From: an uncultured Ruficoccus sp.
Lineage (GTDB): Bacteria > Verrucomicrobiota > Verrucomicrobiia > Opitutales > Cerasicoccaceae
Reading direction: 5' to 3'
Assembly (NCBI GenBank): GCA_965140785.1
Contig: OZ223505.1
Span: 1 to 64,000, forward strand
Length of the DNA: 64,000 bases
The translations under genes and the position numbers were made by a program. Position 1 is the stretch's first letter; the number at the start of each line of letters is the position of its first letter. Below the pieces are notes generated by a model. The model made no database searches, was not told where the DNA came from, and worked only from the letters and a program-made list of their open reading frames with translations. This document shows positions 1-64,000 of this stretch, piece after piece.

Positions 1-215
1 GGTTGATCCGCCAGCTTGCCAAGTTATGTTGGATAGCTTCATTTTTCAGCAGACGAAGGGATCTTATTAGATCGATGCAGGGCGCTGGCCGGGGGTATGT
101 GAACGGTGCGTTTGGCAATTATTATCTTTTAGACGCAGGAGCGGGAAGGGTTCAATTACTTCGAGATTAGTGAGATGGATTCTATTAATCGAGCTCTAAC
201 AGGCCGCCCCCCCGC

Positions 216-1436
216 TCAGGACTTGCCGGGCGGGCCGGTGTCTGTCGCGGCGGGCGGGGTGTCCTCGTCCTCGGTGTAGGTGCCGGAGCGGTCCGGCTCA
301 TTGGGGCTATCGACGGCGTGCTGGAGCTTGTCGCGATAGGCCTCGGGGCCTTCCTCGAAGCCGGCCCGCAGGTCGGTGTTGTTTTCGAGTCCGTTGCGGA
401 TGCTCTCGCCGTAGGCGTTCTTGAAGGCGTTGATCACGGCGGTGCCCGCGCCCACGTCGGGCTCCTCGTACTCGCCGGTGATGGGCACGAGCGTGGCGAA
501 GCGGTCGATCGAGCTCTGCTCGGTCAGCCAGACAAAGAGCCCGACCAGGTTCTCCCAGGTGAAGAGCACCAGCCCGTCCTCATCCTCCTGTACGTCATTT
601 TCATAGCGGGCCACGACGAGGTCGGTCAGGATCAGCTTGAGGTAACCGCGAATCTGGTTGTGCTTGACCGCCAACTCGGCGGCCACCTCCGCGCCGCCCT
701 CCTCGAAATCGAAATCCGCGTAGGCGCGGGTCAGCGGGTTGAGCCGGACCACATCGAGGTTGCGGATGCGCAGGTCCGCGTCGAAGAGCGGCTCACGCGC
801 CATCGGGTCGAGCGCGAGGTGAAACTCGAAGGGCGCCTGCTGCACGAACATCGCGGTGCCGTCCAGTGTGCCCATGGTCTGGCCGGGGACGTCGGGGGCG
901 TTGGCCAGGTTTTTTGCCACCAGGTTGACCTCGGTGATGCCCAGCTCCTGGGGGATCTCGCCCTGGGTGTTGCGGAGGGTGATGATGCCGTCCCTCACCT
1001 CGCCGCGCTCCAGCTCGAAGGGGGTGAGGTCCTTGATCGCCTGCAACCACTGCCCGCCTTCGCCGGCCTGGCTCTCGGTCTCGTCACTGCCGTGGATGAA
1101 GATGACGCGCGGGCGCACCATCTCCACCTCCCCGGCCAGCCGCCCGTTGAACAGCGCCGCCCAGAGCAGGTTAAAGTTCACCTCCTCGGCCTCGAAAAAC
1201 GGCGTCACCTCCTGGCCGTCCATCTTGTCGATCTCGACGTCGCGCAAGTAGTAGCCCCCAGCGAAAAGCTCCAGCTCCAGACCGCCAATGTGGCCGCGGT
1301 AGCCCGGCAGGCGGCGGTCGAGGGTGTCGTTGACATAGTGCAGCAGGATGGTGTCCAGCAGCAGGTAAAGCCCGATCAGCAGCGCGGCTACCCCTGCCAG
1401 CACGATCCCGGTCACTCGCCATTTTTTCCCAGCCAT
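216..1436 (-). CDS. DUF748/AsmA-like membrane-anchored protein
   Basis: 406-aa ORF with an N-terminal TM anchor, a beta-rich body, an 'LNPLTRAYADFDFEEG' segment and an acidic tail, as in DUF748 proteins. Confidence 0.65.
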   Translation of the reverse strand: MAGKKWRVTGIVLAGVAALLIGLYLLLDTILLHYVNDTLDRRLPGYRGHIGGLELELFAGGYYLRDVEIDKMDGQEVTPFFEAEEVNFNLLWAALFNGRLAGEVEMVRPRVIFIHGSDETESQAGEGGQWLQAIKDLTPFELERGEVRDGIITLRNTQGEIPQELGITEVNLVAKNLANAPDVPGQTMGTLDGTAMFVQQAPFEFHLALDPMAREPLFDADLRIRNLDVVRLNPLTRAYADFDFEEGGAEVAAELAVKHNQIRGYLKLILTDLVVARYENDVQEDEDGLVLFTWENLVGLFVWLTEQSSIDRFATLVPITGEYEEPDVGAGTAVINAFKNAYGESIRNGLENNTDLRAGFEEGPEAYRDKLQHAVDSPNEPDRSGTYTEDEDTPPAATDTGPPGKS

Positions 1437-1520
1437 TCCCCCTCAGTGAAGCCGGAAACCCGCGCAGGTCAAAGCCGGCCGGGAGATTCGGGCGGGTCGG
1501 TGCGGACGAAGTGGGGGAGT

Positions 1521-2396
1521 TTACCGGGTAAAAGCCGCCTTTTGCAGGAGCTTGACCTTGTCGAAGCCGTTGAGCTTGGGGCGGGCGCTGACCGTGTCGT
1601 AGTCGCGCGAGATGATTTTATCCAAAATCGTCTGGCCGCCGAGCCAGGTCAGGCGGATCTCCATGCTCAGGGGGAAGGGCAGGTGGCGGCTGAGCACGCG
1701 TCCCTCCTTGAACATCGCGTAGGTGCGGTCCACCTGTAGCTTGAGGCAGCGGCGGAACTCCTCGCTCGCGGGCGGCTGGGCGAACATCGCCTCGGTTACC
1801 CCAAAGCTGGCCCAGTCCTCCTGCGGTACGTAGATGCGCCCGTCCTTTTTGATGTCCACGCTCACGTCCTGCCAGAAGTTGGCCAGTTGGAGGGCGGAGC
1901 AGATTTTGTCCGACCAGGCGAAGTTCTGCTCGCTGGCATGGCCGTGGAGGATGAGCACGAGGCGGCCCACCGGGTCGGCGCTGCGGCGCGAGTAGTCGAG
2001 CACCTCGGCGAAGCTGGCGTAGCGCAGCTTGACGCAGTCCTGCTTAAAAGCGCTCAGCAGGTCGCGGAAAAGCTGCACCGGGGCGCCGGTTTTCTCCATC
2101 GTGTCGGCCAGGGCGAGGAAAATCCAGGCGTACTGCTCGCTCACGGCGCGTCCGTTGGCGGCGTTCTCAAGCTGCTCTTCGTAGGCGTCGAGCGCGGCCA
2201 CGCGCTCGGTCGGGGTGGGGCTGCCGGCCTCGCCCCAGCCCTCGTCGGCCAGGTCGTCCGCCGTCCGGGCGAAGGCGTACACCGCGCTCACGTAGGGGCG
2301 GATGCTCTTGGGCACGAGCCGGGCCACGGGAAAGTTTTCGTAGTGCTCCCGGGTCAGGTCGTGGCAGCGTGCGTAGGATTCCTCAACCGTCATCAT
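1521..2396 (-). CDS. hpnC: Squalene synthase HpnC (squalene/phytoene synthase family)
   Basis: HYENFPV, YAFARTADDLADEG, YSRRSADPVGRLVL and LQLANFWQDV motifs. Confidence 0.9.
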   Translation of the reverse strand: MMTVEESYARCHDLTREHYENFPVARLVPKSIRPYVSAVYAFARTADDLADEGWGEAGSPTPTERVAALDAYEEQLENAANGRAVSEQYAWIFLALADTMEKTGAPVQLFRDLLSAFKQDCVKLRYASFAEVLDYSRRSADPVGRLVLILHGHASEQNFAWSDKICSALQLANFWQDVSVDIKKDGRIYVPQEDWASFGVTEAMFAQPPASEEFRRCLKLQVDRTYAMFKEGRVLSRHLPFPLSMEIRLTWLGGQTILDKIISRDYDTVSARPKLNGFDKVKLLQKAAFTR

Positions 2397-2462
2397 CTCA
2401 AACCTCCCAGCAAAACCCTCCCGCCCCTCCGGCGCAAGCTCCGGGTTGCCACCGTTTTTGCC

Positions 2463-2492
2463 GGGCCGGGCCGCGGGCGTGGGGGGGGGGGG
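2463..2492 (+). repeat. G-rich tract ending in a G12 homopolymer (G-quadruplex-type pattern)
   Basis: gggccgggccgcgggcgtgggggggggggg in the hpnC/devB divergent intergenic region. Confidence 0.7.
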
Positions 2493-2566
2493 CGCAAAAG
2501 CGGGCAGAGTTCACCCCCTTGCCAAAACGTGTTGAAGTCTGGGCACGGATAGACATATTGCGCCCT

Positions 2567-3805
2567 ATGATGCGAATTTCCCCTTGGCGTAACCCCTTGG
2601 CGTTGCGCTCGCTAGTGCTTTTGCTTTCCCTCAGTGCCGCCTCCTGGGCGCAGGCCCAGTCCGGGCAGCGGCAGATCGCCGCCCTGGGCAAGATCGTCCC
2701 CGGCGAAGGCATGGTCAACGTGGCCGCCCCCGCCGGCGAGACCGGCCAGCCCATCGTGGCCGAGCTGAAAGTCGCCGCCGGTGACACGGTGAAAAAAGGC
2801 GACCCGCTGGCGGTGCTGACCACGAAGCCCCTGCTGGAGGCCGCCGTGGCCGCCGCGCAGAAGCAGGCCGCCGCCGCGCAGGAGAAGGCCACAGCCGCCC
2901 AGGCCGGAGTTGCGGTCGCGCAAAAGCAGACGGCGGTGTTCGAGAGCCAGCTCGCCTCGCTCGATGCGCGTGTCTCCGCCGCGCAGAAGGAGGCCTCTGC
3001 CGCGCAGGTCGGGGTCGATCAGGCGCAGAAGGCCGTGGCCCGCGCCGAGGCCGAGTACCAGGCTGCCGTTGACCGCCTGCAAGGCGAGATCGACGAGCAC
3101 TCCCGCCTGATCAAGGAGTGGGACCCCGGCACCAAGGACCGGGTTCAGATCCAGTCTCAGCAGCGTATCCTGGCTTTGGAAATCAAGAAACTCGCCGCGA
3201 CCAAGACCGCTCAGGACAACGAATTGAAGTCCGCCTACACCGCCGCGCAGGCTCAGGCCGATGCCGCCGCCGCGCAGGTGGATGTGGTCGCCTCCGGCAA
3301 ACAGTCGATCCTCGACCAGCAGGCCATCGCCGAGGAGCAGGTCGCCCAGGCCCAGGCCCAGGCTGCAGCCGCGCAGGCCCAGGCGGATGCCGCCCAGGCG
3401 CAGGTGGCTCAGGCCCAGGCCCGGCTCGCCCAGGCCACGGTCGTCTCCCCGCTCGACGGCGTGGTTATTTCCATCAATGCCCGCCCCGGCGAGGCGGTGG
3501 CGCTTGGCGGAGTCGCTTCGCTCGCCGACACCACGAGCATGTACGTCGAGGCTGAGGTTTACGTGGACGACGTCTCGCGGGTCAAGGTCGGCCAGAGCGC
3601 GACGATTTCCGGCCAGCCGCTGGGCAAGGAACTGACCGGCAAGGTGGACCGTGTGGGCATGCAGGTCGCCTCCAACGCCATCTTCAGCCGCGACCCGACC
3701 GCCTACGCCGACCAGCGCGTGGTCACGGTGCGGGTCAAGCTCGACGACCCCGCGGCGGTGCGCTCGATCATCGGCGCGCAGGTCACGGTCAAGATCAAGC
3801 CCTGA
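2567..3805 (+). CDS. HlyD-family membrane fusion protein, DevB-like
   Basis: Signal peptide, 'ALGKIVPGEG', lipoyl-like halves, long Ala/Gln coiled coil and 'DQRVVTVRVKL'. Start set at ATG 2567 rather than the ORF-track 2369. Confidence 0.85.
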   Translation: MMRISPWRNPLALRSLVLLLSLSAASWAQAQSGQRQIAALGKIVPGEGMVNVAAPAGETGQPIVAELKVAAGDTVKKGDPLAVLTTKPLLEAAVAAAQKQAAAAQEKATAAQAGVAVAQKQTAVFESQLASLDARVSAAQKEASAAQVGVDQAQKAVARAEAEYQAAVDRLQGEIDEHSRLIKEWDPGTKDRVQIQSQQRILALEIKKLAATKTAQDNELKSAYTAAQAQADAAAAQVDVVASGKQSILDQQAIAEEQVAQAQAQAAAAQAQADAAQAQVAQAQARLAQATVVSPLDGVVISINARPGEAVALGGVASLADTTSMYVEAEVYVDDVSRVKVGQSATISGQPLGKELTGKVDRVGMQVASNAIFSRDPTAYADQRVVTVRVKLDDPAAVRSIIGAQVTVKIKP

Positions 3806-3819
3806 TGGATGTTCTTTTT

Positions 3820-3993
3820 AACCGCAAAGTGCGCGAAGAACGCAAAGTGGATTTTCCCTTGTTGGCTCCCGCTGCGTCTTCGGTTTGTCGTATCGATCCC
3901 TGTTTTTAAATGTATGATCCCAGTGAAGATAAGAAGACCCGGTGTGTTCGTTTCCGACGGGATCGCTTCGCGTCCTTCGCGCTCTTTGCGGTT
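3820..3993. repeat. Periodic inverted-arm element A (arms 3820-3847 / 3966-3993)
   Basis: aaccgcaaagtgcgcgaagaacgcaaag ... cttcgcgtccttcgcgctctttgcggtt; 25/28 complementary. Confidence 0.85.
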
Positions 3994-4047
3994 GCACTCT
4001 TTCTTCCCGGTTGGGATCGATAACGGCGTTTCCGCCGGACACCTCTC

Positions 4048-5220
4048 ATGATTTTAAACAAACTTATGCCGCTGGGCATTCCGCTGGCCTGGCTCAACCT
4101 GATCAAGGAGAAGAAGCGCTTCTTCGCGGCGGTGGCGGGCATCACCTTCGCCGTGACGATGATGATGTTCCAGATGGGGCTCAACTCCGCGCTCTTCAAG
4201 CAGGTCGTCGGCCCGCACGCACGGATGGCCGCGGACATCTTCATGGTCAGCAGCCAGTACGAGTACCTCGGCGTGAGCAAGGGCTTCCCGCAGCGCCGGC
4301 TCATTCAGGCCGAGGGCGAGCCGCAGGTGGAGCAGGTCGTGCCGCTCTACGTCGGCAGCCTGCCCATGCTCAACACCGCCAAGCGCACCACGCGCGAGGT
4401 CTTTATCATGGCCTGGGACCCGGCGGTGCAGGCCTGGGCCGATCCGGATATCGAGAGCCAGCGCTGGAAGCTCAAGCGCGACGGCGTGGTGCTCTACGAC
4501 CGGCTTTCGCGGCCCGAGCTGGGGCCCTTTGTGCAGGAGGTCGAGGAGACGGGCGAAGCCGTGACCGAGGTGGCCAACAAGCGCATCACCATCGAGGGCC
4601 TTTTTTCGATTTCCCCGACCTTTGTGGCCGACGGCAACATGCTCGCCAGCACCGAGACCTTTCTGCCCCTGTGGCCCGGCGGTGACCCCTCCGTGGTCAG
4701 CCTCGGCCTGGTCCGCGTGAAGCCCGGGGCCGATCCTGCCACCGTGGCCCAGTCCCTCAGCGACTACCTGCCCGATGATGTGCGCGTGTACACCCGGCAG
4801 GCCTTTCTCGACTACGAGATGGAGTACTGGCGCGAACGCACGCCGATCGGCTTTGTCATCACCGCGTCGATGGCGGTGGCGTTGATCGTGGGCGCGGTCA
4901 TCGTGTATCAGATCCTCTATACAGACGTGAACGACCATTTAGAGGAGTACGCCACGCTCAAGTCCATCGGCTTCCGCGACAGCTATTTTACGAGCGTCAT
5001 TTTGCAGGAGTCGGTTATCCTGAGCGTTTTCGGGTTTATACCGGGGACGCTTTTTACGTGGGGGCTGTTTTACTTCACCCGCCACATCGCGCACATGGCG
5101 ACGTACCTTGACCTGACCAACTGCGCCATCATCTTCGGGCTGACGCTGTTCATGTGCCTGGCTGCCGGCGGCCTGGCCACCCGCAAACTCCGCCACGCCA
5201 ACCCGGCCGAAATCTTTTAA
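4048..5220 (+). CDS. devC: ABC transporter permease, DevC family
   Basis: IPLAWLNL...RFFAAVAGITFA, 'VIVYQILYTDVNDHLEEYATLKSIG' and C-terminal 'KLRHANPAEIF'. Confidence 0.9.
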   Translation: MILNKLMPLGIPLAWLNLIKEKKRFFAAVAGITFAVTMMMFQMGLNSALFKQVVGPHARMAADIFMVSSQYEYLGVSKGFPQRRLIQAEGEPQVEQVVPLYVGSLPMLNTAKRTTREVFIMAWDPAVQAWADPDIESQRWKLKRDGVVLYDRLSRPELGPFVQEVEETGEAVTEVANKRITIEGLFSISPTFVADGNMLASTETFLPLWPGGDPSVVSLGLVRVKPGADPATVAQSLSDYLPDDVRVYTRQAFLDYEMEYWRERTPIGFVITASMAVALIVGAVIVYQILYTDVNDHLEEYATLKSIGFRDSYFTSVILQESVILSVFGFIPGTLFTWGLFYFTRHIAHMATYLDLTNCAIIFGLTLFMCLAAGGLATRKLRHANPAEIF

Positions 5221-5226
5221 CCGACC

Positions 5227-5931
5227 ATGAGCGCAAAGCCCATTATCCGCGTCAAAGACCTGCACTACTCCTTCCGCGAAGGCGAGGGGATGAAGGAGGT
5301 CCTGCACGGCGTCTCGGCGGACTTTTACCCCGGCGAAATCGTCATCATCATGGGCCCCTCGGGCTCCGGAAAGACCACCTTCCTGAAACTCCTGGGCGGC
5401 CTGCGCACGGTGCAAAAGGGTAGTATCGAGATCGACGGCCAGCGGCTCGAGGAAGGCCGCAAGGAGGACCTCGTGCAGGTGCGCCGCAAGATCGGGTTCA
5501 TCTTCCAGAACCACCACCTGATCGCCTCCCTCTCGGTCTGGCAGAACGTCATGATGCCCCTGTCCTTCAACCCGAAGGAGACGGCCCGCACGGCCCGCCC
5601 GCAGGCGCTCGACATCCTGAATCAGGTCGGGCTCTCCGAGCACGTGGAGAAGAAACCCTCCCAGCTCTCCGGCGGGCAGAAGCAGCGCGTGGCCATCGCC
5701 CGCGCCCTCGTGCACCATCCGCGTATCGTCCTGGCGGATGAGCCGACCGCCTCGCTCGACGGCAAGACCGGCCGCGAAGTCGTGGACCACATCCACCGCC
5801 TGGCCAAGCAGTCCGGCGCGACCATCCTGCTCGTCACCCACGACAGCCGCATCCTCGACGTGGCCGACCGCATCATCGAGCTGGAGGACGGCATCCTCAA
5901 CCCGGACCCGCCCGCCGCCGGGCAGACCTGA
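5227..5931 (+). CDS. devA: ABC transporter ATP-binding protein, DevA family
   Basis: Walker [36 protein letters not shown]. Confidence 0.88.
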
Positions 5932-6133
5932 GCGAACTCGCTCCCGGAGGCCGCAGGAAGGCCCGTGCGGCGTGAAGGAAGGTATACCTGCTCACTGGGC
6001 AGGTCGCTCCCGCGCCTGTCTATGGATGCTCCTTATGATAATTTAGCTTATCATTAGAAGATGGACTTATAGGGCGTCTGAGCCAGACTTTTTATTGTCA
6101 TGGGGTCGGCTTGGCCCGGATAGTGGTCGCGTT

Positions 6134-7411
6134 ATGCGTATGCGTTTGTCCATTAGACGCTTGGAGTTATTTACTAGTGTTTTAAATTACGCCGAATCAC
6201 GGTTGTTGGGGCTCGCTGTTGCCGCCGGGGTGTTGTGTTTGGCCAGTGCCGGGGCGCAGGCCGCTGTGGTGACGGAGGGCGCCATTTATCCCAACGCCAA
6301 TGACTCTTTTTGGACGACGGGCGGGAGCGAGTTCTATCCGGCCATTATTGGTGATGGTGGCGACGGTTCGGTGTCGATGGATGGCGGCAGTACGCTGGTG
6401 AATATCCAGACGCGCGTTGGAAATACTGTTGGACATCATGGGGAGCTTGAACTCACAGGCAGCGGTACGACCTGGACGACCAACGGCGAGCAATATTTTG
6501 GGTACTCAGGCTCAGCCGAGGTGTCCATTACCGATGGAGCCCAGGTCTCCGGAGGTGCTACAACAGTCGCTAATAATTCACAGTCCACCGCAACCGTTCT
6601 GGTCAGGGGCAGTGGCTCTCAGTTGTCAGCCAGCAGCCTGGTGGTCGGTAATAACGGGACCGGCACCCTGAATGTCACCGATGGGGGAAAGGTGGTGACG
6701 AGCGGAGATTTTACGGTCCAGGGTGGCACCGGAACGGGCACCGTGAACCTCGGGATCTCCAGTAACGCTGTGTTGGCGCAAATCGGCGGCACGCTGACCA
6801 ATAACGGCACGATCAACGCCTATGCGCTGGGTAACCTTGCCGCCGGGAATATCACGCTGGCCACCGCTTCCGGGCTGACGGGCGACGGTGATCTCAACGG
6901 CTGGGGCGGTTCCCTTGCGGATAATTCCGCGATCTTTACGGTCAGCGAATACACTGCCTACGTCGGGCCCATCACCGGCACGAACCTGAACGCGGCGCGT
7001 GTCAACATCGACGACGGCGACCTGATCGTTTCCTTTGCCGACAACGCCGGCACGGGGGACTTTTCGGTCTCGGAAGTGGTCGTCCCCGAGCCCAGCGGTT
7101 ATGATTACTTTGAGGCGGCCCAGATTGACATGACGGGTCTGACAAACAGCTCGGTCATCCTCTCCGTACTGATGGACCAGAATATCAACCCGGAGACCAT
7201 CACCGCCTGGATGCTGGTCGCCGGCGAGTGGGAGGCCATCGACGAGGACTCCACCCTGACCACCTACGAGCAGGATTATTATAGTTTTCTCGTGGATGAG
7301 GGGGGCGTTTACGCCGTCACTGGCAACGCCGTGCCCGAGCCGGGCCACTACGCCGCCCTCATTGGGCTCCTCGTGCTGGCGGGCGTGGTGATTCGCCGTC
7401 GTCGCCGCTAA
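6134..7411 (+). CDS. PEP-CTERM surface protein with Gly/Thr-rich beta-repeats (T5SS/PEP-CTERM-associated repeat-like)
   Basis: Signal peptide ending AQA, 'VGNNGTGTLNVTDGG' repeats and C-terminal VPEP+TM+RRRRR. Start uncertain (6134 or 6140). Confidence 0.85.
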   Translation: MRMRLSIRRLELFTSVLNYAESRLLGLAVAAGVLCLASAGAQAAVVTEGAIYPNANDSFWTTGGSEFYPAIIGDGGDGSVSMDGGSTLVNIQTRVGNTVGHHGELELTGSGTTWTTNGEQYFGYSGSAEVSITDGAQVSGGATTVANNSQSTATVLVRGSGSQLSASSLVVGNNGTGTLNVTDGGKVVTSGDFTVQGGTGTGTVNLGISSNAVLAQIGGTLTNNGTINAYALGNLAAGNITLATASGLTGDGDLNGWGGSLADNSAIFTVSEYTAYVGPITGTNLNAARVNIDDGDLIVSFADNAGTGDFSVSEVVVPEPSGYDYFEAAQIDMTGLTNSSVILSVLMDQNINPETITAWMLVAGEWEAIDEDSTLTTYEQDYYSFLVDEGGVYAVTGNAVPEPGHYAALIGLLVLAGVVIRRRRR

Positions 7412-7450
7412 GGGGGCCGAGCCTTTGGGGCTCACCCGGATTTCTTCAGG

Positions 7451-7488
7451 AGAAGCGCCGTGTCAGCCGACCGGCGCTTCTTTTTTTC
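7451..7488 (+). terminator. Intrinsic terminator
   Basis: agaagcgccg...cggcgcttct followed by a T run. Confidence 0.75.
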
Positions 7489-7564
7489 TGCAAAATTGCC
7501 TGTAAAATCCGGCAAAAGCACGTATGGTTTTTTATTCTCTTAACCATAAACCTGTCAGACTCTT

Positions 7565-7942
7565 ATGAAAAAGACCCTCGGACTCTCCCTGTTGACTTTC
7601 GTCTCCCTGTTCTTCCTGGCCGGCTGCGGCACGACCAGCTCGAACGTCGATTACAAGTCCCAGCGCATCGCCTATTCGGACCCGGTCCTGCAAAAGGAGG
7701 TCAAAGTCGATCTGGTGGACGGTAAGATCAAGGACAATATCGTCCTGCAGGCCAACATCACCAACACGACCAGCAAGCCGATCTCCATCAGCTACCGGGT
7801 CGAGTGGTTCAACCTCAACGGCCTGCTCATCAACTCGCCCGAAACCCAGAAGCTCCAGATCGCTCCCGGCGACATCGGCTTTGTCAAGGCCGAGCAGCCC
7901 GACCCGCTGGCCGTGTACCCGCGCATCGTCCTGGGCAAGTAA
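7565..7942 (+). CDS. YcfL/DUF1425-like lipoprotein
   Basis: Lipobox LAGC and 'ISYRVEWFNLNG' motif. Confidence 0.75.
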   Translation: MKKTLGLSLLTFVSLFFLAGCGTTSSNVDYKSQRIAYSDPVLQKEVKVDLVDGKIKDNIVLQANITNTTSKPISISYRVEWFNLNGLLINSPETQKLQIAPGDIGFVKAEQPDPLAVYPRIVLGK

Positions 7943-8042
7943 AGCTCCGCTGATCTTTCGCGCTCGCGGCTCGGGGTGTTCCTCCGTTTCAACGGGCGCC
8001 AGCGAGAACAGAGTTTCCGGCGGGGCTCCCGCCGTCCTCAAG

Positions 8043-8078
8043 AAATCCCCCGGCTGTCCGCTGCGGGGATTTTTTTTG
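8043..8078 (+). terminator. Probable terminator between convergent genes
   Basis: aaatcccc...ggggattt stem plus T run. Confidence 0.6.
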
Positions 8079-8135
8079 TGGGCGCAATGTCGGTGCGCGT
8101 CAACGATGACCACTGGCGAAGAGAGCGAAAGTGCT

Positions 8136-8786
8136 CTATTCGTAGATGTTCGCCCCACGACGCTTGGTGTAGCTGAAGCCCTCGTTTTCGATCATGATCA
8201 TCTCGAGCGTATCGCTCAGGTGGCCCCAGTCTTCAGCGACTTCGTCGATTTCGCCCAGTGTGGTGAGCTGGCGCTCGCGCCAGGCGTAGTAGGCGTGTCC
8301 GAATACATTGCCGATGAAGCCGCCGACGGCGGCCCCGGCCCCAAGCACGAGGAACAGGAATGGACCTGCCCCGAATTTCATACCGGCCAGGGCGAGAGGA
8401 AAGCCGAGCAGAAACCCGAAAATGATCCTCAGGCACCAGACGATGGCGTTGTTGGTTTCGACGGTGGCATCCAGGGCCAGGTTGCGGTGGGCGGCTTCGA
8501 GACTGAGCGTGTAGTAGTTGCGCGGGCCGCCGGGGCCGTAGGCGGTGTTCATGCCGAAGTTCGTCTCGATCCGCAGTTCGCCGCTACCTTTGCGGATGCG
8601 GTAGGTGTGGTTACCGGGCGAGTCGCTCATGTGCTCGATGGCGTAGGCGGGCTGGATCTGAAAAGTCTGCCGGACGTAGTCCTCGATCAGTTCGCAGTGA
8701 AAGAGCGCCTTTTTGCGGGCGCTGTCCCGGTTATCCTCCGGGAAATCCAGGCTGCGGATGATCTTTTCCTCGGTGGCGGTGGACAT
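8136..8786 (-). CDS. Hypothetical membrane protein (2 TM)
   Basis: 216-aa ORF with two hydrophobic helices; no family recognised. Confidence 0.65.
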   Translation of the reverse strand: MSTATEEKIIRSLDFPEDNRDSARKKALFHCELIEDYVRQTFQIQPAYAIEHMSDSPGNHTYRIRKGSGELRIETNFGMNTAYGPGGPRNYYTLSLEAAHRNLALDATVETNNAIVWCLRIIFGFLLGFPLALAGMKFGAGPFLFLVLGAGAAVGGFIGNVFGHAYYAWRERQLTTLGEIDEVAEDWGHLSDTLEMIMIENEGFSYTKRRGANIYE

Positions 8787-8957
8787 GGCGGATGGCGGGA
8801 TGCCGAATAATAGGGCTCAAGCGCTTTTTATATCAAGCGAATATGCCGTGTGCGGGCACCTCCTGGATCCCGATGCATCGTCCATTCGGGGGTCGCAATA
8901 CGCAGTTGACGAACGCTGTTAAAGAAGCGATTTTCGTCCTCTGTTCTTTTTACAATT

Positions 8958-9330
8958 TCAGGGGTGAGCTCTTGCGGCTCGGCGCTTGCGCCGGGTCGAG
9001 GAAAGTCCGGACACCATAGGGCAGGATTCCCGGTGAAAGCCGGGGCGGGGCGGCGTGAGCCAGCCTCGACGGATCAGTGCCACAGAAAATATACCGCCTT
9101 GCGCCTCGGCGCGGGGTAAGGGTGAAAAGGTGGGGTAAGAGCCCACCGCCGCTTGCGGGCAACCGCGCGGGCAGGGTAAACCCAATCCGGTGCAAGACAG
9201 TGTAGGGGACCGGGCGGCCCGTCCATACGGTCCCGGGTAGGTCGCATCCCTTCGGGGAGACGCGCTTGCGCGTCAGATAAATGAGGGCACCCGCTTCGGC
9301 GGGAACAGAATCCGGCTTATGATCCCCTGA
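8958..9330 (+). ncRNA. rnpB: RNase P RNA, type A
   Basis: GAGGAAAGTCCGG, CAGTGCCACAGAAA, GGGTGAAAAGGTGGGGTAAGAGCCCACC, GGTAAACCC and ACAGAATCCGGCTTA; ends pair (tcagggg/cccctga). Confidence 0.97.
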
Positions 9331-9340
9331 TCTTTTTCCG

Positions 9341-9368
9341 TTGACAGGGGAGGACAGACACGTAATTT
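9341..9368 (+). promoter_or_regulatory. Putative sigma-70 promoter of rpsT
   Basis: TTGACA-16 nt-TAATTT. Confidence 0.45.
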
Positions 9369-9403
9369 CCTCCCCTTTTTCTTTTCCCAAACCAGAATTT
9401 TCA

Positions 9404-9655
9404 ATGGCCAACACCAAACAAGCCCAGAAGTACATCCGTCAGACCAAGGTGCGCACCGAGCGCAACCGCAATGAGAGCAGCCGCCTCAAGAGCCTGGCCA
9501 AGAAGGCCCGTGCCGCCGAAGGTGAAGACGCTGCCAAGATCGCCAGCGAGTATGCTTCCGCTCTCGACAAGGCCGCCAAGCGCGGTGTGATCCACCCGAA
9601 CAAGGCCGCCCGTCAGAAGTCGGCTCTCTCGGGCAAGATCTTCGCCAAGGCCTAA
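9404..9655 (+). CDS. rpsT: 30S ribosomal protein S20
   Basis: MANTKQAQKYIRQ...LDKAAKRGVIHPNKAARQKS. Confidence 0.97.
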   Translation: MANTKQAQKYIRQTKVRTERNRNESSRLKSLAKKARAAEGEDAAKIASEYASALDKAAKRGVIHPNKAARQKSALSGKIFAKA

Positions 9656-9680
9656 CTCTCTGACGGCCGAAAGCTTTTTA

Positions 9681-9715
9681 GACCTCCGTTCCCGCCGGAA
9701 CGGGGGTTTTTGTTT
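9681..9715 (+). terminator. Intrinsic terminator after rpsT
   Basis: gacctccgttcc-cgcc-ggaacgggggtt plus T run. Confidence 0.8.
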
Positions 9716-9759
9716 GCACGGCCCGGCTTCCCCGCGATCAATAACCCCGGATTTTGTTC

Positions 9760-10569
9760 ATGGCCTCCGCTGAAAAGAAATCATTCATTGGCTTCCCGCC
9801 GCCCCTGCTGGGCAGGCAACCCCAGCGCCTCCCTGTGCTCGGAGCCGAGCCGGGCCAGTGGCTCGCGCTCGACAAGCCCGCCGGTGTTCTGACCGACCGG
9901 CACCGCTGGCATCCGGAGCTGCCCGGCGTGTTGCCTGCGCTCAATGCCCAGGCCTCAGCCGCCAAGCCCGAGCTGGAACCCTATGCGTTTACCGAGGCGA
10001 AGCACGTTTACATCCTTGAGCCCGAGATCACGGGCATCCTCCTGCTGGCCCTCAGCGACGAGACCCTCCAGCGCCTGCGCGAGGCCTACGGCTCCGGGCA
10101 GATGTATTTTCACTTCGGCTTTCTGGCCAAGTGGACCGGCGGTGCGGAGGAGCGCACCTGCCAGCTCCCGGTCTCCGTTCACAACACCGAGCCCCGCGCG
10201 CTGATCTCCCATCAGAGCGGCAAGAAGTGCAAGACGCGCTTCCGGCTGCTCAAGCGGCTGGGGGACTACGCCTGGTGGGAGGCCCGGGCGACTTACCTGC
10301 GCCCGCACCAGATCCGCCTGCACGCGGCGGAGAGCGGCTTGGCTGTCGTGGGCGATTCCCTTTACGGTGGCCCGGCTCCGATCTGTCTTTCCGCCCTGAA
10401 ACGCGATTACCGTAACCGCGGCGAGGAAAAACCCCTCTACGCCCAACTGTGCCTGCATCTGGGGGAGCTGGAGGTCAATATGGCCGGGCAGGCACTCCGC
10501 CTGGAGGCCGAATTCCCCAAGGGCCTGACCGTGCTGCACCGCCGCCTTGCCCAGCACAGCCGGGGGTAG
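9760..10569 (+). CDS. RluA-family pseudouridine synthase-like protein with degenerate active site
   Basis: DKPAG, HQIRLH, VVGDSLYG and LCLH motifs; the HRLD motif reads YILE. Confidence 0.8.
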   Translation: MASAEKKSFIGFPPPLLGRQPQRLPVLGAEPGQWLALDKPAGVLTDRHRWHPELPGVLPALNAQASAAKPELEPYAFTEAKHVYILEPEITGILLLALSDETLQRLREAYGSGQMYFHFGFLAKWTGGAEERTCQLPVSVHNTEPRALISHQSGKKCKTRFRLLKRLGDYAWWEARATYLRPHQIRLHAAESGLAVVGDSLYGGPAPICLSALKRDYRNRGEEKPLYAQLCLHLGELEVNMAGQALRLEAEFPKGLTVLHRRLAQHSRG

Positions 10570-10703
10570 GGGCCTCGACCTTTTTTTGCCCGGAATAACC
10601 GCGCCTTTTGCATTTTTTTCTTGTCTCGTCGCCGGTGAGCTTCATTGTCACCTGCTTTTTCCAATTTCAACATCTGCGTATCACTAACGCCAATTAACAC
10701 TCC

Positions 10704-10799
10704 ATGGGTAACCTTAAAAAGAAGCGCCGCCTCAAGATGAACAAGCACAAGCGGCGGAAGCGTTCACACGCCAATCGTCATAAGAAGCGCACCTGGTAA
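10704..10799 (+). CDS. Small basic protein, AURKAIP1/COX24 (bS22/mS38-like ribosomal protein) family
   Basis: [31 protein letters not shown], translated by hand; below the ORF-track length cutoff. Confidence 0.85.
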
Positions 10800-11102
10800 G
10801 GTCGCGCCGCTTGGCGCACCCACCTTGGCTGTGCTCTTGATGCACTGAAGGATTCGCCCTGCCCGCCTTGGTGGCGGCAGGAGCTTGAAATCCGTTTGGG
10901 CAACGTCCATCGACGACGTGGTATCGCTTAGTCACGACAGTCCATGGCACCCGCTGGTGCTGTGGGCTTTCCTTTTGGTGGGCGTGCCTAATTTGGCAAG
11001 AGCACCGTCTTATTCTAAATAGTGGCGAACGCGTTTATCGTCGATGGGTTGGTCGTGCCCGGGCGGGCAACTTCCCTCAGCGCCATTCCGGGCGTTTTTT
11101 TT
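10800..11102 (+). ncRNA. Candidate structured non-coding RNA (family not recognised; strand tentative)
   Basis: Several hairpins, long-range complementarities and a terminal cgcc/ggcg stem + T8; no credible ORF. Confidence 0.35.
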
Positions 11103-11436
11103 CAAAATGCACGCCTATAACTCGTTGTTAGGCGCGGATTTTTGGACGCAAACGACTCCTACAAACTTCCATACCATCTCTCTCGGTAGCAGGGGGGAGA
11201 GGTTTGTGTAGGCATATTTCCTTAGTTCGGGCGGGGGAGCGTTCGACTGGGTGAAATAAGTGTAAACCCTTCATGGAAAGTGGGAAAAAGAATTGCGTTA
11301 TGCACGCCAGAGTAATTATGACTTTGGCTAATGTTGAGCCGTACCCCCCTGCCCGCCGTCTCGATGTTCGCCTTTGGGGTGAATAATCGGACGAGTGGAC
11401 GTGAGCGGGGTAGCTATCTGCCCCCTCCCAGATTCC

Positions 11437-12489
11437 ATGCGTAGGTCTGCTAACAAACCTCTTTTCGTTGATCTTTCTGATCAGGTCATGCTGATGGCGC
11501 GCGTCAATGCCCTGAAGGGTTCTATTCGTATTGAGGCGTTGATGGAGTGCCCGCTGAACCAGTCGCAGGAGCAGATCGCGCAGACGACCGGCCAATTGGC
11601 GAGTGTGACCAAGGGCCAGTTGATTCCCGCTGTCTGTGGTATCTACCCGCATGACGTGCTGATCCGCCGGGCCGCGCTGGACAACGCTTCCAAGGCGAAG
11701 GACCCGGCTTATTTGTCTGAGCTCGTTCAGCAGCAGTTCAAAATCGATGTCGGCAAATACGCGATCATGGTGATGAATGCGGTTCAAGGCACCGAATTCA
11801 GAATTGAAAAAGCCATCAGCAAGGAACTGCTTTTCAGTGGGGCTCCGCGCAAGGAGTTGCAAGAGCAGCAGAGCCAGCTTCTGTCATTCGGACTTTATCC
11901 CGAGCGCATGGAGATCAGCACGCTGGCCACGATCGGCGGGCTGATGCACTATGCCGAATGGAAGGAGATCAAGTCCCCCACGCTCGTGCTCGAGATCACC
12001 GAGAACCATGCCCAGGTATTGATTTTCCAGGGCGATTCGGTGGATGTCGCCCGACCGCTGCCTTATGGCTTTTCCAGCATGTATCCGCTGGTGCAGGAGC
12101 AGCTTGGTCTCAAGGACGTTGAGTCCGCCCGCAAGCTGTTTTCCTCCAATACCTTTGATTTTACCGAAATGGGGCCGACCCTGCTGAAGGGGATGCTGAA
12201 GGAGCTGCAGGCCACGACCGGATTTTACGAAGTGCAGACCGGTCAGACCATTGGCCAGATTTTTCTCAACGGGCTGCCGGATAATTTGGGCTGGATTGCC
12301 CAAAGCTTGTCGCGAACCCTCTGTGTGGATGTGATCAAGCCAGACTTCACCGAGTGGCTGCCGGTGCTCGGCCTGGAACTGGCCGAGGGCGTGGATGTTT
12401 CCCAGCTCGGGCCGCGCTGGTTCGGCCTTTTCGCCCTGATGGGCAATTACAACCCTTCACCCCTTTCCGCTGATGCAAAAGGACAGTAA
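11437..12489 (+). CDS. PilM-like type IV pilus/T2SS assembly protein (actin-like fold)
   Basis: 'TLVLEIT...VARPLPYG' and 'TTGFYEVQTGQTIGQIFLNG'; first gene of a pilMNOPQ-like operon. Start uncertain. Confidence 0.7.
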   Translation: MRRSANKPLFVDLSDQVMLMARVNALKGSIRIEALMECPLNQSQEQIAQTTGQLASVTKGQLIPAVCGIYPHDVLIRRAALDNASKAKDPAYLSELVQQQFKIDVGKYAIMVMNAVQGTEFRIEKAISKELLFSGAPRKELQEQQSQLLSFGLYPERMEISTLATIGGLMHYAEWKEIKSPTLVLEITENHAQVLIFQGDSVDVARPLPYGFSSMYPLVQEQLGLKDVESARKLFSSNTFDFTEMGPTLLKGMLKELQATTGFYEVQTGQTIGQIFLNGLPDNLGWIAQSLSRTLCVDVIKPDFTEWLPVLGLELAEGVDVSQLGPRWFGLFALMGNYNPSPLSADAKGQ

Positions 12490-13120
12490 GAAGGACAGCC
12501 ATCTCAACTGGCACCCGAATTTTCGTCTGACAGAGACGTTGCCCGACATCAAAGTCGTGCGGACAGGGTTTCTGGTGAATTTCATCGCGCTTACCGCCGT
12601 TCTCATCGCTTTGGCGGTCAACGGCTACCGGGAGTGGCGGATCCACTCTCTGGAAAAGGAAATCCAAGCCCTGGAAGAACGAGTGGACGAAGGCGGACGC
12701 CAGAACACGACCAATCTCAAGCTCAGCGGCGAGTTCACCCGACAGGCGAAAGTGATCGACGACGTGGAGACCTTTTATGCGCTCTCATCCCCGCCGCTTG
12801 AGTTCATCGTGGCCGTCACCGCTAGCCGTCCCGAGAACATCGCTTTCCAGTCGATCACCTATTCGCTGATGCCGCCGGCACTTAAAAAGAGGGAGAAGCC
12901 CAAAAAGGAAAACTTCGTGAGCCAGTACCGGCTCAAGGGCATGCTCCAAGGCAGTTCGGCAGATGCGCTCACCGCCTTGAATAACTATCGCACCACGTTG
13001 TCCAACCTCGATGCGCTCAAGGACAAGATCCAGGATATCCAGGTGTCCCCGCCGCGGCGAAATCCTGCGCTCAACCTTTTCGAATTCGAAATCACCCTGA
13101 CATTGAAGGCCGGTTCATGA
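12473..13120 (+). CDS. PilN-like protein
   Basis: Single TM, coiled coil and ferredoxin-like C-terminus; operon position. Confidence 0.6.
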   Translation: MQKDSKKDSHLNWHPNFRLTETLPDIKVVRTGFLVNFIALTAVLIALAVNGYREWRIHSLEKEIQALEERVDEGGRQNTTNLKLSGEFTRQAKVIDDVETFYALSSPPLEFIVAVTASRPENIAFQSITYSLMPPALKKREKPKKENFVSQYRLKGMLQGSSADALTALNNYRTTLSNLDALKDKIQDIQVSPPRRNPALNLFEFEITLTLKAGS

Positions 13121-13710
13121 ATTCTCAAAAGCTTATCGCCCTGATCCGGCATCACCCTTTGGCTGCCGCTTGTATCCTGGTCGCTCTGACTATGGTGGGG
13201 CTGGCCGTTTTCCGTAGTGCCGCGCTCGCCGACAGCGAGGACCGCTACGCTCGGGCTATCGATAAGGTCGATGAGATGGAGCAGAATGAAAAGAATGCCA
13301 TTGGGCTGGAAGAGGATGTGGAAAAAATCAACGAGTTGGTGACCAATATCGATTCGCGCCTGATGGTGGAGCGGGCCCGTGCTGACCATTATCGCTACTT
13401 CCTTTCGCTGGCCGAGGCCAGCAAGGTCAACCTGACTGACCCGTCTTTCAGCGCTTATCTGACTCCTGGTGAGAAGGGCGTGACCATCATGACCCAGCAA
13501 CTTTCGCAGGTAGAGTACCGCCTGAGGCTGGATGGAGATTTCAATCACATCCTGGACTTTCTCTACCGCCTGACGAATGGACATTATCTGATCCGGGTCG
13601 ATGGCATGACCGTTATCGGGGACCCGAGTCTCGGCCCCGGGATTGTGCAGGTAAAACTGGTTATCCGCATCCTGGCTACGCCCCCGCCCAAGGAGGATAA
13701 GAAAAAGTAA
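13117..13710 (+). CDS. PilO-like protein
   Basis: TM, coiled coil and 'LRLDGDFNHILDFLYRL'; ATGA overlap with the upstream gene. Confidence 0.65.
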   Translation: MNSQKLIALIRHHPLAAACILVALTMVGLAVFRSAALADSEDRYARAIDKVDEMEQNEKNAIGLEEDVEKINELVTNIDSRLMVERARADHYRYFLSLAEASKVNLTDPSFSAYLTPGEKGVTIMTQQLSQVEYRLRLDGDFNHILDFLYRLTNGHYLIRVDGMTVIGDPSLGPGIVQVKLVIRILATPPPKEDKKK

Positions 13711-13723
13711 ATCCAACGTACTG

Positions 13724-14290
13724 ATGGTAATGAATACCCGGCATCTACTTCGAATTATCGTCCCGGTCTTGTTAGTGATCTTGCTCGGAGCCGCCCCATC
13801 CGCGCAGGCCCAGGGGCTGGTCATGCCGATCAAGCGTCGCACTGCCATCCTGGAAGCGGTTGAACGCTATCTGCAACCAATGGACCCCCAGTTTAAGGAG
13901 CAACTGGCTGAACTTGAGTATCCCTTTGCCTTCGAGGCGGCGCCGGTCGCGGTCGAGCCTACTGCCACGAAGTCAGCCGAGCCAGAACCGGTAGTGGTCA
14001 CATACACTGATCAGCAGGTTCTCGAAGCGTTTTCTTCCAAGTTCCGTCCGACCGGGATGATGGCCCGCGGGGAACTGAACTATCTCATTATCGAAGTCGG
14101 TGACCGTACCCAACCCATAGCCGAAGGAAGCCTGATACGCTTCAACTACGAGGGTAAATCCTACAATGTTCGGCTGACGTCGGTGACGGATGATGACTAC
14201 ACCCTGCGCCTGGGCGAGGCGACCCTTGTCCGCCGGATCAATGAGTCTTTCGATCCTGATCAGATAAAACGCTTTAACCCCAAACCCTGA
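13724..14290 (+). CDS. Secreted protein in the PilP position
   Basis: Signal peptide and beta-rich C-terminal domain; lies between pilO-like and secretin genes. Confidence 0.55.
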   Translation: MVMNTRHLLRIIVPVLLVILLGAAPSAQAQGLVMPIKRRTAILEAVERYLQPMDPQFKEQLAELEYPFAFEAAPVAVEPTATKSAEPEPVVVTYTDQQVLEAFSSKFRPTGMMARGELNYLIIEVGDRTQPIAEGSLIRFNYEGKSYNVRLTSVTDDDYTLRLGEATLVRRINESFDPDQIKRFNPKP

Positions 14291-14331
14291 GCATTTGCTA
14301 CTGCCAAATTCCAAATACGAGGAACCTGAAA

Positions 14332-16269
14332 ATGAAAGTTGTTCGACCCTTGATATTCGCTGCGCTGCTGTCCCTTCCCTCGGCATGGCTGTACGCGCAA
14401 AATGTATATGACGAAACGTCGGACCCGCTCGGGACAACCGACGTTTCCAATGACAATACCCCTGTCATTGATGCCAACGGTAACATCGTCTCCGAGCAGA
14501 GCGATGGTTCTGCCGAATCACCGCCTGAGGCCGGGCCACCTGCGCAAGCACATTCGGGCAGCACAGCGGCCGAATCCAAGGCCGAGGCCAAGCCTGAAGC
14601 GGTTGATGTTTACGGGCCCGACGAGTCCGGCATCACGGTCAAGAACATCACCGAAACCGAACCTAAGGTCGAGGTGAGCGTTTCCCCCGAGGGTGAGAAA
14701 AAGATCGAAGAGACGCACCAGGAGGTGCCCGCTCTCGAACTGGACTTCCCCACCGGCGGCGAGGCCACCCTGGAGTTTCCGACCGATGTAACCACGGACA
14801 TGGATATGGAAATGGGTGACGACGACACGATCTCGGTGGATTTCCCCGACGAGGAGGTGCGCACCATCATCCGCAATGTGGCGGACCTCTATGACCTGAA
14901 TGTCGTCATTCCCGAGACACTGGTCGGCAACACCACCATCAAGCTTCGCAACGTGACCTGGCGCCAGGTCTTCGAGGTCGTGCTCCAGCCCCTGGGCTAC
15001 ACCTACATCGAGGACCGCAATATTATCAAAATCAAGAGCATGGACGACCTGCTCCAGGAGCCGGTGGACACGCGCGTCTTTCTCATCAACTACGCGCTGG
15101 CCTCACAACTGCAAGGTTCGATCAGCCCTCTGGTTGACCAGGCTGCCGGCGGGACCATGCAGGTCGATGCGCGCACCAACGCTCTCATCATCACCGAGCG
15201 CCCCTCGCGCATGAACGATATTCAGGAGATCATCGAGCGTCTCGACCAGCCCACGCCGCAGGTCATGATCCACTCAATGTTCATCGAGACCCAGGCGAGC
15301 GAAGAGTTGAACCTGGGGATTCAATGGCCCACCTCGGCCACCTTCACCCTGCAAGGAACCGGCCCCGATGGTGCGGTCAACCTCGCCGGTATCGGCAGCC
15401 TGCCCGGCGGCGCCATCGGTAATGTCAACTTCGGCAATAACGCCGTGTTGAGCATGAGCCGGCTCGAAGCCACTATGAACTTCCTGCAGAAGGACACCAA
15501 CTCGCGTGTCCTTAACCATCCGACCGTGGTCACCATGGACGGGGAAGAGGCGAGAATCGTCGTCGGTGAAGAAATCCCGATTCCCGAGTTCGTTTTTAAT
15601 GAGGAAACCGGGCGGTTCACCATCTCCGGCTACGAGTACCGGGATACCGGCTCGGTCCTGACCGTGACCCCCCACGTCAATAGCGCGGGCTTCATCCGCT
15701 TGATTGTTGAACCGATCCTGAGCAAGAAAGGGAACAACGGGATCAGTATTTCCACCAGTGCCACCAGTGCGACGGAAATTCCTTCCTTCGATACCAAGAC
15801 GGCCAAGTCCACCGTTGTGCTCAAAGACGGCTACACGCTTGTCATTGGCGGTCTGCGCGAAAAGGCCAACAAGGTGGTTGAGGACAAAGTGCCGCTGCTG
15901 GGCGACATCCCGCTGATCGGCGAACTGTTTACCAACACTTACCGCGACCCAGCCGACAATGGGGTGAGCGACCTGCTCATCTTTATCACGGCCCGCACAC
16001 TCAACCCCGACGGCACCACCTACAAGGAAATGGTCGATCCGCGCCAGCTCGACCGGATGAAGATCACCGAGTCGGAAATCCCGGACTATCAGTTACCCGA
16101 TCCGGAAAAGAAGGAGTTGCAGGAAGTGCTGCGCATGCGGAACGATCTGGATGTGATGCAGGAGGGTGCCCGTTATCATAAGCAGGCCGACAAGCTGCAG
16201 TCTGAGCTTGGCAGCGAAAAGTCCGAGGAAGCCCCGGCCAGCAAAACCCGGCTCCGTCATGGTCCCTAG
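14332..16269 (+). CDS. Secretin, PilQ/GspD family
   Basis: 'ISVDFPDEEVRTII', 'VDARTNALII', 'LDQPTPQVMI' and 'KVPLLGDIPLIGELF'. Confidence 0.92.
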   Translation: MKVVRPLIFAALLSLPSAWLYAQNVYDETSDPLGTTDVSNDNTPVIDANGNIVSEQSDGSAESPPEAGPPAQAHSGSTAAESKAEAKPEAVDVYGPDESGITVKNITETEPKVEVSVSPEGEKKIEETHQEVPALELDFPTGGEATLEFPTDVTTDMDMEMGDDDTISVDFPDEEVRTIIRNVADLYDLNVVIPETLVGNTTIKLRNVTWRQVFEVVLQPLGYTYIEDRNIIKIKSMDDLLQEPVDTRVFLINYALASQLQGSISPLVDQAAGGTMQVDARTNALIITERPSRMNDIQEIIERLDQPTPQVMIHSMFIETQASEELNLGIQWPTSATFTLQGTGPDGAVNLAGIGSLPGGAIGNVNFGNNAVLSMSRLEATMNFLQKDTNSRVLNHPTVVTMDGEEARIVVGEEIPIPEFVFNEETGRFTISGYEYRDTGSVLTVTPHVNSAGFIRLIVEPILSKKGNNGISISTSATSATEIPSFDTKTAKSTVVLKDGYTLVIGGLREKANKVVEDKVPLLGDIPLIGELFTNTYRDPADNGVSDLLIFITARTLNPDGTTYKEMVDPRQLDRMKITESEIPDYQLPDPEKKELQEVLRMRNDLDVMQEGARYHKQADKLQSELGSEKSEEAPASKTRLRHGP

Positions 16270-16300
16270 AAATTGATTGGGTGTTAAGAGGGTTCCTCAT

Positions 16301-16335
16301 GGGCGCTCCGGGTGGTTCTTTCTCCCGGAGCGTTC
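16301..16335. terminator. Strong hairpin after the secretin operon
   Basis: gggcgctccggg...cccggagcgttc; U-tract is weak. Confidence 0.45.
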
Positions 16336-16548
16336 GTGTTAGTGGGCGCGACTTCTGGGTCCAGTGCCTGTCAGGGGGTTGCGGAGTTTGGGGTTGAAGC
16401 CTGACCGGGGGGGAGTAGTGTCCCGGCATGAAAGGGCTCGCTCACCTGGCTCGTCAGGGTTCCTTTCTGCCTCGGGATCGGCATATGCGTTCGTATCTTT
16501 TCCGCAAGGGGAGGCTTTCCAGATTCTTATCCTCTTAATGATAACTCC

Positions 16549-17697
16549 ATGAAATGTCCGTTGCTCTTGTGGGTGCCCGCCGGCGCCGCTTCCTTATTGC
16601 TACTGGCTGGCTGCGGCCGAGAGAACCAGTTCGTGGCCCCGCCGCCTCCGCCCGTTGTGGTGGAGCCGCCCTACCAGGGAGAGGTCACCGTGTACACGCC
16701 CGTGGCCGGCCAAACCCGGGCCCGCGACACGGTCGAGATTCGCGCCCGGGTCAAGGGCTACCTGGAGAGCGTGGACTTCAAGCCCGGCTCCCTGGTGGAG
16801 CAGGGTAAGCTGCTCTTCACCATCGAGCCGCAGACCTATGAGGCCGCCCTCCAGTCAGCCGAAGGTCAACTGGCCAGCGCGACCGCCAGCCGCGATCTGG
16901 CCGACACGACCTACCAGCGCAACGAACAGCTTTTCACCTCCGACGCCATCTCCGAACTCGACCTGCTCCGCAGCAAGGCCGAGCTGGACCTGAGTGAGGC
17001 GGGTGTCTCCCAGGCCGAGGCCGCCGTCGAGTCCGCATCGCTGGACCTGGGCTATACGGAGATATACGCGCCGCTGGCCGGACGCATCTCGCGCAACCTG
17101 GTCACCGAGGGCAACCTCGTCGGCTCGGGCGAGCCCACGCTGCTGGCCACCATCGTGCAGATGGACCCGATGGACGTTTACATCAACATCGACGAGCGCA
17201 CCCTGCTCGACCTGCTCAAGCAGTACGGCCAGCCCGGAGACCGACAGGGCGCCCGGCGCGGCGGCAGGATGACGGTTCAGCTTGAGCTGACCGACGGCAC
17301 ACTCTACGCGCAAAAAGGCAGGGTGGACTACATCGCCAACACCGTCGATCCCATGACCGGCACGATCGAGGTGCGGGTGAGCTTCCCCAATGAGGAGGGG
17401 ACGCTGATCCCCGGCCTTTTCGGCAAGGTGCTCTTCGCCGAGACCACGCCGGACGCCATCGTCGTGCCCGAGGCATGCATCCAGCAGGATCTGGCCGGCA
17501 GCTACGTGCTCGTGGTCAACGACGAGAATGTCGTGGAAACTCGCTACATCGAAAAGGGTCCGCTGGTCGAAGAGGGCAGGGTGGTGACCAAGGGCCTTGA
17601 GCCGAACGAGCAGGTCATCGTCAACGGCATCCAGCGCGCCCGCCCCGGTGGCAAGGTTGCCCCGCAGAATGCCTCTGAAGCCGAAGCCCAGTCCTGA
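16549..17697 (+). CDS. RND efflux periplasmic adaptor (lipoprotein)
   Basis: Lipobox LAGC, 'VEIRARVKGYL', 'IYAPLAGRI' and 'VIVNGIQRARPG'. Confidence 0.93.
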   Translation: MKCPLLLWVPAGAASLLLLAGCGRENQFVAPPPPPVVVEPPYQGEVTVYTPVAGQTRARDTVEIRARVKGYLESVDFKPGSLVEQGKLLFTIEPQTYEAALQSAEGQLASATASRDLADTTYQRNEQLFTSDAISELDLLRSKAELDLSEAGVSQAEAAVESASLDLGYTEIYAPLAGRISRNLVTEGNLVGSGEPTLLATIVQMDPMDVYINIDERTLLDLLKQYGQPGDRQGARRGGRMTVQLELTDGTLYAQKGRVDYIANTVDPMTGTIEVRVSFPNEEGTLIPGLFGKVLFAETTPDAIVVPEACIQQDLAGSYVLVVNDENVVETRYIEKGPLVEEGRVVTKGLEPNEQVIVNGIQRARPGGKVAPQNASEAEAQS

Positions 17698-17707
17698 GGA
17701 TCGCCGC

Positions 17708-20700
17708 ATGTTTAGCCACTTTTTTATCCGACGTCCGATCTTCGCCGCGGTCCTCTCGATCGTCATCATGCTCCTGGGCGCCTTTGCCCTGCTGAGCCTG
17801 CCGGTCGAGCGCTACCCGGACATCGCGCCGCCCTCGGTCCAGGTCGTGGCCAACTACCCCGGCGCCGACGCCCAGACCGTGGCCGATACCGTGGCCTCGC
17901 CCATCGAGCAGGAGGTCAACGGCGTCGAGAACATGATCTACATGTCCAGCATCTGCGCCAACGACGGCAGCATGACGCTGACGGTTTCCTTCGCCACCGG
18001 GACCGACCCGGACATGTCCCAGGTGCTCGTGCAGAACCGCGTCAGCAAAGCCACCTCGCAGCTTCCGCAGGAGGTGCAGCGCCTCGGCGTGCAGGTGGAC
18101 AAGCAGATGAAGGACGCCAACCTCTACCTCGCCCTCATCTCGCCCGACGGGCGCTACGACGACATCTTTCTGGCCAACTACGTCAACCTGCGCATCAAGG
18201 ACGAGCTCGCCCGCGTCCCCGGCGTGGGCAAGGTCCAGACCTTCGGCGCGGAGAAGTTCAGCATGCGCCTCTGGCTGGACCCCGACAAGATGACCGCCCG
18301 CCGAGTCACCGTGGACGAGGTCATCAACGCCGTGAAGGAGCAGAACGTCCAGGTCGCTGCCGGTAACATCGGCGAGCCGCCCGCCCCGCCGGGACAGGAG
18401 TTTCAGTACACGATCAACGTCAAGGGCCGCCTGAGCGACCCGGCCGAGTTTGCCGACATCATCATCCGCACCGGGGACGAGGGGCAGGTGCTGCGCCTGG
18501 GCGACGTGGCCCGCGTCGAGCTTGGCGCGGAGAACTACAAGCTCCAGGCCCAGCTCAACGGCCAGCCCGCCGCCGCCATGGGCGTCTATCAAGTGCCCGG
18601 TGCCAACGCCCTCGCCGTGGCCAAGGGAGTCAAGACCCGCGTGGACGAGCTGGCCGAGAGCTTCCCCGAGGGGATCGAGATGGTCGTTGTGTACGACAAC
18701 ACCCGCATGATCGTGGCCTCGATGGAGGAGGTGATCGTCACGCTCTTCATGACGCTGATTCTCGTCGTGCTGGTGGTGTACATTTTCCTGCAAAGCTTTC
18801 GCGCCACCCTCATCCCGACCCTGACCATCCCGGTCTCGCTCATCGGTACCTTCGGGGCCATGGCGATGCTCGGTTTTTCCATCAACCTGCTCACGCTCTT
18901 CGGGCTCATTCTGGTCATCGGGATCGTGGTGGACGACGCCATCGTGGTGGTGGAGAACTGTACGCGCCACCTGGAGGAGGGCATGTCGCCCAAGGAAGCG
19001 GCCATGCTGACCATGACCGAGGTCAGCGGCCCGGTCGTGGCGACCACGCTTGTGCTGCTGGCGGTTTTCGTGCCGACGGCCTTCATGGGCGGAATCACGG
19101 GGATTCTGTTTCAGCAGTTCGCCCTCACCATTTCGGTGGCCACGCTTTTCTCCTCCATCAACGCTCTCACGCTCAGCCCCGCCCTGTGCGGCGTGCTGCT
19201 GCGCAAAAGCTCGGGCCGCGTGAACTGGTTTTTCCGCCTCTTTAACACCGGCATGGACAAGACCACCAACGGCTACCATGCCACCGTGCGCGCCTTCATG
19301 CGCAAGGCCGCGCTCGGCGTGCTGCTGTTCGTGGGCATGGTGGTGCTGGCCATGTGGGGCTTTGTGCGGCTGCCCACGGGCTTCGTCCCGCAGGAGGACG
19401 AGGGCTACTGCATCCTCTCGGTGCAGCTCCCCGACGCGGCTTCGCTCCAGCGCACGACTTCGGTCATGGATCAGGTGAACAAGATCGTTGCCGACACGCC
19501 GGGGGTGCAAAACACCCTGACGATCTCCGGCTTTTCGCTGCTGGACGGGGCGGCCTCGTCCAACATGGCCTTCTCCATCGCCGTCTTCAAGGACTGGTCG
19601 GAGCGCCCGCCGGACCAGCACCAGAACGTCATTCTGGCCAGCTTGAACCAGCGCCTCTCGCGCCTGATGGACGCGCTCGCCTTCGCCTTTCCGACGCCCT
19701 CGCTTCCGGGGCTGGGCTTGACCGGCGGCTTCACGCTGATGCTTCAGGACCGCGCCGGGGTGGGGCTGGAGACGCTGGAGCAGACGAGCAACACCTTCAT
19801 CGAGGACGGCAGCAGCCAGTCGGCTATCTCAAGCATGAGCACGACCTTCCGTGCCAACGTGCCGCAGCTCTTCGTCGATATCGACCGCGAGCAGGTCAAG
19901 AACCGCGACCTGTCCTTCAACTCGGTCTTCGACGCCATGCAGACCTACCTCGGCTCGTCGTACATCAACGACTTCACGCTCTACAACCGGGTCTTCAAGG
20001 TCAAGGCGCAGGCCGACCCCGCCGCCCGCTCCACCGTCAGCGACATCGGCAAGCTCGAGATCCTCACGCCGACCGGCGAGATGACCCCGCTGGCCGGGAT
20101 CATTGACGTAAGCGAGATTCTCGGCCCGCAGACCATCACGCGGTATAACCTCTACCCCTCGGTCAAGGTCATGGGCAACAACGCGCCCGGCTACAGTTCC
20201 GGCCAGGCCATGGCGGTAGTCGAGAACATGGCCGCGCAAAATCTGCCGGTTTCGATGGGCTACGAATGGACCGATCTTTCCTACCAGCAGGCGCAGGCCA
20301 GCGGCGGCACGACGATCATCTTCGCGCTGGCGATTATTCTGGTCTATCTTGTATTGGCCGCCCAATACGAGAGCTGGACCCTGCCCATCTCGGTTTGCCT
20401 TTCCGTGCCCACGGCGCTGCTGGGCGCGGTGGCGGCGTTGATGATTCGCGGCTACGACAACAACCTTTATACGCAGATCGGGATCGTATTGTTGATCGGG
20501 CTCTCGACCAAGAGCGCGATCCTCATCGTGGAGTTCGCCAAGGAACAGCGCGACAGCGGGATGAGCCCCTTTGACGCCGCCCTGAGTGCCGCCCGCCTGC
20601 GCTTCCGCGCCGTGTTGATGACGGCCTTTTCCTTCATCCTCGGGGTCATTCCGCTGCTGGTGGCAACCGGCGCGGGCGCGGAGAGCCGCAAGGCCATCGG

Positions 20701-20860
20701 CACGTCTGTCTTCGGCGGGATGCTGGTGGCGACGGCGGTCAGCGTCATCGTCGTGCCCATGCTTTACTACGTCATCCAGGTGCTGTCGGAAAAGTTCGGC
20801 GGCTCCCAGCCCGCCCCGCAGCCCTCCGCCCCTGAAGAAAATTCCGGCCATGAAGCTTAA
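17708..20860 (+). CDS. RND efflux permease, HAE1/AcrB family
   Basis: MFSHFFIRRPIFA, GIVVDDAIVVVEN, KSAILIVEFA and RFRAVLMT. Confidence 0.96.
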   Translation: MFSHFFIRRPIFAAVLSIVIMLLGAFALLSLPVERYPDIAPPSVQVVANYPGADAQTVADTVASPIEQEVNGVENMIYMSSICANDGSMTLTVSFATGTDPDMSQVLVQNRVSKATSQLPQEVQRLGVQVDKQMKDANLYLALISPDGRYDDIFLANYVNLRIKDELARVPGVGKVQTFGAEKFSMRLWLDPDKMTARRVTVDEVINAVKEQNVQVAAGNIGEPPAPPGQEFQYTINVKGRLSDPAEFADIIIRTGDEGQVLRLGDVARVELGAENYKLQAQLNGQPAAAMGVYQVPGANALAVAKGVKTRVDELAESFPEGIEMVVVYDNTRMIVASMEEVIVTLFMTLILVVLVVYIFLQSFRATLIPTLTIPVSLIGTFGAMAMLGFSINLLTLFGLILVIGIVVDDAIVVVENCTRHLEEGMSPKEAAMLTMTEVSGPVVATTLVLLAVFVPTAFMGGITGILFQQFALTISVATLFSSINALTLSPALCGVLLRKSSGRVNWFFRLFNTGMDKTTNGYHATVRAFMRKAALGVLLFVGMVVLAMWGFVRLPTGFVPQEDEGYCILSVQLPDAASLQRTTSVMDQVNKIVADTPGVQNTLTISGFSLLDGAASSNMAFSIAVFKDWSERPPDQHQNVILASLNQRLSRLMDALAFAFPTPSLPGLGLTGGFTLMLQDRAGVGLETLEQTSNTFIEDGSSQSAISSMSTTFRANVPQLFVDIDREQVKNRDLSFNSVFDAMQTYLGSSYINDFTLYNRVFKVKAQADPAARSTVSDIGKLEILTPTGEMTPLAGIIDVSEILGPQTITRYNLYPSVKVMGNNAPGYSSGQAMAVVENMAAQNLPVSMGYEWTDLSYQQAQASGGTTIIFALAIILVYLVLAAQYESWTLPISVCLSVPTALLGAVAALMIRGYDNNLYTQIGIVLLIGLSTKSAILIVEFAKEQRDSGMSPFDAALSAARLRFRAVLMTAFSFILGVIPLLVATGAGAESRKAIGTSVFGGMLVATAVSVIVVPMLYYVIQVLSEKFGGSQPAPQPSAPEENSGHEA

Positions 20861-23273
20861 TCTTTTCCTCACCCTTTTGTTGTCCGCGCTGGCCCTGCCG
20901 CTGGCGGCCCAATCCACCGGAGCGGCCGCGCCCGACGCCGTGCCAGATCTATCCGGCCCCGCTCCCGTACCGGCGCAGACGGCCTACACCATCGCCGTGG
21001 TGCGTGACGGGGCCTCGCCGGCTTTTGACGAGCAACTCAATCGCATCCGACAGGAGCTGCAGGGGCTGATTCGCCAAAAGGTGCGGGTAGTGTTTAAGGA
21101 GGACAGCGACTTCAGCGCACACTGGACACCGAGCCGCGCGCCCGAGGCCTTTCGCGCCGCGCTCGTCGATCCCGAGGCGGACGCCGTGTTGGTGCAGGGC
21201 CTGCTCGTGATGAACGCCGCCACCGGAGCCGGTTACCCACTGCCCAAGCCCGTGGTCGGCGCCTGGTTGCAGGAGCCCGAGATGATCAATCTGCTACTCG
21301 ACGAGGAGGGTCGCTCCGCCGTGCCCAACCTCAACCTCGTGGTCGGCGCGCATACCGTGCGTGAGGATTTAAAAGACTTTGTCAATCTGGTGGACTTCGC
21401 CCGCCTTTACGTGCTGGTCGATGAAGCCTATGCCGACAGCGTGGCCTTTGTGCAGGACTATCTCGAGGAGATGGACACGGCGGTGAAGGCCGAGATCGCG
21501 GTCATCGGTGTGGGGACGGACCCGCAGGCCGCGCTCGACCAGCTCCCGTCCGACGCGCGTGCGGTTTATGTGTTTCCACCCCTGCGCATGGACGAGGCCG
21601 GGCGCAAGGCATTGATTGACGGCATCAACGCCCGTGGCATCCCGTCCTTTGCCTACGCGGGGGAGCCGGCGGTCCGCGCCGGGGTGCTGGCCGGTTCGCT
21701 GCCTGACATTGAGCTGCAACTGACCCGCCGCACCGCGTTGAACTTCCAGCGCATCATCACCGGGGCCGCGCCGGAGTCGCTGACGGCGCGCGTGCGGGTC
21801 GAGCCCCGCCTGTACCTTAACGCCCTGACCGCGCAGCAGATCGGCTACGACATCGCCTACGAGACTGCCGCCAACGCTGAGGTTTTGTTTGAGAACGAGA
21901 TCGTCACCGGCGATCCGATCGAGCTGATCGGGGCGATCGAGAAGGCGCTCAAGTACAACTTCGAGTACCTCTCGCGCCAGGAGGACACCAAGGTCAGCTA
22001 CGAGGACAAGCGCCTCGCCCTGAGCCCGCTGCTGCCGCAGATCAGCGCCTACACCAGCTACACGCAGGTGGACGCCGGGACCGTGTATGCCTCCGGCGGA
22101 GCCATTCCCAAGGTCGGGGCGGACGTCGGCGTGCGCATCAGCCAGATCATTTACAGTGACCAGCGGCTGGCCAACCTTCAGGTGGCCGGGGAGAATTACC
22201 AGGCGGCCACCTTGCAGGAGGAGGTCACGCGGCTGGACATCATTCAGGGCGCGGCCATCGCCTACATCGATTATCTCTCGGCGTTGGCGGTGGAGCGCGT
22301 CGCGCGCGACAACCTCTCCGTCACCCGGCGCAACCTCGAACTCTCGCGCATTCGAGAGAGCGTGGGCACCGGTGGGCGCGAGGAGGTCTACCGCTTCGAG
22401 GCGGCGGAGGCGTCCGACCGCGCCGATGTGGCCGATGCGCAGTCGCGGGTCGAGCAGGCGCTGGTGGCGCTCAACCAGGTTCTCGGCGAGGACTTGAGCA
22501 AACGGTGGCGGCCTGAGGACCTTTCGCTGGAGTCTTCGCATTTCCGCGACATGGCCGACACCGCTTCCGGGCTCATCGGGACCGCTACGGACTACGAGCG
22601 CTTCCGGCTCTTCTCGCTCCAGTACGGGGTCTCGCGCAGTCCCGAGGTGGGTGCCTTCGAGCGGCTCATCCAGGGGCAGGAGATCAGCCTCGACCAGAAG
22701 GAGCGCTCGTTCTACATCCCCGAGGTCGGCGCGAGCTTCAACTACGCCAACACCTTCCACCAGAGCAGCGAGTACAACCCGCCGTTGCCGCCCGACGACG
22801 ACGCCTGGGCGGTCATGGTCGAGGCCGAGCTGCCGATCTTCGAGGGCGGGGCGCGGGTATTCGACGTCATCCGCCAGAAGTCCGTCGTGCGCGGGCTGGA
22901 GTACACCCGCGACCTCACGCGCCAGCTCGTTCAGCAGCGCATCCTTAACTCGATTTACGCGCTGGCCGCCTCACGCTCGAACATCGAGTACAGCCAGACC
23001 GCTGCCGACCGGGCCAACAAGAACCTCGACATCGTGACCGACAAGTACCGCCAGGGCATGGTCAACAACATCGACCTCATCGACGCGCAGAACGAGGCCT
23101 TCACCCAGCGCCAGAACGAGGTGCTCGCCGTCTATGGTTTTTTGCAGAACCTCGTCGGCTACATGCGGGCGATTAATTTCTACGAGTTCTACGCCGAGCC
23201 TTCGCAGCGCGAGAGCTGGATGCAGCAGGCGCAGGTCTTTATCCAGCGCAGGCCGGCCACTGCTACGCCGTAG
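20850..23273 (+). CDS. TolC-family outer-membrane channel with N-terminal ABC substrate-binding-like domain
   Basis: 807 aa. The C-terminal ~450 aa show OEP repeats; the N-terminal ~350 aa contain 'IPSFAYAGEPAVRAGVLAG' and 'LYLNALTAQQIGYDI', resembling ABC_sub_bind. Confidence 0.8.
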   Translation: MKLNLFLTLLLSALALPLAAQSTGAAAPDAVPDLSGPAPVPAQTAYTIAVVRDGASPAFDEQLNRIRQELQGLIRQKVRVVFKEDSDFSAHWTPSRAPEAFRAALVDPEADAVLVQGLLVMNAATGAGYPLPKPVVGAWLQEPEMINLLLDEEGRSAVPNLNLVVGAHTVREDLKDFVNLVDFARLYVLVDEAYADSVAFVQDYLEEMDTAVKAEIAVIGVGTDPQAALDQLPSDARAVYVFPPLRMDEAGRKALIDGINARGIPSFAYAGEPAVRAGVLAGSLPDIELQLTRRTALNFQRIITGAAPESLTARVRVEPRLYLNALTAQQIGYDIAYETAANAEVLFENEIVTGDPIELIGAIEKALKYNFEYLSRQEDTKVSYEDKRLALSPLLPQISAYTSYTQVDAGTVYASGGAIPKVGADVGVRISQIIYSDQRLANLQVAGENYQAATLQEEVTRLDIIQGAAIAYIDYLSALAVERVARDNLSVTRRNLELSRIRESVGTGGREEVYRFEAAEASDRADVADAQSRVEQALVALNQVLGEDLSKRWRPEDLSLESSHFRDMADTASGLIGTATDYERFRLFSLQYGVSRSPEVGAFERLIQGQEISLDQKERSFYIPEVGASFNYANTFHQSSEYNPPLPPDDDAWAVMVEAELPIFEGGARVFDVIRQKSVVRGLEYTRDLTRQLVQQRILNSIYALAASRSNIEYSQTAADRANKNLDIVTDKYRQGMVNNIDLIDAQNEAFTQRQNEVLAVYGFLQNLVGYMRAINFYEFYAEPSQRESWMQQAQVFIQRRPATATP

Positions 23274-23304
23274 TGGCGACAGTTCGGAATCTTGGAATAT
23301 TCAT

Positions 23305-23388
23305 TTAACCGCAAAGAGCGCAAAGGTTCTTAAGGCTTCGTCGTGTGTTCTGGTCTGTCTTCGCGTCCTTGGCGCACTTGGAGGTTAA
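23305..23388. repeat. Periodic inverted-arm element B
   Basis: ttaaccgcaaagagcgcaaagg ... cttcgcgtccttggcgcacttggaggttaa. Confidence 0.8.
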
Positions 23389-23510
23389 GGCTATTCGCAT
23401 AAAGAACTTTTGTGGAGAGAGGACGGTGCGCGTGAAGATTCCGTCACGGCTTGGATTAAAAACCCTTTCGGCCTTGCCGTCAGACGGTGTGGGGCTCATG
23501 GTTTATCCCT

Positions 23511-24908
23511 ATGCGTCAGCTTAAACACACCTCTGATCAGAACGAATCTCTCTCCTACACTTACGCCGACCGTCACATGGACGAGGCGGTTTCGAAGTAC
23601 GCCATCCCCGAGGGCGGCATGGGCGCGCGCGTTGCGGCCCAGATCATTCGCGACGAGTTAAACCTCGACGGCAACCCCGCGCTCAACCTCGCCAGCTTCG
23701 TTACCACCTGGATGGAGCCCGAGGCGGACGAACTGCTCAAGGACACCGCGAACAAGAATTTTGTCGACCAGGACGAGTACCCGCAAACCGAGGAAATCCA
23801 TCAGCGCGTGATCAGCATGATGGGGCGCATGTTCAATGCGCCGGAGGACTGCGATCCGGTCGGCACCTGCACAGTCGGCTCCTCCGAGGCGATCATGCTC
23901 GGCCTGCTGGCGCACAAGTGGTCGTGGAAAAAGCGCCGCGAGCAGGAGGGCAAATCCACCGCCAACCCGAACGTGGTCTTCTCCGCCGATGTGCACACCT
24001 GCTGGGAGAAGTTCGCCCGTTATTTCGATGTCGAGATGCGCGTCGTCCCGTTGAAGAAGGACCAGTTCTTCATGAGTGCGGACCAGATCGAGGAGTACAT
24101 TGACGAGAACACCTGCGCCGTCGGCTGTGTGGTGGGCACGACCTTCACCGGCCAGATCGACGACGTGCAGGGCGTCAACGACTACCTGCTCAAGCTCAAG
24201 TCCGAAAAGGGCTGGGACATCCCGATCCATGTGGACGGGGCCAGTGGCGGCTTCGTCGCGCCCTTCGTTTACCCGGAGGTGAAGTGGGACTTCCGCCTGG
24301 AGCAGGTGCGCTCGATCAACACCTCGAACCACAAGTTCGGGCTCGTTTATCCGGGCATCGGCTCGGTCGTCTTCCGCGACCGCTCGGACCTGCCCGAGGA
24401 GCTGGTGTTCAACATCACCTACCTGGGCGGCTCCATGCCCAACTACAGCCTGAACTTCTCCCGTGCCTCCAGCATGGTATTGCTCCAGTACTACAACTTC
24501 CTGCGTCTGGGCCAGGAGGGGTACCGCCGCATCATGAACAACATCATGGACAATGCGCAGTACCTGGAGAAAAAACTGACCGAGACCGGCTACTTCGAAC
24601 TGCTGAACGAATCCAAGTACCTGCCCACCGTGACCGTCCGCCTGAAGGATCGCGAGCTGCCGGACAAGGTTGTGTACATGCTCTCGGACCTACTGCGCCA
24701 GTACGGCTGGATCGTCCCGGCCTATCCGCTGCCGCCCCACGCCGACGAGGTGCACGTGCTGCGCATGGTGGTGAAGGAGAACTTCTCCCGCGACATGGCC
24801 GAGAAGTTTGCTGACGACATCGTCAAGTGCATCAAGAAGCTCGGCGAAGACGCCAAGGACTTCGAAAAGTACTTCGAGCAACAAAAGGGCAAGGGCCGCG
24901 TCTGCTAG
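23511..24908 (+). CDS. gadB: Glutamate decarboxylase (PLP-dependent)
   Basis: LDGNPALNLASFVTTWME, GSSEAIMLG, IHVDGASGGF and SNHKFGLVYPG. Confidence 0.93.
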   Translation: MRQLKHTSDQNESLSYTYADRHMDEAVSKYAIPEGGMGARVAAQIIRDELNLDGNPALNLASFVTTWMEPEADELLKDTANKNFVDQDEYPQTEEIHQRVISMMGRMFNAPEDCDPVGTCTVGSSEAIMLGLLAHKWSWKKRREQEGKSTANPNVVFSADVHTCWEKFARYFDVEMRVVPLKKDQFFMSADQIEEYIDENTCAVGCVVGTTFTGQIDDVQGVNDYLLKLKSEKGWDIPIHVDGASGGFVAPFVYPEVKWDFRLEQVRSINTSNHKFGLVYPGIGSVVFRDRSDLPEELVFNITYLGGSMPNYSLNFSRASSMVLLQYYNFLRLGQEGYRRIMNNIMDNAQYLEKKLTETGYFELLNESKYLPTVTVRLKDRELPDKVVYMLSDLLRQYGWIVPAYPLPPHADEVHVLRMVVKENFSRDMAEKFADDIVKCIKKLGEDAKDFEKYFEQQKGKGRVC

Positions 24909-24929
24909 CGGCGTTGAAAATCTTATTTT

Positions 24930-25010
24930 TTACCACAAAGGCACAAAGCCCCGCCGTGGCTGTAAGTTTTTCCGGCATCTCTTTTCGTCCTTTGCGCTCT
25001 TTGCGGTTAA
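24930..25010. repeat. Periodic inverted-arm element C (degenerate left arm)
   Basis: ttaccacaaaggcacaaag ... cttttcgtcctttgcgctctttgcggttaa. Confidence 0.75.
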
Positions 25011-25022
25011 GCTGTTTACGCC

Positions 25023-26006
25023 GTGCCGACGGATCGACCCGAACCTCACCAGGACCTGCCGCGCCATGTGGACTTCCCGGCGCACTGGGAGCACGTGCGC
25101 ACGCACAAGGTCGGCCCGTTCATCACGCAGGTGGTGCACCGGCTGCCGGACGGTCGGCTGCACGTGTGGAGTTCGCGTCGCCACCGCAAGCGCCTGGGAG
25201 CGCTGATCCGCGACAGCGCCGCGCATGACATCAAGACGGTCGAGCGGCTGGCGCGGATTGAGTTGAAGCGGGTTCAGTGGTGGGGCTGGCGTTTCGACCA
25301 CCTGAGCTGGTGGATCGGCCTGATCTTTATCCTCGGGTCGATCTGCTTCGTGCTTGGGACGGTGCCGCTGGCTTTCTCCACTGTCGCCGACTGGATGGGC
25401 TGGAGCGAGTGGGCGCTGGATTTCACCTGCTTCATGGGGTCGGTCTTTTTCACCATCGGTAGCTACATGCTGGTACTGGAGGCGCTTAACGCCCCCTCCG
25501 ACCCGAGTGCCAGCCACAGCCAACATCCCAAGCGCCGGCGCTGGCGCTGGTTGGGCTGGGAGTGGGAGCGGATCGACTTCCGCATCGCGGTGGTGCAGCT
25601 GACCGGGGCGATCATTTTTAACATCAACTGCGGCATGGCCCTGGTCGAGGGGCTGACGTGGTGGCAGAGCGACCTGTACGTGTGGACGCCGAGCACGCTA
25701 GCCTCGTGCTGCTTCGTCACCGCCAGCTACCTGGGGCTGATCGAGGTTACGCACCGGCGCTGGGCCTGGCTGGTGCTCAGTATGGGCTGGTGGATCAACC
25801 TTTTCAGCTTGCTGGGCTCATTCGGCTTCCTGTGCTCAAGCGTGGTGGGGTACTTCGGGCAGGGGCCGGTGCTCATTCCGCAGTGGTGGGGCAACCTCTT
25901 CGCTCTCATGATGGGCTCGTGGTTCTTCCTGTTCAGCACCTACCTGCTCGTGCCGGAGGTCTTGACCGAGGAAGAGAGCGGGGAGCACCCGGAGCCGCAG
26001 CAATAA
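25023..26006 (+). CDS. Integral membrane protein, YrhK-like repeats
   Basis: About 6 TM helices with repeated 'F..GS..F..G' motifs; Trp-rich. Confidence 0.7.
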   Translation: MPTDRPEPHQDLPRHVDFPAHWEHVRTHKVGPFITQVVHRLPDGRLHVWSSRRHRKRLGALIRDSAAHDIKTVERLARIELKRVQWWGWRFDHLSWWIGLIFILGSICFVLGTVPLAFSTVADWMGWSEWALDFTCFMGSVFFTIGSYMLVLEALNAPSDPSASHSQHPKRRRWRWLGWEWERIDFRIAVVQLTGAIIFNINCGMALVEGLTWWQSDLYVWTPSTLASCCFVTASYLGLIEVTHRRWAWLVLSMGWWINLFSLLGSFGFLCSSVVGYFGQGPVLIPQWWGNLFALMMGSWFFLFSTYLLVPEVLTEEESGEHPEPQQ

Positions 26007-26112
26007 GGCTGTTTTATCCGTTTCCCTGGTGTGGAACCACATCCGCCCGCCGGTGTCCGCTCAAGTAGCCCTTTGCATAAAGCGACGGTTGACCGGAAAC
26101 CCGCATGCTGGC

Positions 26113-26140
26113 TTGCCAGCCGGAGGTGACGGGTTATAGT
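26113..26140 (+). promoter_or_regulatory. Putative sigma-70 promoter of the moxR operon
   Basis: TTGCCA-16 nt-TATAGT. Confidence 0.35.
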
Positions 26141-26172
26141 AAATGATGCCCCGTTAACTGATATATAGAGTT

Positions 26173-27150
26173 ATGAATACCCCCTCGAAGCCCATCCCCG
26201 CCCCACGGATCAAGGAAACCCTCGACGGGTTACGCAGCAACATCGGCACCGTTATCCGTGGCAAAGACGAGGTCATCCGGCAGGTGGTCGTTTCGTTGGT
26301 GGCTGGCGGGCACGTGTTGATCGAGGATTTGCCGGGGGTGGGAAAGACCACGCTGGCTTATTGCCTGGCCCGGTCGGTGGACTGCACTTTTTCGCGCATC
26401 CAATTTACCAGCGACCTGCTGCCCAGCGATGTGATCGGCGTTTCCATTTACGACGACCAGTTGAAGGAGTTCGTCTTTAAGAAAGGCCCGATCTTCGCCA
26501 ATATCGTGCTGGCCGACGAGATCAACCGCACCACACCGAAGACCCAGTCCAGCCTGCTGGAGGCGATGGACCGGGGCAAGGTCACGGTGGACGGGCAGAC
26601 CTACACCGTCGGCTCGCCCTTCCTCGTCTTCGCCACGCAGAACCCGGTGGACTACGAAGGGACCTTTCCGCTGCCGGAGAGCCAGATGGACCGCTTTCAC
26701 ATGCGCTTGCAGATGGGCTATCCCCAGTACGACGACGAACTGGATATTCTCATGAACAACGGCGGACGCGGCAGCTACGACACAATCGACATCGGCCCGG
26801 TGGTGACGAAAAAAGAGGTGCAGGAAATCCAGCACTACACCCCGCAGGTTTTTGTCGAGGAGAGCATCCTGCACTACATGCTCAAGCTCGTGCAGGCCAC
26901 CCGCACCGAGAGCGAGTTCGAGGCCGGGATCAGCACCCGCGGCACGCTCGCGCTCAAGCTCGCCTCCCAGGCCAACGCGCTGGTCGAGGGGCGCGGCTTT
27001 GTCATCCCCGAGGACGTCAGCGGCGTGCTTCGGGCCGTCTTCACCCACCGCCTGAACCTGCGCCGCCAGACCTCCGACCCGATGGAGGAACGCCGGCTGG
27101 TCGAGGGCATTCTCAACCGCATGCTCGACTCCATTCCCGTCCCGACGTGA
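26173..27150 (+). CDS. MoxR-family AAA+ ATPase
   Basis: [38 protein letters not shown] and [11 protein letters not shown]. Confidence 0.95.
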
Positions 27151-28331
27151 GCACCTGGGCAGAGCCGAATCCCGAGGCGGTGCGCCCCGGCGACTGGGCC
27201 GACCCGGGCTTTTTCTCCTCCCGCCTGAGTCGGGAAGGGCGCTTCTGGCGGCTGCTGTGGATGATGATCCTGCCCCCCGAAGGCAGCCGGATTATTCCGA
27301 CCCCGGCGGGCTACGCACTTATCCTGGTCGCGCTCGGGCTGGGTACCGCCGCCTACAACACCGCCAGCAACATCCTTTTCATGGCGCTCTCGCTGCTGCT
27401 CTCCAGCCTGATCCTGAGCGGGTTTTTGAGCTGGCTCAATTTTAAGGGCATGCGCTGGCGGCTGAACCTGCCCTCCACCTTCCGGGTGGGGGAGAAGGCG
27501 GATTTGCAAATCGAGTTGGGCAACCACAAGCACTTGCTGCCGACCTACAACATCTGCTTCCACATCCGCACCGAGCGCCTGGGTAAAAAGGAGAAAGTTT
27601 TTCTCGACTCGCGTCTCAACGCCGGGGACAAGCGCCGTCTGGGCTGGATCTATCGCCCGCAGCGGCGTGGCACCGACACGATCATTCTTTCGGGGCTGGA
27701 GTCTCAGTTTCCCTTCGGCTTTTTGCGTAAAATCGTGGGCGGGGGCATCAAACGCCCGGTGACGGTCTTTCCCGCCCGCATCGACTACACCTTTCAGCCA
27801 CCGGCGGGCCATCACGCTCAACGTCGCGGGGAGATCAGCCGCCGTCCCGGCGGCGGGGCGGAGTTGATTAACATCCGGCGCTACCAGCAGGGCGATTCGC
27901 AGCGGCTGGTCCACTGGAAGGCCTCGGCTCGCCTGCGCCAGCTTATGATCCGCCAGATGGCGGAGGAAAACCGCGACGGCTACCTGATTTTTGTCGAGTC
28001 GCCCGGTTCGCTCTGGCGTGAGAGTCCGGAGATGACGGACCGCGAGAGCGAGCGCTTCGAAAAGCTCTGCGCCTTCGCCGGCAGTCTGGCCGAAGACCTT
28101 TTCCGGCAGGGGAGCCTGATCGGCTACGCCATCAACGACGAGCCGGTCAGCCCGGTCAAACGTCTGCACGACCTGCACGCCTTCCTGCGCGCGCTGGCCA
28201 ACCTGAAGCCAGTCGAGCACTACCAGCCCTCGCCCGAGATCACCGGCTACAATCTCATCACCTTCCGTCCCGGCGCGGGCGACAGCGTCCACGCCTACGT
28301 GGGCGGCAACCCGGTGGGGACGGCCTCGTGA
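27147..28331 (+). CDS. DUF58 domain protein
   Basis: 'SQFPFGF' and '[20 protein letters not shown]'. Confidence 0.9.
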
Positions 28332-30586
28332 ACACCCTGACGCAGACCGATTTCCACCGGCTGAAGTGGTTGCTGGGCCAAATGCTGGCGCTGATCGCCT
28401 TCTGGGCCATGCTGGACCTGGACTTCGGCAACCAGCCGCTGCTACTGTTTTTCAGCGCGATTATCGCGCTGACGGTGTTCATGCCCGGCCTGCCGGGGCG
28501 CATCCCCCAGCTGTTCTGGCGGGCGATGACGCCCGCGCTCATCCTGATCGTGATCCTGGACTTTTTGCTGCACGGGGAGGAGTTCCTCAAGCCGCTGGTG
28601 CGAATGGTCATGCTGCTGTCGGTTTACCGTTGCCTGCAGTACCGCAGCCGCCGGGAGGATTTACAGCTCGTGCTGCTGGCCCTGTTTATCCTGGTCATCG
28701 CCGGGGTGCTGACCGTCTCGCTTTCGTTCGGGGTGCAGATGCTGCTCTTCACGCCGCTGGCCATGGTGCTGCTTTTTGTGATCAATCTGCTGGAGGCTTC
28801 GCACGACACCAAGCTGACCCGCGGGGACTGGAAGGGCTTTCGCTGGTTCTCCTTCCTGCGCCGGCTGCGCCAGAGCATGGACTACCGGCTGATCGGGTTC
28901 GCTGCCGTGCTCTTTGCGGGGGTGGTCACGGTCAGCAGCCTGATCTTCGTGACCATTCCGCGCTTCCGCATCGATCAGGCGCTGCCGTTTTTACAGATGC
29001 CGGGCACGAGCATGACCGGCTTCAGCGACATGGTCCGCTACGGGGACGTCAGCCGTCTGCAGAACGACGACCGCATTGCCCTGCGCGTCGAGGTCCCGAA
29101 CACCAACAACATCCCGGCCAGCCCTTACTGGCGGATGGTCGTGCTCGACGAATACACCGAGCAGGGCTTCCGCATGTCGCTCTCGCTCAAGCGCAATCAC
29201 GGGGAGTTCAAGCAGAACAGCCATATTTCCTCGGACTATTGGGGGCGCTACCCCTCGATTGATCATCCGGATGACGAGTGGGTGTTCTACATGGAGGGCA
29301 ACGTCAGCGAATACCTGCCCCTGTTGGGGCCATTCTCGCAGATGCGTTTTCAGAAAAAGAACAAGTACCAGGTCTTTCCCCGTCTGAACCTGGTCGCGCT
29401 CGACGCGGTCAGCGCCTCGCGCTTCGCCTATTCGGTCAAGGGCATGGCCCGGGAGAACCAGATCAGCGCCACCGAAGTGGAGAAATTTGAGCTCATCGAG
29501 CACAGCCCGCTGGTCTCGCCCCGGATGGAGGAGGAGCCGGCTCAACTATTGGAATACCCTTACACCACGCGGGCGCTGCCGTTTCGGCAGGAGGACCGCG
29601 AGTACCTCCAGGGCGTGGTCGAGGAAATCACCGGCGGCAAAGAGCTGGATGCGGAAACCTTTATCTCGAAAGCGCTCGCCTGGCTGCACGAGAACTACCG
29701 CTACAGCCGCAGTTTAAGGGAAATGTACCTGATGGAGGGCGATCCGCTCATCCTGTGGATGCAGGAGGATGACCGGGGCTGGTGCGAACACTTTGCCGGG
29801 GCCTTTGCGCTGCTGGCGCGGGCCGCAGGCTTCCCCTCGCGCATGGTGGCCGGATTCGCGGGGGCCGAGTGGAACGGCTACGAGGACTATCTGGTCGTGC
29901 GAAACAGCAACGCGCACGCCTGGATCGAAATGTATGATCTGAACGGCAACTGGCTGCGGGTGGACCCGACCCCCCAGGCCGGGATCGAAGGGCCCGCCGG
30001 GGCGGGGATGCAGACGGCGGCGGTGGGGAGCTTTTCCGGCTGGCTGGCCTGGGTGGATAGCATCCGCATGGTCTGGTACCGTCGGGTGATCAGTTTCGAC
30101 GAGGGAGATCAGGCCCGGATGGCCGAGAACCTGAAGAGTTATTCCGAAAAAACCTACGGCCAGGTTCGGGGCTGGCTGCGGGAGCAGATCAACACCTTGA
30201 AAGCATGGCTGACGCAGGACTGGGACCGGGGCAAGGTTCTGCGGATCGCCCTGGGGGTGGCTGCGGCCTGTTTCATCTTTCTGGGCGTGCGAATGCTGGT
30301 GCTGTGGGGGCGGGCGCTCATGCTCCGGCGTGGTTCCCTGCTCGGGATGCAAGCCGTTGACCCGCACCGCAAGCGCGCCGCGCGTCTGCTGGCCCGGTAC
30401 CGGCCCGCCCGGGAGCACGTCCGCTCCCATCCCCCGGACCCGGGCGAAGCTGCGGCCTGGGAGGAGACCTACCAGGCACTGCTGGCCGTGCGCTTTGGCG
30501 ACCTGAGCCAGCGCCCGCCGGTCAAGGGCATCTTCCGGCAGGCCCGCCGGCTCCTGCGCCGGGCCCGGCGGCAGGGGTGGTGCTGA
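28328..30586 (+). CDS. DUF3488/transglutaminase-like membrane protein (TgpA type)
   Basis: N-terminal TMs, GWCEHFA, AHAWIE and WLRVDPTP (Cys-His-Asp triad). Confidence 0.9.
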   Translation: MNTLTQTDFHRLKWLLGQMLALIAFWAMLDLDFGNQPLLLFFSAIIALTVFMPGLPGRIPQLFWRAMTPALILIVILDFLLHGEEFLKPLVRMVMLLSVYRCLQYRSRREDLQLVLLALFILVIAGVLTVSLSFGVQMLLFTPLAMVLLFVINLLEASHDTKLTRGDWKGFRWFSFLRRLRQSMDYRLIGFAAVLFAGVVTVSSLIFVTIPRFRIDQALPFLQMPGTSMTGFSDMVRYGDVSRLQNDDRIALRVEVPNTNNIPASPYWRMVVLDEYTEQGFRMSLSLKRNHGEFKQNSHISSDYWGRYPSIDHPDDEWVFYMEGNVSEYLPLLGPFSQMRFQKKNKYQVFPRLNLVALDAVSASRFAYSVKGMARENQISATEVEKFELIEHSPLVSPRMEEEPAQLLEYPYTTRALPFRQEDREYLQGVVEEITGGKELDAETFISKALAWLHENYRYSRSLREMYLMEGDPLILWMQEDDRGWCEHFAGAFALLARAAGFPSRMVAGFAGAEWNGYEDYLVVRNSNAHAWIEMYDLNGNWLRVDPTPQAGIEGPAGAGMQTAAVGSFSGWLAWVDSIRMVWYRRVISFDEGDQARMAENLKSYSEKTYGQVRGWLREQINTLKAWLTQDWDRGKVLRIALGVAAACFIFLGVRMLVLWGRALMLRRGSLLGMQAVDPHRKRAARLLARYRPAREHVRSHPPDPGEAAAWEETYQALLAVRFGDLSQRPPVKGIFRQARRLLRRARRQGWC

Positions 30587-30745
30587 GGCGGGACACTGTT
30601 TCGCCCCTGTGCGCGGGCCCCATCCCTCTTTTTTTCCGTAGAGGTGCCGGGAATTTTCGCTTATTTCCGGGCCTCAGGGGCGGCGGATTTATTTTTTTAC
30701 GATTTGGCGTGCCATCCCGTTGGGAGGTGTCCACAATGGGTTCCG

Positions 30746-32374
30746 ATGGACGTCGAAATCCTGTCGCGGATCCAGTTCGCCTTCACGATCGCTTTTCACT
30801 ACATTTATCCGACCTTCAGTATTGGGTTGGGGATGTTTCTGGTCATTGTCCAGCTGTTTTGGCTGAAGACGCGGCGCCCGATCTACCACAATATGGCCCG
30901 CTTCTGGACGCGGATTTTCGGGCTGACCTTTGCTGTCGGTGTGGCCAGCGGGATCGTGATGGAGTTCGAGTTCGGGACGAACTGGGCGACCTACTCGCGT
31001 TTCGTGGGGGATGTCTTCGGCAGCCCACTTGCCATTGAGGGGCTTTACGCCTTCTTCCTGGAGTCGGGCTTCCTGGCCGTGCTGCTCTTTGGCTGGGACA
31101 AGGTCGGGCCGTACACGCACTTTTTCGCCACTCTGATGGTCTGCCTGGGCTCGCACTTCAGCGCGGTCTGGATCGTGGTGGCCAACTCCTGGATGCAGAC
31201 CCCGGCCGGTTATTACCTGGCCGAAAAGGTCAAAGTCACCGCCGACGGTCTCCAGCATCCCATGACGGCCGACCTGGCTGCCGGCAGCTTCACCATCAAG
31301 GAAGTGCCGCTGCCCGCTGACTACGTGGTCCAGCCCGAGCATCTCGATAATATTCGCGCCGTGATCACGGATTTCTGGGGCATGGTATTGAATCCATCCT
31401 CGATTGACCGCCTGACCCACGTCGTTTTGGGTTGCTGGCTGGCCGGTGCGTTTCTGGTGATCAGCATCAGTGCCTACTACCTGCTGCGTAAGCGCCACAC
31501 CGAGTTTGCCAAGACCTCGTTCAAGATCGCGCTGGTCTTCGGCACGGTGGCCTCGCTGCTCCAGCTCTGGAGCGCCGACTCGACCGCCCGCGGCGTGGCG
31601 GAGAATCAGCCGGTCAAGCTCGCTGCCATCGAGGGTCTGGCCGAATCCCAGACCGAGGCCCCGCTGGGGGTGGTCGGATTCGTTACCTGGGATAAGGACG
31701 CCGAGGGCAACATCGTCGGCATCAAGGAGAGCTCGATCAAGATCAAGGGGCTGCTCAGCATTCTGGTCGATGGCGATTACCTGCACATGGCCGAAGCCGC
31801 CCAGACGGAGGTCAAGGGCCTCTACGAGCTGCCTTCGGACGAATTTATCAAGAGCCGCCATCCGGACGCCACGCCGGAGGAAATCGCCAAGCTGCGGCCC
31901 GATTACTGGCCCGAGGTGCCAGTGGTTTTCCAGACTTACCACATTATGATCGCTTGCGGCATGGCCCTGATCGGCATCTCCGTGCTGGGCTGCATCCTGT
32001 GGAAGGCCGGACTGCTCTTTAAGCTGGAGAAGAAGTGGGTGCGGCTCTTCATGTGGCTGCTGGTCTTCTCAGTCTTCATCCCGCAAATCGCCAACCAGGC
32101 CGGGTGGTTTACGGCCGAGATGGGGCGCCAGCCGTGGATCGTTTACGAGGTGCTGCAAACCTCCGAGGGGCTCTCCCAGGCCGTCAAGGCACACCAGGTG
32201 CTCAGCTCGCTGATCGGCTTCTTCCTCATCTACACGCTGCTGCTCCTTGTCTTTCTCTACACACTGGACCGGAAAATCAAACACGGCCCGAAGGACGACG
32301 AGTCCATCGAGGTGCTGCCTGAGCGCTGGCAGAAGCTCGTCAAGGTCGAGCACGGCCCAACCATGGACGAATAA
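30746..32374 (+). CDS. cydA: Cytochrome bd ubiquinol oxidase subunit I
   Basis: [46 protein letters not shown] and EMGRQPW. Confidence 0.96.
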
Positions 32375-32395
32375 CAACGATCGGCATCGGACATT

Positions 32396-33415
32396 ATGGA
32401 TCTGAACACCATCTGGTTTATCCTCGTCGGGATTCTTCTTACCGGCTACGCCATGCTCGACGGCTTTGACCTGGGCGTGGGGGGACTTCATCTCTTTATC
32501 AAGGACGACAAGGAGCGGCGCCTGTTGCTCAATGCCATCGGCCCGGTCTGGGACGGGAACGAAGTGTGGCTGGTGACCGGGGGCGGGGCGCTCTTCGCCG
32601 CTTTCCCCGAAGTGTACGCGACGGCCTTCTCCGGCTTTTACGACGCATTCATCCTGCTGTTGTTCTGCCTGATTTTCCGCGCCTGCGCGATCGAGTTTCG
32701 CAGTAAGGAGCCGGGCCGCCTCTGGCGCCGCTGCTGGGACTGGGGCTTCGCCGTGGGCAGCATGCTGGCCGCCTTCCTCATCGGGGTGGCCATGGGCAAC
32801 GTCACCTGGGGCATTCCGCTGGATGTCAACCACGAGTTCACCGGCAACTTCCTGGGCCTGCTGCATCCCTACGCGCTCTTCCTCGGCGTGACGACCCTGG
32901 CGCTCTTCATGATGCACGGGAACATCTACCTCATCATGAAGACCGAGGGCGACCTGCAGGAGAAGCTCAAGCGCTGGGTCAAGATCACCATCCCGGTCTA
33001 TATCTTCTGCTTCATTGTTTTCAACGTCTGGACGATCTTCGCCTGCCCGCACATCGAGAGCGCCCTGGAGCGACGCCCGATTGAGCTGGGCATCGTCTTC
33101 GTGCTGGCGCTGCTGGTGGTGGCGAACATCCCGCGCGAGGTGCACAAGGGCCGCTACTTCCTGTCCTTCCTCAGTTCCTGTGCCGGAATGGGGCTGCTTA
33201 TGCTGCTCTTCGCCCTGAGCGTGTACCCGAACATGATCTTCTCGAACCCGAACGTGGAAAACAGCCTCAACATTTATAACGGCTCCTCTTCCGAGAACAC
33301 GCTCAGGATCATGTTCTGGATCGCGATTATCGGCGTGCCGATCGTGATCACCTACACCTCGTGCGTGTATTACATCTTCCGCGGCAAGGTGAAATTGACC
33401 GAAGAAAGCTACTGA
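32396..33415 (+). CDS. cydB: Cytochrome bd ubiquinol oxidase subunit II
   Basis: LDGFDLGVG and GPVWDGNEVWLV. Confidence 0.96.
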   Translation: MDLNTIWFILVGILLTGYAMLDGFDLGVGGLHLFIKDDKERRLLLNAIGPVWDGNEVWLVTGGGALFAAFPEVYATAFSGFYDAFILLLFCLIFRACAIEFRSKEPGRLWRRCWDWGFAVGSMLAAFLIGVAMGNVTWGIPLDVNHEFTGNFLGLLHPYALFLGVTTLALFMMHGNIYLIMKTEGDLQEKLKRWVKITIPVYIFCFIVFNVWTIFACPHIESALERRPIELGIVFVLALLVVANIPREVHKGRYFLSFLSSCAGMGLLMLLFALSVYPNMIFSNPNVENSLNIYNGSSSENTLRIMFWIAIIGVPIVITYTSCVYYIFRGKVKLTEESY

Positions 33416-33478
33416 CGGGGCCTGACATAGGTTATTTTTGCGGATTTTCTCCGGTCAATCCGAGGTGAGCCCTTGCAA

Positions 33479-33494
33479 CGGCACGCGAGTTGCT
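33479..33494 (+). promoter_or_regulatory. Putative sigma-54 (-24/-12) promoter
   Basis: CGGCACGCGAGTTGCT is GG-N10-GC, close to TGGCACG-N4-TTGC, and lies 23 nt before the ATG. Confidence 0.65.
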
Positions 33495-33517
33495 ATTAGT
33501 TAAGGCCTTACCCACGC

Positions 33518-34957
33518 ATGCATTTTGAGAACTACAAAACGGACGACTTTTTTGATGAAATGTTCGAGGCGCCCGGCAAGGTCCGCCCGCACTATGAGAT
33601 GCTCGCCGAGCGTTTCGACCGGCTGAACGACGAGCAGTTCGAGGAGAAGCGGCAGGCCGTGGATCTGTCCTTCCTGCGAGCCGGGGTCACCTTCACGGTT
33701 TACAGCGATAATCAGGGCACGGAGCGCATCATGCCCTTCGACTTGATCCCGCGGGTCATTCCCGCCGAGGAGTGGGACCTGCTTGAGCGCGGCCTCAAGC
33801 AGCGTCTGGAGGCGCTCAACCTCTTCCTGCACGACATTTACCACGACCAGAAGATTTTAAAGGACAACGTCATCCCGCCCAGCTACGTGCTCAGCTCGAA
33901 GGATTTCCGGCGGGAAATGGTCGGGGTGGACGTTCCGCGCGACATTTATATCCACATCTGCGGCACGGACCTGATCCGCGATGACAAGGGCCAGTACCTC
34001 GTGCTGGAGGACAATGGCCGCTGCCCCTCCGGCGTCTCCTACGTGCTGGAGAACCGGGCCGCCATGCGCCGGGCCTTCCCGAATCTCTTTCCCACCGCCG
34101 GGGTCCGACCGGTCGAGCACTACGCCGAGGACCTGCTAAAGATGTTGAAATACATCTCGCCGGTGCAGGATCGTGAGCCCACCGTGGCCATCCTCACCCC
34201 AGGCGTGTACAACAGCGCCTACTTCGAGCACTGCTTCCTGGCCCGCCAGATGGGGGTCGAGATCGTCGAGGGACGCGACCTCGTCGTGCGCGACTACAAG
34301 GTCTTCATGCGCACGACCAAGGGCCTGCAGCAGGTGGACGTGATTTACCGCCGCATCAACGACGAGTTCCTCGACCCGAGTGTGTTCAACTCCGAGTCCC
34401 TGCTCGGCGTGCCCGGCCTGCTCAACGCCGTGCGCGCGGGCAACATCGGCCTGGCCAACGCCATCGGCACCGGGGTGGCCGACGACAAGGTCATGTACTA
34501 CTTCGTGCCGCGCATGATCAAGTACTACCTCGACCAGGACCCGATCCTGCCCAACGTCAAAACCTACCTGCCCTCGGAAAAGGAGGACTACGACTTTGTC
34601 ATCAACAACCTCGACAAGCTCGTGGTCAAGGCGGCCAACGAGGCCGGCGGCTACGGCATGCTGATGGGCCCCTGGGCCTCGAAGGAGGAGATCGCCCTGT
34701 TCCACGACGCGGTCAAGGCCAACCCGCGCAACTACATCGCGCAGAACCCGATTTCACTCTCGCGGCATCCTACCTATTGCGGCGAAGCCGGCTTCGAGGG
34801 GCGGCACATCGACCTGCGCCCGTACATCATCTGCGGCGAGGACATCAAGATCACCCCCGGCGGGCTCACCCGCGTGGCCCTGCGCAAGGGCTCACTCGTC
34901 GTCAACTCCTCCCAGGGCGGCGGTGCTAAGGACACCTGGGTGATGTATAAGAAGTAA
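33518..34957 (+). CDS. Circularly permuted type 2 ATP-grasp protein
   Basis: [36 protein letters not shown] and [26 protein letters not shown]. Confidence 0.93.
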
Positions 34958-35160
34958 AGGGTCAAATGGCTGAATGGCTAAAGGGTTGTGGTAAGATATG
35001 CTCACGGGTCGCCATTCGCAGATTGTGTCTTGTCCATACAGCTTTTTTATGTTCTTCCGGTTGCCAGATGTACTCAAACGCAGGCACGCAAACTATCTAT
35101 CCGTTCGGCCACTAGATTCTCTAACCATTCAGTTATTTAACTATTTAGCCATTTAATCCC
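34956..35160. repeat. Octamer-periodic inverted-arm element
   Basis: aaagggtc-aaatggct-gaatggct-aaagggtt ... aaccattc-agttattt-aactattt-agccattt. Confidence 0.75.
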
Positions 35161-35162
35161 CC

Positions 35163-36170
35163 ATGCTTTCCCGCGTCGCAGACTCAATTTACTGGATGGC
35201 CCGCTACATTGAACGGGCCGAGAACATCGCCCGCCTGGTCGAAGTCAACCTGCAGCTCCTGCTCGACTTCCAGGACGTGGACGATGCCAAGCTCAAGGAG
35301 CACTGGGACCCGCTCATTCGCTCCACCGGGGACGAGAAACGCTTTTACGCCAAGTATGAGAAGGCCAACAGCGAGAACGTGCTGGAGTTTCTCACCTTCG
35401 AGCTGGAGAACCCCAACTCGGTCCTCTCCTGCGTGTTCAACGCCCGCGAAAACGCCCGCATGGTGCGCGACCAGATCACCTTCGAGATGTGGGAGACGCT
35501 GAACAAGCTCTACCTCTTTCTCAAGTCCGGACGGGCGCGTCAGCTTTACCAGTCCGACGTGCACGAGTTCTACCAGCAGATCAAGGAGCACTCGCACCTC
35601 TTTCAGGGGCTGGCCCACGCCACCGTTTCACGCGACGAGGGCTACGACTTTATCCAGATCGGCACCTACATCGAGCGCGCCGACAAGACCACGCGTATCC
35701 TCGACATCAAGTACCACATGCTCCTGCCCAGCGTGACCGACGTGGGCGGCGCGGTGGACGTGACGCAATGGACCGCCGTCCTGCGCTCGGCCAGTGCCTA
35801 CGAGGCCTACCATCAGCGCTACGTCGCCGATGTCAATCCGGGCAAAATCGCCGAGCTGCTCATCTACTCGGAGACTTTTCCGCGCTCCATCCGCTACTGC
35901 GTGCAGGAGCTCAACTACTGGCTGCACCAGGTCTCCGGCTGCGCCCTGGCCAACTACTCCAATGAGGCCGAGCGCCTCTGCGGACGCTTGCTTTCCGAGC
36001 TCAACTACGGTTCGGTCGAGGAAGTCTTTCAGGAGGGGCTGCATGAGTACCTGGACCGCATCCAGGACCGCCTGAACGAGATCGGCGGCTCCACCTACAA
36101 GGCCTACATGTTCCTCCCGCCCGTCGATATGAAGGGCGAGATCCAGGTCCAGCAGCAACAGCAGCAGTAG
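35163..36170 (+). CDS. Alpha-E domain protein
   Basis: MLSRVADSIYWMARYIERAEN, ARENAR, IERADKTTRILD, FPRSI and a C-terminal poly-Gln. Confidence 0.93.
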   Translation: MLSRVADSIYWMARYIERAENIARLVEVNLQLLLDFQDVDDAKLKEHWDPLIRSTGDEKRFYAKYEKANSENVLEFLTFELENPNSVLSCVFNARENARMVRDQITFEMWETLNKLYLFLKSGRARQLYQSDVHEFYQQIKEHSHLFQGLAHATVSRDEGYDFIQIGTYIERADKTTRILDIKYHMLLPSVTDVGGAVDVTQWTAVLRSASAYEAYHQRYVADVNPGKIAELLIYSETFPRSIRYCVQELNYWLHQVSGCALANYSNEAERLCGRLLSELNYGSVEEVFQEGLHEYLDRIQDRLNEIGGSTYKAYMFLPPVDMKGEIQVQQQQQQ

Positions 36171-36254
36171 CCAGGTCTTTTTAAGTTCAGCTCTTGGGAC
36201 GCACCGGCAACGGTTGTTAAGGGTTGTCGTGGGTAGTCGCTCTTATGTAATGAT

Positions 36255-36887
36255 GTGCCCATGAAATCGCTCCTGCTGCTGTCCGGCCTGTACTCGATGC
36301 TGGTGCTTTGCGCTCACGCCAAGGAGATCGATTATCCGGGGCAGGGAATCACGTTTGAGTTGACGGTGACACCGTATGCGCCGCCTGTGGTGATCGCGGA
36401 CGGGCAGGTCGAGGATTGGCCGCTGGCGCCGGAGTGGTGGCCCGCCTACGATGCCCAGGTGAACTTCCGCGACGGGCGCAGTTACGAGGAGTGGGCCCGG
36501 TACTTCACTCCGCGTGCGTTGGAGGCCCGGCGAGCTAGCCCGACGGCTTTTGAAAACATGCGGCAGCGCCCGCCGAACGCGTTTACGAATCCGCCGTTGC
36601 GCACCGCGCTTTATCAGGTCGAGGTCGGATGGGACGGGCGGCGTGTGCTGCTCGTGCCGGTGGTGAATCTCCGCGTGGAGACCGTGCCGGAAGACCTGAG
36701 CGAACTCGGTGTGCCGGTCAACGTGCTCGTCTTCGAGCAGGCGGCGGACGGCACCTGGCAGAACCAGTTGCCCCGCGCGGTGGGTTTTGTCATGGAAATT
36801 CCCTACAAATACCCGGCCAAGCTCGAAGCCATCCTGCGGGCCGGAGCCGTGACCTACGACCACGGGATGAAGCCGCTGAGCCAGTAG
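36255..36887 (+). CDS. Hypothetical secreted protein
   Basis: Signal peptide ending AHA; no family recognised. Confidence 0.6.
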   Translation: MPMKSLLLLSGLYSMLVLCAHAKEIDYPGQGITFELTVTPYAPPVVIADGQVEDWPLAPEWWPAYDAQVNFRDGRSYEEWARYFTPRALEARRASPTAFENMRQRPPNAFTNPPLRTALYQVEVGWDGRRVLLVPVVNLRVETVPEDLSELGVPVNVLVFEQAADGTWQNQLPRAVGFVMEIPYKYPAKLEAILRAGAVTYDHGMKPLSQ

Positions 36888-36979
36888 TCGCAATCAATAC
36901 GCGGCGTCGGTTATTCGGTCAGAAATCGATTGCTCTCACAAAGAGACCAAGAGCACCATGGCGTTAGCCGAGAGCATAT

Positions 36980-37016
36980 AAAAAACAGCCGTGGACGCTG
37001 GGCGCATCCACGGCTG
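36980..37016 (-). terminator. Probable ilvB terminator
   Basis: 10-bp perfect stem cagccgtgga/tccacggctg with A6 on its left (T6 on the minus strand). Confidence 0.6.
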
Positions 37017-37153
37017 GGGTAAAATCGGTTGTTCCTTCTGGCGGTGCCTATCCGAGACCCTGACTCCGTTTCCGGGGTAGGAGCCTTTCTGGCTCCGTAG
37101 GGGCGCAGCCCCTTAGTGATCCGCAGGATCACAGGTGCAGGACCTTGTCCTGC

Positions 37154-38929
37154 CTATTCGGTAAGGATGTCCTTGGCGGACTTTTTCTGCGGGATGAACG
37201 GCAGCACGTGCTCGGAGTAGGGGATGAGCACGTCGAGGACGTAGGGGCCGTCGTGTTCGAGCATCTCCTTGATGGCCGGGCGCAGGTCTTCCTTTTTGTA
37301 AATCTTGCGTCCGGCGATGCCGAAGCCCTTGGCGACGGTGACAAAGTCCGGATAGACGGCGTCGAGGTTGTCGGGGCTGCCGATGTTGTTGGGGTCGCAC
37401 AGGACAGTGTGGCCGCGGACGCCGTCGTAGAAGCGGTCTTCCCACTGCACGACCATGCCCAGGTGCTGGTTGTTGAGAATCATGATCTTGGCGTCGATCT
37501 TTTCGACCTTGGCCGTGGCCAGTTCCTGAATGTTCATCATGATCGAGCCGTCGCCCTCGATGTTGACAACGGTCTTGTCCGGGAAGGCGACCTTGGCGCC
37601 GAGGGCGGCGGGCAGGCCGAAGCCCATCGTGCCCAGCCCGAGCGAGCTGATGAAGCAGCGCGGCTCCTTAAAGTGGTAGTATTGCGGCGCCCACATCTGG
37701 TGCTGGCCCACGCCGGTGGCGATGATGGCGTCCCCGTGCGTTTCCTCGTAGAGGACCTTGACGGCGTCCTGGGCGAGGATGTGCTTGTTCTCCTTGTAGG
37801 TGAAGGGGTAGGGGTGCTCTTTTTTCCAACCGTTGATGGTGGTGTACCAGGCCGAGAGATCGGGCTTGGTGAAGCCGCCGGTCTTGATCAGCTCGATCAT
37901 ACGCTTGAGGGCGTACTTGAGATCGGTGTGGATCGGGTAGTGGGTGGGCTTGTTTTTGTTGTGCTCCGAGCGGTCGATGTCGAAGTGAACGATCGTGGCG
38001 TCGGGGGCGAACTTGGAAACAGTGCCGGTGATGCGGTCGTCGAAGCGCGCACCGACGCAGATGAGCAGGTCGGAGTCGCAGACGGCCCAGTTACCCGCGA
38101 CGGTTCCGTGCATGCCGAACCAGTACAGGCTCTGCGGGTCGTCCGGCGGGAAGGCGCCCAGGCCCATCAGGGTCGAGGCCACAGGGATGCCGGTGAGTTT
38201 GGCGAACTCGCGCAGCTCGTCCGAGGCGTGGGCGGAGATGACGCCGCCGCCAGTGTAAAGGGCCGGTTGCTTCGACTCGGCGATAAGGTCGAGCACCTGC
38301 TTGAGATCCTCGTCGCTGGCATGGGGCAGCGGCGGGTAGCCGGGGATATCGACCGCGCCGGGGAAGACCGGCTCGAAGACCTTCTGCTGGACGTCCTTGG
38401 GGATGTCGATCACGACCGGGCCGGGGCGGCCCGTGGTGGCGATGATGAAGGCCTTCTTGATGATCATGGGCAGCTCCTCGGCCTCAAGGACGAGGAAGCT
38501 GTGCTTCACCACCGGCAGGGTCATACCGAAAAAGTCCGTCTCTTGAAAGGCGCTTTTGCCAATAAACTCCTGGAAGACCTGCCCGGTGATGGCGATCAGC
38601 GGGATGGAGTCCATGAAGGCGTCGGCGATGCAGGTGATCAGGTTGGTCGCGCCGGGGCCGCTGGTGGCCATGCAGACGCCGGCCTTGCCGGTGGCACGGG
38701 CGTAGCCGTGGGCCATGAAGCCGCCGCCCTGCTCGTGGCGGGGCAGTACGGTGCGCAGTTTCTTGGCGCGGGTGAGGGCCTGGTGCAGCTCGATCGAGGC
38801 ACCGCCGGGATAGGCGAAGATTACATCTACCCCCTCGCGTTCCAGGCACTCGACGACGACGTCGGCACCCTTCATGGCGGGGCCTTTTTCGTCCTGTGAC
38901 GGGAAGTTGACAAGGGGTTCGGTCTTCAT
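37154..38929 (-). CDS. ilvB: Acetolactate synthase large subunit, biosynthetic type
   Basis: [41 protein letters not shown] and GDGS...NN. Start set at ATG 38929. Confidence 0.95.
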
Positions 38930-39110
38930 GGTCTGGCTGAGTTGGTGGTTTGGGAGGGTCCGTCCGACGACTTCGAACGAACCGAAAATAAGGCGCAAAA
39001 GACTAGCTGTTGGGTGGTCGGAAGCAAGCGCGAAGTTTGCAGCGCTTCAGGCGGTGCCCTTCAATAAAACCTTGCGCCCGGGGGGTGGGGTGCGCTGTGC
39101 TCGTAAGGCT

Positions 39111-39899
39111 ATGCCGAAAGTACTGTTTATCGGGGATATCGTGGGTAAGCCCGGGCGTTCCTTTGTCACCCAACGCCTGCCGGACTTCCGCCAGGAGCGG
39201 GGGATTGACCTGGTCGTGGCCAACGGCGAGAACGCCGCGGCCGGCTCCGGGATCACCACGGCCATCGTCAAGGAGCTGCTGGCGGCCGGGGTCGACGGCA
39301 TCACCCTGGGGGACCATGTGTGGGACCAGCGCGGGTTCGCCGATGAGATCAACGGCTTGGACAAGGTCTGCCGCCCGGCCAACCTGCCGCCGCAGTGCCC
39401 CGGACGCACGCACCTGATTTTGGAGAAGGACGGCTTCCGGCTGGCGGTCTTTACCCTGCTGGGCAATAATTTCATGAAGCTGACCGCGGATTGCCCCTTC
39501 CGCACCGGGGACCGGCTGCTGGGCGATATCGGGGCCGGGGCCGACGCCGTGCTGATGGAGATCCACGCCGAGACGACCTCGGAAAAAGTGGCCTTCGGCT
39601 GGTACTTCGACGGGCGCGCCTCGGCGGTCATCGGTACGCACACACATATCCCGACGGCGGACAACACCATCCTGCCGCGCGGCACCGCCTACCAGACCGA
39701 CGCCGGGATGAGTGGGCCGTACCGCTCCGTACTCGGGCGCGAAGTCGAGCCCATCGTCTTAAAGTTCCTCGACGGCATGCCGCGGCGCTGGCCGGTGGCC
39801 GAGGGAGACGTGCGCCTGTGCGGCCTGCTGGTCGAGATCGATGCGGCCACCGGGCAGTGCACGAGCCAGGAACGCATCTGCCTGACGCCGGAAATTTGA
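39111..39899 (+). CDS. YmdB-family (TIGR00282) metallophosphoesterase
   Basis: [36 protein letters not shown] and GTHTH. Confidence 0.93.
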
Positions 39900-39988
39900 A
39901 ACCTTCCGGAAAATGTAGTGTTATTTAAGGTAGCCTAAGCTTACACGCGTACGGCGTTGTTGGCGCGTTTTCCTATTATTCTTGTCCA

Positions 39989-41236
39989 CTGATAAAAGTT
40001 GCCCAGTTCGTCGCCGTTGGAGCGATAGTTGCTTGGACGGCACTGCCGGTGTCGGCGCTGATCCTGTACTCGGGTGACAACGCTGCCAACCAGACCGCCC
40101 CAGCCAACGGCGCTCCTTTTGATCAGGTGGGGAGCATTTGCGTTACCGTACCGACCTCTAACGGAAACGGCACGGCCATCCACTTGCGGGGGAAATACTT
40201 CCTGACGGCGAATCACGTGTATATCGGCGGGGGGAGAAGCGTCACTTTTGACGGACTCAGCTTTTATAAAATCGATGCGGCGTTCACGCCGGTGCGGATC
40301 TCGACGGCCTCCGATACGGTGGACATGAAGGTCTGCAAGCTGGTCGAGGACCCCGGCCTGAGTGAACTCGCGCTCAACACCAACACCAGCCAGGACCGCT
40401 CGTCGGCCACCACGAGTGTCATGGTCGGCTATGGCAAGGGGCGCGACACGGCGCAAGCGGATGAGACCGGTACGGAGCGAACCTGGGATTGGGGATCCAC
40501 CGGCACGACGGCCAAGCGCTGGGGGAGCAATACGGTCGAGGGAACCAACTCAATCTCCGGTATCGAAGATTACAACTACAGCTACGACGGCTTGGTCATT
40601 AAGATTGATGCTGAGGCGGGCAATGATGAAGCCGCCCTGGCCTTGGCCGATTCCGGCTCGCCGCTCTTTCAGCAGATTGGCGGGCAGTGGGTACTCTCCG
40701 GACTGGCGACCCTGGTCAGTAAAGACGGGAGCAGCACTTTCGGCGTTACCAGCGGGCTGGGGCCCTTGGCCACCTTTTCGGGCGACCAAAACTACTACGT
40801 GCGTATTTCCAGCTACGCCGCCGAGATCGAGGCGGCGCTGCCGGACCTTTCCACTTATGGCGGCTGGCTGACGGACAATTCCCTGAGCGGGGCGGATGCC
40901 GCCGAGGATGCAGATCCTGACGCCGACGGCATGACCAACCTCGAAGAGTTCGCCTACGGGAGCAATCCGTGCGCCTCGGACATCGGCCTGGGCCCGCAGG
41001 CCTCCGGCGTGGACGGCGATCTGGTCCTGACGTGGCAGCAGAGCGAGGTGCCCGCGGGGCTGAACTTTACCGTCGAGCAAACCGACGACCTGATGAACAC
41101 GCCCTTTGCCGCCTCCGGGCTGACGCCCGAGCAAGTCGGCCTGGACGGTGACATCAGTACCTGGCGGGTGACGTTGGCTCCGGCCAGCGGGCAGGCGTTC
41201 CTGCGCCTGGCGGTTACGTCGGCGGAGACGCCCTGA
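39989..41236 (+). CDS. Secreted trypsin-like serine protease with C-terminal Asp-rich (DxDxDG) and beta-sandwich region; start probably non-canonical
   Basis: LTANHV, DMKV and ADSGSPLF triad, plus DPDADGMTNLEEFAYG. The signal peptide lies upstream of the first GTG (40049). Confidence 0.75.
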   Translation: MIKVAQFVAVGAIVAWTALPVSALILYSGDNAANQTAPANGAPFDQVGSICVTVPTSNGNGTAIHLRGKYFLTANHVYIGGGRSVTFDGLSFYKIDAAFTPVRISTASDTVDMKVCKLVEDPGLSELALNTNTSQDRSSATTSVMVGYGKGRDTAQADETGTERTWDWGSTGTTAKRWGSNTVEGTNSISGIEDYNYSYDGLVIKIDAEAGNDEAALALADSGSPLFQQIGGQWVLSGLATLVSKDGSSTFGVTSGLGPLATFSGDQNYYVRISSYAAEIEAALPDLSTYGGWLTDNSLSGADAAEDADPDADGMTNLEEFAYGSNPCASDIGLGPQASGVDGDLVLTWQQSEVPAGLNFTVEQTDDLMNTPFAASGLTPEQVGLDGDISTWRVTLAPASGQAFLRLAVTSAETP

Positions 41237-41245
41237 GCGCCCGGC

Positions 41246-42712
41246 TCAGACCTTGCCGGATTTACGCCACCGGTAGAGCGTGGTCGGGTGGACGCCGAGT
41301 TGGGCAGCGGTCCAGGCCAGGTCTCCGTCGGACTGCTCCAGCAACTGCTTGGCCAGCTCGTAGCGCTCGCGCTTGTTCGGCATGGGCGAACGGGAGCGGG
41401 AATAATCTCCGCCTCCGAAAGGCGAACCGCTGCCTCCGCCAAAAGGAGTCTGGGTACCGCGACGAGGGGAGGTGGCGCCGCCCTGGGGCACGAAGGGAAC
41501 CCGCGTCGCCCCCGCCGGAAACGGCGCGGGGCTGTGGCGGCGCTTGAAGCCGCCGGGCAGGACCGTGGTGTACGGGTCGGTTTTTTCCGGCGGCTCCCAC
41601 CAGGCCGCTCGCATGACCGGGCCGGTGTAGTGGATGGCGAGGCGGTCGATGACCTGCTTCAGCTCGCGCACGTTGCCCGGCCAGTCGTAGAGCTGGAAGC
41701 GGTAGATGAGCTCGGGCTCCATCGTCTCGAAGTTTTTGCCCAGGCGGATGGCTGCGGTGTCGAGCAGTGAACGGGCCAGCTCGGGGATGTCCCCGGAGTG
41801 GTGCCGCAGCGGGGGCGTGTTTAAAATCACCTCCGAGACGCGGTAGTAAAGGTCGAGCCGGAAGCGCCCGGCCTCGGCGTCGGCACGCAGGTCGCGGTTG
41901 GTGGCGGAGACGACGCGCAGGTTGCAGCGGTATTCCTTGGTGCTGCCGACGCGGCGGGCCTGGCGCGTCTCCAGGAAGCGCAGCAGCTTGGGCTGGAGCG
42001 AGATGTCCATCTCGCCGATTTCGTCGAGAAAAAGCGTGCCGCCGGAGGCTTCCTCGACCAGGCCGGGCTTGTCCGCGCCGGCCCCGGTGAAGGCGCCTTT
42101 TTGCACACCGAACAGCTCGCTCTCCATCAGGTCCGGGGGGATGGCCGCACAGTTGACCGCGACGAATTTGTCCTTGCCGGAGGCGTCGTGCAGGCACTCG
42201 GCGACGAGTTCCTTACCGGTGCCGGACTCGCCCATGACGAGCACGCTGGCGTCGGTCGGGCCGATGCGCTGGATGGACTCGCGCAGGGCCTTCATGGCGC
42301 TGGACTGGCCGATCAGCTTCTCGTCCTGGCTCTGACCGAGGCCGCCATAGAGCTGCCACCAGAGGGCCTGGGACTTGGCCGCGGCCTCGATAGCGTCGTT
42401 CCAGCGCGAGTCGGAGTCCTTCTCGTCGAGCACGTCGTAGGCTCCGTCGCGGGCGGCGTTCATGACACTGAGCGTGTCCATCTCCTGCCCATAAACCAGG
42501 TAGTAGCGGCTGGCCCGGGCGAGGATGACCCGTTGCTCGCTCCAGGCGTCCTGCTCCGAGGCGCTCCAGGGGATCAGGTACACCAGGTCGGTTGAATTCG
42601 GGTCGAGGGTCTGGACCCGCTCGGGGCTCTCCGCGCGCACCCCGTGCCCCAGCAGTTGCAGCCGCTTGAGGAGGGACGGGTTTTTTTCACGCGTGAGCAG
42701 GCACACCTTCAT
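41246..42712 (-). CDS. Sigma-54-dependent transcriptional activator with pseudo-receiver N-terminus
   Basis: GESGTGKE, ESELFG, GAFTGA, LFLDEIG, WPGNVREL and a Fis-type HTH. Confidence 0.92.
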   Translation of the reverse strand: MKVCLLTREKNPSLLKRLQLLGHGVRAESPERVQTLDPNSTDLVYLIPWSASEQDAWSEQRVILARASRYYLVYGQEMDTLSVMNAARDGAYDVLDEKDSDSRWNDAIEAAAKSQALWWQLYGGLGQSQDEKLIGQSSAMKALRESIQRIGPTDASVLVMGESGTGKELVAECLHDASGKDKFVAVNCAAIPPDLMESELFGVQKGAFTGAGADKPGLVEEASGGTLFLDEIGEMDISLQPKLLRFLETRQARRVGSTKEYRCNLRVVSATNRDLRADAEAGRFRLDLYYRVSEVILNTPPLRHHSGDIPELARSLLDTAAIRLGKNFETMEPELIYRFQLYDWPGNVRELKQVIDRLAIHYTGPVMRAAWWEPPEKTDPYTTVLPGGFKRRHSPAPFPAGATRVPFVPQGGATSPRRGTQTPFGGGSGSPFGGGDYSRSRSPMPNKRERYELAKQLLEQSDGDLAWTAAQLGVHPTTLYRWRKSGKV

Positions 42713-42920
42713 TAGTACGCCTACGCTAGCCTGCAATGTCTGCGCTTTGCAAATGCAATCTGTCCGCGCACCACGCCCCCTATGACGGTCCGCCCCTGCC
42801 ACTCCTAACGGTGCGAACCTGCGGGAGAAAATGCGTCCCGGCGTTGACGCGGTAAAACTTTGGCTGTCTAGTAGTCTCTCAAATCCTTCAAAAACAACTG
42901 TTAATCTCACAGAACCAACC

Positions 42921-43553
<633 letters not shown>

Positions 43554-43584
43554 GCCGGACAATCTCGTCCCACGTTTTTAAAAC

Positions 43585-43617
43585 AAAAGCCGCCCCCGGA
43601 AAGGGGCGGCTTTTTTA
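43585..43617. terminator. Bidirectional intrinsic terminator
   Basis: aaaagccgcccc-cggaaa-ggggcggctttttt between convergent genes. Confidence 0.85.
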
Positions 43618-43668
43618 GTCGTTACAAAATATCGGTGACAGCCAGTAGGTGCCGGCTGCGCTTTTCAG

Positions 43669-44502
43669 CTAACGGGCCCGCTTGCGGCGCAGCCATGCCA
43701 CGATGAGAACCAGGCCTCCCAGGATACCGGCATAGGTCGAGGGCTCGGGTACGACCACTTGGACGCCGTTGAGAACCGAGCGTAGGTATTCTCCGGTGCC
43801 GCTTTCTGTTGCGTGGACCGTCAGGGTAAAGGAGGAACCGGTCACCCCGCTGAAAATGTAAATGTTGCCCTCGGTGTTATTCTCCGGATAGATCGGCCAG
43901 GTCCCACCGGAGCCGCCGGGCGAAGCAACCTGGAACAGGCCGTTGGGATTGTCGCCGGTGCCGCTGTTGAAATTCGTGTCTTCCGTGTCCCCAATGATGG
44001 CGCTCTCGCCTCCGATCGTGTAGGAGGCCAGCTTCCAGACATTATTATTAGCGCCGTCGGCATAGACAATCACTGAGTAGGGTTCGGTTGCGCTGAGACC
44101 GGAAAAGGTGACAGAGGCGTCCGTGGACTCGTTGCCCTCGATGTAGCCCTTCATCAGGGTGGTGGAGGCGGTGGAATTCGTGCCGCCCGTCACATTTGGC
44201 AGGCTGTAGGTGTTACTCGAGCTCCACGAGACGCTGACGCCGGAGGCGCTGCTGCCATTCGAGTAAAGCAGGCTGCTGCTGCTGCCCGAGGCATTGGAAA
44301 GATTATTCCAGTTGGATTGCTGAGTCGAGCCCAGTTCATTGCCCCCTTCGTTCCCCACGAGACCTGCCACGTCCGAAGAAGACATGGCCGCGCCGTCCTC
44401 GTTCGCACCGAAATTCACCCCCAGGTACATCACCCCGTAAGATGAGAGAGACCCGGCCAGGGCAAGCGAAGCAGAAAGAAGGATTATCCGAGCGTTCTTC
44501 AT
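43669..44502 (-). CDS. PEP-CTERM surface protein (Ser/Gly/Asn-rich)
   Basis: Signal peptide and C-terminal VPEPSTYAG+TM+RRKRAR. Confidence 0.88.
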   Translation of the reverse strand: MKNARIILLSASLALAGSLSSYGVMYLGVNFGANEDGAAMSSSDVAGLVGNEGGNELGSTQQSNWNNLSNASGSSSSLLYSNGSSASGVSVSWSSSNTYSLPNVTGGTNSTASTTLMKGYIEGNESTDASVTFSGLSATEPYSVIVYADGANNNVWKLASYTIGGESAIIGDTEDTNFNSGTGDNPNGLFQVASPGGSGGTWPIYPENNTEGNIYIFSGVTGSSFTLTVHATESGTGEYLRSVLNGVQVVVPEPSTYAGILGGLVLIVAWLRRKRAR

Positions 44503-44760
44503 AGATAGGGACAGGATAGGGACTCGTGCCCACGAATCAAACATATAATCCTTACGTAATTGTTAAAACTACGCTGTAAAGAACTGGTTCCCGTGGATGG
44601 ACATGCGGCTGAAGCGCGCAAAGCGTTCAGGCATCCTCCCGCCGGCCTGAGAGGCCGAACAAAGAGGATGCCCGAGACGACAGGTCGGGGTGCGCTCGTT
44701 CCCGCCCGCTCCTCCGGCGCAAACGAAAGACGGATCAAGCGGACGCGAGACTGGAAGCAC

Positions 44761-45765
44761 TCACCTGCGCCACTCGCTGGTGATGAGCACCTTGCCGTTG
44801 CGGCCACCGGCATTGGCGCGGGCGACGGCTTCGAGGGCTTGTTCAAAGGGATAGGTGCTGTCGATGGGCAGCTTGATCACGCCCCGGGCCATGAAGTCGT
44901 AGACCTCGGCCTGCATGGCGTCGAACTCGGCTTTGTCGTGGGTGCGGATCCAGCGGTCCATCCAGAAGCCGCACAGGCACACGTCGTTGAAGATCAGATT
45001 GCGGGTGGGGAAGCGGACCTTGTCCCCGACCATACCGCCGAAGGTGACGACCTTGCCGGAGTCGGCCAGGCAGCGGATGATGCGGATCACGCTCTCGCCG
45101 CCGATGGAGTTCAGGCCCAGACGCGGCTTGGCCCCGCCGGTGAGGGACTTGATGTCCTTGAAAAAGTCCGAGTCCTCGGCCACCACCACGTCCGCGCCCA
45201 TCTCCTTGAGGATCGGTTCCCAGGTGGCGGTGTCGCGCACGATGTTGATCGTCTTGAGCCCCATGTTCTGCGCGAGCTGGATGACGGAGATGCCCACGGC
45301 GGAGTTGGCGGCGTTCTGGATGATCCATTCGCCGGGCTTGAAGTCGATGTAGTCCCGCAGCAGCCGCAGGGCGGTCGGCGGGTTGACAAAGGCCTGCGCC
45401 GCCATCTGCACCGGCACGTCGGCGGGGATTTTAATGAGGTCGGCGGCGGGGGTGACCACGGCCTGCATCCAGCAGCCGGGCTCCTCGGGCATCTTGACCT
45501 GCTGGCCGGGCTTGAGATCCTGCACGCCTTCGCCGACGGCGAGGACTTCGCCCACGGCCTCGCGTCCGGCCACGGCGGGCAGGTCGCGCAGACGGCCGTA
45601 GGTGCCGCCGATCATTCCCATGTCGGAAGGGTGCAGGACGGCCGCGCGCAGGGCGACCAGGGCTTGACCGGGGCCGGGCTCGCCCACCGGCATCGGTTCG
45701 AGCTTCAGGACCTCTTCGGGTTTTCCGCGTTCGTGGTAACGGACTGCTTGTGGTTCAGTATTCAC
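44761..45765 (-). CDS. MDR-superfamily 2-enoyl thioester reductase (MECR-like)
   Basis: HPSD..MIGGTYG, VNPPTALRLL, IQNAANSAVG, VTFGGM and GFWM. GTG start assumed. Confidence 0.88.
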   Translation of the reverse strand: MNTEPQAVRYHERGKPEEVLKLEPMPVGEPGPGQALVALRAAVLHPSDMGMIGGTYGRLRDLPAVAGREAVGEVLAVGEGVQDLKPGQQVKMPEEPGCWMQAVVTPAADLIKIPADVPVQMAAQAFVNPPTALRLLRDYIDFKPGEWIIQNAANSAVGISVIQLAQNMGLKTINIVRDTATWEPILKEMGADVVVAEDSDFFKDIKSLTGGAKPRLGLNSIGGESVIRIIRCLADSGKVVTFGGMVGDKVRFPTRNLIFNDVCLCGFWMDRWIRTHDKAEFDAMQAEVYDFMARGVIKLPIDSTYPFEQALEAVARANAGGRNGKVLITSEWRR

Positions 45766-45902
45766 GAAAACAATTAACCACGATTCCGGCCCGTTCGCCA
45801 TAAAAATCCCTGATTCGTTTCGGATTTATAAGCGCCACGCGAGGGGCGGATAACTCCGTTAGGATAGGCCCCGGCGGAAGGTGTCGGTGCTTCGTAAATA
45901 TA

Positions 45903-45984
45903 TTTAACCACAGAGCGCACAGAGGATTTTTAGGGACTGAGGTTTATTCATTTCTCTGTGTGCTCTGTGTCCTCTGTGGTTAAA
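45903..45984. repeat. Periodic inverted-arm element D (CACAGAG variant)
   Basis: tttaaccacagagcgcacagag ... ctctgtgtgctctgtgtcctctgtggttaaa. Confidence 0.85.
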
Positions 45985-46114
45985 ACAATAAACGGCAGGG
46001 GGGTAAAAAGACATTTCCCTCCCTCGGCGTCGTAATCAATTCCCCATCCGCGGCTTGCTGTTTTTTGCGTTTGGCATCAATGGTTAACCCCACACTTTTC
46101 CTGAACAACCCATT

Positions 46115-48244
46115 ATGGACCATCCCTTTCTTCACGACAGCTTCATCATTCCCTGGCACGAGCTCACGACCGAGCACATCCAGCCCGACATCGAGCTGGC
46201 TCTGACCCGCGCCCAGGAGCGCATTGACGCCATTGCCGACACGCCGCTGGAGGCGGTGACGTTCGCCAACACCCTGCTCGCCCTCGAAAAGGCGACCGAG
46301 GGGTTGACCCGCGCCTGGGGCTGCGTCGGCCACCTTGACAGCGTGGACAACAGCCCCGCCCTGCGCGAGGCCTACAACGCCATGCTCCCGAAGGTCTCGG
46401 AGTTTTACACCCGTATCAGCCTGAACAAAAAACTCTGGCTGGTCATCAAGGCGTTCGCTGAGACCGCCGAGGCGAAGGCGCTGAGCGGCACCCGCAAGCG
46501 CTTGCTGGAGGAGACGCTGGAAGACTTCCGCCTGAGCGGGGCGGACCTGCCTGAAGAGAAAAAGAAAGTCCTCGAAGGCATCAACGCCGAGCTTTCGCGC
46601 CTGACGCAGAAGTACGGCGAGAACGTCCTCGACTCCACCAACGCCTGGGAACTGCTCGTCGAGGACGAGTCGCGCCTGGCCGGGCTTCCGCAGTCGGCCA
46701 AAGACGCCGCCCGCGAATCCGCCAAGTCCAAGGGTCACGGCTCGGACGAGCAGCCGGTCTGGCGCTTCACCCTGCACATGCCCTCCATGCTGCCGGTGAT
46801 GAAATACGCTGACGATGAGTCGCTGCGTAAGCAGGTCTGGGAGGGCTCCATCGGCATCGGGCAGAAAGAGCCGCATGACAACACGGACCTGATTTGGAAG
46901 ATTTTGGAAAAGCGGCAGGAGAAGGCCGAGCTGCTGGGCAAGGCACACTTCGCCGATCTCGTGCTGGAGCGCCGCATGGCCAAGGACGGGGCTGCCGCGC
47001 TCGCCTTCACCGAGGACCTGCACACGCGCATCAAGGACGCCTTCGCCGCCGAGGTGGCCGAGCTGGAAACGTTTAAGGCCGAGCAGACCGGCACCGAGCG
47101 CGACCACCTCCAGCCCTGGGAAGTCGCCTACTGGTCCGAAAAGCTGCGCAAGCACCGCTACGCCCTCGACGAGGAGGAGCTGCGCCCGTACTTCCCCATC
47201 AACCGCGTGGTCGAGGGGATGTACGAGCTGGTCGAGCGCATTTTCGGGGTAAAGATCGTCCAGCGGCCCACCCGCTACACCGACCCCGAGAGCGGCGAGG
47301 AGCAGACGTTCGACGAGGGCACGCCTTCGTCCGACCACGCCATCGCCGAGGTTTGGCACCCGGATGTGAAGTTCTACGACCTGCTCGACGGTGACGGCAC
47401 GCACCTGGGCTCCTTTTACGCCGACTGGTACCCGCGCGAGTCCAAGCGCGGCGGCGCCTGGATGAACTACCTGCGCACCGGCGGCCCCGTCCCCGGTGAC
47501 AAGCCCGAGCCGCACCTGGGCTTGATGTGCGGCAACCTCAACCCGCCCGTCGGCGGCAAGCCCGCCCTCATGAACCACCGCGACGTGGAGACGATTTTCC
47601 ACGAGTTCGGGCACCTGCTGCACCACCTGCTGGGCAAGGTGGACATCAAATCTCTCAACGGCGTCAACGTCGCCTGGGACTTCGTCGAGCTGCCCTCGCA
47701 GATCATGGAAAACTGGTGCTGGGAAAAGGACGCGCTCGACCTCTTCGCCAAGCACGTGGAGACCGGCGAACGCCTGCCCGCCGAACTGCTCGACAAGATG
47801 CTCGCGGCCCGCAACTTCGAGCAGGCCACCGCCACCATGCGCCAGCTCTCCTTCGGCAAGATGGACCTGGACCTGCACATCGGGATCAAATCCCACGAAG
47901 GCCGCGACCTCGACGCCTGGATCGACGAGTCGCTCGCCGACTACCGCGCCCCGCTCAAGACGAAGACCCCCGCCATCGCGCGGCGCTTCACGCACCTGTT
48001 TTCCGACCCCACCGGCTACGCCGCCGGGTACTACTCCTACAAGTGGGCCGAGGTGCTCGACGCCGACGCCTTCACCCGCTTCCAGCAGGAGGGCGTACTC
48101 AACCCGGCCACCGGCAAGGACTTCCGCGAAAAGATTCTGCAAAAGGGCAACTCCGAGCCGCCCGCAAAGCTCTTCCACGACTTCATGGGCCGCGACCCGG
48201 ACCTCAACTCCCTGTTGCTACGTGCCGGACTACAGCCGGCGTAA
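46115..48244 (+). CDS. prlC: M3 family oligopeptidase A
   Basis: KRGGAWM, FHEFGH, WDFVELPSQIMENW and YAAGYYSYKWAEVL. Confidence 0.92.
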   Translation: MDHPFLHDSFIIPWHELTTEHIQPDIELALTRAQERIDAIADTPLEAVTFANTLLALEKATEGLTRAWGCVGHLDSVDNSPALREAYNAMLPKVSEFYTRISLNKKLWLVIKAFAETAEAKALSGTRKRLLEETLEDFRLSGADLPEEKKKVLEGINAELSRLTQKYGENVLDSTNAWELLVEDESRLAGLPQSAKDAARESAKSKGHGSDEQPVWRFTLHMPSMLPVMKYADDESLRKQVWEGSIGIGQKEPHDNTDLIWKILEKRQEKAELLGKAHFADLVLERRMAKDGAAALAFTEDLHTRIKDAFAAEVAELETFKAEQTGTERDHLQPWEVAYWSEKLRKHRYALDEEELRPYFPINRVVEGMYELVERIFGVKIVQRPTRYTDPESGEEQTFDEGTPSSDHAIAEVWHPDVKFYDLLDGDGTHLGSFYADWYPRESKRGGAWMNYLRTGGPVPGDKPEPHLGLMCGNLNPPVGGKPALMNHRDVETIFHEFGHLLHHLLGKVDIKSLNGVNVAWDFVELPSQIMENWCWEKDALDLFAKHVETGERLPAELLDKMLAARNFEQATATMRQLSFGKMDLDLHIGIKSHEGRDLDAWIDESLADYRAPLKTKTPAIARRFTHLFSDPTGYAAGYYSYKWAEVLDADAFTRFQQEGVLNPATGKDFREKILQKGNSEPPAKLFHDFMGRDPDLNSLLLRAGLQPA

Positions 48245-48330
48245 GGTGGGACGGCGTTTTACACCAATTGAGAAGATGGATTTATAGTGAGTCGCAATCC
48301 ATCAAATAGATCAGAAACAGTTCAAACGTT

Positions 48331-48639
48331 CTATGCATTCTGCTCTAACCACAGCTCTTCCCATGTCTCAACCCATGATGGTGGCGTGCTGGACCAGACA
48401 TCGCACACATCATACTTATACTCTCCATCATCATTACGATCAATCAGAGCTTTAGCGTATGCCTCAATGTCATCGCGGTCAAAATAACGAGAAATAATTA
48501 CGGCTATTTTGTCTCCATATCCAATACCTAAATCTTGATAAGCACTTTTTAGAGCGTCATCTAAAGATGGTGCCCTTTCGATTGGAATGCAATCATCACC
48601 TCTGCGACAAATCAGATAATTATATTCTTCGTGATTCAT
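48331..48639 (-). CDS. Small acidic hypothetical protein in an AT-rich islet
   Basis: Open ~102-aa frame in AT-rich DNA, where long ORFs are unlikely by chance. Start uncertain. Confidence 0.55.
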   Translation of the reverse strand: MNHEEYNYLICRRGDDCIPIERAPSLDDALKSAYQDLGIGYGDKIAVIISRYFDRDDIEAYAKALIDRNDDGEYKYDVCDVWSSTPPSWVETWEELWLEQNA

Positions 48640-48896
48640 ATTTATAGACATAGTTAAAATCAATAAATCCTATATATTGACATGATTAATAATATTATTT
48701 CGTCAATCCTGAATGTTGTTCATTGAATTAAGCCTTATCGATGAGTCGCCTTATACGCAGCGCTCCGGGTCGGTTTTGGGGAACCTTTGCCTACGGGGCC
48801 TGTTCTATGCCGCGTGGAGACAAGGCGTACGGCCCCGCATAACCGACGGCGTTTCCTTGAAAACCCGCAGGAACTGAATTTGCTAAAGAGATAACC

Positions 48897-49637
48897 ATGA
48901 ATACCATCCTCTCACTTTCCCTTTTCCCCTCGCTCGGCTTCATCATCCCGATGGGGGGCGGCTGGGGCCTGTGGCTCGTGCTCATCGTGCCGACGATCAT
49001 TCTCGGCATCTGGGCCCAGCACCGGGTCACGAGCACCTATCGCAAGTACAGCCAGGTGCCCTCGCGCGGACGCATCTCCGGGGCGGAGGCGGCCTCCGCC
49101 GTCATGCGCAAGGCCGGGATCACCGATGTTGAAATCGTCGAAATCGGCGGGCACTTGACCGACCACTACGACCCGGTCAACAAGCGTCTCGCGCTCAGCA
49201 GCGCGAACTACCGGGGCACCAGCCTGGCCGCGCTCGGTGTCTCCGCCCACGAGGCCGGGCACGCCATCCAGCACAAGGTCGGCTACAAGGCGCTCAACCT
49301 GCGCATGGCCCTGATCCCGGTCACGAGCTTCGCCTCGCAGATCCTGCCCATCGTGCTGATCGCGAGCTTCTTCCTGCCCCTGCTGGGGGTGATGGGGATC
49401 AAGATCGCGGTGGTGTGTTACCTGATCCTGACGGTTTTCCAGCTCATCACGCTGCCGGTGGAGTTCGACGCCAGCGCCCGCGCCCGTAAGGAGCTGGTCG
49501 GCATCGGCATCATCGACCAGGACGAGTCCATCGGCGTCGTGCGCACGCTCAATGCCGCGGGCTGGACCTACGTGGCCGCCTTCATCAGCTCGCTGGCCAA
49601 CCTGATCTTTCTCTTCCTGCTCTCGCGCGACCGGTAA
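48897..49637 (+). CDS. Membrane zinc metallopeptidase (YugP/Zn_peptidase_2 family)
   Basis: LTDHYDP, AHEAGHAIQH, TLPVEFDASARA and LNAAGWTYVA. Confidence 0.92.
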   Translation: MNTILSLSLFPSLGFIIPMGGGWGLWLVLIVPTIILGIWAQHRVTSTYRKYSQVPSRGRISGAEAASAVMRKAGITDVEIVEIGGHLTDHYDPVNKRLALSSANYRGTSLAALGVSAHEAGHAIQHKVGYKALNLRMALIPVTSFASQILPIVLIASFFLPLLGVMGIKIAVVCYLILTVFQLITLPVEFDASARARKELVGIGIIDQDESIGVVRTLNAAGWTYVAAFISSLANLIFLFLLSRDR

Positions 49638-49659
49638 AGCCGTCGCTGGGCGGGATGCT

Positions 49660-49824
49660 AGGGCCTGTTCAGGTAAACGCTCAAAGCGGCATAAAATGGG
49701 TCTTTTCGCTCTGGAATCGACGTTTTTCGACTCGATGAATCTTGATTCACCTCGTCTCAAAACCTCAATTCAGCCTCGAAAATCCCTCATTTTTCCATCT
49801 TTTCCGTTTACCTGAACAGGCCCT
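49660..49824. mobile_element. MITE-like element, 165 bp
   Basis: 20-bp perfect terminal inverted repeats agggcctgttcaggtaaacg / cgtttacctgaacaggccct; imperfectly palindromic interior; no ORF. Confidence 0.8.
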
Positions 49825-49842
49825 GGATCATCCGCTTTTTCC

Positions 49843-49879
49843 AAACCGGACTTCCGCCCGAAGTCCGGTTTTTTGTTTT
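49843..49879 (+). terminator. Intrinsic terminator
   Basis: aaaccggacttc-cgccc-gaagtccggttt plus T run. Confidence 0.85.
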
Positions 49880-49968
49880 CGGTTTTCCCGTTCCGACGCA
49901 GATTCTTATTCTGCGTGAATTACCCGCCTTTTCTTGACTAACTAATAAATCCCGGCAGCTTGGCTAAT

Positions 49969-50361
49969 ATGCTGCGACTCTCCGGCTGCTGCCTGCTTTT
50001 GCTGGCCCTGCTCTCCGCTCTCAATGTTCATTGGGCGGTCCTGCAGGGCGTGGCCTGGGCGAGCATGCTGAGCAAGGAGCAGCAGCGCGCGGCCACTTAC
50101 CGCGAAGCGATTGAGCGGACCTTCGGCGGGGAGTATCCCTGCGAAATCTGCGGACTGATTGATCAGAACCTCCTCAAGGAGCCCGCGCCGCTCAAGGCCG
50201 CCCGTCAGGCCGAATACCTCAGCGTAAAGCTGATCCTGCCCCGGGCCGAGAAGATCGTTCCCGTCCCGGCCAGCCAGCGCATGGCGCTGATCCCGGCCCC
50301 GGATACACGGGCGGCTGTGTTGCCGTCCCTGCCGGAGACGCCGCCCCCACGGCTCAGTTAA
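49969..50361 (+). CDS. Small exported/membrane protein with CxxC and C-terminal polyproline (DUF2946-like architecture)
   Basis: Hydrophobic N-terminus, 'HWAVLQGVAW', 'YPCEIC' and C-terminal 'PETPPPRLS'. Confidence 0.7.
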   Translation: MLRLSGCCLLLLALLSALNVHWAVLQGVAWASMLSKEQQRAATYREAIERTFGGEYPCEICGLIDQNLLKEPAPLKAARQAEYLSVKLILPRAEKIVPVPASQRMALIPAPDTRAAVLPSLPETPPPRLS

Positions 50362-50462
50362 AGCGTCTCTCTCTTTCTTTTCCTATCCCGTGCGCTGAGG
50401 CAAAAAATGCTTCAGGGCTGCCCGGGTCTTCTCTGTTTACAGACTTATAACTTTCACGACAA

Positions 50463-51140
50463 ATGTATCATAAAATATTTTTATTCTCCCTGGGCTCTCT
50501 CTGCGCCCTCACCTCGCAGGCTGCGGAGCTGAACAGCGTCGGCCAGATGATGCCGATGATTCATATCAACATCGATTTCAACAGCTTCAACGACGAGCTG
50601 AGCGTCCACGTGGACAGCGGCGTGCCGCAAATGCAGCCGCTCAGCGTCGCCTCGCCGGGCGACTCCTTCAACCCGGCCGCCCCGTGGTACACCACGCTTG
50701 ATCCCAGCCAGGAGGGACTGGCCTGGACGCGGCGCTACGGCTTCGTCGCCACGAATGACCCGGCTCCGGAAGGATTGAGCTTCTGGGTCGATCTCGACGT
50801 AACCACGATGGGGCTGGAGGCTTACTTCACCCGGACTGAGCCGGACATGTTCACGCCTATCTTCGGCACGGACGGCTCCAGTACCTTGTGGGAGTTTCCC
50901 AATACCATGATCCACCCGGTTTTCGCGGGCGATCCGACCGTGGCCAGCTATGTGCTGACCGGCACGATCTATGTGGGCGACAGCGAAGGCGTGGCTGCAG
51001 CCGGGTACAACAGCGCGGCGTTTACGCTTAACTTCACCTCGGTGCCCGAGCCGGGCGTCTATGCGCTGGCGGTGGGCCTGCTCGCGCTGGTGCCGCTGCT
51101 GGTCCGCTGCCGGAAAGGGAAGGCGGGCGCGCGTGCTTAA
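50463..51140 (+). CDS. PEP-CTERM protein with Met/His motifs
   Basis: Signal peptide, 'QMMPMIHI', 'TMIHP' and VPEP+TM+basic tail. Confidence 0.85.
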   Translation: MYHKIFLFSLGSLCALTSQAAELNSVGQMMPMIHINIDFNSFNDELSVHVDSGVPQMQPLSVASPGDSFNPAAPWYTTLDPSQEGLAWTRRYGFVATNDPAPEGLSFWVDLDVTTMGLEAYFTRTEPDMFTPIFGTDGSSTLWEFPNTMIHPVFAGDPTVASYVLTGTIYVGDSEGVAAAGYNSAAFTLNFTSVPEPGVYALAVGLLALVPLLVRCRKGKAGARA

Positions 51141-51873
51141 CTTCTCCATTTGTCTCCGCCGTCCCCGGTCCCACTCCGGGGCGGCGTTCACCTTGATCGA
51201 GGTGCTGGCGGTGTTGACCGTGCTCAGCCTGCTCGCGGCGCTGGCCGTGGTGGCGGGACGGGCCGCGGTTCACAGCGCGCAGCTCAGCCGCTCCACCGCG
51301 ACCATCCGCAACCTCGGGAACGCCGCCTTGCTCTATGCCACCGACCACGAGGGCAACTGGCCGCGCAGCAACCACGCCTTCAGCGCCCGTGAGCGTCAGT
51401 GGTGGCTCGTCCTTTCAGGCTACCTGTGGAGCGAGTCGTTGACCAGTCGCTACGACCCGCGCTTCGCGGTTTACCATGAGGCCATGCTGCGCGACCCGCT
51501 CGACCCGGTGGAGGGTTCTGGCGATGCCCAGCGTAACCGCTACAGCTACGGCATTAACGTGTACCTCCAGCTCGATCCGGCTTTCGACGACTACGCCGGT
51601 AAACCGGTCCGCTGGCACAAGGCACCGCTCGTCGCGCAGCCGGGGCGCACCGTGCTCTTCGCTTCCAACCGCCAGCAGAGCAGCGACCACTTCATGGCGC
51701 ATTTCTGGGCTTCAACCGGCGACGACCTGACGGATATCGACCTGCGTGAGGAGGGGCGGGCCGTCTACGTTTACTGTGACGGCCACGTCGCCTGGCAGCG
51801 TCCGGCGGAGGTCTTCGCGCCGGAGGCGGGCATTAACCAGTGGCATCCCGCCGGGATGACCGAAGGACCATGA
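51133..51873 (+). CDS. Prepilin-type N-terminal cleavage/methylation protein (H-X9-DG-like C-terminus)
   Basis: AFTLIEVLAVL, 'NLGNAALLYATDH', SYGIN and 'VYVYCDGHV'; GTG overlaps the upstream gene's end. Confidence 0.82.
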   Translation: MLNFSICLRRPRSHSGAAFTLIEVLAVLTVLSLLAALAVVAGRAAVHSAQLSRSTATIRNLGNAALLYATDHEGNWPRSNHAFSARERQWWLVLSGYLWSESLTSRYDPRFAVYHEAMLRDPLDPVEGSGDAQRNRYSYGINVYLQLDPAFDDYAGKPVRWHKAPLVAQPGRTVLFASNRQQSSDHFMAHFWASTGDDLTDIDLREEGRAVYVYCDGHVAWQRPAEVFAPEAGINQWHPAGMTEGP

Positions 51874-51911
51874 GACGCAGCGTGAAATCACCCGTGGGCC
51901 GGGCGCGAGAT

Positions 51912-52352
51912 TTACATCTCGTTGCTCGGGATGGCGGTGGGGGAGGCGGTGCCGCTGGTCACGGGCGGGTTGGTCGGGGTCAGCACCACGGCGTCCTTGC
52001 CGTTTTTGACCACCACGAGCACGTCGTCCGAGCGGGAGGTGAGCTGGCCACCGTCCAGAGCGGAGAGCAGGTTGTCTTCGAGCTGCATCAGCTCGGGCTC
52101 TCCGGCCATCTTGGTGGAAATTCCGATCCCGATGTACCCAGACTTGCTGACCGGGGCGGACCAGTTGTTGACCGGGCCGCGGCCCAGCAGGTTGTCGCCG
52201 GTGTAGGTCACCTTGATCGGCTGGGCGGTTTCGACCTCGTTGCCGTTGACCTCGGCCACGATATAGTCCCCGGCGACGGGGATCGGCGTGTGCGAGCAGG
52301 CGGCGAAAGTGAAAATCGACAGAACGGAAAGAAGTGCGAGGATGGATTTCAT
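51912..52352 (-). CDS. META domain (HslJ-like) lipoprotein
   Basis: Lipobox FAAC, 'GRGPVNNW' and 'STKMAGEPELMQLEDNLLSAL'. Confidence 0.8.
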   Translation of the reverse strand: MKSILALLSVLSIFTFAACSHTPIPVAGDYIVAEVNGNEVETAQPIKVTYTGDNLLGRGPVNNWSAPVSKSGYIGIGISTKMAGEPELMQLEDNLLSALDGGQLTSRSDDVLVVVKNGKDAVVLTPTNPPVTSGTASPTAIPSNEM

Positions 52353-52503
52353 GCCCGGAGCAAAGGCCGTAAGGTTGCGGTTGGCAAGCCGTTTACGCGC
52401 GACGTATGGGCGGAATCGATCCGGGTAAGGGCTGGGCGGATCTTCCTGGCCAACCTGTAAAACCGCATTGCACCGGCGGGCGGATGGGTTACGGTGGCGG
52501 TTC

Positions 52504-54672
52504 TTGAGCGAGGAAACCGAGCAGTCCCCCCTGGCCGAGCGGCCAAAAATCCGCGTCCTGCCCGACCGCGTGATCAACCAGATCGCCGCGGGGGAGGTGA
52601 TCGAGCGTCCGGCGGCGGTGGTCAAGGAACTCCTCGAAAACGCCCTCGACGCCCGCGCGGACCGGATCGAGATCGAGTTTCGGGGCGGGGGCAAGAGCCT
52701 GATCCGGGTCGAGGACAACGGCATCGGCATGACGCCGGAGGACGCCCTGATCGCGCTCGAACGCCACGCCACGAGTAAGCTGCGCGAGGCCGCCGACCTG
52801 GCCAAGGTGCTCAGCCTGGGCTTTCGCGGGGAGGCGCTGCCGAGCATCGCCAGCGTCAGCCGCTTCACCCTCCGCAGCCGCGCCCGGGGTTGGGAGCACG
52901 GCACGGAGGTCTTCGTCAACGGCGGTCGCATGATCCACCAGCGCGAGTGCGGGATGCCGCCCGGCACCCGGATCGAGGTGGCCAATCTTTTCAACAGCGT
53001 GCCGGCGCGCCGGAAGTTTTTAAAAAGCGACGCCACCGAGTCGGCCCACATCACGCATCTGGTGCGGCTTCACGCGGTGGCGCGGCCAAGCGTGTCCTTC
53101 TCGCTGATCGAGAATGGCCGCAGCGTCTTCTCTTCGCCTAAGTGCCCCGACATGCGCGAGCGCGTGGCCGAGATCTGGGGCCGCGAGCTGGCCGATGAGC
53201 TGGTCGAGCTGGAACCGGCGACCGGTGAAAACGGAATGCGCCTCTCCGGCCTGATCGGCAAGCCCGGCACGGGCCGCGCCACCCGGCGGCAGATGATCGC
53301 GCTTGTCAACGGGCGTCCGGTGGATTCACGCACGCTCAACTACGCCCTGATCGAGGGCTACCACTCCTTTATCCCGAAGGGGCGCTACCCGCTGGCTTTT
53401 CTTTTTCTGGAGATCGACCCGGCGGTCATCGACGTGAACATCCACCCGGCCAAGCGCGAGATCAAGTTCCGCGACGAGGGGCGGGTGCGCCAGTTCGTGC
53501 TCCAGGCCGTCGTCGGGCAGCTTCAGGCCCTGGCCGCGCAGGCCCGCCACCCGGTTCTGCACGGGACGCGGGAGGACTTTGAAAAAGACGTGCTGCCCCG
53601 GCGCGATCCCAAGCCGCATCCGCTGGCGGGCGAATCCTCCGCCCCCTCGGCGAAGGCGGGCGATCGGCCCGCGTCCCCGCCGCAGCCGAAGCTCACCCCC
53701 GCGACCCGGCCCCCGGCCTATCCGCGCACGCGGCCCGGCCCGGTCTCGGATGATTTTAAAGACAAGTACCTCGCGCCCGACAAAACCGGCTCGGATAAAA
53801 ACGCTGAGCCCGCCGCGCGGGAAAGTTCTGAAATCCCGGGTGCTCTTTCCGATCGAAAGCAGCAGGGCCGTCGGGCAGAAGGGACTTCGGATAAAGCCAG
53901 CGGGGCAGGGGAGGCGATTCCCCCTGCGCCCGGTTTCGAATCCGGTTCAGCCAGCCCGTCGCCCGCCCGCCCGCAGTCGCCGGCTTCCGACGACTCGGGC
54001 GAGCTGCCTGTGGTCAAGTGGACCCCGGCCCAGCCCGGAACCGGCCCCGCGCCGCAGACCCAGCCCGACGGTGAGGAGTCCCCGGCCCCGGCCTTCCGCT
54101 TCGAGTGGCGCTGCCTGGGGCTGATGCGCGATGGCTACGCGATTTTCGAAACCCCGGCGGGGCTGGTTCTGATGAACCGTCGTGCCGCGCACGAGCGGGT
54201 CTGGTTCGAGCGCCTGCAGGCGCGTTTCGCCGAGCGCGAGCAGCCCAGCCAGCGACTGCTTTTTCCGGTCGCGCTGGAGCTGGAGCCGCTGACCGCTGCC
54301 GCCCTGGAGGAAAATCTGGAGGCGCTCCAGGCGCACGGCTTCGGGATCGAGCCTTTCGGGAAAAACTTTTTCCGCCTTGAATCGCACCCGGACTGGCTAC
54401 CCGAGAGCGAGGCGGAGACCTTTGTGCGCGACCTGATCGAGCGCCTCCGCGAGGGCTCGCTCGATCTGACCCGCCCTGCCGTGGCGGACGAGTCGCTGGC
54501 CCGGCTGGCCGCCACGCGTGCCCTTCGTCCCTCGGACGCAAGCGGTTGCGAAGAAATGGCTGAGCTGGCCCGCGCCTTGCTACAATGCCAGCAGCCTCTG
54601 AACTGCCCGCGGGGGCGGCCCACCTATTTCGAGTTGTCCAACCGCGAGCTGGCCCGGCGTTTCGGGCGCTAG
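52504..54672 (+). CDS. mutL: DNA mismatch repair protein MutL
   Basis: NQIAAGEVIERPAAVVKELLENALDA, GFRGEALPSI and DVNIHPAKRE; long Pro-rich linker. Start uncertain (TTG 52504). Confidence 0.95.
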   Translation: MSEETEQSPLAERPKIRVLPDRVINQIAAGEVIERPAAVVKELLENALDARADRIEIEFRGGGKSLIRVEDNGIGMTPEDALIALERHATSKLREAADLAKVLSLGFRGEALPSIASVSRFTLRSRARGWEHGTEVFVNGGRMIHQRECGMPPGTRIEVANLFNSVPARRKFLKSDATESAHITHLVRLHAVARPSVSFSLIENGRSVFSSPKCPDMRERVAEIWGRELADELVELEPATGENGMRLSGLIGKPGTGRATRRQMIALVNGRPVDSRTLNYALIEGYHSFIPKGRYPLAFLFLEIDPAVIDVNIHPAKREIKFRDEGRVRQFVLQAVVGQLQALAAQARHPVLHGTREDFEKDVLPRRDPKPHPLAGESSAPSAKAGDRPASPPQPKLTPATRPPAYPRTRPGPVSDDFKDKYLAPDKTGSDKNAEPAARESSEIPGALSDRKQQGRRAEGTSDKASGAGEAIPPAPGFESGSASPSPARPQSPASDDSGELPVVKWTPAQPGTGPAPQTQPDGEESPAPAFRFEWRCLGLMRDGYAIFETPAGLVLMNRRAAHERVWFERLQARFAEREQPSQRLLFPVALELEPLTAAALEENLEALQAHGFGIEPFGKNFFRLESHPDWLPESEAETFVRDLIERLREGSLDLTRPAVADESLARLAATRALRPSDASGCEEMAELARALLQCQQPLNCPRGRPTYFELSNRELARRFGR

Positions 54673-54816
54673 GGGGCTCGCGCCCATGTTCTTTTAACCG
54701 TTAGTCAAACCCGTTCATTTTGCCGTGCGGACTTGAGAAACGTTGACCTTTATTGTTCAATAGCCCATTCCAAGCCTGTCACTTTCCTTTGATCCAAACC
54801 CTCTATTCTTACCGCT

Positions 54817-57336
54817 ATGCCTTCGAGTTCCAAAGCCACGAAAAAAGCCGCTAAGGCGCCCGCCAAGAAAAAGGCCTTCAATTTCAATATCGACGCCGAT
54901 GTCGATGGCCTGAAAACCTCGATCGAGAATCACCTGACCTATTCCCTGGCCCGCGACAAGACCACCGCCACGACACGTGACTGGTGGCTGGCGCTGTGCT
55001 ACTCGGTCCAGGACCGCATCCTGCACCGCTACATCAAGACCCAGGCCGTTCACAACGACAAGGACACCCGCCGCGCTTATTATCTGTCCCTGGAGTACCT
55101 GATGGGCCGCCTGCTCTCGAACAATCTGGTCAACGCCGGGCTTTTCGAGTCCGCTCAGAAAGCGCTGGAGGAACTGGGCCTGGACATGACCGAGATTTTG
55201 GAGGAGGAGCCGGACATGGGCCTCGGTAACGGCGGTCTGGGCCGCCTGGCCGCGTGTTTCCTCGACTCGCTGGCCACGCTCGACCTGCCTGCCGTCGGTT
55301 ACGGCATCCACTACGAGTTTGGCCTCTTCCGGCAGGAGTTCATTGACGGGCGCCAGGTGGAGCGCCCGGACAACTGGCTGCAGTTCGGCAACCCCTGGCA
55401 GGTCAACCGGCCTGAGTACCAGGTGAGCGTGCCGCTCTACGGCCACGTCGAGTACCACTTTGACAGCAAGGGCGACTCCTACCCGGCCTGGGTCGGTACC
55501 CGCGAGCTGGTCGGCCTGCCCTGGGATGTGCCGATTGTCGGCTACGGCGCCCGCACGGTCAATTTCCTGCGCCTGTGGGAGTCCCGGGCCTCGCAGGAGT
55601 TCGACTTCAGCGTCTTCAATGAGGGCGGTTACGTCGAGGCCGTGCGCGAGAAGGCCATCGGCGAGACCATTTCCAAGGTCCTGTACCCCAACGACAAGAC
55701 CGAGAGTGGCAAGGAGCTGCGCCTCGTCCAGCAGTACTTCTTCGTGGCCTGCTCGCTGCACGACATCATCCGCCGCTTCCGCAAGCAGAACCACGACGAC
55801 TGGGATGCCTTCCCGGACAAGGTTACCGTCCAGCTCAACGACACGCACCCGTCCGTGGCTGTGGCCGAGCTCATGCGCCTGCTCGTGGATATCGAGGGTC
55901 TGGAGTGGGACCGCGCCTGGGGCATCTGCCGCAAGGTCTTCGCCTACACCAACCATACCCTCCTGCCCGAAGCGCTTGAGAAGTGGTCCGTCCCGCTCTT
56001 CCAAAAGGTCCTGCCGCGCCACCTGCAGATTATTTTCGAGATCAACCGCCGCTTCCTGGAGGAAGAGGTCGAGGCTCACTGGCCCAGCGACAACGCCAAG
56101 AAGGGCAACCTCTCCCTCATCGAGGAGGGTAACCCGAAGCAGATCCGCATGGCCTACCTGGCCACCGTCGGCAGCCACTCGGTCAACGGCGTGGCCGCGC
56201 TCCACACCGAGCTGCTCAAGCGCGACCTCTTCCACGACTTCAACGAGCTGTGGCCGAACAAGTTTAACAACAAGACCAACGGCATCACGCCGCGTCGCTT
56301 CCTCAAGGTCTGTAATCCCGGCCTGGCCAAGCTCATCGAGCGCGAGATCGGCCCCGAGTGGCCCTTCGACCTGGACCGCCTGCGCGGCCTGGAAAAGCTG
56401 GCCGACGACGCCTCCTTCCAAGACGAGTACATGGCCGTCAAGCGTGCCAACAAGGAGCGCCTGGCCGAGGTCATCGAGATGGACTGCCAGGTTAAGGTCA
56501 ACCCGGACGCCATGTTCGACGTGCAGATCAAGCGTCTGCACGAGTACAAGCGCCAGCACCTGAACCTGCTGCATGTGCTCACCCTTTACCGCGACATCCT
56601 CCATCACCCGGAGAAGACCTTCGCCCCGCGCGTGGTCATCTTCGGGGCCAAGGCAGCGCCCGGCTACGAGTTGGCCAAGGATATTATCTATACGATCAAC
56701 AAGATCGGGGACGTCATCAACAACGACAAGCGCGTGGGCGACAAGCTCAAGGTCGTCTTCCTGCCCAACTACCGGGTCTCGCTGGCCGAGCGTATCATCC
56801 CTGCCGCCGACCTCTCCGAGCAGATTTCCACCGCCGGTAAGGAAGCCTCCGGTACCGGCAACATGAAACTCGCCCTCAACGGCGCGCTCACCATCGGCAC
56901 CCTCGACGGGGCCAATGTCGAGATCAAGGAGGAAGTCGGCGACGAGAACATCTTCATCTTCGGTATGACGGTGGAGGAGGTGATGGAACTGCACGCCGCC
57001 GGGTACAACCCGTGGGACTTCTACCGCGGCGATGACGACCTCAAGCATGTGCTCGACTGGCTCGGCTCAGACACCTTCACGCCCGGCCAGCCCTACGCGC
57101 TTGACGCGGTCCGCCACAGCCTACTCGACGGGGGCGACCCCTTCATGGTCTGTGCGGACTTCACCGCCTACATCGAGTGCCAGAAGCGCGTCGGCGAGGC
57201 CTACCTCGACAAGAAGCGTTGGGCGAAGATGGCCATCCTCAACACCGCCCGCATGGGCAAATTCTCCAGCGACCGCACCATCCGCGAGTACGCCGATGAT
57301 ATTTGGAATCTCAAACCGCTGCCGGTGGGCGAATAA
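54817..57336 (+). CDS. glgP: Glycogen/alpha-glucan phosphorylase
   Basis: [30 protein letters not shown] and EASGTGNMK. Confidence 0.97.
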
Positions 57337-57359
57337 CCGCCCCGGCGGCACGTCACCTT

Positions 57360-58169
57360 TTGAAAACACAAGAGCTCTGTAAATTTTACCGCACCCGCGC
57401 CAAGTCGGTCAATCTCGGCGCCAGCTACAAGGCGCTGGCGGGTAAGTACGTGGACGGCTTGCTGCCCGCCGAGCCCGCCGCCGTGCAGCCGCGCCTGCGT
57501 GTGAGTACCGAGAGTGGCCTCGACCGCGAATTGGTCCTGCAAGGGGGCATCCGCACCTTCGAGTGGGTCTTGACCGGGCAGGGCCTGGCTGACATGGCCT
57601 TTTTGCGTGAGAGCCAGCTTCTCCTGCACGACCTGTATCCGTCCGGGTTCCTGAGCGTGGTCAACGCCGCCGGGACCTTCGCCACGCCACAGGCGCTGCG
57701 GGGCTTCGTCGAGGCGCTCGATACGGACGATGGCCTGCACATGATCGGGCGCAACCTGCTTTACATTCTCGATTCGTTTCCGCCGGAGCTGGCCTTTCAC
57801 CGCGACGTGGTGGCGCTCTTCGCCGAGTGGCCGCGTCGCCCGGCCATGGTTCTGACTGCTGACGGCACCCCGCCGAACTTCCTCTCTCGCGCGCTGGACT
57901 GGGGCTACGCCGGGATCGTCTTGCAGGCGGCCAAGGACTTCGAACGCGCCGTGGCCGACCGTTGCTACCTGACCGCCCGCAAGGACCGCGAGCCCATCGG
58001 CAAGTACACCTTTGACGGCGGTTCGCTGCCCATCAGCCAGGGCCGCGAGGCCATCCTCAACGAGCTGGCCGCCCAGTCCGTCCTCGGGAACAAGTCGGTC
58101 GGCTGCGAAGCCGTCTCCGCCCTCCTCGAACTGATCGGTGGCGAGCACCCAGCCTCGGCCAAGGCGTAA
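57360..58169 (+). CDS. Hypothetical protein
   Basis: Host-like codon usage, directly downstream of glgP; TTG start assumed; no family recognised. Confidence 0.65.
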   Translation: MKTQELCKFYRTRAKSVNLGASYKALAGKYVDGLLPAEPAAVQPRLRVSTESGLDRELVLQGGIRTFEWVLTGQGLADMAFLRESQLLLHDLYPSGFLSVVNAAGTFATPQALRGFVEALDTDDGLHMIGRNLLYILDSFPPELAFHRDVVALFAEWPRRPAMVLTADGTPPNFLSRALDWGYAGIVLQAAKDFERAVADRCYLTARKDREPIGKYTFDGGSLPISQGREAILNELAAQSVLGNKSVGCEAVSALLELIGGEHPASAKA

Positions 58170-58187
58170 GCGGGTTGGCGTTTTTTT

Positions 58188-58419
58188 ATTAACCGCAAAG
58201 ACGCAAAGGACGCTAAGCGCTACCGCTGTTAGGCGATAGCATACGAATGGCGGTACGCCTTCTTAACAAGCAAACGCCCAAGATCCCTTTTTATTGGGAT
58301 ATTTCTCTTTTCACCCGGAACGACAAGTAACGGTCAGAGTTTAGACTATCTTAAATAAAGATGAGGGGCACCAATCAATAGCGCCAGCGCTTTGCGTCCT
58401 TCGCGCCTTTGTGGTTAAT
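58188..58419. repeat. Periodic inverted-arm element E (arms 58188-58221 / 58386-58419)
   Basis: attaaccgcaaagacgcaaaggacgctaagcgct ... agcgctttgcgtccttcgcgcctttgtggttaat; 30/34 complementary. Confidence 0.88.
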
Positions 58420-58426
58420 CCTCTCC

Positions 58427-58468
58427 CCATTGGCCATTGACTAATGACCCATGACCGAGGACAAATGA
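58427..58468. repeat. Heptamer tandem repeat (6 degenerate units)
   Basis: ccattgg-ccattga-ctaatga-cccatga-ccgagga-caaatga. Confidence 0.7.
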
Positions 58469-58478
58469 CTCCTTTCCC

Positions 58479-59483
58479 ATGTCTTCCCTCACGCTCCATT
58501 CTCCCCTCGATATGCACCTGCACCTGCGGCAGGATGCGATGTTGAAAGCCGTGGCTCCGCTCAGCGCGGAGACCTTCGCCGGGGCCGTCATCATGCCCAA
58601 CCTGGTGCCGCCGGTAGATTCGCTGGAGCGACTGGAGGGGTACCGCGAGGAGATTCTCGCCGCGAGCGGACGGGATGACTTCGCGCCGTTCATGACGTTA
58701 TTTTTCCGCGCCTACACCCGCGAGGAACTGGTGGCGGCCAAGCCGCACATCATCGGGATCAAACTCTACCCGGCGGGCATCACGACCAATAGCGAGGGCG
58801 GTGTCTCCCAGATCGAGCAGGCCGAGCCGACCATGCGCCTGATGGAGGAGCTGGGTATCCCGCTCATGATCCACGGTGAGACCAACGGCTTTGTCATGGA
58901 CCGCGAGACGGAGTTCATGTCCATCTACCGGCAGCTCGCCATTCGCTTCCCGCAGTTGAAGATCGTGATGGAGCACATCACCACGGCCGGGGCGATCGCG
59001 CTGCTGAACGAATTTGAAAACCTGCACGCCACCGTGACCGTGCAGCACCTGCTGATCACGCTCGACGAAGTGGCCGGCGGCATGCTCAACCCGCACCTGT
59101 TCTGCAAGCCGATCGCGAAGCGCCCCGAGGACCGCGAGGCGCTGGCCCACGCTGCCGTTACCGCGCACCCGAAGCTGTCCTTCGGCTCTGACTCAGCCCC
59201 GCACCCGGTGCACAAAAAGGAATGCTGCGGCTGTGCGGCGGGGGTCTTCACCGCGCCCATCGCCCTGCAACTGCTGGCCGGGCTCTTTGAGCAGCACGGT
59301 GCACTTGACCGGCTGCAAGCCTTTGTCTCGGGCAACGCACGCCGGATCTACGGCGTCACCCCGCCGGTCAAGACCGTTACCTTGGAGAAAAAGCCTTTCG
59401 CCATCCCGGCCAGCTACGGCGAGGTCGTCCCCATGTGGGCCGGGCAGGAAATCCCCTGGAGCCTCAGCGCGGTCAAGGCCTGA
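58479..59483 (+). CDS. pyrC: Dihydroorotase (homodimeric type)
   Basis: [39 protein letters not shown] and GSDSAPH. Confidence 0.95.
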
Positions 59484-59512
59484 CGGCAGCCGTCGGGGAT
59501 TCGTTTTTTTAT

Positions 59513-59782
59513 TTAACCGCAAAGGCGCGAAGAGCGCAAAGCGCTGACGCTCGAATGCCATCGTGCTGCTGTTTCTGAACGGAATAATTGTCAGCCTGTT
59601 GGTGGGCGGGAGAGTTTAAGACTATAGGCAGATGCACGGCCTGCCCCTTGCGTAGCCATGCATACGCCCAGTCAGCCCTAAAAATCAACTGGGGTGACCG
59701 CCTCGATGAAAGGCTGTGGAAATTCGGCGAGCCCACGAGCCATAGCGTCAGCGCTTTGTGCGCTTTGCGTCTTTGCGGTTAA
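59513..59782. repeat. Periodic inverted-arm element F (arms 59513-59551 / 59744-59782)
   Basis: ttaaccgcaaaggcgcgaagagcgcaaagcgctgacgct ... agcgtcagcgctttgtgcgctttgcgtctttgcggttaa; 35/39 complementary. Confidence 0.9.
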
Positions 59783-59791
59783 TCATTTTCC

Positions 59792-62014
59792 CTATCCCTG
59801 CGGCGGTTCGCCTTCGTAGCGCAGGATAAAGGTGGTGTGGCCGGGCAGGTCCATCTTGAGCGAGTGGTCGCGGCCGTCCCAGGCGGTTTCGTCGCTCATG
59901 AGGCCGCCGCCGAGCCCGGCACCGGTTCCGCCGTAGAGGTCGGAGTTGGTGTTGATCAGCTCGCGCCAGTAGCCGGGGAAGGGCACGCCGACGCGGTGCC
60001 CCTGGCGGGTCACGGGGGTGAAGTTGCCGATTACGGCGAAGGTCTCCTCCGGGGTGTCGCCCATGCGCAGGAAGGTCAGGACACAGTTTTCCGAGTCGCC
60101 GCCGTTGATCCACTGGAAGCCGACTGGGTCGTTGTCGTAGCGGGCGATCGAGGGATGGTTGCGGTAGAAATGGTTGAGGTCGCGCACGAGGCGCTGGATG
60201 CCTTCGTGGTCCATGTACTGGAGCAGGTGCCAGTCGAGGCTGCTGTCGTAGCGCCATTCCGAGCTCTGCCCGAATTCCGAGCCCATGAAGAGGATATTCT
60301 TGCCCGGCCAGCCCCACATCCAGGCGTAGAGCGAGCGCAGGTCCTGGGCTTTCTTCGACATCTCATAGCCGGCGCCCATCTTCGTGATCATGGAGCCCTT
60401 GCCGTGGACGACTTCGTCGTGCGAGAAGACCTGCATGAAGTGTTCGGAGTACTGGTAGAGCATTCCGAAGGTCATGTCGTTGTGGTGCCAGCGGCGGTAC
60501 ACGGGCTCTTTCTCAAAGTACTGGAGCGTGTCGTGCATCCAGCCCATGTTCCACTTGTAGTCGAAGCCCAGGCCGCAGTCCGAGGTGGGCTTGGTCACGC
60601 CGCCGAAGGAGGTGGACTCCTCCGCCACCATGAGCGCGCCCGGGTAGTACTCATGCACGAGGTCGTTGGCCTGGCGCAGAAATTCGATCGCCTCGATATT
60701 TTCGCGGCCGCCGTACTGGTTGGGGATCCACTCGCCCTCCTCGCGGGAGTAGTCCAGGTAGAGCATGGAGGCGACAGCGTCCACGCGCAGCCCGTCGATG
60801 TGGTAGCGGTCCATCCAGGAGAGGGCGCTGGCGATGAGGAAATTGCGCACCTCGTGGCGTCCGTAGTTGAAGATGAGCGTGCCCCAGTCCATGTGCTGGC
60901 CCTGGCGGGGGTCGGCGTGCTCGTACAGGCAGGTGCCGTCGAACTCGGCCAGTGCGAAGGTATCCCGCGGGAAGTGGGCCGGGACCCAGTCGATGATCAC
61001 CCCGATACCGGCGCGGTGGAGCGAGTCCACCAGGAACATGAAGTCCTGCGGCGTGCCGAAGCGGTGGGTGGGCGCGAAAAAGCCGGTTACCTGATACCCC
61101 CACGAGCCCGAGAAGGGGTGCTCGCTGAGCGGGAGGAACTCCACGTGGGTGAAGCCCATCTCCTTGACGTAGGCGGTCAGTTCGGTCGCCATCTCGCGGT
61201 AGGTGAGCGGGCGGGCGCCGTCCTCCACCACGCGTTTCCAGGAGCCGAGGTGGATCTCGTAAACGCTGATCGGACTCTCCAGGTGGTTGGTTTCCGGGCG
61301 CTGCTCCATCCACTCGGCGTCGCCCCATTCATAGTCGTCGATTTCCCAGACGATGGCGGCGTTGTGCGGCGGGGCCTCGTAGCTGATGGCGTACGGGTCG
61401 GTCTTGAGGTGCAGGTAGCCGTCCCCGCCGACGATCTCGTACTTGTACTTGGCGCCGGCTTCGAGACCGGGGATGAAAAGCTCCCACACGCCGGAGGCAC
61501 CCAGCGTGCGCATGGGGTGGTAGCGACCGTCCCAGTTGTTAAAGTCGCCCACCACGGACACGCGCTTGGCCGAGGGGGCCCAGACGGCGAAGCTCACGCC
61601 CTGCACGCCGTCGTAGTGCTGCACGTGCGCGCCGAGCTTATCGTAAATGCGGTGGTGGTTGCCCTGATTGAAGAGGTACAGGTCGTCCTCGGAGAGGGTG
61701 GGCAGGAAACAGTAGGGGTCCCAGAACTGGCGGATCTCGCCGTTGTAGCGCTGGGTGCGCAGCCGGTAGTTAAAAGGTTTCGAGCGCTTGGGGATGACGC
61801 CCTCGTAAAAGCCGCTCTTGTCGAGCTGGGTCAGCGGCCAGCGCTCGTCTGTGTCCACATCGACGACTTCGCACGTCTCCGCGTCGGAGAGGAAAGCTCG
61901 TGCGACCAGTCCCTGTTTGCCTTTCTGCTTGGTCGGGTGGAGCCCGAGAATATCGTGGGGGTGCGAATGCCGGGCCTTCAGCAGCAGATCAAGGTCGCTT
62001 TCAGGGATAATCAT
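59792..62014 (-). CDS. glgB: 1,4-alpha-glucan branching enzyme
   Basis: FAVWAP, YEIHLGSW, SWGYQ, DWVPAHFP, GLRVDAVASM, AEEST and SHDEVVHGK. Start set at ATG 62014. Confidence 0.97.
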   Translation of the reverse strand: MIIPESDLDLLLKARHSHPHDILGLHPTKQKGKQGLVARAFLSDAETCEVVDVDTDERWPLTQLDKSGFYEGVIPKRSKPFNYRLRTQRYNGEIRQFWDPYCFLPTLSEDDLYLFNQGNHHRIYDKLGAHVQHYDGVQGVSFAVWAPSAKRVSVVGDFNNWDGRYHPMRTLGASGVWELFIPGLEAGAKYKYEIVGGDGYLHLKTDPYAISYEAPPHNAAIVWEIDDYEWGDAEWMEQRPETNHLESPISVYEIHLGSWKRVVEDGARPLTYREMATELTAYVKEMGFTHVEFLPLSEHPFSGSWGYQVTGFFAPTHRFGTPQDFMFLVDSLHRAGIGVIIDWVPAHFPRDTFALAEFDGTCLYEHADPRQGQHMDWGTLIFNYGRHEVRNFLIASALSWMDRYHIDGLRVDAVASMLYLDYSREEGEWIPNQYGGRENIEAIEFLRQANDLVHEYYPGALMVAEESTSFGGVTKPTSDCGLGFDYKWNMGWMHDTLQYFEKEPVYRRWHHNDMTFGMLYQYSEHFMQVFSHDEVVHGKGSMITKMGAGYEMSKKAQDLRSLYAWMWGWPGKNILFMGSEFGQSSEWRYDSSLDWHLLQYMDHEGIQRLVRDLNHFYRNHPSIARYDNDPVGFQWINGGDSENCVLTFLRMGDTPEETFAVIGNFTPVTRQGHRVGVPFPGYWRELINTNSDLYGGTGAGLGGGLMSDETAWDGRDHSLKMDLPGHTTFILRYEGEPPQG

Positions 62015-62149
62015 GTCTCCGAAACGTAAGCGTGTGGGTTTATGATGACAAGTGCGAACACTTCTTCTTTGGCCCGAAAGCGCGCAAAAAAAGCCCTTCG
62101 GCGGGTTTTTCCGCTTCACAGCGGCGCCCCGGCCCGCCATCGTGACGGA

Positions 62150-62854
62150 GTGAACGCCGACGTGGAGAAACTTCTCACCCTACAAGAGCGGGAAGCCCGC
62201 AAACTCGCGCTCGAGACGCAGCTGCTCCAGATTCCCCGCGAGGTGGACAAGGCGAAGGCGAAAATCGCCGAGGAGCAGGCCGCTATCGAGGCCGCCAACC
62301 AGGCCCTCAAGGAGCTGGAGGTCAAACGGGTCGATCTGGACAAACAGGTGCAAACCCTGGAGGGCCAGGTCGTCAAGTACAAGACCCAGCAGATGGAGGT
62401 CAAAAAGAACGACGAGTACACGGCGCTCACCCACCAGATCGAAACCCTTCAAGGCCAGATCGGCACCTGCGAGGAGGAGGAGATCGAACTCATGCTCCAG
62501 CTCGACGAGGAGACGAAATCCGCCGCCGCCTCCGAGGCTGACCACAAGGAGCAGATCCGGCTTTTTGAAAAAGAGATCGAGCGCCTGGCCAAGCAGATGG
62601 AGGCCGTCAAGGGCGAGATCGGGGAGGCCGTCGCCGCCGCCGAGTCCGCCGCTGCCGACGTCCCGGCCAACTGGCTCGATGCCTACCGCCGCGTCCACCA
62701 GCGCCACCCCCGCGCCCCCTGGGCCGTCCCCCTGCGCGACCAGCACTGCGGCGGCTGTTTCCTGAAAGTCTCCGGCGAGGTCGAGGGAACCGTCCTCACC
62801 GACAAGGAACCCGCCCACTGCGACAGTTGCGGCCGCGTGCTCTACCGGGAGTAG
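62150..62854 (+). CDS. Coiled-coil protein with C4-type zinc ribbon (HP0958/CT398-like)
   Basis: Long coiled coil followed by CGGC...CDSCGR; GTG start assumed. Confidence 0.88.
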   Translation: MNADVEKLLTLQEREARKLALETQLLQIPREVDKAKAKIAEEQAAIEAANQALKELEVKRVDLDKQVQTLEGQVVKYKTQQMEVKKNDEYTALTHQIETLQGQIGTCEEEEIELMLQLDEETKSAAASEADHKEQIRLFEKEIERLAKQMEAVKGEIGEAVAAAESAAADVPANWLDAYRRVHQRHPRAPWAVPLRDQHCGGCFLKVSGEVEGTVLTDKEPAHCDSCGRVLYRE

Positions 62855-62909
62855 TCTTTCCTCGGGTGTTTCGCCAATTCCGCCCCTCAATTACCCGCCC
62901 CATCTCGCT

Positions 62910-63494
62910 ATGACAAAAAAACACCCTGCTGGTCTCTGTGCGATTCTCGTAACGACCCTGCTCCTCTTGATGGGATGCGATCGAGACCCCAAGCCCACCG
63001 TTACCCACGAGGATCTGGTGGAACTCTCGGGCTACCGGGCCCTTGTCTTGCAGGTGCCGCGTGCGACGCAGGGCAAATGGTTGTATTACAAAAAAGAACG
63101 CTCCAACGGGCATGTTGACTATTGGTCAGCGTTCGAGGTACCCGATGGGGCCACAGAAATAAGATTACTGGTCAATCCCTTTGAGCGGACCTTGCACTAT
63201 GCCCAAGGGGTAGGCTACCCGGACAGCAGGATTGTATTGGGGGGCTATACTCCGCCCGGCCAGGAAAGTCCCTTCGCTTATCCCGAGTACACAGAGTTCG
63301 CCTGTCCGGGGGGCACCATGAAGTTAAGCGACTTTTATTTCGTCTACAGCGACGAATGGGCGGGGCGTGACCTTGCTCTTGGGCAAGCGATTTTTCCTGA
63401 AGATGACGAGCGCAGCAAAGCCAGATGGATGCTTATCACGCTCATCCCCGAGTCGGAACTGCCCAAGGGCTGGCTTGGACATAATCAGGATTAA
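62910..63494 (+). CDS. Hypothetical lipoprotein
   Basis: Lipobox LMGC; less biased codon usage than neighbours. Confidence 0.65.
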   Translation: MTKKHPAGLCAILVTTLLLLMGCDRDPKPTVTHEDLVELSGYRALVLQVPRATQGKWLYYKKERSNGHVDYWSAFEVPDGATEIRLLVNPFERTLHYAQGVGYPDSRIVLGGYTPPGQESPFAYPEYTEFACPGGTMKLSDFYFVYSDEWAGRDLALGQAIFPEDDERSKARWMLITLIPESELPKGWLGHNQD

Positions 63495-63504
63495 GGAGAT
63501 CCTG

Positions 63505-63867
63505 ATGGAGAAAACAATCCGAGGCCATCCCTTCAACCTGATCGTCGATCCGCTCAGAACCATGACCGGGCGGATTTTTTCCTACCTGGTCACCGTCGGG
63601 GCGGGAATGCTATGCGGCCTCGGATTGTTCACGCTCTACACTGAGGATAAGTTCCACCTGTGGCAGGCCGGAGTTTTTATATTCCCGGCCACGGTGGTTT
63701 CCGGTCTGGTGCAGGGGTGGGGAGTGCTCAGTTACCTGTTTTTGGCGGGCTTCGCCTTCTGGTTTACGCTGGTGGATATACGCTTTCGCTGGCTACTGGC
63801 GGTGTTCGCCGTGTCGGCAGGCGAGGCTTACCGCTCGCAGGCCAGTTGGTACGCCGGCCTTTATTGA
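63505..63867 (+). CDS. Small hypothetical membrane protein
   Basis: AAGGAG before ATG 63505 (alternative start 63562); 3-4 TM segments. Confidence 0.55.
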   Translation: MEKTIRGHPFNLIVDPLRTMTGRIFSYLVTVGAGMLCGLGLFTLYTEDKFHLWQAGVFIFPATVVSGLVQGWGVLSYLFLAGFAFWFTLVDIRFRWLLAVFAVSAGEAYRSQASWYAGLY

Positions 63868-64000
63868 GCCGGGCAGCACATCATCCCGGTGAAGGAAGGC
63901 GATTGGTGTTTGTTCTCGGGAACAAATGACGGCGTGGGTTGATCCATGACGGAAGTCCCCAACCTTTCACCCTCTCTCACCATGCCCGCCTACACCGAGC

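Follow-up and report, generated by a model that had tools for sequence, protein, structure and literature searches.

Six gene-less paired-arm elements in a Ruficoccus genome as candidate members of a GxxExxY-associated family of DNA cassettes

Introduction

Between the genes of an uncultured Ruficoccus sp. lie six short elements in which periodic, inverted arms enclose an insert. Are these units of transcript processing, or units of DNA that move? They were found in a window, by which we mean the whole 64,000-nucleotide stretch of genome G000 that was analysed here. The answer that we prefer, with a probability of roughly 0.55, is that they are gene-less members of a group of inverted periodic-arm DNA cassettes, the full form of which contains a gene for a GxxExxY nuclease-fold protein, and that they form single-stranded DNA (ssDNA) hairpins, the predicted binding and nicking substrate of this protein. 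A literature search, with subscription papers and supplements outside its scope, found no description of this system.

Paired-Arm Elements in the Window and the Genome

The elements and the features associated with them are as follows.

3820..3993, no strand: element A; CGCAAAG-type periodic arms, 118-nt insert; 14 nt past the stop of an HlyD-family gene
23305..23388, no strand: element B; decayed copy with a degenerate right arm
24930..25010, no strand: element C; short copy with two units in the left arm
45903..45984, no strand: element D; CACAGAG-type arms; divergent junction
58188..58419, no strand: element E; 43-nt arms; upstream of pyrC
58216..58391, + strand: inner unit of E; AGCGCT(G/A)NCGCTRT ends and a ~150-nt core
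58479..59483, + strand: pyrC (dihydroorotase; TIGR00856, E 1e-108), with E on one side and F on the other
59513..59782, no strand: element F; 39-nt arms; inner ends as in E, 192-nt insert different from that of E

All six were recovered at these positions, A, D, E and F cleanly, C in part and B as a decayed copy. Ranked by length among the window's 97 inverted repeats, E, F and A take the first three places and D the 15th; B and C were absent among the 25 listed of those 97. Predicted folds paired arm with arm in A, D, E and F, partially in C and not at all in B. In agreement with the preliminary description, four of the six (A, B, C and E) have co-directional neighbours, with D at a divergent and F at a convergent junction, and a scan of 33 of the window's 186 listed ORFs matched no transposase family. 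An Rfam scan of the window matched RNase P alone. The inserts had also been called AT-richer than the genes and largely unrelated to each other: interior GC was 0.38–0.57 compared with 0.59 genome-wide, although F, at 0.57, is hardly AT-rich, and no homology was found among the six, but the insert of E has homologues elsewhere. The observation that an element's own arms are more alike than those of other elements also held across the 19 elements whose arms are of the window's type (21.9 vs. 18.4 of 26, permutation p = 0.0002), and for most variable arm columns both arms were concordant in 14–16 of 16 elements, where 7–11 were expected.

The genome scan that had been proposed returned the two-unit arm pattern 55 times, compared with 1, 0 and 1 in three shuffles. 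Periodic-arm hairpins number 73 paired elements in this genome, 19 of which, including the six, have the window's arm type; all are extragenic, none falling within a called ORF, and by the strict pattern 32 of 64 arms are unpaired. At least eight arm words occur per genome, and the arms are tandem words starting with AACC rather than palindromic REPs with a GTAG/CGTC tag. Interiors homologous between loci, a MITE feature that according to the preliminary description would reduce the elements to ordinary MITEs, were found for the core of E and for most copies of four other arm types, which makes these MITE/REPIN-like units and partly refutes the description of the inserts as unrelated; for 16 of 18 interiors enclosed by arms of the window's type, however, there was no homologue.

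The inner unit of E could be aligned in 13 copies (171–179 nt, four genomes) whose orientation varies between species, and in four species its ~150-nt core stands at several loci, to which it has been copied whole. The core flips orientation at three sites (E, F and C48:148.4k), the E and F cores being 81% and 90% alike where inverted and 59% where direct. Of 118 pattern matches in GTDB contigs, no more than three loci proved to be genuine armed copies of the core, and when 201 genomes of the order were searched in blastn fashion nothing convincing emerged outside the genus. Neither a parent transposase nor a longer element with E's ends was found, and five genomes contained no empty AGCGCT-tipped hairpin, the target to be expected if the inner unit were a MITE in its own right that had entered at AGCGCT, as it may be. 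The core was rejected as a structured RNA (20 predicted pairs, terminal stem alone conserved, covariation term unfavourable, no supported consensus structure).

The GxxExxY Gene and Its Predicted Product

The preliminary description linked similar arms to GxxExxY and four-helix-bundle genes in other bacteria, and both associations were found in this genome. An intact GxxExxY gene (PF13366; TIGR04256, E 1.4e-42) lies inside the same arm type at C34:83723-84266 of G000, 20 kb beyond the window, the arm cognate to its protein being AACCGCAAAG-type, and two four-helix-bundle genes of the 23S-IVS family (PF05635 / TIGR02436) have their own periodic arms. Across 16 related genomes of the family, flanking inverted arms were present at 59 of 66 GxxExxY loci, and arm words track protein clades. 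Co-variation of arm and protein is expected from cis inheritance alone, a point that counts against our preferred reading.

Five residues (E32, D72, E82, K84 and Q96) are invariant in 32 of 32 GxxExxY proteins. The structure model (pLDDT 93) lay nearest to Cas4, alkaline exonucleases and Hjc by Foldseek, on which alone the assignment was made, with weak matches (best E 3.9e-3, none ≤0.001). Folds of these types act on ssDNA. The family is PF13366 only and the fold of PD-(D/E)xK type, with GIY-YIG (cd10448) not matched, and the protein is a predicted Cas4/RecB-fold nuclease. A single-sequence model (pLDDT 37) was unusable. A PDB sequence search with the protein gave no match at ≤0.001, a single query of viral contigs gave no relative, and no PADLOC model matches the system. 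In a section of PMC3424549, PF13366 is given as of unknown function and as occurring across prokaryotes and viruses.

The gene-less status of the six window elements was borne out, as none contains a GxxExxY profile match. The gene-less copies do not appear to be internal deletions of the gene cassette: among the 73 elements the only profile matches were three full genes. Their description as 'emptied' members holds insofar as the gene has been replaced by other DNA at three sites, but a GxxExxY remnant was present in 0 of 70 gene-less paired elements.

The number of arms rises with the number of GxxExxY genes (rho 0.72 over 16 related genomes, which are not independent). Five genomes have many search-pattern arms and no GxxExxY gene with a strict-pattern arm (G003 with 78 arms, G012 with 41, G007 and G008 with 35 each, and G014 with 30), and G011 and G015, with 3 and 5 GxxExxY genes, have one strict-pattern arm each; these genomes count against our preferred reading. 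The five would suit an explanation in which old GxxExxY cassettes have left their arms behind as relics. Copies lacking the gene would then spread with the help of unrelated transposases, as MITEs, and through ordinary recombination, replication slippage would by itself make the arms alike and invert the interiors, and the protein would be no mobiliser. Further points in its favour are the outer inverted ends, common to copies, that enclose 79-nt, 95–98-nt and many 60–80-nt hairpins, the MITE ends inside some arms of the window's type, and the copying of the E core. We nevertheless consider this explanation doubtful, given that elements of the window's arm type lack outer MITE ends and have mostly unique interiors, that the gene cassette on C3 is a young insertion with no transposase inside, that arm and gene counts rise together, and that neither of the two PF01797 (Y1 transposase) genes of G000 has such an arm within about 1 kb.

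Comparison With Sister Species

When orthologous loci were compared for empty sites and swapped inserts, as had been proposed, the six sites in four congeners (G001–G004) were empty, held other DNA or had kept the element. The A site is empty (29 nt) in G001, has half an arm in G003 and two arm-less ORFs in G004, and bears another arm variant in G002, with non-significant insert similarity (z 1.7). In place of B, G002 has a palindromic repeat unrelated to it and G004 has two ORFs without arms; at the C site there is a homologous element in G002 (z 7.2) and none in G004. The D site is empty in G001 and G004; in G002 and G003 it contains several types of arm nested within one another. Element E is present at its own site in G001, G002 and G003, and the F site in congeners holds an E-type core.

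The idea that the arms serve for cassette exchange gained support, with contents changing at fixed sites while arms stay, at the window sites and at three sites outside it where the gene is swapped for unrelated DNA and one or both arms are kept. At the C34:83723 site, G003 has the GxxExxY gene replaced and the arms kept; the second case is G000:C39:106750 compared with L371 of G002; and at the gatA-gatB junction of G000 only the last ~10 codons of the gene and the right arm, now unpaired, are retained. Because sister species lack these contents, have others in their place or have them inverted, the elements are likely DNA-level mobile cassettes and not mRNA introns.

Elements E and F are kept in four of five species, and the single-domain protein has nearest folds (Foldseek) that act on ssDNA, both of which could point to a guard that cuts incoming arm-bearing ssDNA and tunes gene exchange, the repeats being targets kept for host function and mobility a side effect. 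The layout is as in NTS-ssnA-NTS, and SsnA, according to parts of PMC11893778, modulates transformation and cleaves ssDNA next to the repeat that belongs to it. A guard of this kind seems unlikely, however, with only 19 paired copies of the window type, at least eight arm words per genome, sites that turn over between species and no matching PADLOC model.

Transcribed Strand, Junctions and Target Duplications

The preliminary description had suggested that the arms loop cargo out of operon mRNA. The insert of rRNA intervening sequences is removed by RNase III, and here the arms would likewise pair in the operon transcript for RNase III to cut, or would stabilise mRNA 3' ends like REPs. A stop codon is found on at least one side of 70 of the 73 elements, divergent junctions are depleted (3 vs. 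23% expected, p 1e-5), and 24 of 40 co-directional elements start ≤36 nt past the stop, figures that we count in favour of the DNA-cassette reading; the position just past stop codons, the stable long folds of A, D, E and F, and the 23S-IVS-family genes with similar arms are also in keeping with an RNA role. On the transcribed strand, however, G.U:A.C was 74:99 in the arms vs. 32:4 in terminator-like stems (p 2e-7), that is, without the G.U excess of a stem selected as RNA in the manner of rRNA intervening sequences, and convergent rather than co-directional junctions are enriched (co-directional 40/73 vs. 55% background). Loop-out from mRNA is therefore not supported, and with interiors that flip and an E core that has no supported consensus structure we judge any RNA role very improbable. 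Assembled contigs of runs X1–X3, patchy in their cover of window positions 44500-60500 and C18:92000-111999, showed no well-supported junction from which D, E or F was missing.

Three insertions duplicate 10–38 nt of a gene end including the stop codon: 18 nt at C3 and 10–13 nt at C48:31848, each single at the empty site (in G001–G004 and a paralogue on C40 for the former, in G002 and G003 for the latter), and 38 nt as seen at L364 of G004. Most insertions have none, and a general target duplication was rejected. Duplications of ≥12 nt flank 4 of 73 elements vs. 0.27% in controls, one of the four resembling a MITE end and one having no comparable empty site. Long ones were rare at gene loci (2/66), and none was found at arm pairs in relatives (0/15; 20 loci) and no convincing one at the six window elements. 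The rarity of long duplications counts against our preferred reading, and, being rare and of 10–38 nt, they are not the fixed short duplications of MITEs.

Discussion

The best reading takes the elements for a nuclease-repeat system of the REPIN/Ssn kind in which the partner is a Cas4/RecB-fold protein, and for which cutting and mobilisation are predicted. As in the Ssn and NTS/SRM system, in the portions of PMC11893778 that describe it, a small single-domain nuclease gene lies between inverted repeats, gene-less repeats occur elsewhere, and there are many repeat-protein pairs. Unlike the GIY-YIG (cd10448) protein Ssn, the protein here is modelled as a PF13366 PD-(D/E)xK nuclease, the arms are tandem 8–10-nt words and not palindromes, and the nuclease activity is a predicted one. 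With REP/REPIN-RAYT and TIRtrons, as outlined in excerpts of PMC3116915 and PMC3733652, it shares inverted doublets with a variable spacer, extragenic positions mostly at co-directional and convergent junctions, and a cognate gene flanked by the same repeat; it differs in having no HUH tyrosine transposase partner, no GTAG/CGTC tag, no palindromic arm, interiors that can be whole genes, and none of the G.U preference reported for REP stems in part of PMC3733652.

Restriction-modification (RM) genes inserted with long target duplication, as defined (>30 nt) in passages of PMC2853133, resemble the present case in that a nuclease-fold gene is inserted without a transposase beside a long variable direct repeat, and some such RM units also have terminal inverted repeats; here, by contrast, duplications are of 10–38 nt, contain the stop codon and occur at few sites, there is no methylase, and gene-less copies abound. 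ORF-bearing 23S rRNA intervening sequences (PF05635 / TIGR02436) likewise have stem-forming arms around an optional small ORF, but the present elements lie outside rRNA genes and their mismatch pattern is of DNA and not RNA type. The inner unit of E and several other arm classes are, like MITEs, short, non-coding, inverted-ended and multi-locus; unlike MITEs, they have no fixed-length target duplication and no parent transposase that we found, and most window-type interiors are unique.

In the mechanism that we propose, nicks at or near the hairpin would be repaired by the host polymerase with template switching, which would equalise the arms and invert the interior. Template switching requires no dedicated protein, according to part of PMC8604942, which counts against our reading. 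The same breaks would admit other DNA (genes, MITEs, other hairpins) in place of the interior, which may be why the inserts differ. Nick-and-copy insertion at the ends of genes would produce new copies and leave a duplication of variable length (10–38 nt), much as 'insertion with long target duplication' does, and some gene-less hairpins of other arm types may travel as passengers of ordinary MITEs. A bolder possibility, which we put forward tentatively, is that GxxExxY is a 130-residue Cas4/RecB-fold mobiliser using host repair alone, which reads a tandem DNA word on hairpins and places arm-bounded cassettes at the ends of genes, with a duplication that preserves the stop codon. Armed sites would then be exchange slots for foreign genes, an integron-like capture with neither integrase nor transposase and with one arm word per protein clade.

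The elements provide PF13366 with a definite candidate substrate that has a single word for each clade, and the arm words make specificity testable by oligonucleotides and by swapping pairs, an approach already taken for Ssn. Should the protein mobilise its cassette, it would be a third chemistry, after HUH and GIY-YIG, in nuclease-repeat partnerships, would account for hot spots of gene gain and loss at operon junctions, and may yield compact sequence-specific ssDNA nucleases.

Two candidate cases of movement did not hold up. The cargo cassette on C14 occupies the same locus in G001 and is therefore vertical, and a swap of one GxxExxY cassette for another at a shared junction gained no support, the five proteins forming one clade (support 78/79). 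Several cassettes are old and have been kept vertically.

Periodic-Arm Elements in the Window and in the Genome

All six intergenic hairpins of the preliminary description, each with two inverted runs of a tandem short word (arms, here of the CGCAAAG/CACAGAG type) enclosing an interior, were present in the sequence as described.

Features of the window
3820-3993: element A
8957-9335: RNase P RNA, class A
23305-23388: element B
24930-25010: element C
34955-35159: hairpin whose arms are periodic but of another kind (AAATGGCT-type units), enclosing 135 nt; the genes on either side run in the same direction
45903-45984: element D
49660-49824: MITE-like element, 165 nt long, its inverted ends matching perfectly over 20 nt
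58188-58419: element E
58428-58470: unpaired array of TGAC(T/C)(A/C)ATGAC-type units lying immediately behind E, ahead of pyrC; also retained in G002 and G003
58479-59483, + strand: pyrC (dihydroorotase)
59513-59782: element F

E, F and A head the window's 97 inverted repeats by length and D ranks 15th, with B and C outside the best 25; in predicted folds the arms pair with each other in A, D, E and F, partly in C and not in B. In the 4.36-Mb genome the two-unit arm was recovered 55 times (0-1 in shuffled sequences); relaxing the search yielded 76 arm pairs, compared with 2 in a shuffled genome. Five were judged non-periodic or coding on inspection and removed, B and C were added by hand, and the resulting 73 elements fall into at least eight arm words, with 19 of the window's type. 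The AAATGGCT-type arm has four further matches in the genome and a style that we take to be like that of arms at four-helix-bundle genes. The MITE-like element has several full or partial copies, and one of its ends also lies inside an armed element at C43:93238.

Association With GxxExxY Genes

The preliminary description had linked similar arms in other bacteria to genes for GxxExxY, a small PD-(D/E)xK-like nuclease-fold protein (PF13366 / TIGR04256), and for four-helix bundles, and both links were borne out in this genome. PF13366 gave six matches at five loci in the source genome (one gene is frameshifted), all five flanked by inverted arms, each with its own word; the locus at C34:83723-84266 carries the window's type. 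Arms flank 59 of the 66 GxxExxY loci counted in 16 family genomes (of 68 listed matches, a fragment and the second half of the split gene were set aside), and the arm word varies with the protein clade. This co-variation shows that gene and arms travel together; recognition does not follow from it. Gene count and arm count correlate in these genomes (rho 0.72); five genomes rich in arms lack any GxxExxY gene accompanied by a strict-pattern arm, and in two genomes rich in the gene such arms are nearly absent.

The putative catalytic residues E32, D72, E82, K84 and Q96 are invariant in 32/32 aligned proteins, and the structure predicted from this alignment has high confidence (pLDDT 93). Among solved structures the model comes closest to Cas4 (E 3.9e-3, TM 0.49), alkaline exonucleases and Hjc, with no match at E <= 0.001; the substrates of these enzymes are single-stranded or branched DNA.

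Five relatives have a GxxExxY cassette at a junction that is lost in an assembly gap of the source genome (starts of contigs C18 and C40); an arm lies at the contig end, and the assembly may thus lack a sixth gene. Both four-helix-bundle (TIGR02436) genes, L007 and L008, lie between operon genes inside their own periodic arms, and a junction that holds GxxExxY in the congener G004 is filled by a gene-less hairpin with their arm type.

Turnover of Sites and Interiors

Comparison of orthologous loci, as the preliminary description had advised, revealed empty sites and changed contents at the six sites.

States of the six sites in four congeners, G001-G004 (third-position identity to the source genome 0.57-0.66)
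A: G001, empty, 29-nt spacer; G002, other arm variant, insert similarity non-significant (z 1.7); G003, one half arm; G004, two small arm-less ORFs (L069:2657-3165), one VapD-like, below the curated cut-off
B: G001 and G003, junction not conserved; G002, unrelated palindromic repeat of another family (L050); G004, two ORFs
C: G001 and G003, junction not conserved; G002, homologous element (z 7.2); G004, none
D: G001 and G004, empty; G002 and G003, stacked arms of several words
E, F: G001, G002 and G003, armed; G004, pyrC with other neighbours

The sites thus vary between species and do not share a single MITE as their filling, in line with the preliminary description; against it, the E insert and most interiors of other arm words are homologous across copies. 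Of 18 interiors of the window's type, 16 have no partner in the genome; the exceptions are E and C48:148378. Both are members of a sub-family, 16 elements in four genomes, whose inner ends read AGCGCT(G/A)NCGCTRT; 13 of these align as 171-179-nt units, and F and two others do not. For other arm words, most interiors are homologous, in 8/10, 5/6, 5/10, 6/7 and 6/11. Many of these copies lie inside outer inverted ends common to the copies, which marks them as riding MITE-like carriers. They favour a reading of arms as pure passengers of MITEs and slippage, which we consider possible but unlikely.

The E-type core occurs at several unrelated loci, one of them empty in the source genome. Relative to pyrC, the E core is in + orientation in the source genome and G001 and in − orientation in G002 and G003, while the F-site core is − in G001, + in G002 and − in G003; the core at the C48 site is also flipped in G002. 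Where the two cores are inverted to each other, in two genomes, E and F share 81% and 90% identity, and where they are direct 59% (three cases only); between species the figure is 53-62%. The bracket of E, pyrC and F (58188-59782), found in 4/5 species, resembles a small composite element; the surroundings of pyrC differ in G004 and other genera.

The idea of emptied members holds in part: the GxxExxY gene was exchanged with arms kept at three sites, including C34:83723 in G003 and C39:106750 of the source genome compared with G002, but a profile search found no GxxExxY remnant in any gene-less paired element of the source genome. At the third site, the gatA-gatB junction of the source genome (names from reading of translations), the last ~10 codons of the GxxExxY gene and the right arm remain behind foreign ORFs. 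A whole gene forms the insert on C14 (132-aa ORF without family), at a locus kept in G001. A double-armed GxxExxY cassette in G003 (L289) has a ~220-aa ORF inside, of which the source genome (L004, C10:105.3k) keeps the first codons only; this junction is empty in G001 and G002. One otherwise identical run-X2 contig lacks 193 nt at C18:108898-109090 (L298:16899-17091), which hold the end of a gene and an armed element's left arm, as well as 23 nt beyond them, either as a strain variant or through assembly error.

Arm Pairing, Gene Context and a Proposed Mechanism

The two arms of an element resemble each other more than foreign arms, as had been noted for D, E and F, in the window's type (p 0.0002) and in two other words, and not in three others. 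In the AGCGCT-ended sub-family, most of the variable columns of the periodic part are concordant between arms in 14-16/16 elements, and three variable columns of the inner ends in just 7-9/16. Equalised arms together with an inverted spacer are what polymerase template switching at inverted repeats is known to leave behind (PMC8604942).

The preliminary description had also suggested that arms loop cargo out of operon mRNA. Mismatches on the transcribed strand gave 39 G.U vs 49 A.C in 40 co-directional elements and 35 vs 50 in 27/32 gene cassettes, compared with 32 vs 4 in 83 terminator-like stems found symmetrically, and operon junctions are not favoured; the suggestion is not supported, and RNA processing of the elements appears very improbable. 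By counts that rest on a crude ORF caller, co-directional junctions hold 40 of the 73 elements (background 55%), convergent ones 30 (23%, p 4e-4) and divergent ones three (23%, p 1e-5), and thus elements follow stop codons rather than operon junctions. REPs do likewise (PMC3733652).

What the sequences show directly is the anatomy, the link to the gene, the position, the turnover and flips, the concerted change of arms and a few duplications. We propose, with a probability of about 0.55 for the mechanism as a whole, that arms would extrude as single-stranded DNA hairpins, that GxxExxY protein of the matching clade would nick near them (a predicted activity), and that host repair with template switching would equalise arms, flip or replace interiors and sometimes copy a cassette to a gene end. 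NTS-ssnA-NTS (PMC11893778) and REPIN/RAYT (PMC3116915) work most like the present elements, but membership in either fails on protein and repeat structure; Ssn-like control of incoming DNA is an improbable role. The element family is real and is a variant of the nuclease-repeat partnership, its nuclease activity being predicted; no prior description of GxxExxY-armed cassettes was found in searches of the open literature.

Insertion Footprint

On either side of the C3 cassette stands an 18-nt repeat in which the stop and start of two operon genes overlap; G001-G004 and the C40 paralogue have it once. Gene-less C48:31848, with a left arm identical to that of C3 over 39 nt, has a 10-13-nt bracketing repeat with the stop of a convergent gene, single in G002 and G003, and a cassette in G004 duplicates the final 38 nt of its upstream gene. 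In each of the three cases the inserted unit or spacer includes 12-33 nt beyond the arms. Repeats of at least 12 nt occur at 4/73 elements (0.27% in controls) and 2/66 GxxExxY gene loci; none bracket 15 arm pairs in relatives or the six window elements. Either old repeats decayed or duplication is one of several routes. The footprint is like that of restriction genes that insert with long target duplication (PMC2853133).
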